From the NCBI RefSeq assembly GCF_001194135.2, contig NC_068987.1:16353787-16412692 (forward strand): 58,906 nucleotides of DNA. Reading direction: 5' to 3'. The position numbers and the translations under genes were made by a program. This document shows positions 1 to 58,906 of the stretch, piece after piece. A model generated the notes under the pieces. The model searched no databases, was not told the DNA's origin, and saw nothing but the letters and a program-made list of their open reading frames with translations. How positions within the stretch are numbered: position 1 is the first letter of the stretch; each line of letters begins with the position of its first letter. This DNA comes from Octopus bimaculoides. Lineage: Eukaryota.

Positions 1-212
1 TAGTATGTATGTCGCTCTTATATATCTTTGTCTAGTATGTATGTCGCTCTTATATATCTTTGTCTAGTATGTATGTCGCTCTTATATATCTTTGTCTAGT
101 ATGTATGTCGCTCTTATATATCTTTGTCTAGTATGTATGTCGCTCTTATGTATCTTTGTCTAGTATGTATGTCGCTCTTATGTATCTTTGTCTAGTATGT
201 ATGTCACTCTTA
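1..212. repeat. 32-bp tandem minisatellite (TAGTATGTATGTCGCTCTTATRTATCTTTGTC), about 6.6 copies, running off the left edge
   Basis: Units start at 1, 33, 65, 97, 129, 161, 193 and are near-identical. Confidence 0.95.
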
Positions 213-619
213 GTACAACCAATAACATGCAGCTCAGTATATGGTCTGGCAGTCGACTACTAAACCGGTAACCCTACCAAGGCTGCTTGGTAAGGAGAAT
301 GATTTTCATTGGATGATTTCGCTGGACGAAAAACAAAGCCTGTCAAACGGCGGATGAACTGAGCAGCGTCAACGACTATCCAACAGCTGGGTGGGAGAGA
401 CCTCTAGTCTTTGTTCAAGTATCTTCTTAGGAGAAAGCAAACACTGCTGAAACACCTACGATTTCGTTTGCATTCATTGATTTAATCTAATTATTCTTTT
501 TGGGCAAACGCGTACGTCGTGTAGAGAGTAACATTGGCCATATGTAAGACTTTCCTCACTTTAATAAAGCTTCAGATTTAAGCATCGCTTGATTTTCAAC
601 ATCTCTGTTGTTTGTATAC

Positions 620-857
620 TATGGGTGGTCACTGAAAAAGGCAAAACACTCGATGAAAAATTCCAAGCTGGAACGAATGCATGTGTCAGCGTGAATGGTA
701 AGCTCTCTGAATACCTGTTGCAGGAGGTGCCCATCGTTACCACATCTGTGCAAAAGAGTTTACGTCCCTCGAAGGACTGAAAAGCCACATCCATGCTACT
801 CATATTTAATAGAACAACCAAGAGATGGCATTGCTCAAACTTGGGTTGCAGCCATCA
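620..857 (+). mobile_element. RTE-clade LINE 3' end (degenerate C-terminal zinc finger plus 3' UTR)
   Basis: 726-809 reads GAHRYHICAKEFTSLEGLKSHIHATHI* (decayed C2H2-like finger). Ends in GCCATCA followed by a CATG/TATG simple-repeat tail, like the copy at 4781-4993. Confidence 0.6.
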
Positions 858-946
858 AGCATGCATGCATGCATTTATGTATGTATGTATGCACATATGC
901 ACGTGTGTATGTATGTATACATGCACATATGCACGTGTGTTGTGAA

Positions 947-1263
947 GGCGCGTGGCTTAGTGGTTAGGGCATTCGGCTCACGATCGCAGAGTCGCGAGTT
1001 CAATTCCTGGCGACGCGTTGTGTCCTTGGGCAAGACACTTTATTTCGCGTTGCTCCAGTCCACTCAGCTGGCAAAAATGAGTAGTACCTGTGTTTCAAAG
1101 GGCCGGCCTTGTCACACTCTGTATCACGCTGAATCTCCCTGAGAACTACGTTAGGGGTACACGTGTCTGTGGATTACTCAGCCACTTGCACGTTAATTTC
1201 ATGAGCAAGCTGTTCCGTTGATCGTATCAGCTGGGACCCTCCTCGTCGTAACCGACGGAGTGC
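947..1263 (+). mobile_element. tRNA-derived SINE, family A (OR2/CORE-type octopus SINE; name from memory), full length
   Basis: A box TGGCTTAGTGG, B box GAGTTCAATTCC, core GTGTCCTTGGGCAAGACAC, tail ending GACGGAGTGC. Homologous copies at 27792-28161, 55429-55687, 56571-56894. Confidence 0.85.
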
Positions 1264-1435
1264 TCCTTCTATGCACGTGTGTATGTATGTATGTATGTAC
1301 GTTTTTTGCTACTCTAGGCACAAGGCCCAATGTATGTATATTTTATGCATGTTTTATGTATGTATGTGAAAACGAGTCAATGTATGTATGTATGTATCTG
1401 CATGTGGATGTATGTGTGTGTATGTGCGTGAGTCG

Positions 1436-1538
<103 letters not shown>

Positions 1539-3274
1539 GTTGTGTGTGTTATGTATAACTTTTCATCAGATATTAGATAAACAAGTCTCCAACTAGGTGA
1601 CAAGACCCCTTTTGTTGGGTATGTTTAGAAAGCATCTAGGCATTCATATAAGCTTTCAATTATTTTTTTTTTACAATACGCATGAATGTATTTCAATTCA
1701 CTTTATTCATACATTAAAATTCCCCTGAAACGCACATAAAAAATGGTTTCTAAGAAATAATGTCTTTTAAGGAAATTCAAACGTTGTTATTTGCTGTTGT
1801 CGTCGTGTTTTTGTTACTTAACAACAACAATAGCAACAACAACAACAACAATAACAACAACAACAGCAGCAGCAGGAGTATACCAAAAGAGTAATCTGCT
1901 ATTGAAATTGATAAAAAAAAAACAACGCCTTTGAAATTTTTAGTGTTCCAACAACACAAGGAATTTATAAAAGTCAGATGAAGTAGGTTGTTGTATAATC
2001 TTGTTTTATATAAAATCATAGAACATTGTTTATGCAGAAAGTGGGGGTGGGGAAAACGAGGAAGTATAAGGTCACCTCATGATACGTGTGTTCAAACCCG
2101 CATAGGAGAAGAGCAGTTTCGTTCCGTTAAGTTTTTGAACAAGACAGCTCTATACAACAAAACTTCACTACACTCTACACAACAAAACCTTGTAAGACCG
2201 AGACCATCATTTATGAAGCCACCGTAGATTCTACAACTGCTAAGGACACAGTTTCGTCAAAGCTTGTTCGAAATTTACAGGTAGTCTTGAAATACGCTTT
2301 TTGTGTGTGTGTGTGTGGGGGGGGGGGGGGTCCGAATGTCTATTTTTTTCAGAAGTGCTTGATTCTTGAATTCGCTTAAAGTTCAATAGGTAGTACTTCT
2401 GAAGATGCAGCGTTAGGGAATAACATCTTTGAAAATTATCTCCCTTGTTGTACACTTTTCATCTCTTCTACTTTGAGAGTTATTATCTGTTATTCACGAA
2501 CAATAGATAGGAAATTCAAGAAGTGAATGCGCTCTGAAAGAACCTGCATACGCCCATAAGAAAAAAATTGCGCCTTAAAATCTTGAGACTTGTTCACCAT
2601 TGAAAACACTAAACGTATTGGAAATTGATCAATCTCAAAAACGCAAGTTAAGAGATAAATTGGCATCACTTAGGCAGATTTTGATCCATGGAATAAAACC
2701 TTTGATTTTGAGTGTGCATTATCAATCAATTCGATATCCATGCAGATATTGTAGAAGTTAGTAATTTATATGCTTATTACGTTACATAATCCTTGTCGAA
2801 GGGATCTATTTCATAAGAGCTAAACTATTACACCAAGGCTTTAATTCAAATTTATGAGGTGGCATTTACTTCAGATAATACTAACCCTCTTCGTCATTCA
2901 TGCCGTAACGGATTTTCTCGTATATCTTCCGAATTTCGTAACTTTCCTCTTCTCTTAAACTTTTCGCGAATCTTCTAGTTCGTTCGTTCGTTCGTTTATT
3001 GCTTCTCTTCGCATTTTCATGATGACTATGTTATCAAAATTACGGAAAGTGTATTGAAAGAATAATGTATCTTTTATCCTTTCGTTTACTTGTTCCAGTC
3101 ATTGGATCGCAGCCATACTTGGGCACCGCCTTGAAGTACGTAGCCGAACAAATCCAACCCAGTGCTTATTCTATTGTACTAAGAAGTTACGAGGATGTAA
3201 ACGAAAACGGGTTGCTAAGCGATGGTGAAGGATTAACACAAACGTGTACTCTCTCTCTCACACACACACACACG

Positions 3275-3420
3275 CTGGCACTCCGTCGGTTACGACGATG
3301 AGGATTCAAGCTGATGCGATCAGCGGAACAGCCTGCTAGTGAAATTAACGTGTAAGTGGCTGAGCATTCCAGAGACACATATATTCTTGTAACGTAGATC
3401 TCAGGGTGTTTCAGCGTGGG
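3275..3420 (-). mobile_element. 3' fragment of family A SINE
   Basis: Reverse complement of the family A tail (GGCACTCCGTCGGTTACGACG...GGAACAGCCTGCT...AATTAACGTG). Confidence 0.75.
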
Positions 3421-3699
3421 GCAATCAAAGTACTCCAGACGATGAGTCAGCAGCCACCTTCCTATCTCCAGTAGGAAACAATCATTGCTCCGATTGCTGC
3501 GATGTTTTCGCTCTTTTTTCGCCTTTTCAACGGTTTTAATTGCTTGAGGTTTTTCCGATGTCAACTGCTCAAACACTTGTATTTAGGAAAGAGACTGGAA
3601 GTGGAGCTGTCTCTGTTGAGGTCTAGCCAAGGCCCACGAAATATAGTGCGGGTAACCTTCAACGAAAATCACTCATAAGAGATTGTTTTATATCTTACG

Positions 3700-3739
<40 letters not shown>

Positions 3740-3775
3740 GTAGTAGTAAGAATTCAAATGGTCGTATTCACTTAC

Positions 3776-3925
3776 TTGTGCAAATCTCTCCCGGAGCGCG
3801 TACTATGTCAGGTGAGATGTCATCGTAATCTGGATTACATTTGCACAAAAATGATTTCATGTAATGCTTACAGATGGCGTTCACGCTGCAGTAGTTGTAA
3901 CTCGAGTCTTGGCAGTGGTTGTATT
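3776..3925 (-). CDS. Exon D of EGF-SEA-EGF surface protein: second EGF-like domain (phase 1 to 1)
   Basis: Acceptor gttttgtttttttcag, donor gtaagtg, 150 nt. Encodes (E)YNHCQDSSYNYCSVNAICKHYMKSFLCKCNPDYDDISPDIVRAPGEICT with six Cys in EGF spacing. In frame with exon C. Absent from the ORF track. Confidence 0.92.
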
Positions 3926-4189
3926 CTGAAAAAAACAAAACACAAACAACAACAACAACAACAACGACATCAACAGCAAAATCAAAACACCAAAACCACA
4001 GTCAACACTTTTAACAAATCTTCACTTTATTATTTGCTTTCAGAGAACGTCCTCCCGTCCGTCNNNNNNNNNNNNNNNNNNNNNNNNNNNNNNNNNNNNN
4101 NNNNNNNNNNNNNNNNNNNNNNNNNNNNNNNNNNNNNNNNNNNNNNNNNNNNNNNNNNNNNNNNNNNNNNNNNNNNNNNNNNNNNNNNN

Positions 4190-4231
<42 letters not shown>

Positions 4232-4430
4232 CTGTTGTGCTAATGAAGGCTATTAAGTCAGAGACACGTGCTGCGACTATCCTCTTATCTTCAGGTAACA
4301 AAGCCTGTCCTTTTTCCATATTGGCATGTCAGTTTTGCAAAGTTCTTGATTTTTCAGATTTTTTCCCCCTTCGCAAGTGGAGCTGGCTTTAGCTGCCCTT
4401 AATCATCAATGGTGACACTTCCTCCACAAG

Positions 4431-4770
4431 CAGCGGATGTTAACATAAAGCTGAAGATTAGTGAAAAAGAGAATACCTACGCTGAACTATTGAGAAATCT
4501 GCAGTTACTTTATCCAGATTACAACTTCAGGTTTATACCTGTAATTATTGGGGCCCTGGGATATGTAATACACTGCCTAAATACCAATCTTGAGAAATTA
4601 GGCTTCTCAAAACCAGAAAGGAGAAAGCTAATTCGAAGACTACAGATGCAATACATCACTGGAACTGTAAAAATCTGTAAAACTTTCCAGAAGTTCGTAA
4701 TGCAAATATGAGCATATCTAGATACGCAACTATACACAAAACAAAACATGCAAATCTGCTTACATACATA
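4431..4770 (+). mobile_element. 3' fragment of a restriction-like-endonuclease (R2 superclade, R4/Dong/Hero-like) non-LTR retrotransposon
   Basis: ADVNIKLKISEKENTYAELLRNLQLLYPDYNFRFIPVIIGALG...ITGTVKICKTF matches the C-terminal RLE pattern (EK..KY..L, PVIIGALG, GT.KI). Followed by a short UTR and TACA repeat. Confidence 0.8.
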
Positions 4771-4780
4771 CATGCATACA

Positions 4781-4993
4781 TGATGGCCGTCCACTCGTGA
4801 CCGAGGAAGACCATTGCCGACCTTCAGGAACATTGTGCGCTCTAGGACTAACTTATATTTTGCATTTGCGGCTCCGTTGGTGGCTAATGAGCCCTGCTCT
4901 TGACAAGCATACACGACTGCAAACATTGCAGACCAAGCTTTACCCATTCACTATACGAGCCGTGCGCTTTCGCGCAGCTCGCTTAAGTTCTTC
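4781..4993 (-). mobile_element. RTE-clade LINE 3' end
   Basis: Minus strand reads EELKRAARKRTARIVNG*SLVCNVCSRVCLSRAGLISHQRS (RTE C-terminal zinc finger), ending GACGGCCATCA. Confidence 0.8.
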
Positions 4994-5382
4994 ATATGTA
5001 TACATACATACATACATGCATGCATGCATACATACATACAAACAAACAAACAAAAATACTCTTTTGTTGATGTTGAAATTCCAGTGAAGGAGTCTTGAAT
5101 CTAGGTTAGAAACCGGATCTTTCTCTATTGGTGAGAAATCTTGAAATAAAACTGACATACACATACAGCAACACAAAAAATATTGGTAGCGTTTACTAAA
5201 CGTGAACATCTATCACATCTTTGCTTTTGTGATCTAATTCCAGCGACTGACCTTTGTTCACTCGTTACAAACCAGTTCCCCTTTTTTATAGAAAGAATTT
5301 AAATAGTATATGAATATAGAATATTTAGTTCTATATACACTTACATCCATTCATCCATCCATCCCTACATACTACAGCTACC

Positions 5383-5446
<64 letters not shown>

Positions 5447-7687
5447 TTACTACTACTACTACTACTACTACTACTGTTGCTGCTGCTGCTACCACCACCA
5501 ACACCAGTAGCAGTAACACCACCGCCGTCGCCAACACCCCCACCATACCCCACCCCGCCACTACTACTGTCGTCAGTCTTAAACGGATACTGTTTGGTAA
5601 TATGTACCGTGCTTTCGTTAATGTCTTAGGTGCCTATTTAGTCGCGAGCAGACAGAGACACATTCTCAGCCCCCCCCCCTTACTCTTGACATCTTAGGAC
5701 ATCCATGATGTGACAGCTGGAAGGAGAGAGGGAGGGCTGCACTAGCCCAACACACACTAGGCTGGTACTCATTTTAGTTAAGGAGAGAAATGGAAGAACG
5801 AGAATTATAGCACCTAACTCCAAGATGCAACACACCACCCAGTCTAGGATTCGAACACGCACTCTAACCACTAAGCTGCGTTCCTTCACTGATGCTATAT
5901 ACGTACATACATGCATAAACACTTGCGTATATAATGTATGTATTTATGCATGTCTATGTACATATATGTTTGTATGTATGCGTACATAACACATACATAC
6001 AAACTTACGTACATGCATACATACAAGGATACATAAATACATGCATACATGCGTAATAATACATACATACATAGACGACATGTATTCGTACAAAATACAT
6101 ACATACACAAATATGCATGCGTACATACATACGTACGAACATATATAAATACATACGCAGAAACATACATACATACGTACAAACGCATACATACATACAT
6201 GCATACATATGGCCGTTAGCGACAGACTTGCAGACGCAGAGGTTCATTAAAAATGCGATTTTGAACGTTATCTCCTGTAACTATGCCAACCTGGAGAAAC
6301 GAAGACCAGTAAATCGCTCTGTTTTACTTTTACCAATAAGAGATGCACCTCTTACTCACCAATTCACCGCCATTCACACTAGGTTACACAAGAAATTCCC
6401 CCCTCATAGAATTTCGTTTATACTATTATGGTTGACAATAGCCCCAACATTAACATCAACACCACCGACGTACGTGTGAACCATTTTCGAAAGCGTAACT
6501 AAATCTATCGTCAAATGTAATATAGGTATCGAATTTTGACACAAGGCCAGCAATTTCAGGAGAAAGAGAATATCGACCCCAGTGTTTAACTGGTACTTAT
6601 TTTATCGACTCCGAAATGTTGAAAGGCAAGGCAAAGTCGTCCTCGGCGCAATTTGAACGCGAAGACGGATGAAATGTCGCCTAGTATTTTACCCGACGTG
6701 CCAACGATTCTGCCAGCTCGTCGACCGCTACTCTAAGAATATTGGTTTCAAATTTTGGCACGATGTCAGCAACTTCGGGGAAGGGGATAAGTCGATTACA
6801 TTGACCCCCGTTGTTCAAATGGGCCTATNNNNNNNNNNNNNNNNNNNNNNNNNNNNNNNNNNNNNNNNNNNNNNNNNNNNNNNNNNNNNNNNNNNNNNNN
6901 NNNNNNNNNNNNNNNNNNNNNNNNNNNNNNNNNNNNNNNNNNNNNNNNNNNNNNNNNNNNNNNNNNNNNNNNNNNNNNNNNNNNNNNNNNNNNNNNNNNN
7001 NNNNNNNNNNNNNNNNGGTGGACATTTTGCCCGGCGTGCTAACGATTCTGCCAGCTCGCTACCTTAATAATAATAATAATGATAATGGTTTCAAATTTTG
7101 CCACAAGGGCAGCAATTTTGAGGGAGGTGATGAGTCGATTACATCGACCCCAGTGTTTAACTGGTACCTATTTTATCAACTCCAAAAGGATGAAAGGTAA
7201 AGTCGACCTCGGTGGAATTTGAACTCAGAACACAGAGACGGGCGAAATGCTGTCAAACATTTTGCTCGGCGTGCTAAAAATTCTGCCAGCTCACCGCCTT
7301 GCATCGTCAAATTTAATGCCGCGTGTTACCGATAGAGGGCGGTGAGCTGGGAGAATCGTTAACAAGCTTTGACAAAATGCTTAGCAGCATTTCTTGCGAC
7401 TCTTTACGTTCTGGTCTGATTTCAAATCCTGCCGAGGTCAACTTTGCCTTTCAACTCTTCGAGGCCGATAAAATACATCACCAGACAAGTACTGGGGTCG
7501 ATGTAATCAACTTGCATCCCAACCCTCTCTTCAAGATAGCTGACTTTGAATCCTGCAAGGGGCCCGCCTCCCGTTTAGGGGGAATGTTGCATTCTCGGTC
7601 GCTTACACGCTATGGAAATCGGGTACTTTACGAGTCATGTGTCTATAAAATAATAAAGAAATACAAATAAACAAATAATTAATTTAC

Positions 7688-7934
7688 CTGTTATCTTGTT
7701 TTTGTTATTTAATCCTTCTAGTTGGTCCCATCTTATGTATACATAGGTTCCATTGTTTTGAGTCTCTGCGAGACCTTTCTTATAGATTTTTTCAATCTCC
7801 TCGACGCTAGGTGCGTCTGATTTCTCTACAGATATTCGAAAGTTCACTTCAACATAAGTAGGTTTCCAAATAATGTGGACTATTTGAACACCTAGCAAAC
7901 CTGGAAGCCTTTGAGAAGGAAATATTGATAGTAA
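7688..7934 (-). CDS. Exon C: C-terminal part of SEA domain (phase 0 to 1)
   Basis: Acceptor ttttctgtttcag, donor gtaaat, 247 nt. Encodes LLSIFPSQRLPGLLGVQIVHIIWKPTYVEVNFRISVEKSDAPSVEEIEKIYKKGLAETQNNGTYVYIRWDQLEGLNNKNKIT. Continues exon B in frame and fits the SEA strand/helix pattern. Confidence 0.88.
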
Positions 7935-8529
7935 CTGAAACAGAAAATAAACAGATAAAATAACGGGTAACAGCAGACAAGATAAAAATAAAGATAGCAT
8001 AAAAACAAAAAAAAAGATGTGGGTTAGTCAATTAAATTGACTCGAGTACATCACTGGTACTCTATTTTATCGATCCCTAAAATGATAAAAACAAATTTGA
8101 CCATGATGAGATTCGAGCTCTAAAAAAACCCCCAAAAAACCCGGAAGAAATGCTGAAAGGAATTTTGTCCGACGTTTTAACGAGTCTGCTAATCCATCAC
8201 GCATATAAACACAAACAACCACACATACGCGCGCGCAGGTGCATATATATATNNNNNNNNNNNNNNNNNNNNNNNNNNNNNNNNNNNNNNNNNNNTGGTT
8301 TGCGCCTGAAGAATACGTTTGAGTTCTCTCAACATATGAAACTGTTAGTAGCGCTTTAATACATGTATTGCGACCTTTAAGTAAATAAAATTATATATAT
8401 ATTTTATGTATGTATGCATATTTGTTTGTTTGTTTGTTTGTTTGTGTGTGTGTGGGGGGGGGCGTGCGTGTACCTACATACACATATATGCACGTATGAA
8501 AAAGTATACACACTTAAGCATATAATGAC

Positions 8530-8960
8530 GATGATGATTGTCCCTCCCGTCGATTTCGCCGTATGAGTGTTCGAAAGAATGGACCATAAATACAAGAAGC
8601 TAAAAAAGCTGCATCTATTTGCGATGGATGCATGAATGTAATTCGAGTCCAGGTATGGATTTTGCTACGAAGTCACAATGGAGACGATGGTGATTTTGAT
8701 TTCGCCAGAGATTGGACAAATGTCTCTGTTGATGAGAGGATATAATTCTTTTATTGTTCTATTTCTTCAATTCAAATAATTGTAAAGCATCATGACACAT
8801 TTTACGCCATTCAGATCGATGTAGGCAATAACTTTCCCAAGATGTTGAATGAAGCTGTCGGGATTTTAACGATTGTTTCAACTTATCCTTATACCTAGAA
8901 ATGGTCTTCCATTACCACGGAATTCAGTGGGTTGACAAAAACATTAAGGACGATACAAAA
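8530..8960 (-). mobile_element. RTE-clade LINE 3' fragment
   Basis: With one frameshift reads RGNGRPFL/RYKDKLKQSLKSRQLHSTSWESYCLHRSEWRKMC (RTE GRP..RYKD.LK...WE...R..WR motif), then CDFVAKSIPGLELH, ending in an ATC repeat tail. Confidence 0.75.
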
Positions 8961-9169
8961 TGTGGTTACATAAAAACGTGTAAAAAAATAAAATATTTGA
9001 AAGAAAAAAGAAGAAAAGAGAAAGAATCTAAACAGGAAATAATTCCCCAGTAGGAGAGGAGACCTCCGAGGGCTTTTTACGGAAACCCTCGAAAAGCATG
9101 GTGATCCTGATTACATTGGCAAGTACTTTTTTCAAGCTGTTCGTTTTCAATCTGAAGGTGCACGATCAG

Positions 9170-9690
9170 GGAAGGCTTGTTCGCTCAGACCATGTTCAGC
9201 AGTCTCATCTATCTTTTAACAAATTTGCTGGTCGGTAGCATTTCTTTCTCCATCCTCGCTCTCCTTTTCTAGTTAAACTTGAAAAAGTTCACGAAGGTTT
9301 GGCCATTAAGGAAGATGCTTGTCTTCAGCTCTTTCATTCTTGTCCAGCATTAAAGTAAATATGACATACAAAAAAATCTCTACGGACGTATGATGCTGTC
9401 CTCTTGATATAGGAATCTCCTACTAGGACCAATCAAGAAATCTACAAATTCAGAATCACTCTGATCACCGACAGCACGAGCCCACTCCCTGCTATTCTCT
9501 TGTCTACAGGGTTAGGGAACAAGAGCATAGAGTAGTTCCATTCACCTTAACCATTTTCGCCACAGTCACCCAGATTTTGACAAATTCGCTAGAAAGTGAA
9601 TATGAGATAAGCTCTTTCTCTCTACTTTTATTTTCCTTTCGAAGCAGAACTTGGAAAAGTCGACGACTGATTGACCAAAGAGGAAGGTAT
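9170..9690 (-). mobile_element. Degenerate L1/Tx1-like ORF2 3' remnants, apparently two pieces
   Basis: Two similar segments (GAATTTGTCAAAATCTGGGTGACTGTGGCGAAAATGG and AAATTTGTTAAAAGATAGATGAGACTGCTGAACATGG) resembling the F.KRW terminus. Recognised from memory only. Confidence 0.4.
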
Positions 9691-9904
9691 CTTTTCTACT
9701 CTAGGCACAAGACCCAGAATTTTTGGGGAGGGGGTTAGTCTATTAGATCGACCCCAGTACGCAAGTGGTACTTAATTTATCGACCCTGAAAGGATGAAAG
9801 GCAAAGTCGACCTCGGCGGAATTTGAACTCAGAACGTAGCAGCAGACGAAATACCCCTAAGCATTTCGCCTGGCGTGCTAACGTTTCTGCCAGGTCGCCG
9901 CCTT
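9691..9904 (-). mobile_element. tRNA-derived SINE, family B (OK/Nin-domain-like; name from memory). Representative of roughly 45 full or partial copies, e.g. 10250-10460, 15030-15190, 23110-23310, 28988-29182, 31085-31290(+), 33950-34155, 46100-46275, 50190-50760, 51760-52400(+), 53990-54430(+), 58580-58770
   Basis: Minus strand AAGGCGGCGACCTGGCAGAAACGTTAG...TGAGTTCAAATTCCGCCGAGGTCGACTTTGCCTTTCATCCTTTC.GGGTCGATAAATTAAGTACC...GTGCCTAGAGTAGAAAAG. The same motif recurs throughout the window. Confidence 0.9.
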
Positions 9905-10699
9905 TAGAGGTGTCCAATCTTGGTCTTTTCTTGGCTCGGGATTGCATCTCTCCCAAAAAGACGAGCTGAGGAAAAGCGTGCGTCGGCATAGTCGACGTCT
10001 AATACAACATCAGTTGCAAAATTAATAATAATGGTTTCAAATTTTGGCACAAGGCCAGCAATTTCAGGTAGAGGGATTACAGCAATTTCGGGTAAGTCGA
10101 TTACATCGACTCCAGCGCTCAACAGGTCATTATCTTATTGATCTCAAAAGGATGAAAGTTGACCTTGGTGGCATTTGAGCTCAGATCGTAAAGACGGACG
10201 AAATGACGCTCTGCCGGCTTGTTGCATTACATAACAACAACAATAGTAATCCCTTCTACTATAGGCGCAAGGCTTGAAATTTTGGGTTAGGGGGCTAGTC
10301 GATTTCATCGACCTCAGTGCTTAACTGGTACTTATTTTATCGTCCCCGAAGGGAGGACAGACAAAGCCGACCTTGGCGGAATTTGAACTCAGAACACAAC
10401 GCCGGAAGAAACACCGCTAAGCATTTTTCCGGCGTGCTAACGATCCTGCCAGTTAACTACCTTAGCAACAACATAAAGACTTAAGAATAACGTAAAGACT
10501 TAAGAATATACAAAACCTGAAAAGTTTAGGACTAGATGTGATTGAAACGATTTGGCTTAAATGCTAAGAGTATCAGTTTGCATTTTGTTATGTTGTCTTG
10601 CTTCATATTTACCAGAAAGTTTCCTGTTATGGACGGAGATAAAAGAGAAAACTAAACGCTCTTTATACTAAAATATGGAAGAAAAAACCTCCCCTGAAT

Positions 10700-10985
10700 T
10701 AACTAGATTTTGCCCTATCAAATATCAGCTGCCGATGTGGAAGCTGCTGACAGAACTGATGGTTGGAGGGATATAATTTCTACTTGAAATGGAATATCTA
10801 GATCCTCAAGAACAAATTATAACTATATATTGACGGAATATTGGCAAAATGATACTTCAACAGAGGATACATCGCAAGAAGAATCTATCTGAGGAATGGA
10901 TGGGTTGTTAAAAGAGTATATGAGAGGATTCCTTCTTCCTGGATTTTAAAATATTTGAAAATATTTGCCATCCACAATGTAATAA
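10700..10985 (+). mobile_element. Degenerate reverse-transcriptase fragment of an RLE-type (R4/Dong-like) LINE
   Basis: Remnants PMWKLLT and RKKNLS...VYERIPSSWILKYLKIF match the RT motifs PxxWKLLT and NL...DYKKAYDxVPHSWI. Frameshifted. Confidence 0.6.
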
Positions 10986-13900
10986 ATACTTTATCGATCG
11001 AGGTGATCATAAAGCTTCGGCTGCTTGTGTTGATATGTGATCATGGCAGTATATTCTTAGATGAAAGTGAGTTCAAAAGATATTTTCCAAGAAGATTCTT
11101 TGTCACAATTTCTGTTTCTTATTGGTATGATTTTGCCTGTCATATTGATCCTTAACATAAATCATTAAGCTTTAGATTTGAAAGTATGAGCATAAGAGCT
11201 GATTGGATCGTCGTCCAAAGTACGTAATTGGTTCGTATTTTATCAATCCACGAAAGATGAAAGATAAATCAACCACAGCGAGATTTGAAATCAGAATGCA
11301 AAGAAACACAAGTACCGCATTTTGCCAATCCATCAATCGATTCTGTCAAACTCATTTATTACAAAGCAAAAGCGCTAATTTCTTTGATACTGCTTGACAA
11401 AATATTCAGTATAGATGTTGAAATGAAGTTCACTAATGACAGAACCCTCTCTGTAAGACAAAGTCTATCGAGGACTAGATAATCTAATGTTTCTTCCCCT
11501 TTCTTATGATGGAAAAATACGATTTGAGGAATATTTGGCTGTTGTTTCTGGTTAACATGAGAAGCATCCTCATTGGTTATAATCAGCATTGCTATGGCTA
11601 TACTTGGGAACCCAAATGTTGCCTTTAAAGAATCCCAGAACACTGAAAACTTTTGAACAACACGAGATATGAGAACAAATGTGTTACCAGGAAGAGATGT
11701 TGCACTAGGCTTAACTGTTACAAATTTTCCAATTCTAGCCTCAATAAGTGGCCCCCTTTCACCAAAATAACCGCAAGTATCAGCACAATACTTGCATTAT
11801 TTGGAACAGCCAAAATATTATCGATCGCATATAGTATGCAAATATTTAGAATGGATAGAAAATACAATTTATTTTTACTTTCCTGTTGTGTAACTTTGCA
11901 CTGTAGTATAGAGGTTTTTACAAAAATCAACAACCTGTAACAGCTGATTGTCAACAAATTTTAACGCCCCGCCCCGTGCAAATAGCAACAGAAATTCTCT
12001 TAAATGCGATGATATAAGTAACATCTAGAAAAAAAAAAGAACTTCAAAGAAGTTTAATGTAAATAATATAACTAGTCGTTTTAAGACTCTATTAAACTTT
12101 AGTCAATATAAATATTTCTTTATCATAGAAATGACTGCGGCAATGGCTTGCCAAAACATGTAAGCAAGTCAGTAAATATATATATATATACTGTAAAACT
12201 ATCGAATAGAATACAGCATAGCCTCTACACACATAAATAACAAACACAAATTCAAAGAAAATTTCTCTTTAACATTAAGTTAATAAAGAGAATTAATATT
12301 GTAAATAAATGTTTAACAAATACAAAATGGCATCAAAATTGATGTAGGTGCTAAAAAACATGGCCTCCTCAAAACAGACATTTAGCTATCAATATTTCGA
12401 TTCCCAAGTCAAACCGAATCAAAAAAATGTTAATAAACAAAAGAATAATCGATCTTCTATGATATACTTTGACAAAACGGCATTATTATATAACATGATT
12501 TACTAAAAGATATTTCAAATTTTGAACAAGAAGAGGCACGCTGTGCTGCCTTGGTTTTTGTCTCAAAGCAAAACCATAAAATAATCTGCTGATTTCGATA
12601 CACACTACAAGCTAATTGACCAATGAAATAGGATCTCCGTTATTTTGACTAAAGTAGAAATTATATGTCCAAAGTTTTCAAAAGAGTGTTAGTGATGTAG
12701 TGTCTTGAAAACAAAAATCCACAAAAAAAAAAAAAAAAAAAAAAAATAAATAAAAGACAAAAACTCAATGAAACGTGATGTACAGAAGTACAGCAATTAA
12801 TTGTTCGATTTCCGAACCAAACCACATATATATGTTGAAGAACAAAGAAGAGCATGTCTAAGATGTATTTCGACAACAGAGCGTTGTTATTTAGCATATT
12901 CAGAAAATATATAATGGTGTCGTTAGTGCAGGGTCTAAAAAAGCATGGCTTCCTTTAACTAGAAGCTCCGTAATCAATAATTCGATTTCCAAACTAAATC
13001 AAACCAGACCAAGCCAGAAATATGTCAATGAATTAAAGAACACATTAAGACATTGCTCCTCAAACCCTATTAACCACGGCTCCTTTTCGTTTGCTAATAC
13101 CTTTTCAATGACATCTAACTACGATTTAGTAATATTAAATACATCATATTTACATATGCATATATATGTATACACAAGCCAGGACATTACCTAAAGCTAC
13201 AGGTGCAGTGATCGTCTTTATTGCATGTATGGAAATACAAATTTCGACAATGTCTTAAATTATAGTGTTTTTTGCATAAAATTATGAGGGACAATTTAAA
13301 CTGTGTGATTTTGTTTGATAGACCGGAGACGGTCTCAGGTCGATTGGTACCAAAAGGACTAAGGCACGTGCTACAGAAGAGATAAACATAGATTAAATCA
13401 GCTGAATCCGGTTTCTTACGTAACTGTTACACCTATCTTCAGAGAAACTGTGTATTTATTTTTAAAACACACACAAAACGAAACTTCGTACATTTTTAGA
13501 AACAGCAAGCAAAACGAAATTCGATGATACTAAACGTCAACTAGGTAAAACTAAAAGAAAAAAAGACACTCATTAATCTAAGAAGAAAGCAAATAGTGTA
13601 AGGAAAATAACAAGCAGAAAAAATAAAGCAAACTAAACGGCACATTTAAGGAATATAAAATAATATGTGAAGACATTCTAGAGTCAGTAGGAAGCTTTAA
13701 AGGAAAGATTCAGGTTAAGACCAACAGAATTAAGAGCTGTAATAAAAGACATCACTAAAGGAAAACAGCAATCATTTTTTGCTTTTTAAAGAAAAAGTCA
13801 AGTATTATTCTTCCAACCAAAAATAGTTCTGGTTATGGAAAAAAGAAATGGAGATATGAATTCTGTCTAAAAGAACAGATAGCTACGACAACCAAAGAAT

Positions 13901-15481
13901 ACATTAAACAAGTATTAATAAACAATATCATAACTGGTAATAACAGAAACAGACCCCCCCCCCAAAAAAAAACTTAATGCTCAGAAAAAGAAGTTAAGCT
14001 TGGACAACGGAAACTATTTTGGATACAGGATTATATTGCATGATTATGATAGCAGTGACCATACGTAACACGGAGAGATTGAGAACAACTAAGTATCTGT
14101 ACAAAACAAAAGGATTAGTAAAATATAACCAATCTACACCAAGAGAGGATTTTTTCAAAGAATGTTTTTCTGAATAGCATTGATTCCCTTGACTATCAAT
14201 GTTGAACCTCACAAACTGTGGAATTATCTGATATGCAGAGAGCGTGAACTATTAATTATAAATGGATCATTGAAAGTGAAAAATGGAGATCAATGATCAC
14301 GTTTTTTTGAAAACGGCTCAGTGTTTGGCATAGATATGAATATTAAACTTAGGGAGATGAAAACGACGGTAAAAACAAAACAAAAAGCAAAAATGCAAGA
14401 ATCATATTAACTACAAAAGCGTATAAAGACATGATATATGGCTAAATTAATACACTAGAACAAGGATTTCTAGTAATGTTAGCCGACAGATATTAAAGAT
14501 TAAAAGAACTACATAGATTAAAGCAATTGCATATGTAATAAAAAGTAAAAACAGTATAGTAAAGTGGTGGACTTTATCGGTTAAGTTTGACCTTTAATAA
14601 CTTGTATATCTATGTGCAGACCTGGTAAAGGTTTTTATTTTTTGAAGAAGAAGACTGGTATTTGCTCATGTGCGCAGTTTTTTACTCTGTCGACGCTGCT
14701 GATATTATGTTAGCCAAAGGAAACGGCGTCGACTTAGGTCGATGTTCCTTGGCACTAACATTGACGTAGTCATTACTGCCGGAAACGAAAAGATCCCGAA
14801 CAAATACAACCAGGTGTCTTGCCTCAGACTCTCACAGTTCCGTTAGTCCATCACCCTGAAATGGCACTTGTTTTATCGACCTCGAAAAGATGAAAAAGGC
14901 AAAGTTGACGCTGATAGGATTTGAGCTCAGGGCGTAGAGAGACGAGTCATTCATTTCTAGCCAAACCTTTAACGACTCCGCCAGTTCGCCACCGTAAAAT
15001 AGCACATCTACAGACTTAAATAATATTTTCTTCTATAGGTACAAGGCTTGATATTTTGGGAGAAGGGGCTAGTCGATTACATCGACTCCAGTACACAACT
15101 GGTATTTATTTCATTAACCCTGTAAGCATGAAAAGAAAAGTCAACATCGGCGGAATTTGAACTCAGAACATATAGACGGACGAAATACCGTTAAATAGAC
15201 TAAAATGATACGAACAAAATTACACACATTGAAGCATTAATGTATTATGATAATAAATATAAGTTATAATTTCAGGTGGAACTTTGGTGTGTTTGAAATT
15301 AAACAAAATTGCACAGCAATTTATAAGGATATTAGGAATACATCATCCTACATTATACTATTGTTACACATAACTTGTGTTTGACACAATTAGAATCCAA
15401 AAGCAACTTTCACACTTGCTATAGATTCGCTTCTGTTGACTGACAAAAATGAATATGTCAATATCAAAATCGATATATATT

Positions 15482-15608
15482 CAGGGTGTCCACAAAGTCT
15501 GGCTACATGGAGTAAATAAAATCAAAACATAAACAATTAAATATAAGAAATAATAATTTCTTAAAGTATGTGTTAATCCCCATGTACCCAGACTTTGTGG
15601 ACAACCTG
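15482..15608. mobile_element. 127-bp Tc1/mariner-type MITE
   Basis: 29-bp TIRs (CAGGGTGTCCACAAAGTCTGGCTACATGG and the reverse complement of CCATGTACCCAGACTTTGTGGACAACCTG), 27/29 identical. TA follows the right end. Confidence 0.85.
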
Positions 15609-17324
15609 TATATCTTCTATGTTCTACATTTTACCTGTTTTAGTCATCACACTGCGGCCATGCTGGGACACTGCCTTGAATTTTTAGTCGAATGAATCGA
15701 CCCCCAGTACTTATTTTTTAAGCCTGGTACTTATTCTGTCGGTCTCTCACGCCGAACCGAAAAGTTACGGGGACGCAAACACACCAACACCGGTTGTTAA
15801 GTGGTGAAGAGGGAGACAAACACACACACACATATATATATACGACGGGCTTCTTTCAGTTTTTGAGGAGGGAGGTTTTGAGATGTGCTAGAAACAACAG
15901 TCAGATCTCCCTTAAATTATACGTTTTCCTCTGAAATTATTAACTATCTTTTTAAAACCGAAAATGTTTATCCCACGGGTTTTAAGTGCGTAGTGAAAAA
16001 AAAAAACGGCCAAAGTCGTTTCGGACAGGGGTGGTGAAGGGGTGGCAAGAGTAAAAAAAAAAAATTTCAAAATACCTCCCACCATTCTGAAGACTTTGGT
16101 GAGAAACATTGGAAAAATCCCCGTCAAATGGGAGAAATTCCAATTTATGTGGGCCGTTTCATCTGAACCTCTGTATTCCAGAAATTCCTCGTCCCCACTT
16201 CCGTCCAAAAATTTTGCCTACAAATTTCTTTGTAATNNNNNNNNNNNNNNNNNNNNNNNNNNNNNNNNNNNNNNNNNNNNNNNNNNNNNNNNNNNNNNNN
16301 NNNNNNNNNNNNNNNNNNNNNNNNNNNNNNNNNNNNNNNNNNNNNNNNNNNNNNNNNNNNNNNNNNNNNNNNNNNNNNNNNNNNNNNNNNNNNNNNNNNN
16401 NNNNNNNNNNNNNNNNNNNNNNNNNNNNNNNNNNNNNNNNNNNNNNNNNNNNNNNNNNNNNNNNNNNNNNNNNNNNNNNNNNNNNNNNNNNNNNNNNNNN
16501 NNNNNNNNNNNNNNNNNNNNNNNNNNNNNNNNNNNNNNNNNNNNNNNNNNNNNNNNNNNNNNNNNNNNNNNNNNNNNNNNNNNNNNNNNNNNNNNNNNNN
16601 NNNNNNNNNNNNNNNNNNNNNNNNNNNNNNNNNNNNNNNNNNNNNNNNNNNNNNNNNNNNNNNNNNNNNNNNNNNNNNNNNNNNNNNNNNNNNNNNNNNN
16701 NNNNNNNNNNNNNNNNNNNNNNNNNNNNNNNNNNNNNNNNNNNNNNNNNNNNNNNNNNNNNNNNNNNNNNNNNNNNNNNNNNNNNNNNNNNNNNNNNNNN
16801 NNNNNNNNNNNNNNNNNNNNNNNNNNNNNNNNNNNNNNNNNNNNNNNNNNNNNNNNNNNNNNNNNNNNNNNNNNNNNNNNNNNNNNNNNNNNNNNNNNNN
16901 NNNNNNNNNNNNNNNNNNNNNNNNNNNNNNNNNNNNNNNNNNNNNNNNNNNNNNNNNNNNNNNNNNNNNNNNNNNNNNNNNNNNNNNNNNNNNNNNNNNN
17001 NNNNNNNNNTATATATATATATATATATCTATAATATAAATTGGACATGGGCGATCGTTGTAGTTTTTCTTGTCCTGAGGTTCACAGCCAAACGGCAAAA
17101 AAAAACCTCTGATCTCCAAGAAGAATCAAAGAGCCTGTCTTCATTTCGGCCAAAATTTCAAACCGTTATTTTAGAAAGATAAAAAGTAAAGTAACATTCG
17201 ACAGGGTTTGAACTTAAAATGTGACCCAATATCGAAAGATAATTTATCCAGCGACATTTGTATTCTGCCATCCACCGTATCTATGTTGCTTTCCGCACTG
17301 ATATAAAACAAAACTATATGTTAC

Positions 17325-17437
17325 CTCGCGCTTCAGTTGTTCCTCCAGTTTCTGGTATCCACCTGACAACTCGTTTAGCTCGACATTTAAGAGAGGCTGC
17401 CTTTTGATATAGATGTTTGCCCAGAAATACTGGACAG
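17325..17437 (-). CDS. Exon B: N-terminal part of SEA domain (phase 1 to 0)
   Basis: Acceptor ttcttcttcttcacag, donor gtaaca, 113 nt. Encodes (A)VQYFWANIYIKRQPLLNVELNELSGGYQKLEEQLKRE, resembling SEA F..I.I...EL...S..Y..LE..L. In frame with exons A and C. Confidence 0.88.
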
Positions 17438-19060
17438 CTGTGAAGAAGAAGAATAACAGAAGTAAAAAACAAATTAACAAAAATTCTCTTAGAAATTAAT
17501 TTTAAAAAAAGCGAACAAAACAACTTGAACATATAAAAATGAATAAAGTAAATAATTCACAAAGTAAATAGCTGGTCTCGTATCTGCTCCATTTTCCCAC
17601 CTTCGACATACTCGTCTCTCTACCCATCATTACTTTTGTTGCATATAACCCAACCGACTTCTCATTAACCATTATTCCCAGTGCTTCCTCTCTTGAACAG
17701 TAGCCTTCTGGGATGTTCTCTTTGTGCTCATGTTTTTTTTTGTTTTTGACAACAAATTAACGTTAACGGCAAAGTTCATCAATGTTGGCCGTCATGGCCA
17801 TAGATCCTTCCTCCCGATTCGGCAAATGTAAAAGGAGTACAAAAAAGGTAAAAAAAAAAAAGTCCAAAACTACTGCTCTGAGAACTAGGGAAATGTGCGA
17901 TAAACTACGTAAAAGTCAGGCTGTAGCGGCCAGCTTCATTCTTCACGTTGGTTACGAGTTTAAATGTTATGGGAGCTGTCTTTTGATTTTACAAGTAAAA
18001 TGTAAAACACAGCTGAACACCAATACAAATAATGATTTCAGTAAAAGTCATTTATAATAGTGAAGTTGTCACCAACAGGTGCAAAGTAAATTTATTTACC
18101 GCTGATTTCTATATCTCGAATTTCGTGTACTTTTCTTTAAAGTAAGTTTTGCAGGTCATAATTATGCATTGGTACAAGTAATCTATTTTGATTATGTCCA
18201 GAAAGCTCAGTGTAATTTTATTTTTAAAAGTTCATAGTTCACCTTTGTTCTGAGTTTTATTATTTACTTTCGTTGTTTCATAAAGTTTTCTCAATACTTC
18301 TTTCGGAACACGCAAGTTATTCGAGAAGTTTTATGAGAAAACCATATTGAATAAACATTCTATGATATATGAACCGATAGAAAATTATACATATCACTTT
18401 TCTGTTTACATATTCAGCTGAAGTAAAACATCTATATTTTCTCCGTGTATTCCGTGATTAATTTTTCTCCCAAATTAATTTCATGAATAAATATAATTAT
18501 TGGAGAGGAAAATTTTGTCTTTCTTCGAAAATATTTTTCTATTTCCAAGGTTTTACAAAAATGAATAGAAGAAAGAAAAAGTGTTGTATAAAGATTTTGA
18601 TGGGGTAGAAGAAGTTAGAACATGATAAAGAGAATCGAAGAGGGAGAAGGGAGAGAAAATGAGAGTTTGGGAGAATAAAGAAAAAAATGAAAGGATTAGA
18701 GTGTATGTACAGTGTGAGACGGGATATACTGTAAGTTTACGTAACGTTTCTAAATTATGAATGTGTGTGTTCGTATATATGTATGTATGCGTACACACAT
18801 ACACATCCATACATGCATATATCCATATACTCACACGTATATAAATTTACATACATTAAACATTCGATTTGTACTTAAAGCAACTATTTCAGTTTACATT
18901 TAATTTTTCAGTCAGTATAACTGGTATTTATCAGTGAATAGAAAGAGGGAATGTGACGACATTTTGTCTGTCTATCTATCTATCTATCTATCTATCCGTC
19001 TATGTATGTATGTATCTATCTACTTATCTCTCTCCCTCTCTCTATCTCCCCCTCTCTCTC

Positions 19061-19100
<40 letters not shown>

Positions 19101-20379
19101 NNNNNNNNNNNNNNNNNNNNNNNNNNNNNNNNNNNNNNNNNNNNNNNNNNNNNNNNNNNNNNNNNNNNNNNNNNNNNNNNNNNNNNNNNNNNNNNNNNNN
19201 NNNNNNNNNNNNNNNNNNNNNNNNNNNNNNNNNNNNNNNNNNNNNNNNNNNNNNNNNNNNNNNNNNNNNNNNNNNNNNNNNNNNNNNNNNNNNNNNNNNN
19301 NNNNNNNNNNNNNNNNNNNNNNNNNNNNNNNNNNNNNNNNNNNNNNNNNNNNNNNNNNNNNNNNNNNNNNNNNNNNNNNNNNNNNNNNNNNNNNNNNNNN
19401 NNNNNNNNNNNNNNNNNNNNNNNNNNNNNNNNNNNNNNNNNNNNNNNNNNNNNNNNNNNNNNNNNNNNNNNNNNNNNNNNNNNNNNNNNNNNNNNNNNNN
19501 NNNNNNNNNNNNNNNNNNNNNNNNNNNNNNNNNNNNNNNNNNNNNNNNNNNNNNNNNNNNNNNNNNNNNNNNNNNNNNNNNNNNNNNNNNNNNNNNNNNN
19601 NNNNNNNNNNNNNNNNNNNNNNNNNNNNNNNNNNNNNNNNNNNNNNNNNNNNNNNNNNNNNNNNNNNNNNNNNNNNNNNNNNNNNNNNNNNNNNNNNNNN
19701 NNNNNNNNNNNNNNNNNNNNNNNNNNNNNNNNNNNNNNNNNNNNNNNNNNNNNNNNNNNNNNNNNNNNNNNNNNNNNNNNNNNNNNNNNNNNNNNNNNNN
19801 NNNNNNNNNNNNNNNNNNNNNNNNNNNNNNNNNNNNNNNNNNNNNNNNNNNNNNNNNNNNNNNNNNNNNNNNNNNNNNNNNNNNNNNNNNNNNNNNNNNN
19901 NNNNNNNACATATATATATATATATAGTAGTTGATTTCGATTAACATATCTCATTTGAGTTATATCCCTTGATGCTTGCAGATTTAAAAGAAAACAAAGA
20001 TTTTTGTCTCCAAATTGCTTATATAATCACAGGTAGTCGATGTTTTTCTACTCCCAATGCTAAACATGTGAGATTCTACCTTAGTTATATTTATCATACA
20101 GGTCGTTCAAATAACACCACCGCATCAACACAATGTATGTACGTACGGCAAAGTAAGAAGAAAGCGCCTGGTAAGACGTAAACAGCGCGGTTTCAATTCA
20201 TAGTTCAAGCTGGTTCATTCCGGTTTATTTCTTTTTTCCTTGTTAATGCTCTCTGTTGAAATTTGTTAATCCCCTCATCTACCTGTTTTACCTTCTCCTG
20301 AAATACAAGGGCTTTGTAACTCGTCCGCTGTGCAGGTTGTGGAGTGTGGGGGTGGATGTGCTGGTAGTGGTGGTGGCGG

Positions 20380-20990
20380 TTATGATGAAGTACTACCACC
20401 GCTGTTGCCATCACCATCATCGCCATAACCATCTCCACAACAACCCCTATTATGTTCTCTCAGACAAACACTATAACCACCACCGCCAACACAACCACCA
20501 CTACCACCACCATCCCCTACTGCCAACAATAGCACCATTACTACTACTACTACTACTACTACTACCTCTACAAGCACCACTTACACACCATCACCTTCAC
20601 ACTATTACCACCACCACAACTACTACCATCCCCATCAGCTTCACTATTACTACCACCACCACCACCAATTACACAATCACCGTCAATACTACTATTACTA
20701 CTATCTTCACCATCACCACCCTCACACCATTATCACCACCACAACCACCACCACCACCACCACAACCATCACAAACCATCACTACTACTACTACCATACC
20801 CATCGGCATCATCATTAACACTACCACCACCACCACAACCACTACAACCACCACCACCACCATCACCACTACTACTACCATATCCATCGGCATCACCACC
20901 ACCACCACCACCATTATTCCCCACATCGTCGCTACCACCATATCCAAATCCTCACTAACCGTCACTTCACAAACTACTGAAGTTTGAACA
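20380..20990. repeat. Cryptic (CAC/CTA)n low-complexity block
   Basis: Direct reading. Gives poly-T/H/P ORFs in several frames. Confidence 0.9.
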
Positions 20991-21259
20991 AACATTTCCC
21001 TTTTTTCACCAGTGTCGAAAAACGAAACAAAACAAAACACAAAACCCCTTATCCTACCCCCACATCGACACCACCCCCAATCCAGTTCACAAACAAGAAA
21101 ACACAGCGTTCAGCATTAGGATGAAAGTGGGACAGGATTGGTAGTAGAAATACGACTGACTCATAAGAGGAACCGAATTAGGAAGTCAGCGGCGGCTGGG
21201 ATAGTGACAGAAGTCTCTTAAGTAAATACACCATGTACACAGTAGAGGCCAGTGTATAG

Positions 21260-22290
21260 CTGTAGTGCTGGTTGTGGTGATGGTGGTGGTTGTGTTTGTA
21301 GTAGTTCTGTGATTGGGTTGGTGGTAGTAGCCGTGGTGGTGGTGTTTGTAGTGATATTAATTGTGTTGGTGGTTATTGTGGTGGTGGTAGTAGCAGCGGT
21401 GTTTGTTGTAGTGGTCGTAGTTGTAGTCGTAGTGGTAGTTGCTGTGGTGGTGGTGGTAGTTGTATTAGCAGTAGTAGTTGTGGTGATGGTGGTAGTTGTG
21501 TTGGTGGTGGTAGTAGTTGTGTTGGTGGTGGTAGTTGTGTGGGTGGTGGTAGTTGTGTTGGTGGTGGTAGTTGTGTTGGTAGTAGTTGTGACGGTGTTTA
21601 TTGTAGTGTTTCTATTGATGGTAGTTGTAGTGGTGGTGATGGTGATGGTGTTTGTGGTGGTGTTTGTGTGGTGGTGGTGGTGGTGATGGTGTTTGTGGTG
21701 GTGTTTGTGTGGTAGTGGTGATGGTGTTTGTGGTGGTGTTTGTGTNNNNNNNNNNTGATGGTGTTTGTGGTGGTGTTTGTGTGGTGGTGGTGATGGTGTT
21801 TGTGGTGGTGTTTGTGTGGTGGTGGTGATGGTGTTTGTGGTGGTGTTTGTGTGGTGGTGGTGTTGGCGGTGGTTTGTGGTGATGCTAAAAGTTGTTGTGG
21901 TGGTGGCAGTTGACGGTGCTTGTTGTAGTGTTTGTGTCGTTGATGGTGTTTGCGGTGGTGGTTGTTATGGCAACATCTGTTGTAACGGTCGTAGTCGTTG
22001 TTCTGGTTGTCATGGTGATGGTTGTAGCAATGCTTGTGGTGATGGTAGGGAGCCGTGGAGTTTGTTGTGCTTGTGGTAGTTTTGGTGGTGTTTGTGATAG
22101 TAGTAGAAACTGTGATGTATGTGGTGGTGGTGGTGGTGGTAGTAGCTGTAATGTTCGGAGTGATGATAGCTGTGGAGAATGTGTTGGAGATAGTTTGGTG
22201 GTGCTTGTAGTAGTAGTAGTAGTTGTTGTTGTTGTTGCAGTAGTAGTAGTAGTAGTTATAGTGTTTGTGGTGTTGGTAGTTGTAGTGATG
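21260..22290. repeat. Cryptic (GTG/GTA)n block with GATGGTGTTTGTGGTGGTGTTTGTGTGGTGGTGGT subrepeats
   Basis: Direct reading. Opposite polarity to the 20380-20990 block. Confidence 0.9.
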
Positions 22291-22429
22291 TGATGGAGAT
22301 AGGCAGCAATATCGGCATAAAAACATCTGTACTCATGCAAAATATGGCTGAAGAAAACACCATTTCATTTGTTTGTCTATTTATTTATTTATTTTAAATA
22401 ATCTTTATTGCTTTCGAAGCGAATACATG

Positions 22430-23050
22430 TTTACATCCATCGATTGATTCCTACATCTGCCACTCCCTCCATACACCCATGTACCCTTGAATTCATAAAA
22501 AAAATCCCCATCTATCCACCCATCGCCGATCTCATTCCGGCATCCAATCTATCCGTCCTTCAATCCATCCGTCCGTCTGTCCATCCATCCATCCATCCAT
22601 CCACCCATCCATTTATTCGCCAATCCACCAATCCACCAACCTGCCAATTCAGGAACTTATTCAGCCATGTTCTAACCCGAGCTCTCTACCAGTACCGCCC
22701 TCCCTCCCTCCATCCTCCCACACAACCATCCATCCACCAATGTAGCCATCAATCCAGCGATGTATCCATCCATTCATCCAACCATCTATCGATTAATCGA
22801 TCGGTCCATCCAACAGATCCATCCATACACCAATCTACTAACCCATGAATCCATCCATCCACCCATCGATCGATCGATCCATCCACCCATTCATCCCTGC
22901 CTCCCCATCCATTCCATACTCTCTCTCTCCCCTTTCCATACTCCCTCCCCCTCCCCTTCCTTCCTTCCTTCCATACTGCCTCTCTCCCTCCCCTTCCATA
23001 CTCCCCCTCCCTCCCCTCTCTCTCTCCTTCCTTCCTTCCTTCCTTCCACA
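22430..23050. repeat. Degenerate (CCAT)n tract merging into a pyrimidine-rich CCTT/CCTTCCATACT tract
   Basis: Direct reading. Confidence 0.85.
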
Positions 23051-25693
23051 ACAACTGTTAGTGCGTCGAACAAAATGCTCAGAGACATTCGGCAAAGGTC
23101 AATGATGGTTTCAAATTTTGGCACAAGGTCAGTAATTCTGAGGGGAGGTGCTTAGTCACTACCATCGACTCCAGTATTAGACTAGTACTTCTATCGACCC
23201 CGAAAGAATGTGAAAGGCAGAGTTGACCTCGGCGGGATTTCAAGTCTAAACGTAAAGACCTGGATAAAATGTCGCCAAGCATTTTGTTCGACGCGCTAAC
23301 GATTCTGTCAGCTCAATACTTTTTAGCAAAGGTCAATAATGAGCAGAAGAAGGTATCAGAGTTGCCAAGATTTTAGGCTTATGCACAAAATATGGCTTAC
23401 CGAACTTCATCTCATTACCCTGCAACCGAAGTTCAAATCCCATCATGGTAGACTTTGTCTTTTGTTCTTTAAGGGGTTGATAAAATAAATAACTATGATG
23501 CCATTGTTATGTTTTATATCATTGCATGCGTCCTGCAGGCTTCCACGTGACTGGGTCTATTTATGACCGGTTACTGGTTCGATGCAAGAGATTTGTTATT
23601 CAGTTGAGCAAAACTACTGAACATAAAGGATCGCGTGTGACAGCGATTATATTGCATAAACCTTGTACATCACGCCATAGGAAGTTATGTGTTGTAGCCG
23701 ATGTAATGGACTTTACCGGTCCATTAATGAATGTGTAGCCTTGTTGTAGAGATGAGGTAGGTGGAGAGAAATCGATACAGATTGGAGCGGGGTTCACAAT
23801 TTCGAGAATTCACCTCTGTTCAATTTTTAGGTCAATATTTTCTCGACCTTGAAGACGTAAAATAAACGAAAGGCCAACTTTGGGCGGAATTTGAAGACAG
23901 AACGGAAACGAACAAGACAATAATAATGTGAAGTGTTTATTTAGTGTTGTACTTCAGTTCTACATACAACAATAATAATAATAACGTTGATGATAAGAAT
24001 AGCAATAGAAAAATAACAGAAATAATAGGAACAGTTATAACAAGGAGACAGGCGTCTTAGTCTACTTCTAGAGCGATCGTGAAGAGGTCATTTGATGGAA
24101 TTGTTAGAGCATCGGACAAATGTCTTGTAGCATTTGTTCCGTCTCTTTGCGTTCAGATTTCAAATCCCATTGAAGTTGACTTTGAGTTTAATTCTTCCAT
24201 GGTCTTTAAAAATAAAGTAATGCCAGGCCCTGGGTTTGGTTTTCTACCACTCTCTTCAGCGTTGATTTGCTGAAGCAGAAATGTCGTTATGACAAAAATA
24301 TACTGCTCAATACACAAATTTGCTTGTCAGTTGATTGACATTAATCACTTGAGCATGTCCCATAATGGCTGACAATATGTGCATCTCTGATCATGAGCAG
24401 AGATGCACATATTGGGGGAACATCACAGCCATGAGTTGAGAAGGATTCATTGGGTTCGAATAAATGTGATAAAAGCAAAGTTTGAAGGAAATATTAGGCA
24501 TTCATCATACCTAGGGGTAAGCAAATAGGAAATAACAGGTGTTACCCAAGGACAAACGGCGTGTTAATATTTTGTTTAGAATGTGCTGACCAAGGCGACC
24601 ATTTTGTTTTTCAGAAAAATCAGTAACCAGGAAAAGCTTTGAAATGAAAGCTTCCGGAAAATCGACGATGTACTTATTGTACCATTATCATTTCAGAACG
24701 GGGATAAATAATTATTTCCACGACTTATCAAAGCTATTTTCGATATATTCTGCTTGGGGACAATCTTGAAAATAAAAATTTCCAGGAGCTCATTGGAAAT
24801 ACTGAACGAAGATAGTGGAGGAAATAATTAAAGTTTCATGTTTTTCTTAAGAATTCTACCGAATAGCGCTTTTGTCTTCGTAGTAAATAACATTATCAAT
24901 TTGTGATTTCTTAAACAACGGGACAAGCTATGTCAAATCTCCATTAGTTTTCTTATTGAACAACATTCAAGTCTATATTCTCTGTTGGTAGTTGACAGGA
25001 ATTTGTTAAATATTTAAACATTTTTTTTCTATTTACGTCGTTCCTCTTAACGTTTGTGTCTAAGACACGGTTTAGGGTGTTCATCTTATATTCCTCAATA
25101 CAGAGCTGCTTCACATTAGTTCTCAATGTTAGTTGAATATTAGTATATAGGAAGAAACAATAGTAGTCTATGTTGTGTTACTCTTTATATAAACTTAACG
25201 GTTAGACAAACAGAGAACTACAAAAGCATTTTTTCTTGTTATTTTAATGTCCCAGTTTTATTGTCGTGATTAAGGCAGAGCCCGCTCGCTTTTAGATGTG
25301 ACCGGACTATTGGTCCTATTGAAGAATGACTCCTTTTGACATTGGGATGAGAGTGAAGTAGGGGTGGCTCATGCTATTATCCGGGTCCCTAAAGCCCCAT
25401 TTTTGTCACTAAAAAACTGAGGATAGGAGGTGGAGATTGGACTCAAAAATAGAATAGATGCAACATGATATCTTATATGATTCACTAACCCACTGCTTTG
25501 GGCTGATATCTACCCCTAGAGGACGAAAAACAAAGACAACCCCGGCAAGATTTTCAAGACAGTAGGAGGCGATTTCAAGGAGATTTGGTTGCTATTTCTA
25601 GCAGGATTGATTGACCAAAAAAGGAATTTAAAATGCCTAAATCATATATAAACTTCTACAATTTATGTAAAGATGCAAATACCATCTACTTAC

Positions 25694-26197
25694 CAGCACA
25701 CAAACCGGTTTTCCTGGAGAACATATATCCCCTCATACATTCACAATTTCCTGACTTTGTACACCGTTCAAAGTTTTGCACTTTGCATCCCTCGTGGGTC
25801 TTTTCATTGCAAATTTGTTGCGAATTATCATCGCGGCGTTGAATAATTATTGCCGCTGTAGTTGTTGCCGTATTTATAGTCCTCGCTATCCGTAGAAGAT
25901 CGCTGGAGGTCAAAGGTGAAGAGATTATTCCATTGTAGGAGAGGTTATTGAAAACCGCTTGGTTGCTAAGGTTACTGTTTGTTGAAGAACCGATGAGATT
26001 AATTCCCGCTGTTTGATTGAAATAAGTTCGTCGATGAGTTTTATGCTTCAGCGCAGAAATGGTCTCATTAACCTTGTTTAGAACAATTATATTGGAACTT
26101 TTGACGGCACTGCCTTTGTCTGTTTGAGTATTATTGACGAAAACGGGAATAGATTTGTCCGAGGTGAAGTTTAAACTAGTAGACACGATGTCCGCTT
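25694..26197 (-). CDS. Exon A: Ser/Thr/Asn-rich glycosylated stalk plus first EGF-like domain (phase 1 to 1)
   Basis: Acceptor ttattttataattacag, donor gtaagt, 504 nt, inside the 200-aa ORF. Six N-x-S/T sequons (NFT, NNT, NET, NQT, NLS, NLS). Ends CNEKTHEGCKVQNFERCTKSGNCECMRGYMFSRKTGLCA. Confidence 0.92.
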
Positions 26198-26776
26198 CTG
26201 TAATTATAAAATAAGAATAAAACAATGATCGATAATAAACTCTAAGTTTAATATGATAAACTTGATAATTGTTCTGTAAGACGAACATGTAATATATTTA
26301 AATAACTGAGTCTATAAATAATGCAGGAAATATGATATACATAGTAATAAAATAGACTTTATTACAACATTTCGTGAATATATATTCAAGCAGTCTCAAA
26401 CATACATACATACATACATACATACCCACATAGGCATGAGCAAACCGGTGCTGTCGAGTGAAAATCTCCCGTGTGATATTTGCTCCGTCCCAGTTGCACA
26501 GATATTCCCTTGTCAGTCTCGCTACCGTAAATGTCGTAAACTAGTGAATAGTTCGTTGAAATATATAACCAACAACGTTATTATTCATAGAGAAGAACCT
26601 AATTATACTTAGGGGGCGAGTGAAGGGAATAGAGTCGTTCATATCATCCCCAGTATTTGATGGGCACTTTACTTTATCAACCCTGGTATAGTATAATGCA
26701 TAATAGGCCTCGGAAGGATCTGAACTTGTAAGGCATTTTGTCCGCAGTTCCAACGGCTTTAGCGATCGATTGTGTT

Positions 26777-26854
<78 letters not shown>

Positions 26855-27791
26855 NNNNNNNNNNNNNNNNNNNNNNNNNNNNNNNNNNNNNNNNNNNNNN
26901 NNNNNNNNNNNNNNNNNNNNNNNNNNNNNNNNNNNNNNNNNNNNNNNNNNNNNNNNNNNNNNNNNNNNNNNNNNNNNNNNNNNNNNNNNNNNNNNNNNNN
27001 NNNNNNNNNNNNNNNNNNNNNNNNNNNNNNNNNNNNNNNNNNNNNNNNNNNNNNNNNNNNNNNNNNNNNNNNNNNNNNNNNNNNNNNNNNNNNNNNNNNN
27101 NNNNNNNNNNNNNNNNNNNNNNNNNNNNNNNNNNNCTCCTCCTGGAATAGGCTAGTATGTTGATAATTTAAATATTAATGTTAAACCATAGAAGTTCTCC
27201 GAGCGTATGCATTGCTTGTAAAATTCTATAAAAAAGCAGGGCTAGCTAACAAAAGCCATCATGACTAGATGTATAATCACAGTCTCTCATTTAGTTTCTT
27301 TTACCATTTTTCTCTGTTTTTAAAGATTTCCAACATAAAAAAAAAAAATAATAATCATGGTGTGTTTAGGAACTGAACTCTTGAGAAAGTTTTCAGATGA
27401 ATTTTATATATATATATACCTCGAAGCGGCATAAAATTGCATGAAGCTTTCTTTTTTTTTTCCATATCGCACAATTATAAGGAGCGATGGATTTGCAGAA
27501 TTAGTGAAGCGGAGGAAAGTAAATGCCATGCGGTATTTAGTTGAGTCTTTATGCATCCTGTGACCAAATCTGTGGTTGAATTTATAGCTGATTCTTCGGG
27601 GTTGACAAAATAATTACCAGTTACGTACTGGATTCAACATAAACGACCCTATTCGTTTTCCAAAATTCGTAAATTTTACTCATGTTAGAAATCAATTGGC
27701 ACAAAATGATGGTTATTTAGTTATTGCCAGGAATCTATGAAAATGCGCAGTAATTATATTAGTGTTTATTTGCATCATAATTCAATTGTGT

Positions 27792-28180
27792 GGAGGCGCA
27801 ATGGCCCAGTGCTTAGGGGAGCGGACTCACAGTCATAGGGTCACGGTTTCGATTCTCAGACCGGGCGTTGTGAGTGTTTATTGAACGAAAACACCTAAAG
27901 CTCCACGAGGCTCCGGCAGAGTGTGGTGGTGAACCCTGCTGTACTCTTTCTCTCACTCTTACTTCCTGTTCCTGTTTCTGTTGTGCCTGTAATTCAAAGG
28001 GTCAGCCTTGTCACACTGTGTCACGCTGAATATCCCCGAGAACTGCGTTAAGGGTACACGTGTCTGTGGAGTGCTCAGCCACTTGCACGTTAATTTCACG
28101 AGCAGGCTGTTCCGTTGATCGGGTCAACTGGAACCCTTGACGTCGTAAGCGACGGAGTGCCAACAACAATAACAACAACA
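27792..28180 (+). mobile_element. Family A SINE, long variant with CAA tail
   Basis: tRNA-like head GGAGGCGCAATGGCCCAGTG...GGTTTCGATTC. Tail shared with 947-1263. Confidence 0.85.
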
Positions 28181-28189
28181 GTTCAATTG

Positions 28190-28720
28190 TATTTTTACGC
28201 TCTGTATTACTATAGTTTACAGCATCTACGAAAAGTAGGCAGCAATTATATTAGTTTTTGTTTCTGCACATTTTAATTTCATTTTTACCTCACAGATTAG
28301 TACAATTTACTGACGAGTCAGAAAAGGCCAACAATTGCATTAGAGCTTTTCTGTACATTTAATTTTATTTTCATACCATGCATTACTACAACTCACAGAA
28401 TATTCAATGAAAAATGTGCAACAAGTATATTCAGTTTTTTTTTCTATACATTTTAATCACATTTTTACGTCGCGGATTCGTTCAACTTACAGTAAAATCT
28501 CTGAAAACTCCAACTATCGTATTAGGCTTTTCTGCACACTTAATTTTATTTTTACGCCACGCATTCGTACAGCTTACAGAAGGATCCTTATCAAAGTCCA
28601 ACAATCGTATTAGTAGTCTTTTTGTGTGCATATTTAGTTCCATTTTTACGCCGTGAATTAACTACAACTCACAAAAGATTTTAGTCATGGTTGAACACTA
28701 TAGTTCAATGTGTATGAAAG
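28190..28720. repeat. Degenerate tandem minisatellite, about 85-95-bp unit, about 6 copies
   Basis: Recurring TTTTCTGCACA.TTAATTTTATTTTTACGCC...TACAACTYACAG motif. Confidence 0.75.
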
Positions 28721-31700
28721 TTTTCTTTTCATTCCGACTGAACAATAATCACAGATTTTGGTGCAAGGGAACGATTTTGTGTAGGATGAGTTTAGTCGAA
28801 TATATCAATCCGAAATTACTGTTACTTATTTTAGTGATTTCAGAACGTGGTAGATTCTCCATCGGTCTCGACGATGAGCATTCATTTGTTCGGCCAATTC
28901 AATTCCTATTAGTCAAATTAACGCGTAAGCGGTTGAGCATTCCACAGACATTTGTACTCTTAAAGTAATTCTCAGGTTGTCATATCCCTTTCTACTCTAG
29001 GCACAAGGCCCGAAATTTTTGGGGAGAGGGGCAGTCGATTAGATCGACCCCAGTACACAACTGGTACTTAATTTATCGACTCCGAAAGGATGAAAGGCAA
29101 AGTCGACCTCAACGGAATTTGAACTCAGAGCGTAAAGTCAGACGAAATACCGCTAAGCATTTCGCCCGGCGTGCTAACGTTTCTTATGTCTTTATTGCCC
29201 ACACACCATTTAATCCAACACTCGATCATCCTACGATCTAATTTAGTTACATGGCCAAGAATTTCTGTGAGAGGATATTTCCATCGACCCCAGTATTTGA
29301 CTATTACTCTCTTTTTTTTTATTGGTTGCGGAAGAATGAAAGGCAAAGTGAGCTTCAGAGAATTTGAACTCAGAACGTAATGAGCCATTAACTCAATACC
29401 ACAAATTATTTTATCCGGCGCTCTACAAGTTTTGTTAGCCTCAAGATTACATATTCTGTAAGAAGTGGTATATGCTATTAAATCAACCATACAATTTTAT
29501 TGATGCTCCTATTTTTGTTATTGCCCACATAATGATGACATTCTTAATCTGCATTTTGTTCGCATCTTCTAAGGAGATGTAGGAGCGCCATTATAGTATA
29601 AAAAGAATCCATCTCTATGGGTCAAGGCTTACTATTATATCTGTACATGTATGCGTGGTCTGGGGAAGACCAACAGTTTCCCATGTATAACCGACACCGA
29701 TGTGCCGAGAAAGGCTACTGACTTGTTACCGATACAATCTAGCCCCAGTGTTGTCACAATCATTGCTCTCAGAACATGAAAAGCCGAAACAAATACTGTA
29801 AGTCATCTTCTTTGACTTCCTAAGAAGTTCGCCAATCCACCGTCTTAGATTCGTATTTTTTATGCATCATCGAAAGGATGAAAGGCAAATTTGACGTTGC
29901 CCGCATTTGAACTCAGAACGCAGTGGACTGGAACAAATACGGCGAGGCTTTCTATTCAACCTTCTAACATATTCTAAAAATAACTTACCAATTCACCACC
30001 TTGCTATCAGAAAATGTTCATCTAAGAAGACATTTCCATACTGAGTATAATTATGATACAGACAATTTTAGCCGCTCCTGCCGCAGATATCAAAATCTTA
30101 AGAGTCGGAACAAAAGATTGTTTCTAATTCAGAAAAATTTTCGTGGGGAGGGGGTTAATCAATTAGACTATTCCCAGTGCTGGAGAAGTACTTTATTTTA
30201 TTGATACTGAAAGGATGAAAGGCAAAGTTGATCTCGGCAGGATTTGAACTCAGAATGTGAATAGTCGGAACGATCAAGTGTTTCTAATTTAGGTACACGG
30301 CCATCAATATTGGCAGATGTAGTTAATCGATTATGTCGATCCCAGTATTTGACTGCTACAAAGTCAACAAGTTTTTTTTGGAACTGTGTAGTTAGTAATC
30401 CAATACAGCAGTTAACTAAAATCGACAATGTAATAATACTTCCCCCAGGTTTTAGCTGGTGTTGTTACAACACACATAGACATCCGATACAGCATTCAAG
30501 AAAATACCAATACATTGATTAGCATGAAGTCGCTAATCCACACTTTATGACATTCAGCCTACAGACCTGCTCTGTCTCAACATTCTAATTTTTCTACTGC
30601 TACAATAGAAGGGGCTTCTCGGATCAAGCTAAATTGGATCGCATCCATTCAACTTGTCAGAAACAATTATCTCCCTTATTCCCCTAACGCCAACCATATT
30701 GTTTTCACTTACCAGGCTATGCACTAACCACCATCACTTCCAGTATTTTTTCTCAAAGGACGTTCTCACTCTGCTATTCCTTCTCTGCCCATAAAACTGC
30801 AGTTGCTCAAGAATATCAACCATATCGATGTCACTGGTCTTTGAGAACCAGTGAAGGCCATTGTAACAACCCTTGCTGCAGACCAAACCATTAAAAATAT
30901 TGAACTCTCAAATTTAGCCATTTGCCTGTCCAAAGCATTTTCATAAATTTGTCAAAAAGGGCCATACTTATTTTCAGACGTCTAATTAACCCTTGTTTAA
31001 TACGTTATGAGTAATATAAAATTTTACTTTCCTAAGTCACAAGTTACTCTTGTGGTTGCAAAAAATAATGGCAATATGTAGCGTATAAGATTTACGACGG
31101 CGAGCCAGCAGAATCGTTAGCATATGGGGAGAAATGCTTAGTGGTATTTCGGTCCGTCTTTACGTTCTGAGTTCAGATTCCGCCGAGGCCGACTTTGCTT
31201 TTCAATCCTTTCGGGGTCGATAAAATAAGTACCAGTTAAATACTGTGGTCAATGTAACCGACATCTCCCTCTCCTAAAATTGCTGGATTAGGGCATCAAA
31301 ATTAGAAACTAACGTGCATCATATAAGATGCATAGATGCTAGGGAAATATGTCCAGTGTGCCACACGTGCCACACTGGACAGGAAAAGGAATAAAATCGA
31401 ATGTCTACACACACACACACACATACACACACACACACACCTACATACAAGTGCGTGTATGTGTGTGAGTCATTATTAAAAACAAAACAAACAAAAACAA
31501 AGAAGGAAGTGATCAACCAATGTAGTTTCACTTCTGTTTCGTGTAAATTGTAGGAAGTGGAATGAACTAAATTCTTGAATTCCGTTAGATATGAACCCGT
31601 TTAGCAAGTATATGAACTTATGAAATAATTTCGAACACTTGTATAGCGTAGCTACATTGACATCCCTGGTGTGTCTCATATGGTGGCATATGTACAGAAG

Positions 31701-31874
31701 ACAAACAGAAAATAAAGCACAAAATTTAAACAAGAGGAAAAAAACTGAAAAACATATTTTAATGTCCTCTTGTTATAAAGGATGTATTAAATGTTTGTAT
31801 TACGTGAGATAATTTTTTCCTGTTATGTTACGTATGTCAACGTGTCTGTCTGTCTGTCTGCCTGTCTGTCTACG

Positions 31875-31921
<47 letters not shown>

Positions 31922-32706
31922 ACGTAGTTACAAATTTATAAATCCAAATTCGTACGCACACCTAGACGTACATAATTTCATACATACACATACATACATG
32001 CACGCGCAAACATGGACACACACACACACANNNNNNNNNNNNNNNNNNNNNNNNNNNNNNNNNNNNNNNNNNNNNNNNNNNNNNNNNNNNNNNNNNNNNN
32101 NNNNNNNNNNNNNNNNNNNNNNNNNNNNNNNNNNNNNNNNNNNNNNNNNNNNNNNNNNNNNNNNNNNNNNNNNNNNNNNNNNNNNNNNNNNNNNNNNNNN
32201 NNNNNNNNNNNNNNNNNNNNNNNATTTTGAGCGAGGGCATAAGTCGATTACATCGACCTCAGTGTTTCGCTGGTCCTTAATTTATCGACTTCGAAAGAAT
32301 GAAAGGCAAAGTTGACTTCAGCGGAATTTGAACTCAGAACGTAGCGGTAGACGAAATACCTATTTCTTTACTGCCCACAAGGGGCTACACACAGAGGGGA
32401 AAACAAGAACAGACAAACGGATTAAGTCGATTATATCGACCCCAGTGCGTAACTGGTACTTAATTTATCGACCCCGAAAGGATGAAAGGCAAAGTTAACC
32501 TCGGCGGAATTTGAACTCAGAACGTAGTGGCAGACGAAATACAGCTAAGCACTTCGCCCGGCGTGCAAATACATAATAATAATTATTATTATTTCAAATT
32601 TTTGCCACAATGGCAGCACGAGGGAGGTGACGATGAACCGATTACATCGATTCCAGTGTTCAACTGCTACTTATTTTATCGATCCCGAAAGGGGTCGATA
32701 ATAATA

Positions 32707-32753
<47 letters not shown>

Positions 32754-35700
32754 CGTTAGTTAATTAAGAGCTAGTTCAGTATTAACCTTTTGATAGACAT
32801 GTTACACACAGTTTTATAATATCATATATAAAATTGTCCATTATATATATTCACTTTTTTAAAAATTACCAATATATCATATTAGAGGGTTGTTGGCTGT
32901 AACTTTTCTATATGATATCCTCAGCAAGCAGACGTTGAAAACAAACGAAATGAATAAATGAAGAGAGCAAACAATTTTGATGTAGTCTATTTGGAGTTTG
33001 GTAAACCTAAAATGTTGTTAAATCGTGGACAGAATACAAAAAGAAATCAATGAAAAAGCCTCTACACAGTAGCTCGATCTGCTACAATTAGCAGTTAAAT
33101 ATTCTACAAATCACACACTATCAACAGGACCGTCTTAACAACATCATAGCCCAACCCCGAGCGAAGTAACGCAGTGGGGCTTATAATATTTTGATGTGGG
33201 AGAGAAAGTGGAGGAGTGTATAAACCATAGTATAGGTGGATTTGTATAGTGGCCCCTAGATTCGTGAAGCCCCCGGGTATCTATTTAGTGTAACTATGCC
33301 ATTAGAAGGCATTGCCTACCATCTGCAAAAGGACATGAGGCGAGAGAGACCAGACTGGATGATGTGGTCCTAGGTGCATTTGGTCACGGAAATAGGACTG
33401 AATGGTCACGGTTACTGTGTTAGAATGCTTTCAACTAGGACTGACCAAGATCTAAGAAGAAGAAGAAGAACAACAACAACAGCAACAACAAGGATAACAT
33501 CGACGATAACATTCGCAACAATAACGATAACAACAACATCAACAACAATAATAATAATAATGGTTTCAGATTTCGGCACAAGGTCAGCAATTTCGGAAGG
33601 AGGAAACAAGTCGATTACACCGATCTCTAGTACACAGCTGGTACTTATTTCATCGACCCTCGAAAGGATGAAAGACAAAGTCGACCTCGGCGGGATTTGA
33701 ACTCAGAATGTAATTACATCGACCTCAGTGTTCAACTGGTACTTATTTTAACAAGCTCGAAAGGGTGAAAAGCTAAGCCAACCTCGGTGGAATTTGAACT
33801 CAGTGCGTAAAGGCGGGCAAAATGCCGCTAAGCATTCTACCCGGCTTGCAAACGGGTAGTTCATAAGCTCGTTGCCTTATGAACTACAACAACTATAATA
33901 ACAATTTCACAACAACAACAAAAACAACATTGGATAATCCTTTCTTTTCTATAGAGACAGGGCCTGAAATTTGTGGGGAGAGGGCTAGTCGATTACATCG
34001 ACCCCAGTGATTGACTGCTACTTATTTTATCGACCCCTGAAAAGGATGGCAGGCATGATGGATCTCGGCATAATTTTAACCCAGAATGTAAATCCGGAAG
34101 AAATACCGTTGAACACTTTGTCCGGCGTGCTAAGGATTCTACCGTTTCGCCGCTTTAACCACAACGATAACAAAATCAACATTATTGATAACAACGACAA
34201 CATTAACAACAATAATAGAAAAAAAAACATGTAAANNNNNNNNNNNNNNNNNNNNNNNNNNNNNNNNNNNNNNNNNNNNNNNNNNNNNNNNNNNNNNNNN
34301 NNNNNNNNNNNNNNNNNNNNNNNNNNNNNNNNNNNNNNNNNNNNNNNNNNNNNNNNNNNNNNNNNNNNNNNNNNNNNNNNNNNNNNNNNNNNNNNNNNNN
34401 NNNNNNNNNNNNNNNNNNNNNNNNNNNNNNNNNNNNNNNNNNNNNNNNNNNNNNNNNNNNNNNNNNNNNNNNNNNNNNNNNNNNNNNNNNNNNNNNNNNN
34501 NNNNNNNNNNNNNNNNNNNNNNNNNNNNNNNNNNNNNNNNNNNNNNNNNNNNNNNNNNNNNNNNNNNNNNNNNNNNNNNNNNNNNNNNNNNNNNNNNNNN
34601 NNNNNNNNNNNNNNNNNNNNNNNNNNNNNNNNNNNNNNNNNNNNNNNNNNNNNNNNNNNNNNNNNNNNNNNNNNNNNNNNNNNNNNNNNNNNNNNNNNNN
34701 NNNNNNNNNNNNNNNNNNNNNNNNNNNNNNNNNNNNNNNNNNNNNNNNNNNNNNNNNNNNNNNNNNNNNNNNNNNNNNNNNNNNNNNNNNNNNNNNNNNN
34801 NNNNNNNNNNNNNNNNNNNNNNNNNNNNNNNNNNNNNNNNNNNNNNNNNNNNNNNNNNNNNNNNNNNNNNNNNNNNNNNNNNNNNNNNNNNNNNNNNNNN
34901 NNNNNNNNNNNNNNNNNNNNNNNNNNNNNNNNNNNNNNNNNNNNNNNCACCACCACCACTACTACTCCCACCATCACCATCATACCATTACCACCACCAC
35001 CACCGCCAGCAGCAGCAGCAGCAGCAGCAATAACAACAACGTGAAGAACAACAGGAATCGGAAAAGAAGCCTGTCATGTTGCTGCACCTGTTAGAAATAG
35101 CAGCAAAACGCACCCTCTCCCACCCTCAGATTTTAAACATACCTTCTTGGTTTATTATCAAAGGCCGGGACGCCTTTGATCACAAATAGATTTGCGGGTT
35201 CCGGGTTGACCTGGGATTGGGAATAAACAACAACAAGAACAACAACAACAACTACAGCAACTACAACAACAAACAATAGCATCATCATCGTCATCATCGT
35301 GGTTGTGTTGTAAGAAGCTTGCTTCTCAACCACAAGGCTCCGGGTTCAGTCCCACTGCGTGGCACCTTGGACAGGTGTCTTCTACTATAGCCTCGGACCG
35401 ACCAAAGCCTTGTGAGTGGATTTGGTAGACGGAAACTGAAAGAAGCCCGTCGTATATATGTATGTCAGCCCGCTTCACACTTTCTTCGTTCTTTCTACTT
35501 TTCTTTTTCTCGCTCCCTATTTCTCACATTTCTTGGCCTTCCCTTCATTCTAACTTTCCCTCCTCTTTTTCCTCACTCTGTCCCTTTCCTTTATTTGTTT
35601 CTCGCCCCTCCCCAATTCTTCTATCCCTCTGCCACTACCTCTCTCCTCTCCTTCCACGTGACCGGTGTTCTGCCAAGCCTGACCTTTCTTCTTTGGTTCG

Positions 35701-36377
35701 TCTACCATCAGTGTAGCATCTCTTATATTCCTTCCCATGACTTTCATCTCTTATGTCCCTGCCATAAGGCTTCACTTCCACACACGCCATCTTAATTTAA
35801 TACGTCCTTAACCGAAAGACACCTGTTGTTAATGTCCTGTTGTTTGTATTTGTAAATGTGTACCATTTATCCGTCCTTGTTTTCGTATACATTCGATTGC
35901 TTTCTTCCAAGGAATCTAGTGCTCTTAGNNNNNNNNNNNNNNNNNNNNNNNNNNNNNNNNNNNNNNNNNNNNNNNNNNNNNNNNNNNNNNNNNNNNNNNN
36001 NNNNNNNNNNNNNNNNNNNNNNNNNNNNNNNNNNNNNNNNNNNNNNNNNNNNNNNNNNNNNNNNNNNNNNNNNNNNNNNNNNNNNNNNNNNNNNNNNNNN
36101 NNNNNNNNNNNNNNNNNNNNNNNNNNNNNNNNNNNNNNNNNNNNNNNNNNNNNNNNNNNNNNNNNNNNNNNNNNNNNNNNNNNNNNNNNNNNNNNNNNNN
36201 NNNNNNNNNNNNNNNNNNNNNNNNNNNNNNNNNNNNNNNNNNNNNNNNNNNNNNNNNNNNNNNNNNNNNNNNNNNNNNNNNNNNNNNNNNNNNNNNNNNN
36301 NNNNNNNNNNNNNNNNNNNNNNNNNNNNNNNNNNNNNNNNNNNNNNNNNNNNNNNNNNTATATGTGTGTGTGTGTGT

Positions 36378-36977
36378 GTGTGGTAAGTAGCTTGCATACG
36401 AACCACATGGTTCCGGGTTCAGTCCCACTGCGTGGCACCTTGGGCAAGTGTCTTCTACTATAGCCTCGGGCCGGCCAAAGCCTTGTGAGTAGATTTGGAA
36501 GACGGAAACTGAAAGAAGCCCGTCGTATATATATATGGGTGTATGTGGGTGTGTGTTTGTATGTGTCCTTGCGTCTGTTTGTCCCCCCAACATCGCTTGA
36601 CAACCGATGTTGGTGTGTCTCCGTCTCCGTAACTTAGTAGCTCGGCAAAAAGAGACCGATAGAATAAGTACTAGGCTCACAAAGAATAAGTCCTGGGGTC
36701 TATTTGTTCGACTAAGGCCTGAAACAAATAAAAGAATAAAAAGAAAATATATATATGTGTGTGTGTGTTTATGTTTGTCTCCCCAGCAAAACTTGACAAC
36801 CGGTATAGGTATGTTTATGTCCCCGTAACCTAGCGGTTTGGCAATAGTGACTGATGGAACAAGTATTAGGCGTTAAAAAAACAAAGTAATAAGTCCCGAA
36901 GTCGATTTGTTCGACTAAAACCCATCAATGCAGTGCTCTAGTATGGCCGCAGCCAAATGACTGAAACAAATAAAAGA
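36378..36977 (+). mobile_element. Family C SINE (OR1/CORE-type with internal microsatellite), 3' half duplicated. Other copies at 15640-15860(-), 35300-35460, 38860-39010(-), 43554-43850, 43930-44230(-), 46620-46925(-), 48440-48673(-), 58296-58565
   Basis: GTGGTAAGTAGCTTG...GGTTCAGTCCCACTGCGTGGCACCTTGGGCAAGTGTCTTCTACTATAGCCTCGGG...GGAAACTGAAAGAAGCCCGTCG-(TA/TG)n-TTTGTCCCCC...GACTGAAAC. Confidence 0.88.
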
Positions 36978-37005
36978 ATAGAAGAATAAAAGGATCGTCA
37001 TCATG

Positions 37006-37046
<41 letters not shown>

Positions 37047-37193
37047 GACAGCCGACAGAAACCGGAGGGCCCTGTTCCCACCAGTGACACCCTTACACCC
37101 TCACCGCTACCACCATCGCCCATCACCACCACCACCACCATCATTATAACCCCTGCGTTGCTTGCTACAACTCCTACTACTTCTGTGTCGAAA

Positions 37194-37223
37194 CCCTAAC
37201 CCTAACCCTAACCCTAACCCTAA
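37194..37223. repeat. Short interstitial telomeric repeat (CCCTAA)5
   Basis: Five perfect hexamers flanked by a 26-bp direct repeat (37169-37194 and 37222-37247). Confidence 0.9.
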
Positions 37224-38012
37224 CTCCTACTACTTCTGTGTCGAAACTCAACACACCTTTCCACCGCCACCAATTTGAGCCGTTCTCTATCAACCGCAAC
37301 CCCTAACTCCTTAGTAGTATCCGCCCCTCCCAATACGTTGTTTGCCCTTGTTTTGATTGGGCCTAAAAATAAAGGACCCTGTTTGCGATAACGCCTTGTA
37401 TACCCTCAACATCCCCACCACCACCACGTCCAACATCACCACGTCCNNNNNNNNNNNNNNNNNNNNNNNNNNNNNNNNNNNNNNNNNNNNNNNNNNNNNN
37501 NNNNNNNNNNNNNNNNNNNNNNNNNNNNNNNNNNNNNNNNNNNNNNNNNNNNNNNNNNNNNNNNNNNNNNNNNNNNNNNNNNNNNNNNNNNNNNNNNNNN
37601 NNNNNNNNNNNNNNNNNNNNNNNNNNNNNNNNNNNNNNNNNNNNNNNNNNNNNNNNNNNNNNNNNNNCCACCACCACCACCACCACCACAAAAATTGAAA
37701 TTTTTGTTTGTTCGTAAATTTTTGTAATTTTTTTTTAACTTGCAAAGGTTAGAAAAAGTCCACCACCAATATCACCATCACAATCACCGTCTCCTTAATC
37801 GGTTTAAGGCATCAAGGCCACAACCACAATTACATCTATTGGTCACACCAGCACCACCAGCAACACCACTACCACTACCACTACACCACCACCACCACCA
37901 CCACCAACAACACATATCGTTATGTGTGTATAAGTATATTTGCATAGGTATGTTTGGATATGCATGATGATGTGTGGGAATGTTTGTAGGTTCTTGCGCA
38001 TCTATCTATCTA

Positions 38013-38044
<32 letters not shown>

Positions 38045-39309
38045 CACGCATGCTCGAAATGAGAAGTAGATAGCCGACAACTGATGAAGGGTCGTGCTCT
38101 GCGTTTACTTGTCCTGTTTTCCATTTTTTGTCTCGTTGTTTGCGCATTTAACTTGTTTGTTTCCATATTCCATGTTGTTTACACAGTTAGTGACGTCCTG
38201 TACCCATCTGTGCACACACACACACACACACACACATACACACACACACACACACACATACACATATATATATATATACTCATATGTATGTACATATATT
38301 TATGCACATACACACGTACATATATATATATATATATATATATANNNNNNNNNNNNNNNNNNNNNNNNNNNNNNNNNNNNNNNNNNNNNNNNNNNNNNNN
38401 NNNNNNNNNNNNNNNNNNNNNNNNNNNNNNNNNNNNNNNNNNNNNNNNNNNNNNNNNNNNNNNNNNNNNNNNNNNNNNNNNNNNNNNNNNNNNNNNNNNN
38501 NNNNNNNNNNNNNNNNNNNNNNNNNNNNNNNNNNNNNNNNNNNNNNNNNNNNNNNNNNNNNNNNNNNNNNNNNNNNNNNNNNNNNNNNNNNNNNNNNNNN
38601 NNNNNNNNNNNNNNNNNNNNNNNNNNNNNNNNNNNNNNNNNNNNNNNNNNNNNNNNNNNNNNNNNNNNNNNNNNNNNNNNNNNNNNNNNNNNNNNNNNNN
38701 NNNNNNNNNNNNNNNNNNNNNNNNNNNNNNNNNNNNNNNNNNNNNNNNNNNNNNNNNNNNNNNNNNNNNNNNNNNNNNNNNNNNNNNNNNNNNNNNNNNN
38801 NNNNNNNNNNNNNCACACACTCACACCCACCCACCCACATATATATTTGCATATACAATGAGCTTCTTTCAGTTTCCGTCTACCAAATCCACTCACAAGG
38901 ACATGGTCGGCCGGAGGCTATAGCAGAAGACACTTGCTCAAGAAGCCATGCAGTGGGACTGAATCCGGAACTATGTGGTTGGGATGCCAGCTTCTCAACA
39001 CACAAGCGCGCCTACACACACGCACACACACACGTACACATATACGTGTATGTATATATATATATATGTTTGTGCATGTATATGCGCATACATACACAAA
39101 CACACGCACACGTATGTATATTTGTTTATTTGCGTATGATGAATGCCACTATTTGAGGGTGGATAATAGGTGTATGTGTGTGTGTGATGTGTGCGTCTTT
39201 AGTGAGTTTGTGTAAGAGTATGTATGCGTGGCTGCGTGTATGTATGGGTTTAAGTGTACGTATGCAATAGGTGTGTATGTGTTGGTATGCGTTGATATGT
39301 ATGTTGCGT

Positions 39310-39371
<62 letters not shown>

Positions 39372-39377
39372 ATATAC

Positions 39378-39442
39378 GATTGTGAACAGCGTTGGCCATT
39401 CATATATAATGTCCGCGCCCTTAAATTTAACAATGGAAACAT
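39378..39442 (-). CDS. Candidate small exon (phase 1 to 0) of the minus-strand gene, discoidin-like segment
   Basis: Strong acceptor tctttcttttcgtcag, donor gtatat, 65 nt. Encodes (Y)VSIVKFKGADIIYEWPTLFTI. Confidence 0.45.
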
Positions 39443-39802
39443 CTGACGAAAAGAAAGACTTAAGTGGATCTAGTACGCCATTTTGTTTTCCTTTCTTCGC
39501 TAAAAATACAATGTATGTATACATACACTATATCTCTCTTTGTCCTCCTGTTCTTGACTCTTTCAGTCGTTGGGTTACGGGTTAATTGGGGCGTCTCCTC
39601 CGATGATTGTAGGCTTTTTATCAACCCCAGTGCTAGCGCGCGCGTGTTTAGACATGTTTGCTTTTATGTGAAGTTTATATAAAAACAATTTGATATTACG
39701 CTGAAGAATTAGTCAACACTTTTTAATAGAACATGTATTTATATATTTTTACAACGAAAAAATTGACAGTGACTTCGAAGTTTTCGTTCAACAGCATTCT
39801 AC

Positions 39803-39836
<34 letters not shown>

Positions 39837-39987
39837 ATATATATATGTTTGTGTATGTATGTACACACATACGCACGCACACCTTGAACTCTGCTGTGCA
39901 TGCGCACATAGTCTTAATGTTCTAGCTCACTACTGCTATTTACAGTAGTGCTTGGAAAGAAGGTAGCGTGTGATCGTCGCATTGACC

Positions 39988-40398
39988 ATAACAGAGAAAG
40001 TTGAGCCGAGAATCTGCATCAAATTTTGCGATACCTGCTCAAAGGCCTATGCAAAATTTTTAATAAGTTTTCATCGCTCTCAACACAATGAAGGAGATCT
40101 TGTGCAACTGAAACTCGAGTGTATTTTTGGTCAGGTAAAGGCAGTTTGGCACACACTTATCAGATACGCGTCTCATACCCAAATCTTCAGTGGTAATGGA
40201 CTGAATTGAACCGTAACTAATCTGCACATCCTCTGATAACATCTGCGATGTTTTTCTCAGTTCTGCTGGTTACGTGTCTCTCAGAACGTTCGTCAATATC
40301 GACATGTTTTGGTCCTCTTGGAAGCGGCTTAACCACTCATGCACTTGTGTGCAGCTCAGACACTCCTCTCCATACACTTTCTGCAACTTTGCGCAGGC
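39988..40398. mobile_element. Rearranged mariner-type transposase remnant (N-terminus on plus 39988-40059, continuation on minus 40398-40082)
   Basis: Plus: ITEKVEPRICIKFCDTCSKAYAKF. Minus: ACAKLQKVYGEECLSCTQVHEWLSRFQE...LSEDVQISYGSIQSITTEDLGMRRVSDKCVP (mariner HTH region). Confidence 0.8.
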
Positions 40399-40399
40399 C

Positions 40400-41175
40400 A
40401 CCAATTTATTAGGCATAATTGAATTTATTACGCTTGTACACATTTTTTATTGGATACCAAAAATGATCAGTAAAATTTATATTTCTTCTCAGATCTTTGG
40501 AACCTCTGGAGCTGTTAATATTCGTCGAAGAGTTGGGGAAGCTTATGATCCTAGATGTGTTGTCCCAGCAATTAAATTTGGAGGTGATAGGGTAATGGTT
40601 TGGGGTTGCATGTCGTTTTCGGGCCCAGGAATGTTATTCCCTTGTGAAGGCAGAATGAATTCCAACACTTACACCAGCATGTGAGACCAAGATAATCAGC
40701 TTTCCTTAGGTAAAATGTTCAATGATAACATACCAGATGATATAATTTTCCAACAAGACAATGCTCCATGTCACACATCCAGAGTCTCAATAGGTTGATT
40801 TGAAAAGAAAGGGGCGGGGTTGATGGAATGACCCCTCAACCTCCAGACCTCAACCCCATTGAACATTTGTGGTCACACTTGGGTACAAGAGTGAGGGTGC
40901 ACAAATGTTCTTCAAAAGTGAATTAACAGCCAAAATTCATGAAAAATGGCAGAAAATTGAGCCTACCACTTATGCCAACTTAGTCTCAAGCATGCAAAAA
41001 CGCATAAAAACGGTTATAAAAGCAAAAGGAGGACACATCAAATATTAATTATTAATAGAATATACTCAAACATGTTTGTTGTTATTTCAGTTATGAAACA
41101 AATGAGTTTCAATCATTTTCTCTATTTTTTTCATAGGGTTGGAACGTAACTCCCGGGATAGTCGAGGGATTACTG
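40400..41175 (+). mobile_element. 3' half of a decayed Tc1 (DD34E) element
   Basis: 40493-41048 reads IFGTSGAVNIRRRVGEAYDPRCVVPAIKFGGDRVMVWGCMSFSGPG...FQQDNAPCHTS...PDLNPIEHLWSHL...KAKGGHIKY*. D-to-E spacing is 34 after repairing a 1-nt deletion. Contains in-frame stops and another frameshift. Ends ACTG|TA. Confidence 0.92.
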
Positions 41176-41470
41176 TAATTAAGTTGATCTTACAAACAAT
41201 GAATTTATTCTGCTCTAGGTATTTATTTTTTTCTATTTGTCAGTTAATATGTAAACAGAAGTTTTCACAAATATAATACCATTACTATATGTGTATGTGT
41301 CTGTTTGTGTGTGTGCGTGCGTGTGTTTTCGTACATGTATGTGCGAATATTTCGTTTGATTATGTGGTATTTTGGACATTATCAGATACCAACTTTTGAG
41401 GACGTTGGTTGGAATTTGAGGGCTATTTGTGCGTTATATTTAGTAGGTCGAGTCGAGTGATCGCTTAAAT

Positions 41471-41550
41471 CAGGCGTGGGCAACATTTTTCGAGACGCGG
41501 ACAGTATCTGACATGGCACATCATCACGTGGGCTGCAATACTGCACGCAG
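41471..41550 (+). mobile_element. Possible hAT-type element 5' end
   Basis: CAGGCGTGGGCAACATTTTT...GCGGAC resembles hAT termini. No partner TIR found. Confidence 0.3.
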
Positions 41551-41982
41551 GTGTACACAACCCCAACATCCCCCCCCTCATCACATTAACACTTACATAT
41601 ATACACATAATTAAACGTAATGTGAAATACACTGATAGACAGATACACACACCGGCGTACGTGTGCATGTATGTCTGTGTATATGTGTGTCTGTGTGTCT
41701 GTGTGTGTATATGTACATGTGTATGTGTTTTTATTTGACAATAGTGGTTCCTGTATTAGCAACTAACGCTTATGTAGTCGTATGGTTATATTTCTGTGTT
41801 TAGAATGAAGGTATGGCTTCTATATGGCTTCGTCGGTGTTTACAAGTGGTTTTGCTATGTATGTAAGGGACGTCTTGTTATCATCACGCTTGTCTGTGAT
41901 TATATTTATATACACCTACAGATACGTGCGCGTATGTAATCACACACATACACACACACACACACATACACACACACACACA

Positions 41983-42014
<32 letters not shown>

Positions 42015-42146
42015 CACTGATATGAATACGTATAAATGACGTGTTTATATAAACGAATATACATAAATACATGATTTTTGTGAATGTTTCTATATACACC
42101 CACAGATACACAGAAGCAAATATATATATACACACACATACACACA

Positions 42147-42185
<39 letters not shown>

Positions 42186-42283
42186 GTGTGTGTGTGTGTG
42201 TGTGTGTATGTATATGTACGTGTGTGTTGGGGATGTGTAGATACATGCACAAGTGTATATATACACATAAACATATCAATACA

Positions 42284-42342
<59 letters not shown>

Positions 42343-42767
42343 CTGTATGTATAAATGTGCATGTATATATGTACTTGCAAATATACACCCACATACACAC
42401 ACACATGTTTAACTATAAACACATAAGCATTGATAAAGACATATACCTTTGAAACTTATTCTCAGACCCAAATTCTTGTAGTCACAGGTACATATTGACA
42501 CATGTTTACTTTTTATTCCAACGAATTTACTCTACATAGATTGGCGATCCTTTCTTTCTTTGTGTGTGTAGGTGTGTGTGTGTGTGCCTGCATGTGTGTG
42601 AGTGTTTCTTTCTTTCTTTCTCCCTCCCACCCCCTCTGTCTCTCTTTCACGCGCACATATTCTCTTTCTCTCTCTGCCTCCTACTGTCTGAATCAATCCT
42701 TCCTTATCGCCTTCATTCTGTTTTTCTATTTCATGTATTTTCTGTACACACACACACACACACATAC

Positions 42768-42814
<47 letters not shown>

Positions 42815-45053
42815 NNNNNNNNNNNNNNNNNNNNNNNNNNNNNNNNNNNNNNNNNNNNNNNNNNNNNNNNNNNNNNNNNNNNNNNNNNNNNNNNNNNNNN
42901 NNNNNNNNNNNNNNNNNNNNNNNNNNNNNNNNNNNNNNNNNNNNNNNNNNNNNNNNNNNNNNNNNNNNNNNNNNNNNNNNNNNNNNNNNNNNNNNNNNNN
43001 NNNNNNNNNNNNNNNNNNNNNNNNNNNNNNNNNNNNNNNNNNNNNNNNNNNNNNNNNNNNNNNNNNNNNNNNNNNNNNNNNNNNNNNNNNNNNNNNNNNN
43101 NNNNNNNNNNNNNNNNNNNNNNNNNNNNNNNNNNNNNNNNNNNNNNNNNNNNNNNNNNNNNNNNNNNNNNNNNNNNNNNNNNNNNNNNNNNNNNNNNNNN
43201 NNNNNNNNNNNNNNNNNNNNNNNNNNNNNNNNNNNNNNNNNNNNNNNNNNNNNNNNNNNNNNNNNNNNNNNNNNNNNNNNNNNNNNNNNNNNNNNNNNNN
43301 NNNNNNNNNNNNNNNNNNNNNNNNNNNNNNNNNNNNNNNNNNNNNNNNNNNNNNNNNNNNNNNNNNNNNNNNNNNNCTGATAGCGTAACAGTTGTCTCCC
43401 TTGTCTGCTTTTTTTAATTTTTATATTTGATTGATCCTTTAGGGAGTTTTTTTTCCTTTCTGTCTACAAATTCAGAAATAATTTCGGATGATTCATTTAT
43501 GAGAGTAAACTCCCGTATTTGTCGTAACGATGCGTCATACGGATGCGTCAAATGCGCAGGAGTGGCTATGTGGTAAGTAGCGTACTTACCAGCCACATGG
43601 TTGCGGATTCATCCCATTGCGTGGCACCTTGGGCAACTGTCTTCTACTATAGCCTCGGGCCGACCAAAGCCTTGTTAGTGGATTTGGTAGATGGAAACTG
43701 AAAGAAGCCTGTCGTATATATGTATATATATGTACGTGTGTGTGTGTTTGTCCCCACAACATCGCTTGACAACCGATACTGGTGTGTTTACGTCCCCGTA
43801 ACTCAGCGGTTCGGCAAAAGAGACTAATAGAATAAGTACTAGGCTTCCAAAGATTTTCTACTCATTTTGTGTTTGTCAAAGTCTACTATATAGTATTAAG
43901 TATTTATCTTTTGGCTTATTACTTGTTTGAGTTGTTAGATTGTGGCACCATCTTGAAGAATTTTTAGTCATCAATCCAATTACTTGATTTTCAAGCCTTG
44001 TATGTATTCTACGTTACGGAGGACGTAAACACACCAACACCGGTTATCAAGTGGTGGTGAATGCCACACACACACACGTCGAGCTGCTTTCAGTTTCTGT
44101 CTACCAAGTTCATTCACAAGTCTTTGGTTGGCCCAAAGATATATAACAGAAGACACTTGCCGAAGGTGCTACACAGTAGGACTGAACCCAGAACCATAGG
44201 GTTAGGAAACAAGATTTTTACCACACAGCCACGCCTGCACCTACAAAATAGATAGTTTTCGCTAAAGGTGTATTTTCCTCATTATCCAACGTTGAAATAG
44301 GTGGTGAATTGACTGAGTGGTTAGAACGTCGGATATTTGTTACGGCACTCTACACCTTTGATTCCTTTCGAGTTCGCTTCCCATCAAGGTCAATTTTAGT
44401 TTTCATCCCTTTCAGGGCCAATAAAAATGTACCAGTCTAAGACGGTGGATTAGCGCAACTGTAAGAAATTCGAGCCGTATTCCTTGCATATTCGTTCCTG
44501 TTCTTTGCTCCCTAAGTTCAAATCTCGATATGACCTATTTGGGTGGTAGACTTAAGCCATCGCTCATTCTAACACCAATTAGCAGAGTCCATTCAGTCGT
44601 AAGCATTCGAGCCAGGCTTGCAGCGTGAAGATACTTCTTCGTAATGATTTGGGTTAAACGTTGCTTTAAATTAATTCAATTTTATTAATGATGTTTATTC
44701 CTAATACAGCAGGTGTTGAAAGTAATCAAATAGTAATTAAATTATGATCTCTCGAGGAAATTTATACTTTTTATTTTTCGCTCTCTCTGTCACACACACA
44801 TGATTATATATGGGGAGGTGCGTAGCTTTGTGTGTTGCACTCATGGTTGTAAGATTGTGGTTTCAATTCTTGGACCAGGCGGTGCGTTGAGTTCTTCAGC
44901 AAAACGCTTCATTTCAAGACGCTCCAGCTCACTCAGATGGCAACCAGAGGATGTTGATATATTTTATATTATCAGGCGGGTACCTCAGTTGATACACTAA
45001 CTAAAAAACACGTAATTTTCTCAATTCTCAAGGCCGGATATAATAGGCTTTAA

Positions 45054-45254
45054 TCCTTTAGCATAGAGATTATTCTGTCAATTATAATGCTTATTTATTC
45101 ACATTGTTTTATAATCTTGCATTCTCTTGTAGCTGTGATTGTTTATTTTTAGAACAACATTGTAGGGTGGATGTAACAGGTCAGCTCAAGCCAGTTTGAA
45201 CCTAAAACAGGTAGAATATTTTGGCCTGTTATGGCCGGTTTGAATGCCAAAGAG
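45054..45254. mobile_element. About 200-bp TTAA-flanked MITE (piggyBac-like)
   Basis: TTAA at 45050-45053 and 45255-45258. Short imperfect TIRs TCCTTTAGCAT / ATGCCAAAGAG. Confidence 0.6.
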
Positions 45255-45261
45255 TTAAGAG

Positions 45262-45706
45262 GGACAAACATGAGTGCCTAATAATCGACGTGGTAGTGTC
45301 AGGAGATCAACATATTATCATGAAAGAAAGAGAAAAAGTTGAAAAAACATGGAGACCTGAGAACTGAGATCGTCAAAATGTGGTAGCTGCGAGGGTAAAA
45401 AATAATGGTTGTTCCTGTTGTCAGCGGAGTATTGGGTTCAATATCACTCAACCTGAAGAAACATCTGGACAGTTTAGAAATGTCCTACAATCTTAGTGCA
45501 TTACAAAAATCAGTTTTATTTGGCGCTGTACGCATATTGCATAAAGTGCTGTCTGTCTGAGGTCCTTATTATGACTTGACAGACTTCAAAAATCCCCGCT
45601 GCACATAATATCATCAATCTGCAACATCACAATACTGGATACTGTGCGGCGTTTTCAGTAATAATAATAATAATAATAATAATGATGATGATAACAATAA
45701 TAATAA
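45262..45706 (+). mobile_element. 3' end of an RLE-type LINE with (AAT)n tail
   Basis: CLIIDVVVSGDQHIIMKEREKVEK...VVPVVSGVLG...LQKSVLFGAVRILHKVLSV* (stop at 45560), with frameshift and stops, then UTR and AAT tail. Confidence 0.82.
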
Positions 45707-45708
45707 TC

Positions 45709-46082
45709 GAAGCAAAAAAATAGAAGAGTTCCATTGTTATCAAGTGAACGAGATTTCGACATCTCGTGTGTCTTCCACAGGTTCAAAAAAATAAACTTGT
45801 CAATCTACTTCATTTTGGTTAACATACATAGGACTGAGGTAACTCCTCCAGAAGATATAGAAGCAAAAACAATGGCACTCTTCTATTTTTGCTTCTATAT
45901 CATCTGGAGAAGTTTCCTCAGTCCTATACATATTAACCAAGATGAAGTAGATTGACATGTTTATTTTTTGAATCTGTGGAAGACACACGAGATGTCGAAA
46001 TATCGTTCACTTGATAACAATGGCATTCTTCTATTTTTGTTTCTATATCTTCTGGAGGAGTTACTGCGGTCCTATATATATT
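45709..46082. repeat. Large inverted repeat built from a 148-bp tandem unit
   Basis: Left arm 45709-45869 is reverse-complementary to right arm 45886-46043 (about 90% by eye), 16-nt loop. CAATGGCA recurs at 45870 and 46018. Confidence 0.92.
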
Positions 46083-47897
46083 AATAATCATAATAATAAT
46101 TATTTCTACTATAGGCACAAGGCCTGAAATTTGGTGGAGGAGAATAATCGACTCCAGTGTTTCACTGGTACTTAATTTATCGACCCAATAGAATTTGAAC
46201 TCCGAACGTAGCGATGGGCGAAATACTGCTAAGCATTTTGCCCGACGTGCTAACGATTCTGCCAGCTCACCGCCCTAATAATAATTATAATAATAATAAT
46301 GATGATGGTGGTGGTGGTGGTGGTGGTGGTAGACTCTTCCGTCGAAGATGAAGTACGAGTTTTCAACTTTTTGCTGAACGATCTGCACGAATGATGTGTT
46401 TTATAGCGATCAAATGTATGTGCTGTACATAAGCTCACGCCCTCCGTCGAATCGACGTTGCCTGAACATGTGTACGGTATACCACACGTAGGTGTCAAAG
46501 TGATTGCAGAGCAACGCGATATGATGTGTCTTGCTTAAGGATACAACGCACCACCCGGTACTTATTTAACCGACCTCGAAAGGATGAAAATCAAAATCGA
46601 CCTCGGTGGAATTTGAACTCAGAACGCAACTCTAGTACTTAGGTATTTTTATAAAGTCTGGTTCTTTTGCCGAACCGCTATGTTACGGACACATAGATAA
46701 CCAGCATAGTCTGTCAAGCGGTGGGAACGGCACACGCATACACACACACGAACGTATCGACGACGGGCATCTACGCAGTTTCCATCGACCAAATTCACTT
46801 ACAAAGCATTGGTCGGTCCGGAGACTTGGCAGAAAAACAATTGTCTAAGGTGCTGCACAGTGGGAACGAACTTGAGCCAACGCGGTTGCAAAGCGAACTT
46901 CTTAACCAAACGGCCATACTTGCGCCTGAAGATATTTTTTAAAACAAAATTGCAATTATTCAAGAGTGAAAAAAAAAAAAAAATCTTAATTACTTCTTGT
47001 CTGTAATCTGCAGATTTACTAGTTAGCCTACGGCCCTAATTTGTCTGTCTATGATTTGAATCGAGAATTTTACCTTGACGACTAGAGAGTTATAATAGTA
47101 ATTATTATTAATAGTTACATAAGATAGCAAGCTGGCAGAATTATTAGCACACCGGGCAGAATGCTTAGCGGAATTTCTTACGTTCTGAGTTCAAATTCCG
47201 CCGAGGTCGGATTTACATTTCGAGCTTGATAAAATAAGTACCGGTTGAGCACTGGAATAGATGTACTCGGCTTACCCCCCCCCCCCNNNNNNNNNNNNNN
47301 NNNNNNNNNNNNNNNNNNNNNNNNNNNNNNNNNNNNNNNNNNNNNNNNNNNNNNNNNNNNNNNNNNNNNNNNNNNNNNNNNNNNNNNNNNNACCTACCAA
47401 CCAACTTGCTGATCTTGTGTCAAAATTTGAAACGATTATTAACTGCTATAATTTTGGGACATGGCAAAGATTTTTGAGGGGAAGGGGAAGCCGATCACAT
47501 CAACGGCCAGTATTTGACTGGTACTTATTTTATCGACCTCGAAAGGATGGAAAGCAACGTCGACCTCGGAAAAATTTGAACTTAGAATGTAAAAAAAACA
47601 CGCGAAATAACGCTAAGCGTTATTTTTTCTACTCTAGGCAGAAGGTCCGAAATTTTGGGGGAGGGGGCCAGTCGATTAGATCGACCCTGTATGCAACTGG
47701 TAATTAATTTATCAACCCTGAAAGGATGAAAAGGCAAAGTCGACCTCGGCGGAATTTGAACTCAGAACGTAAAGACACGAAATACCACCAAGCATTTCGC
47801 CCGGCGTGCTAACGATTCTGCCAGCACTCCGCCTTACTGCTAAGCATTATTAATACTTATAATAGTAATGAAGTTTTGACTGGTTATACAACAATAC

Positions 47898-47922
47898 ATG
47901 ATATAAATTGCCTAACTTCTAA
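47898..47922 (-). CDS. Candidate 25-nt micro-exon (phase 0 to 1) of the minus-strand gene
   Basis: Very strong acceptor tctttctttctttttcctgtacag, donor gtattg. Only frame 0 is open and encodes LEVRQFIS. Confidence 0.42.
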
Positions 47923-49133
47923 CTGTACAGGAAAAAGAAAGAAAGATCTCAGAAACGCAATGCTTCTACTATCTATAGATAGCCGAAATTTAACAGCTTT
48001 AAAGCGGCAGACTAGTAGAATCGTTATCAAACCAAGCAGAGTGCTTAGCGGTATTTCGTCCTTCATTACGTTCTGAGTTCAAACTCTGCCGAGGTCGTTT
48101 TTGCCGTTCGCCCTTTCGGGGTCGATGAAATAAGTACCAGTTGAAACCTGGGGTGGATGGACTTGACTAGCCACCTCCCCCAAAATTTCAGGCCTTGTGC
48201 ATATAGTAGAATGGATTTATATACGTGGTTTTTATTTTTAGTGTTAACCCTTTGCCTGTCCAACGCATTTTCATAAGTTTGTCCCAAACGTCCATGCTTG
48301 TTTGCAGACTTTTAACCCTTCTTTCATACATTCTGAGTAATTATAAAGCTTTCCTGTCATAAGCCCCAAGTTACTCTGATGGTTGAAAAATAAAAATGGA
48401 AATATGTATCATATATAATGTATGGACACTCATGAAATATGTCATGAGCAAATCGACCCCAGGACTTATTCTTTGTAAGCCTAGTACTTATTCTATCGGT
48501 CTCTTTTGCTGAACCGCTAGGTTACGGGGACGTGAACACACCAGCATCGGTTGTCAAGCGATGTTAGGGGGACAAATACAGACACACAAACACACACACA
48601 TATATATATATATATATACATATACAAATATACGACGGGCTTCTTTCAGTTTCCGTCTACCAAATCCACTCACANNNNNNNNNNNNNNNNNNNNNNNNNN
48701 NNNNNNNNNNNNNNNNNNNNNNNNNNNNNNNNNNNNNNNNNNNNNNNNNNNNNNNNNNNNNNNNNNNNNNNNNNNNNNNNNNNNNNNNNNNNNNNNNNNN
48801 NNNNNNNNNNNNNNNNNNNNNNNNNNNNNNNNNNNNNNNNNNNNNNNNNNNNNNNNNNNNNNNNNNNNNNNNNNNNNNNNNNNNNNNNNNNNNNNNNNNN
48901 NNNNNNNNNNNNNNNNNNNNNNNNNNNNNNNNNNNNNNNNNNNNNNNNNNNNNNNNNNNNNNNNNNNNNNNNNNNNNNNNNNNNNNNNNNNNNNNNNNNN
49001 NNNNNNNNNNNNNNNNNNNNNNNNNNNNNNNNNNNNNNNNNNNNNNNNNNNNNNNNNNNNNNNNNNNNNNNNNNNNNNNNNNNNNNNNNNNNNNNNATGT
49101 ATGTATGTATGTATGTATGTATGTATGTACGTA

Positions 49134-49186
<53 letters not shown>

Positions 49187-49292
49187 TAGTCGTTTAATCG
49201 TTTCGTATTGGAAATCCTGTATTACCAACGGACCCAGGTGAACACACGCTTGCAAATCACCCATTTCACTTTCTATCGCGTAGTTAGCATAC

Positions 49293-49394
49293 GTTGATTA
49301 GATAGTAATCATGTCGAAAATGATCGATAGGAATGTTGCCAAAATCAATATCCTCTGAGGGAAGAGGCTGAGTTGGTACTATCGCTTGTTCCAG
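49293..49394 (-). CDS. Candidate exon (phase 0 to 0) of the minus-strand gene; alternative in-frame acceptor at 49409
   Basis: Poly-T tract then AG, donor gtatgc, 102 nt. Encodes LEQAIVPTQPLPSEDIDFGNIPIDHFRHDYYLIN. Confidence 0.45.
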
Positions 49395-50117
49395 CTGAAC
49401 AGAGCCAGACTTTTGGAGAGACAAAAAAAAAAAAATGTTTGAATTTTATTTTAGATAAAGCGAAATCCATCCGTACCAGTACACGTGAACTTAACACACT
49501 CGCACACAGATGTACGCATGTGTGTGTGCGTGCGCGCGCGAGAGAGATAGATAGATAGAGAGAGAGAAGGAGGAAGAAAGAGTGAGGGAGGGAGAGAGGG
49601 GAAGAGAGAGTGTGTGTGGTAGAGAATTCGTTTCACAATTACATAGTTTCCTGTTCAGTCCCACTGCTCAGGCAAGTGTATGCTATAACTCCGGGCTAAT
49701 CAATGATCACACAGAAACTGTAGGAAATCTGGCGTGTGTGTGTGTATATATATACACACATTTTTATTCATATATCCGGAAAAGAAGCACACTCTGAAGT
49801 ATTGGAGCAGTAAAGTACTTTTAGGAAGTTGAAAGTTATGGCCGGTCACTAAATCACTATTGGTTTCACACCTGTAAAGCGCTTAGTATTATAGGTGACT
49901 CGTCACTCTATGGCCAACCATAATTTTTAACTTCTAATATATATATATATATATATATAATGTCCACTTTAGTGGTCAACGTTATATATAAAAATATACT
50001 TTAATCTCCTGAGATTGCAGATATTATTTCTGAATCTCTCTGATTCTTTAAATGTGCTAGCTTCCTGGTAATAAATCGATATTAATTAATATATGATTTT
50101 TTACCCTATGTTTTAAT

Positions 50118-50178
<61 letters not shown>

Positions 50179-51118
50179 TTGGCTGGTTCTTTATTTTACC
50201 GACTCCGAAACACGAAAGACAAAGTTGACCTCGGCGATATTTGAACTCAGAACATAAAGAGCCGGAAGAAATGCCGCTAAGCGTTTTATCCGACGCTCTA
50301 ACAATTCTGTCAGTTCGCCACCTTAAATGGTTTGAAATTTCGGCACAAAGTTAGGGATTTAAGGGGTGGGGGCGGGATTAATCAGTTACATCAAACTCAG
50401 TACTTTATTTTATCAACCCCGAAAGGATGAGAGGCAAAATCAACCACAGTCGCATTTGAACTCACCATATAGAGGGCATGAATAAATGCCGTTAAACATT
50501 TTGCTCGACACGCTTACGATTGTGACAGCTCGCTGCCTTCATATTGGTTCCAAATTTTGGTACAAGGCCAACAATTTCAAGGGAGGTGTACGTCGATTAC
50601 ATCAACCAGGCCCCGTGCACATCTGGTACTTATTTCATCGACACCAAAAGGATGAAAGGCAAATTCAGCGGAATTTGAATTCAAAACGTGAAGACGAACG
50701 AAATACCGCTAAGCATTTTATCCGGTGTGCTAACAATTCTGCCAGCTCGCTGCCTTCATATTGAAATTAAAATTAACACAAACCAAAAGAATAAGACATA
50801 CAAAACTGTAAAAACAATAGAGAATGAAAAAACAAAAAAAAAACAAAAACAAAGAAGGCTTGAGAGCTGGACATATGCTAAGTTCTTATCTGTACTTTTG
50901 TCATTCTTGTATTTCATTTTTTGTTGTTATTCTGCCACTGATCAAACACTCACACACATACACACGTGGATGCTCTCACATCCAAATACACAAAGAAACA
51001 GTCACCTACATAAATAAAAACACATATTGTAATACTCACACATTTACTCATGCACACAAATACACGTTCGCCCGTGATATAGAGGTTTGAAAAAAAAACA
51101 GAACAACAGGAAATAATG

Positions 51119-51126
51119 TGACGTCA
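51119..51126. promoter_or_regulatory. Palindromic CRE/ATF site TGACGTCA in the putative divergent promoter
   Basis: Perfect 8-mer about 410 bp upstream of the ATG at 51536. Function is not shown and chance occurrence is possible. Confidence 0.3.
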
Positions 51127-51205
51127 TCACTCATTTCAAGGTGATTTAGCTTTTTGCGATTACACAGCCATATGTAGGATACATACGTAAATATACATAA
51201 TTATC

Positions 51206-51242
<37 letters not shown>

Positions 51243-51535
51243 AACACTCGCACGCACATATTTGTATAGAGGTATATATTCATATATATTAATATGTATA
51301 CAAACACTGATGCATACCTCTCTTCCTCTCCTTTCCACCTACACACACATACATATATATATTCATATCTTTATATATATTTATACGCACACATATATAG
51401 ATATAAAATACGTCTTTTGGGGATTATTTTTGAGCGATTAGTCGTTGATCATCCGGAAAGGTAAAAGAAAGAACAGGAATTTAGAACAACAAATATACGT
51501 AGACATAGCTATAAAAATACAGACGTGAAGAAATC

Positions 51536-51655
51536 ATGTCTACTCTGACATTCGTTTTTTGCTTGTCTTTTATGCTTGTATCTGTGGCATGCCAAAGCTG
51601 TGACTTGCCTCCAAGTCTCTGGTGTTCTTCTCCTGAAATCGCAAAGAGATGTAAT
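51536..51655 (+). CDS. First coding exon: signal peptide plus saposin A-type domain, most like invertebrate GILT/IFI30 lysosomal thiol reductase (prosaposin-family alternative not excluded)
   Basis: AAATCATG start, donor gtaagt at phase 0, 120 nt. Encodes MSTLTFVFCLSFMLVSVACQSCDLPPSLWCSSPEIAKRCN: hydrophobic leader then the SapA C..PP..WC.S...A..C motif. No second exon found in the window. Confidence 0.85.
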
Positions 51656-52724
51656 GTAAGTAGAACAACTAATGTCTTGTGTTTTTAAAGCGTTTTTTCA
51701 TGTTTATAATTTTCAGATCAGTTCAGAAAAGTTAGAGTCTCGTACAAAATGGTTTTCGATGTTTCGGTTGCACTCTTTACGTTGTGAGGGCGAGTTCAAA
51801 TCCCGCTGAGGTCAACATTGCCCTTCCTTTCCCTCTGGGTTCGATAAAATCAAATACCAGTCAAGTACTGGGGTAGATGTAATCATCTAAGTCTGCCCGC
51901 TCCACGTCTCTAAAATTGTTGATCTATCAAAATTTGAAACTATGAGACAGTGAGCTGGCAGAATCATTAGTGCGTCGGACAAACAAACCACTTAGCAGTT
52001 TTTCTTCTGACTAATTATGTTTTGAGTTCAAATCCCGTCAAGGTCAACTATGCCGTTTATCCTTTCAGAGTCGATAAAATAAAGTACCAATGAAGTACTG
52101 ATGTAGATGTAATCGACTAATCCCGTTCCCGCCCCAGAAAATTGAATTTGCGCCAAAATTTTAAACCATTTAAGGCAGCGAGAAGGCAGAAGAATTGTTA
52201 GTGCGTCGCAAAAAGTATTTAGCAGTATTTTTTTGTATTTTTTGAATATTTTGTCCTGAGTTCAGATTCCATCTAGGTCAACTTTGCCTTTCTTCCTTTC
52301 GGAGTCGATAAAAATCAAATACAGTCAAGTAGTATGATCGGCGTCATCAACTTGCTCTCTCCTCTCAGAATTGCTGGCCATGTTCCAAAATTAGAAACAA
52401 TTATCATCATCATCATCATGGATTAGTAGAATTGTCTGAACAGACTTGTTCGGGGTCCAAGCACTTCTGACTTGTGGAGTTGTCAAACTCTTGTTGCGTA
52501 TAGGACTGATTTGGCTATCGATTGAATCTACCGTTAAGACTGTTCATCATCTTCCTTGGACAAGGAAGGACAGGCAGTTTTCTTCTGCCTTGTGTTCAAA
52601 AGGGCTAAAATTTGAGAATTCATAAATATATCTTAAGAGACAAGGGAATCGTTAGAGCATTTGGAAAATGTTTTGCAGTATATTTTTCTGGTTCTTTACA
52701 TACTGAGTTCAAACCACGCCGATA

Positions 52725-53455
52725 TAGGGGAAGAAAATACATTACTCTAAGACCGACTTGTTTCGAGATACAGTATTTCTAAAGTTATTTGCAGCAATGT
52801 CGGCACTTAGTAGCTTGAAAATATTAAACAGTTGGTGACGAATACTGATGTGACCTCTGTGGATAATTGCTACACGCTAAAGTCGGCCGTGCTAGCCATC
52901 GGAGGCATCGACATAAATGAACTACAAACGAAGAAAGAAAAACTCGGAAAAGAGGATCCGACGGCAACGATATAAAGAAGAAAAGGCATCAACACAAAAC
53001 CTTGTTTCGAAATATCTTTGCATTTCCTATCAGTTATTTGTTGGCAGTTTGAAACTTGAAAATATTAAATTATGGAAGAAAATACCTTCCCATGAGTCCA
53101 ACTTATTTCCAGATATCATATATGCAAGCAGTTATATGTTGCAATGCCGGCGGTTGCAAATTTGAAAATATTTAATTGGTAGAGAAGAAAATACATTAGC
53201 ATAAGACCAATTTGTTTCAAGATGTTGTTTCCAAACAGTTATTTACGATAATGTTGTCAGTTAGATACTTGAAAACAGTAAATTGTTACGGAAGAAAATG
53301 CATTTAATATATTACCGACTCTTTTCGAGCTGTATTTCCAAACAGTTATTTGTAGCAATGTCGACAGTTATATGTTTGACAATATTAAACTATTGAAGAA
53401 GAATATACATTGCTATACGACTAACTTGTTTTCGCGATATCGTATTTCCATCCAG
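52725..53455. repeat. Degenerate minisatellite, about 105-bp unit, about 6 copies, interrupted by about 155 bp of unrelated sequence
   Basis: Recurring GAAGAAAATACATT...ACTTGTTTCGAGAT...CAGTTATTTG.AGCAATGTCG...TTGAAAATATTAAA. Confidence 0.8.
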
Positions 53456-54471
53456 CTACCCATATTCTCGTAAGATTTAAATAATTGACGGTGAGACGTA
53501 CAAGTAGAATGTATGTATGTACGTATATATGTATTGTAATTATTACTAGTCCTGTCAGCAGATGTAATCTTGGAAATATTAACTCAATAACAATAGGATT
53601 TACAGATAGAATGTTTACATCGAGATGGTATTAGGATTGCTTCTGACAGGTGTGAGCTTGAAGGGGTTAAATCGATATTGGCCAAAATCGATACTGATTA
53701 CATCCGACAAGCGAGACAGAATTTTGTTGATAACGTGGTAATAACATATATAAAATACTTCATATTGGCCAAATACTCTACATCACCACCAGTTCCCTAT
53801 ACCCACGCCTTTGCGCCTATTCTCATCAATTCTTCGGCTATATCATACTATCAACTAACTGATCTTCTACTAAAATAGCAACACGAATTTTTAAGCGAAC
53901 GTTGCTTTTTTTGTGTTAATCTTAATATCGATTTTTTTCTAGCCTACTCTCATACCACATTTCATTTTATTTTTAATTAAAGCGAGGGCGTTAAGGCTGT
54001 GAGTCAGTAGCATCGCTAGTACGCCAGACAAAAAATACTTAGCGGTTTTTCTTCCTACTTTACGTTCTGAGTTCAATCCCGCCGAGATCGACTTTGCCTT
54101 TCATCATTTTTCGGGGTCGATAAAGTAAGAACTGCTCAAGCATTGAGGTTGATATAAACGACTGCTCTCCTCCCCACTAAAAAATTTCGGTACTTTCTAC
54201 TAATTCTATGGTAAAAAGAAAGAAATTAAAACGGGAAGTTAGCAGAATCATTAGAGCATGGAAAAATGCTTTCGGTATTTGTTCTGGCTCTTTACGTTCT
54301 AAGTTCAACTCCTGTCGCGTTTAATTTTGTCTTTCACCGCTCTGGGCTCAATATAACAAAGTACCATTCAAGTACTGAGGTCAGTGGTGGCCACTAATCT
54401 CCTGACCTCAACATTGCCGGCCTTGTACTTAAATGAAAAAAAAAAGCACTTTTAATTAAAGCGATGGAAAC

Positions 54472-55293
54472 CGTGTGAAAAATGCGAGCAAGTGAAATAA
54501 TATTCTTAAGATTATAAACCTGGAAAAGTACAGGACATGTTATTAAACTTGGAAAAGACAGGACAAGTTATTACGTCTGGTGAAGTACTGAACAAGAAAT
54601 TTTTTACTTAAAATATTGCAGCTAAGGATAAAATTTGAATATTAAAAATTATTTGATTTTAATTTACAAAGTGACATTATAATTAAAAAAGGTACCATCA
54701 TTTTGTTAAAATATTGACACACAAGAATATTTAAAAAACGAGAGCCAGAAGTACCAATATAACTAGTTTTATTCAAAGTAGAATAGTATATATGGTAGGC
54801 AAATTCATTATGTAAAAAATAGGCATTGGGTCAAGACTAAAAATGTTAAGACTTAGGCAATAGCTGAAGCAAATTTTACTGTGAATTCGTTATTATAGGT
54901 AGATTTTACTGTAACACATAACTAATTTTTGTATTATTCTATCTATTGTACTATGTATTAATATTATTTTTTATAACCTGTTTTCAAATTTCTAATTATT
55001 AACAATTGAAAAAAATGAATTTTTTTAAAGTGCAAAAAATGTTTTTAGTTATTTTTAATAGAAGTAACAAATAATAACAAATTGAAGTAATAACTTGTAA
55101 TAAATTTTTTAGTTTTAATAAAAGCTGATATTTTCTAAATCTAAATATTTTATTTGAAATGTTATCCTTAGGTGCAATATTTTGAGTTAAATTTTTTTTG
55201 TTCTGTACTTTACCACATGTAATAATTTGTCCTGTACTTTTCCAGGTTTATAATCTTAAGAATATTATTTCTCTTGCTCGCATTTTTCCATGT
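54472..55293. mobile_element. About 820-bp non-autonomous DNA element with long (about 150-170 bp) TIRs and subterminal repeats
   Basis: GAAAAATGCGAGCAAGTGAAATAATATTCTTAAGATTATAAACCTGGAAAAGTACAGGACA at 54477 is mirrored at about 55228-55288. Pairing continues inward through AATATTGCA.CTAAGGATAA. Interior is AT-rich with no ORF. Confidence 0.88.
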
Positions 55294-55869
55294 AATATAG
55301 TTATGCTTAAATCGATAGAAGCTGTGTGTTTGTGTGTATACAGTTATTTACTTTAAATAATAATAGATAAAAAAAAGAAAACACTCGCGCACACATGTGC
55401 ATATATTGATTTCTTATACAGAAGCAATGGAGGCGCAATGGCCCAGTGGTTAGGGCAGCGGACTCGCGGTCTTAGGATTGCGGTTTCGATTTCCAGACCG
55501 GGCATGGTGAGTGTTTATTGAGCGAAAACACCTAAAGTTTCACGAGGCTCTGGTGGCGAACCCTGCTGTACTCTTTCACCACAACTTTCTCTCACTCTTT
55601 CTTCCTGTTTCTGTTGTACCTGTAATTCAAAGGGCCAGCCTTGTCACACTCTGTGTCATGCTGAACCTCCCCGAGAACTACGTTAAGTCTGAAGGAACAA
55701 CAGGTTTTCCCTGCATTTATGGTTGCTATTACTGTTGCTGATGTAGTTGTTGCTGTTTGAGTTGTGTTAAGGCGTCAGTAGCAATGCACATATTAACATT
55801 TGTTGTGGATAGAAGACAGATTGTTGTTGCTACCACAACTGTGTCGTCTTTCCAAATAACGAGGGCTAG

Positions 55870-56400
55870 GACCATATTGGTCTGTCTGGTCTGGAATTGT
55901 TAAGATCTGGTCCTATTTGATCTAGGACATCCAGCCCTTTCGCTGACAAGTTTTTTTCTGAAGGGATATTCACGTCCAGGATTGCAGTCTCTTCCTCTAG
56001 TGCCACCAGAGCCTGTTGTTTAAATTCTACAGCACAGCCACCACCTCCACCTTCACCACTAACCAAGAAATGTAGGTTGAAATTAAAAAGGTGTTTCTAA
56101 CTCGGGACAATAGTATCCCTTTGCATGTGAACTTCTGAAAGGAATCGTACCTCTAACCACCCTTCATCACCTGGCATACAATGACGAAGTCTATGTTGCT
56201 CTATATGCTCCCGCCAGGCACTTTTCTACGTAGGCCTGTGTGAAATTTTCTATCCACCGGCTCTTCATCATCATACGCTTGTATAACACGTCTCCCGTTT
56301 TGGTTTGTTCCAGAACCACTTGTGTTACGATTAATAAAGCCTTCCTGCTCACTCTCAGAATGCATCTTTTAGTCTCTATCAACTCCTTCTTCTGGTCTTC
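55870..56400 (-). mobile_element. Probable degenerate LINE ORF1-like remnant
   Basis: Broken reading such as WREHIEQHRLRHCMPGDEGWLEVRFLSE, with stops and frameshifts and higher GC. Family not identified. Confidence 0.3.
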
Positions 56401-56570
56401 TCATAAGATCAGCTCCGGGTAATATTTACGCTCTTGCAAAAAACAACAAGCTTATTGCAACGCTCTTGTAGCAGTTGTGAGTGTTATTGCTGTACCGAGG
56501 CCATAGTGAATGTAGTAATATTGATAGCGCCCATAATGCGAATGGCCAAGACGATGCTGTTATTATCGGT

Positions 56571-56894
56571 GAAGGTGCGTGCGTGACTTAGTGGTTGGAT
56601 ATTCGGCTCACCATCGTAAGGTCGTGAGTTCGATTTCTTGCGGCGCGTTGCGTCCTTGAGCATGACACTTTATTTCATGTTGTTCCAGTGCACTCAGCTG
56701 GCAAAAATGAGTAGTACCTGTAGTTCAAGGGGCCAGCCTTGTCATATCATGTGTCACGCTCAATCTCCCTGAGAACTACATTAAGGGTACACGTGCCCGT
56801 GGAAAGCTCAGTCACTTGCACGTTAATTTCATGAGCAGGCTGTTCCGTTGATTGGATCAATTGGAACCCTCGTTGTCGTAACCGACGGAGTGCC
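56571..56894 (+). mobile_element. Family A SINE, full length
   Basis: Colinear with 947-1263 from head to the GACGGAGTGCC tail. Confidence 0.85.
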
Positions 56895-56939
56895 AGTACC
56901 ATTGCCAGTAGAGAAAGTGGAAAAACACAGTGGTGGTGA

Positions 56940-56971
<32 letters not shown>

Positions 56972-57859
56972 GTAAATAATCCGCATTCCCTAAAATACGG
57001 AAAGTAAACAGCTGTATTTCGTAATCAGAGTATTTTATCTTGAGTCCAGACATGTGTCCTTCATTCCTTTTAGATAAGCAACCGTAGATAAAACAAGTGC
57101 GTGAGGACGATGAGTGAAATACGTGTTGTAATTATTGAGGTAGAGCCATGCACTAATATCATTAACGGCTGTAGCGTAGATAGTTGGTGACAGAAGTATG
57201 TGTTTTATCATTTAAGTCTCCCATACATTAGTATGGTAGATTTAAAATCGAAATAAATATTATTTTAAATATAATCCCCTAAATATACAATGCTCCGAAG
57301 GCTTGACTTTTATTACTATTTATAAGAATTAAGTCTTTGGATTATAAGAATGTCATATCTATTCATAGAAAAACGTGTTCAAACATCGAGTCTCGTCCTG
57401 CCTGCCTTTAGGCTTTCGGGAATTTGGTTTCCATAGCAGCAAGCGGTACAGATACCCCAATTACATTAATTACATTTTTAATAGATACCTCTGTTCTAAT
57501 GTAATGTAATAGTTATTGTTGTTCGTACATAATTCTTCCCCCAAATTTATTTAACTTCTGGAGAGTGTAAAAGAATTTTTCTCTTTAACCAGATAACAAC
57601 ATTGCCAATGTACCGATTTTCAAGGATTTAACGATAAAATATTGCTGTAATGTCTTCACATATTTTACGATTAGATTAAAACGTATTACTTATATATAAG
57701 GTTGGCTTGGCTGTGTGATAAATAACTACGTGATTCTTGAATGGATTCCACGATACGGAAGTTGAGCAGGTAACTCTAACTATAGCCTTGGGTTGACCTG
57801 TATCTCTGAGTGGTGAACTGTGTCTGTGTATGTATGCCTGTGTGCGTATATATGTAATA

Positions 57860-57890
<31 letters not shown>

Positions 57891-58906
57891 ATCTGCGCTT
57901 GCGCGTGTATGTATGTGTGTGTGTGCGCACGTGCACGTTTGTTTTCTGTTTTCGCCGCTCTAAAAAACGTTTTCGTCTTTATATGTTCAGCGTTTTCATG
58001 TCCCGTAACCTAGCAGTTTAAATAACAGAAATCAATGAGAAATATNNNNNNNNNNNNNNNNNNNNNNNNNNNNNNNNNNNNNNNNNNNNNNNNNNNNNNN
58101 NNNNNNNNNNNNNNNNNNNNNNNNNNNNNNNNNNNNNNNNNNNNNNNNNNNNNNNNNNNNNNNNNNNNNNNNNNNNNNNNNNNNNNNNNNNNNNNNNNNN
58201 NNNNNNNNNNNNNNNNNNNNNNNNNNNNNNNNNNNNNNNNNNNNNNNNNNNNNNNNNNNNNNNNNNNNNNNNNNNNNNNNNNNNNNNNNNNNNNTGTGTG
58301 TGTGTGTGTATGTATCTGCGCTTGCGCGTGTATGTATGTGTGTATATGTTTGTGTGTCTGTTTTTGCCCTCCCCCTCAACTTCGCTTGACAACCGAGGCT
58401 GGTGTGTTTACTTCTGCGCAACTTAGCGGTTCGGCAAAAAGAGACCGGTAGAATAAGTACTAGGCTTACAAAGAATAAATCCTGGGGTCGATTTGCTCGA
58501 CTAAAAGAAAGAAGGCGGTGCCCCAGCATGGCTGCAGTCAAATGACTGAAACAAGTAAAAGAGTAATTAATGGTGTCAGATTTTGGCATAAAATCAGAAA
58601 TTTCGAGGAAGGAATAAATCAATTATATCGACCCTCGTGCCCAACAGGTATTTACTTTATCCAACCGGAAAAAGATGTAAGGCAAAGTAGACTTCGGCGG
58701 AATTTGAGCTCAGAACATGAAGACGTTAAGTATTTTGCCCGGCGTGCTTAACGAATCTGCCAGCTCACCACTTTATTACTTATTAACGATGTAGTGTGAG
58801 CAAAGGTGATATATCATACATTTCAAATTTACATTCAAAGAAAACAGACAGGTTTAACTATTTATGATATTCTAATCTTTTCCATCAGTTTTTATTGTAT
58901 TATATA

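What the first reader, a model, noticed from the sequence alone, without database searches (positions are those of the whole stretch)
3776..26197. Hidden multi-exon gene: glycosylated stalk - EGF - SEA - EGF cell-surface protein
Seen: four minus-strand exons with canonical sites and matching phases (1-1, 1-0, 0-1, 1-1) across introns of about 8.3, 9.4 and 3.8 kb. Junctions read GLCA|AVQYF, LKRE|LLSIF, NKIT|EYNHC with no stop. Known: EGF-SEA-EGF behind a glycosylated stalk is the layout of MUC13/HEG1-type mucins and the sea-urchin 63-kDa sperm flagellar membrane protein. Inference: a membrane-tethered mucin-like adhesion or barrier protein whose TM or GPI exon lies left of the window. Its orthology and function in cephalopods are unknown to me.
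Basis: partly seen in the sequence, partly recalled or inferred. Interest (0 to 1): 0.7.

Follow-up and report, generated by a model that had tools for sequence, protein, structure and literature searches.

The report
Octopus mucin-13-like EGF-SEA-EGF membrane gene
The four minus-strand exons are real, spliced and expressed, and form the middle of an already catalogued octopus gene for a cell-surface glycoprotein of the "mucin-13-like" EGF-SEA-EGF family, so the reading is correct but the gene is ordinary and not hidden.

Summary
The four minus-strand exons (26197-25694, 17437-17325, 7934-7688, 3925-3776) have AG/GT sites and one open frame. RNA contigs from four runs cover exactly these exons and read across all three predicted junctions. 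All six assembly gaps in the finding's span are intronic.

- EGF1 and EGF2 each have six invariant cysteines.
- The 120 residues between them are a SEA domain. Pfam misses it on this protein alone. Pfam hits in aligned homologues, an AlphaFold model with Foldseek, and profile hits to solved SEA domains all support it.
- The SEA domain lacks the G|SVVV self-cleavage motif.
- The "stalk" is 127 disordered, S/T/N-rich residues with six N-glycosylation sequons, 1.6% proline and no repeats. It is not a true mucin (PTS) domain.

The gene continues beyond the finding on both sides:
- The signal-peptide exon falls in the window's gap at 34236-34947.
- RNA joins exon 4 to an exon left of the window. 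The O. vulgaris orthologue continues there with two more EGFs, a TM helix and a cytoplasmic tail.

The gene is not hidden. An identical 340-aa model exists (UPI0006958E66). Orthologues are named "mucin-13-like" or "63 kDa sperm flagellar membrane protein-like". Function is untested.

The parts
34236..34947 (-). Assembly gap that, by synteny, holds the first coding exon (signal peptide, ...LQILISSVRSS plus the first base of the Glu codon).
   Evidence: The RNA overhang upstream of exon 1 is absent from the window sequence. It matches the end of the O. sinensis first coding exon 33/33, at L001 10065-10097 followed by GT. The sequences flanking that exon in L001 (8466-9338 and 10208-10341) map to window 35868-34948 and 34227-34094, on either side of this gap.
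25694..26197 (-). Exon, phase 1-1. Encodes a 127-aa S/T/N-rich disordered N-glycosylated region and EGF-like domain 1 (CNEK...GLC, six Cys).
   Evidence: AG/GT sites and open frame. RNA contigs cover exactly 25694-26200 in X1, X5 and X7. Six N-X-S/T sequons. pLDDT is about 30 for the stalk and 82-88 for EGF1 in the orthologue model.
17325..17437 (-). Exon, phase 1-0. Encodes the first part of the SEA domain (strand 1 and helix 1: AVQYFWANIYIK...YQKLEEQLKRE).
   Evidence: RNA contigs cover 17325-17438 in four runs, with overhangs reading into exon 1 and exon 3. Secondary structure from the model.
7688..7934 (-). Exon, phase 0-1. Encodes the rest of the SEA domain (beta hairpin GVQIVHIIWKPTYVEVNFRISV, helix 2, last strand). 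The hairpin turn lacks the G|S self-cleavage site.
   Evidence: RNA contigs cover 7688-7936, with overhangs into exons 2 and 4. Alignment with relatives that carry GSVVV. SEA hits.
3776..3925 (-). Exon, phase 1-1. Encodes EGF-like domain 2 (CQDSSYNYC...PGEIC, six Cys, long C5-C6 loop of the MUA-3 / 63-kDa type).
   Evidence: RNA contigs cover 3776-3928. The downstream overhang encodes IGCSCKNNGT and is not in the window. Profile hits to solved EGF domains have E-values of 1e-10 to 1e-12.
2386..2490 (-). Orthologue of the terminal exon of the O. sinensis 403-aa model XP_036360274.1. It would give a TM-less product ending ...KDVIP, with a stop earlier than in O. sinensis. It appears unused here.
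   Evidence: tblastn 77% identity. An acceptor AG is present. No RNA contig in four runs lies on it. Only runs labelled DNA, plus one of unlabelled kind, hold the sequence.
3926..25693 (-). Three introns (3926-7687, 7935-17324, 17438-25693) that contain all six flagged assembly gaps and many copies of a ~150-bp interspersed repeat.
   Evidence: Intron lengths are estimates because the gap lengths are estimates. The O. sinensis introns are longer.

Best explanation
The four exons are the central part of a single-copy, expressed octopus gene. By inference the species is most likely Octopus bimaculoides. The gene encodes a type I membrane glycoprotein of the lophotrochozoan 'mucin-13-like' family.

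Domain order, N- to C-terminus:
1. Signal peptide (exon in the gap at 34236-34947).
2. A 127-aa disordered S/T/N-rich segment with six N-glycosylation sequons.
3. EGF1.
4. A SEA domain without the self-cleavage site.
5. EGF2.
6. Off the window to the left: EGF3, EGF4, a TM helix and a cytoplasmic tail of about 140 aa.

Shown: exon structure, splicing, expression, domain folds, family membership, and continuation of the mRNA beyond the window on both sides.

Inferred: the protein sits at the cell surface as an uncleaved, glycosylated juxtamembrane EGF-SEA-EGF rod. It could act as a surface barrier or sensor, or as a matrix-attachment molecule, by analogy with MUC13 and with nematode MUA-3/MUP-4. 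Because the Gly-Ser of the SEA hairpin is replaced by Pro-Thr, the ectodomain is probably not split into two non-covalently held subunits as in MUC1-type mucins.
For: - Splicing and expression.
- Frame and splice sites.
- Public models: identical P0001; O. sinensis P0002 plus P0003 (a split model); O. vulgaris P0004, 565 aa, 'mucin-13-like isoform X2', with TM and tail.
- Family across molluscs, a brachiopod, an annelid, a priapulid, amphioxus and arachnids.
- Twelve invariant EGF cysteines.
- Pfam SEA in 9 of 18 aligned homologues at the aligned position.
- AlphaFold model with a beta-alpha-beta-beta-alpha-beta fold, block-mean pLDDT about 64-92 over residues 130-345.
- Foldseek top hits MUC16 SEA, TMPRSS6 and HAT SEA, target-normalised TM-score (TMt) 0.58-0.67 for the stand-alone SEA-domain entries.
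- Profile against PDB: TMPRSS11D SEA 3.6e-8, 2e7v 9.6e-8.
- A hydrophobic segment (19-residue Kyte-Doolittle mean of 2.1 or more; 2.3 or more in all but one) C-terminal of EGF2 in 15 of the 18 aligned sequences. The three exceptions are P0001 (a partial model), P0002 (the TM-less O. sinensis model) and P0009 (the 358-aa Lottia model).
- 5' exon in the gap.
- dN/dS of 0.45 against O. sinensis.
Against: - Pfam on this peptide alone finds no SEA and only a sub-threshold EGF_3 hit.
- The TM and tail exons are outside the window. For this species they are inferred from a 30-nt RNA overhang (8 of 10 residues identical to O. vulgaris), contig lengths and orthologues.
- The structure was modelled on the O. 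vulgaris orthologue (about 90% identical), not on the window protein itself.
- Tissue, localisation, glycosylation, absence of cleavage and function are all untested.
- The run kinds are labelled 'RNA?' by the tool.
Confidence: 0.85

Rival explanations
1. The main product is a secreted, TM-less glycoprotein ending at the exon 2490-2386, as in the O. sinensis RefSeq model of 403 aa. It would act as a soluble EGF-SEA-EGF factor.
For: XP_036360274.1 (P0002) uses the orthologous terminal exon. The window copy keeps an acceptor AG and an open frame of 24 codons. Zebrafish HEG, a MUC13 neighbour, is reported to have secreted isoforms (PMC1552070).
Against: No RNA contig in four runs lies on 2335-2560. 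Only runs labelled DNA, plus one of unlabelled kind, hold this sequence. All four runs join exon 4 to a different, off-window exon. The tail is poorly conserved: Cys changes to Ser and there is an early stop relative to O. sinensis. In O. sinensis the next model (P0003) starts 9 kb downstream and supplies EGF-TM-tail, which points to a split annotation.
Confidence: 0.07
2. It is a true transmembrane mucin and a one-to-one orthologue of vertebrate MUC13. It would form a heavily O-glycosylated, shed-able glycocalyx barrier on gut or skin epithelium.
For: Same order of modules as MUC13: signal, glycosylated N-terminus, EGF, SEA, EGF(s), TM, tail. NCBI names relatives 'mucin-13-like'. PMC1552070 describes the MUC13 domains.
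Against: There is no PTS domain: P 1.6%, S+T 26%, no tandem repeat, only 127 aa. No G|SVVV site is present. None of the roughly 20 hits whose names were looked up, out of the 150 listed in the exhaustive search, is a vertebrate protein. Equally close relatives are named after the 63-kDa sperm protein, and EGF2 is of the MUA-3 type (PMC2150763). The shared module therefore looks like an old bilaterian cassette rather than proof of MUC13 orthology.
Confidence: 0.08

Closest known systems
Predicted 'mucin-13-like' proteins of molluscs (O. vulgaris CAI9725382.1, Argonauta hians GAB1608242.1, Pomacea XP_025111492.1, Biomphalaria KAI8786698.1) and O. sinensis LOC118764059 plus LOC115213994
   Same: Direct orthologues and family members: 91% (O. 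sinensis), 56% (Argonauta) and 24-36% (gastropods) identity to the O. sinensis query in the exhaustive search. They share the same stalk-EGF-SEA-EGF module, twelve conserved cysteines and a TM segment after the EGFs. All lack Gly-Ser in the SEA hairpin.
   Different: None in kind. The window holds only the four middle exons. The O. sinensis annotation splits the gene in two. The window-species public model (UPI0006958E66) reads through the last donor, giving '...TSK*'.
Human and chicken MUC13 (transmembrane mucin)
   Same: Signal peptide, glycosylated N-terminal region, EGF-SEA-EGF(-EGF) next to the membrane, single TM and a cytoplasmic tail (PMC1552070 for MUC13; for the octopus family).
   Different: MUC13 has a PTS tandem-repeat mucin domain. 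The octopus stalk has none. Orthology is not shown. The octopus orthologue has three EGFs after SEA, counted from the Cys patterns and model strands of P0004.
Sea-urchin 63-kDa sperm flagellar membrane protein (the 'S' of SEA) and proteins named after it (Priapulus XP_014681005.1)
   Same: EGF-SEA-EGF module. The Priapulus member matches the O. sinensis orthologue over its residues 157-371 at E = 2.9e-7 and carries a Pfam SEA hit above threshold. EGF2 is of the unusual type that PMC2150763 says is shared by this protein and MUA-3/MUP-4.
   Different: The Priapulus relative keeps a G-S at the hairpin (LPGSLIV), and the octopus protein does not. The sea-urchin sequence itself was not available for comparison here. 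No evidence ties the octopus gene to sperm.
C. elegans MUA-3 / MUP-4 (epidermal attachment receptors)
   Same: Type I membrane proteins with SEA modules interleaved with EGF repeats next to the TM. EGF2 matches Trichuris MUA-3-named proteins in up to 29 repeats. Weak Pfam EGF_Mua-3 hit.
   Different: MUA-3 and MUP-4 are more than 2,000 aa long with dozens of EGFs, a vWFA domain, LDL-A repeats and a tail linked to intermediate filaments (PMC2150763, PMC2150771). The octopus protein is about 600 aa with four EGFs and an unrelated tail.
Non-cleaving SEA domains (MUC16 SEA, HAT/TMPRSS11D and TMPRSS6 SEA)
   Same: Best structural and profile matches of the central domain.
   Different: Only the fold is shared (13-19% identity), and the surrounding architecture differs. 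That these particular domains do not cleave is my recollection of the literature, not a result obtained here.

Membership tests
SEA domain (Pfam PF01390) | Direct match of the protein to the family HMM above the curated cut-off | tested here: not met
   hmmscan of the 337-aa window peptide at E up to 10 gives no SEA hit. The O. vulgaris orthologue gives none either.
SEA domain (Pfam PF01390) | Homology by transitivity or profile: aligned relatives match SEA, and the family profile matches solved SEA domains | tested here: met
   9 of 18 aligned homologues hit SEA, best E = 8e-13. The Patella hit at 407-492 corresponds to the octopus AVQYF... start, and the Priapulus hit scores 28.1 bits against a 26.4 cut-off. 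Profile A3 against PDB gives TMPRSS11D SEA 3.6e-8, 2e7v 9.6e-8 and 1ivz 1.3e-4. A profile built only from the 11 cephalopod, gastropod, brachiopod and annelid sequences gives TMPRSS11D SEA 0.0021 as its top hit.
SEA domain (Pfam PF01390) | Beta-alpha-beta-beta-alpha-beta ferredoxin-like fold | tested here: met
   AlphaFold model of orthologue P0004: E168-181, H195-214, E220-230, E234-244, H251-266, block-mean pLDDT 64-89 over residues 161-290. Foldseek against PDB: MUC16 SEA, TMPRSS6 and the 2e7v SEA, probability 1.00, target-normalised TM-score 0.58-0.67 for the stand-alone SEA-domain entries.
Self-cleaving SEA (MUC1 type) | G|SVVV-like Gly-Ser at the turn of the strand 2-strand 3 hairpin | tested here: not met
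   The octopus has WKPT-YVEV at the position where amphioxus relatives have RPGSVVV/RSGSVVV and Priapulus has LPGSLIV. All nine mollusc sequences lack Gly-Ser there. The motif definition is from PMC4456727.
EGF-like domain | Six-cysteine pattern C-C-C-CxC-C, conserved across relatives, with matches to known EGFs | tested here: met
   Twelve invariant Cys columns. Pfam EGF_3 hits 17 of 18 relatives, but on the window peptide scores only 17.4 bits, below the 28.5 cut-off. Profile hits to ADGRE5, Notch, NELL2 and uromodulin EGFs at 4e-12 to 1e-9.
Transmembrane mucin (MUC13 type; criteria of PMC1552070: PTS domain plus SEA, supported by SEA phylogeny) | PTS (Pro/Thr/Ser-rich, usually tandem-repeat) mucin domain | tested here: not met
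   The stalk is 127 aa with S 14%, T 12%, P 1.6% and N 13%. No tandem repeat at the DNA level. The six N-X-S/T sequons are not more than composition predicts (p = 0.19).
Transmembrane mucin (MUC13 type) | Single TM helix and cytoplasmic tail after the EGF-SEA-EGF region | tested here: inconclusive
   Not encoded in the window. RNA joins exon 4 to an off-window exon encoding IGCSCKNNGT. O. vulgaris P0004 continues with IGCGCMNNGT..., EGF, EGF, a TM (helix 412-454 in the model) and a tail. The X5 contig has 777 nt downstream of exon 4, enough for about 681 nt of remaining CDS.
Transmembrane mucin (MUC13 type) | Orthology to vertebrate MUC13 (SEA phylogeny or reciprocal best hits) | not tested
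None of the hits whose names were looked up is a vertebrate protein. The name 'mucin-13-like' comes from NCBI's automatic naming.
63-kDa sperm flagellar membrane protein / MUA-3-type EGF | EGF with a long C5-C6 loop (...GY.D.SPD....PGE.C) shared by these proteins | tested here: inconclusive
   EGF2 matches Trichuris MUA-3-named proteins in 16-29 repeats per protein. Pfam EGF_Mua-3 gives only E = 0.075. PMC2150763 states that this EGF type is shared by MUP-4, MUA-3 and the 63-kDa protein. The sea-urchin protein itself was not compared.

The most novel reading that the evidence does not exclude
Molluscs, cephalopods included, carry a clade of the old bilaterian EGF-SEA-EGF membrane cassette in which the SEA self-cleavage Gly-Ser has been lost and no PTS domain is present. 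The molecule would then be a covalently continuous, force-bearing surface tether or sensor, closer in logic to MUA-3/MUP-4 attachment receptors than to shed-able mucins. Octopuses might also produce a lineage-specific soluble isoform through the exon at 2490-2386.
Probability: 0.3. Interest if true: 0.35.

Novelty: already known. Interest (0 to 1): 0.15.

Why it matters
It matters little beyond annotation quality. The work shows that three public models of this gene are defective:
- The window-species model is truncated and reads into an intron.
- The O. sinensis gene is split into LOC118764059 and LOC115213994.
- The first coding exon of the window species sits in an assembly gap.

It also gives the correct architecture: signal peptide, N-glycosylated linker, EGF, non-cleaving SEA, three EGFs, TM and tail.

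For people who study membrane mucins and SEA domains it adds a data point. The EGF-SEA-EGF juxtamembrane cassette is widespread in bilaterians, and the mollusc branch has lost the autoproteolytic motif. No function is known for any lophotrochozoan member.

Tried and rejected
I used per-exon calls and overhangs instead.
2. Searches for the upstream and downstream RNA overhangs in the window found nothing, even with 11-12-mers. Those exons are not in the readable sequence.
3. Pfam on the peptide alone gave no SEA.
4. A profile search of the word-indexed 5.8-billion-protein database with the module alignment returned only the self hit and one EGF protein, so it was uninformative. The exhaustive representative search was the useful one.
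5. tblastn of full orthologues against the window found no paralogue and no TM, EGF3 or EGF4 exon.
7. A GPI-anchor reading was rejected, because orthologues have a TM helix and a long tail.
8. A pseudogene reading was rejected. The gene is spliced, expressed in several runs from several studies, has an open frame, and dN/dS is 0.45.
9. A literature search for 'mucin-13' together with 'octopus' found no paper.
10. Tissue of expression could not be read, because run and sample names are coded.


Full report
**1. Observation**

The window is 58,906 bp with 38% GC and 16 N-gaps. Their lengths are 504, 113, 247 and 150 nt, with phases 1-1, 1-0, 0-1 and 1-1.

All six gaps flagged by the scan's program lie in introns: 3926-7687, 7935-17324 and 17438-25693. 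No exon is interrupted, and only the intron lengths are uncertain.

**2. RNA evidence**

Twenty-four public runs were listed for exon 1, and 18 of them hold it. Twelve of the holders carry the species label 'organism A' and are marked 'RNA?'.

Logan contigs of runs X1, X5 and X7 cover 25694-26200 and nothing beyond. Their overhang below 25694 is the reverse complement of the first 30 nt of exon 2.

The same test on exon 2, exon 3 and exon 4 gave, in all four runs, overhangs that are the ends of the neighbouring exons. All three junctions (25694/17437, 17325/7934, 7688/3925) are therefore confirmed.

In run X5 a single 1939-nt contig carries exons 4, 3, 2 and 1 back to back (record positions 778-930, 928-1176, 1175-1288, 1288-1794). 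No extra exon hides in the gaps.

**3. The gene extends beyond the finding on both sides**

*Upstream.* The contigs continue 42-152 nt past exon 1 with sequence that is not in the window. Reverse-complemented, it reads ...LQILISSVRSS plus the G of the split Glu codon. It is identical (33/33) to the end of the first coding exon of the O. sinensis orthologue (L001 10065-10097, followed by GT).

The O. sinensis sequences on either side of that exon map to window 35868-34948 and 34227-34094. The signal-peptide exon therefore falls in the window's gap at 34236-34947.

*Downstream.* All four runs join 3776 to an exon that is not in the window. It begins TTGGCTGCAGTTGCAAGAATAATGGAACGT, which translates as IGCSCKNNGT.

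The O. vulgaris orthologue CAI9725382.1 (P0004, 565 aa) continues after ...GEICT with IGCGCMNNGT.... That opens two more EGF domains, a TM helix (LLVIILCSTLGGLLFLTLLICIWCIF) and a tail of about 140 aa. The 777 nt that the X5 contig carries beyond exon 4 are enough for the roughly 681 nt of remaining CDS.

By synteny the window's first base corresponds to about L001 65.9 kb, and the EGF4 exon lies at L001 70865. The anchor is a TM helix, not GPI.

**4. An unused terminal exon inside the window**

Window 2490-2386 (minus strand) is the orthologue of the last exon of the O. sinensis RefSeq model XP_036360274.1 (P0002, 403 aa, no TM). It has an acceptor AG and would add NNNSQSRRDEKCTTREIIFKDVIP*, with a stop earlier than in O. 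sinensis and one Cys replaced.

No RNA contig of four runs lies on it. The only runs that hold the sequence are labelled DNA, plus one of unlabelled kind.

In O. sinensis the next gene model (P0003, 209 aa: EGF, TM, tail) starts 9 kb further on. The O. sinensis gene therefore looks split by the annotation. A soluble isoform is possible but unsupported in this species.

**5. Not hidden**

The word-indexed search returned two clusters:
- P0001 is a 340-aa MetaClust/UniParc entry (UPI0006958E66), 100% identical to the four exons. It ends '...TSK' because it reads through the last donor.
- The O. sinensis and O. vulgaris cluster includes a member named 'mucin-13-like isoform X2'.

**6. Domains**

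Pfam on the window peptide gives only a sub-threshold EGF_3 hit (17.4 bits against a cut-off of 28.5) and no SEA.

The exhaustive search of 1.84 billion representatives listed the best 150 proteins, all at E of about 1e-3 or lower. About thirty of them match as one stretch over roughly residues 155-372, that is the whole EGF-SEA-EGF module.

Those whose names were looked up are:
- Argonauta 'mucin-13-like'
- Lottia, Patella, Bradybaena
- Pomacea and Biomphalaria 'mucin-13(-like)'
- Lingula, Capitella
- Priapulus '63 kDa sperm flagellar membrane protein-like'
- amphioxus, a sea urchin, a spider, a scorpion and a tick

*EGF.* In an 18-sequence alignment the twelve cysteines of EGF1 and EGF2 are invariant.

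*SEA.* Four lines of evidence agree:
- Pfam SEA is found in 9 of the 18 sequences, at the position aligned to octopus AVQYF...NKIT.
- An AlphaFold model of P0004 built with this alignment has a block-mean pLDDT of about 64-92 over residues 130-345. Between the EGFs it shows a beta-alpha-beta-beta-alpha-beta domain.
- Foldseek against the PDB ranks MUC16 SEA domains, TMPRSS6 and the SEA domain of airway trypsin-like protease first. For the stand-alone SEA-domain entries the target-normalised TM-score is 0.58-0.67 and the rmsd is 3.2-4.5 Å.
- A profile of the module hits solved SEA domains (TMPRSS11D 3.6e-8, 2e7v 9.6e-8, 1ivz 1.3e-4) and solved EGFs (4e-12 to 1e-9). A profile built without any relative carrying the canonical G-SVVV motif still has the TMPRSS11D SEA as its best hit (0.0021).

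The exon-to-domain map is: exon 1 = stalk plus EGF1, exons 2 and 3 = SEA, exon 4 = EGF2.

**7. What differs from a mucin**

*Cleavage motif.* The SEA hairpin turn reads WKPT-YVEV. Amphioxus relatives have RPGSVVV or RSGSVVV there, and Priapulus has LPGSLIV. All nine mollusc sequences lack the Gly-Ser. On established knowledge of SEA autoproteolysis (G|SVVV in MUC1; PMC4456727), the octopus domain is predicted not to cleave. This is an inference.

*Stalk.* The 'stalk' is 127 aa with S 14%, T 12%, N 13% and P 1.6%. It has six N-X-S/T sequons, all kept in O. vulgaris, but no more than the composition predicts (p = 0.19). It has no tandem repeat and pLDDT of about 30. Under the criteria of Lang, Hansson and Samuelsson (PMC1552070: PTS domain plus SEA or VWD) it is not a mucin. 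The same paper states that HEG has no identifiable SEA domain, so HEG1 is not a layout match.

*EGF2 type.* EGF2 is of the unusual long-loop kind. It matches Trichuris proteins named MUA-3 in up to 29 repeats. PMC2150763 says this EGF type is shared by MUP-4, MUA-3 and the 63-kDa sea-urchin sperm protein.

**8. Mechanism**

*Shown:* a spliced, expressed, conserved gene (dN/dS 0.45 against O. sinensis from 17 synonymous and 28 non-synonymous differences) whose product has the folds listed above.

*Inferred:* a type I surface glycoprotein. The rigid EGF-SEA-EGF-EGF-EGF stem holds a short N-glycosylated, disordered tip away from the membrane, and the stem is not split by SEA autoproteolysis. Fifteen of the 18 aligned family sequences have a hydrophobic segment after EGF2. 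The three without one are a partial model (P0001), the TM-less O. sinensis model (P0002) and the short Lottia model (P0009).

A barrier or sensor role (MUC13-like) and a matrix-attachment role (MUA-3/MUP-4-like) are both compatible with the data, and nothing here discriminates between them. Tissue could not be read because the run names are coded.

**9. Verdict**

But the gene is already catalogued and belongs to a widespread, automatically named family.

Useful corrections:
- The first coding exon is in a gap.
- The public models are truncated or split.
- The exon at 2490-2386 is probably not used.
- The SEA domain is a non-cleaving type.
- The stalk is not a PTS domain.

Noticed in passing
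window 7891 (exon 3): C>T on the + strand in RNA contigs: fixed in X5 and X15, both alleles in X7, reference allele in X1. It changes GGT to GAT, Gly220Asp in the window-peptide numbering (LLGVQIV becomes LLDVQIV) at the start of SEA strand 2. The gastropod relatives and cephalopod P0007 have Asp at this position, so it looks like a harmless polymorphism.
   Followed up: partly
window 7133-7300, 9737-9904, 10297-10464, 15071-15190, 29033-29184, 31098-31262, 32240-32569, 33713-34150, 47488-47836, 50183-50756 and others: Dozens of copies of a ~150-170-bp interspersed repeat in both orientations, also present in many copies in the O. sinensis locus at 72-90% identity. It looks like a SINE-like family filling the introns. 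It was seen only as BLAST hits.
   Followed up: no
window 35296-35463, 36372-36715, 38814-39004, 43562-43853, 44074-44236, 48445-48674, 58295-58566: A second repeat family that repeatedly abuts assembly gaps and microsatellites. The ORF artefact '...GFGRRKLKEARRIY...' recurs in it. It probably explains why the assembly breaks at these places.
   Followed up: no
window 40274-40684 (+): A 136-aa ORF ending ...GGDRVMVWGCMSFSGPGMLFPCEGRMNSNTYTSM recalls, from memory, the C-terminal part of Tc1/mariner transposases. Pfam found nothing at E <= 0.01, so this is unconfirmed.
   Followed up: partly
L001 (O. sinensis CM016865.1) 10001-61619 and 70808 onwards: RefSeq splits one gene into LOC118764059 (403 aa, no TM) and LOC115213994 (209 aa, EGF-TM-tail). 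The EGF3 exon between them was not found in the fetched sequence and may sit in or near the 100-N gap at L001 68304-68403.
   Followed up: partly
window 20256-22340: A long low-complexity stretch inside intron 1 that gives spurious ORFs of 120-240 aa in several frames (poly-Thr/His/Pro on one strand and poly-Val on the other). It is next to the 10-N gap at 21746-21755. It has no match to the gene's orthologues.
   Followed up: no
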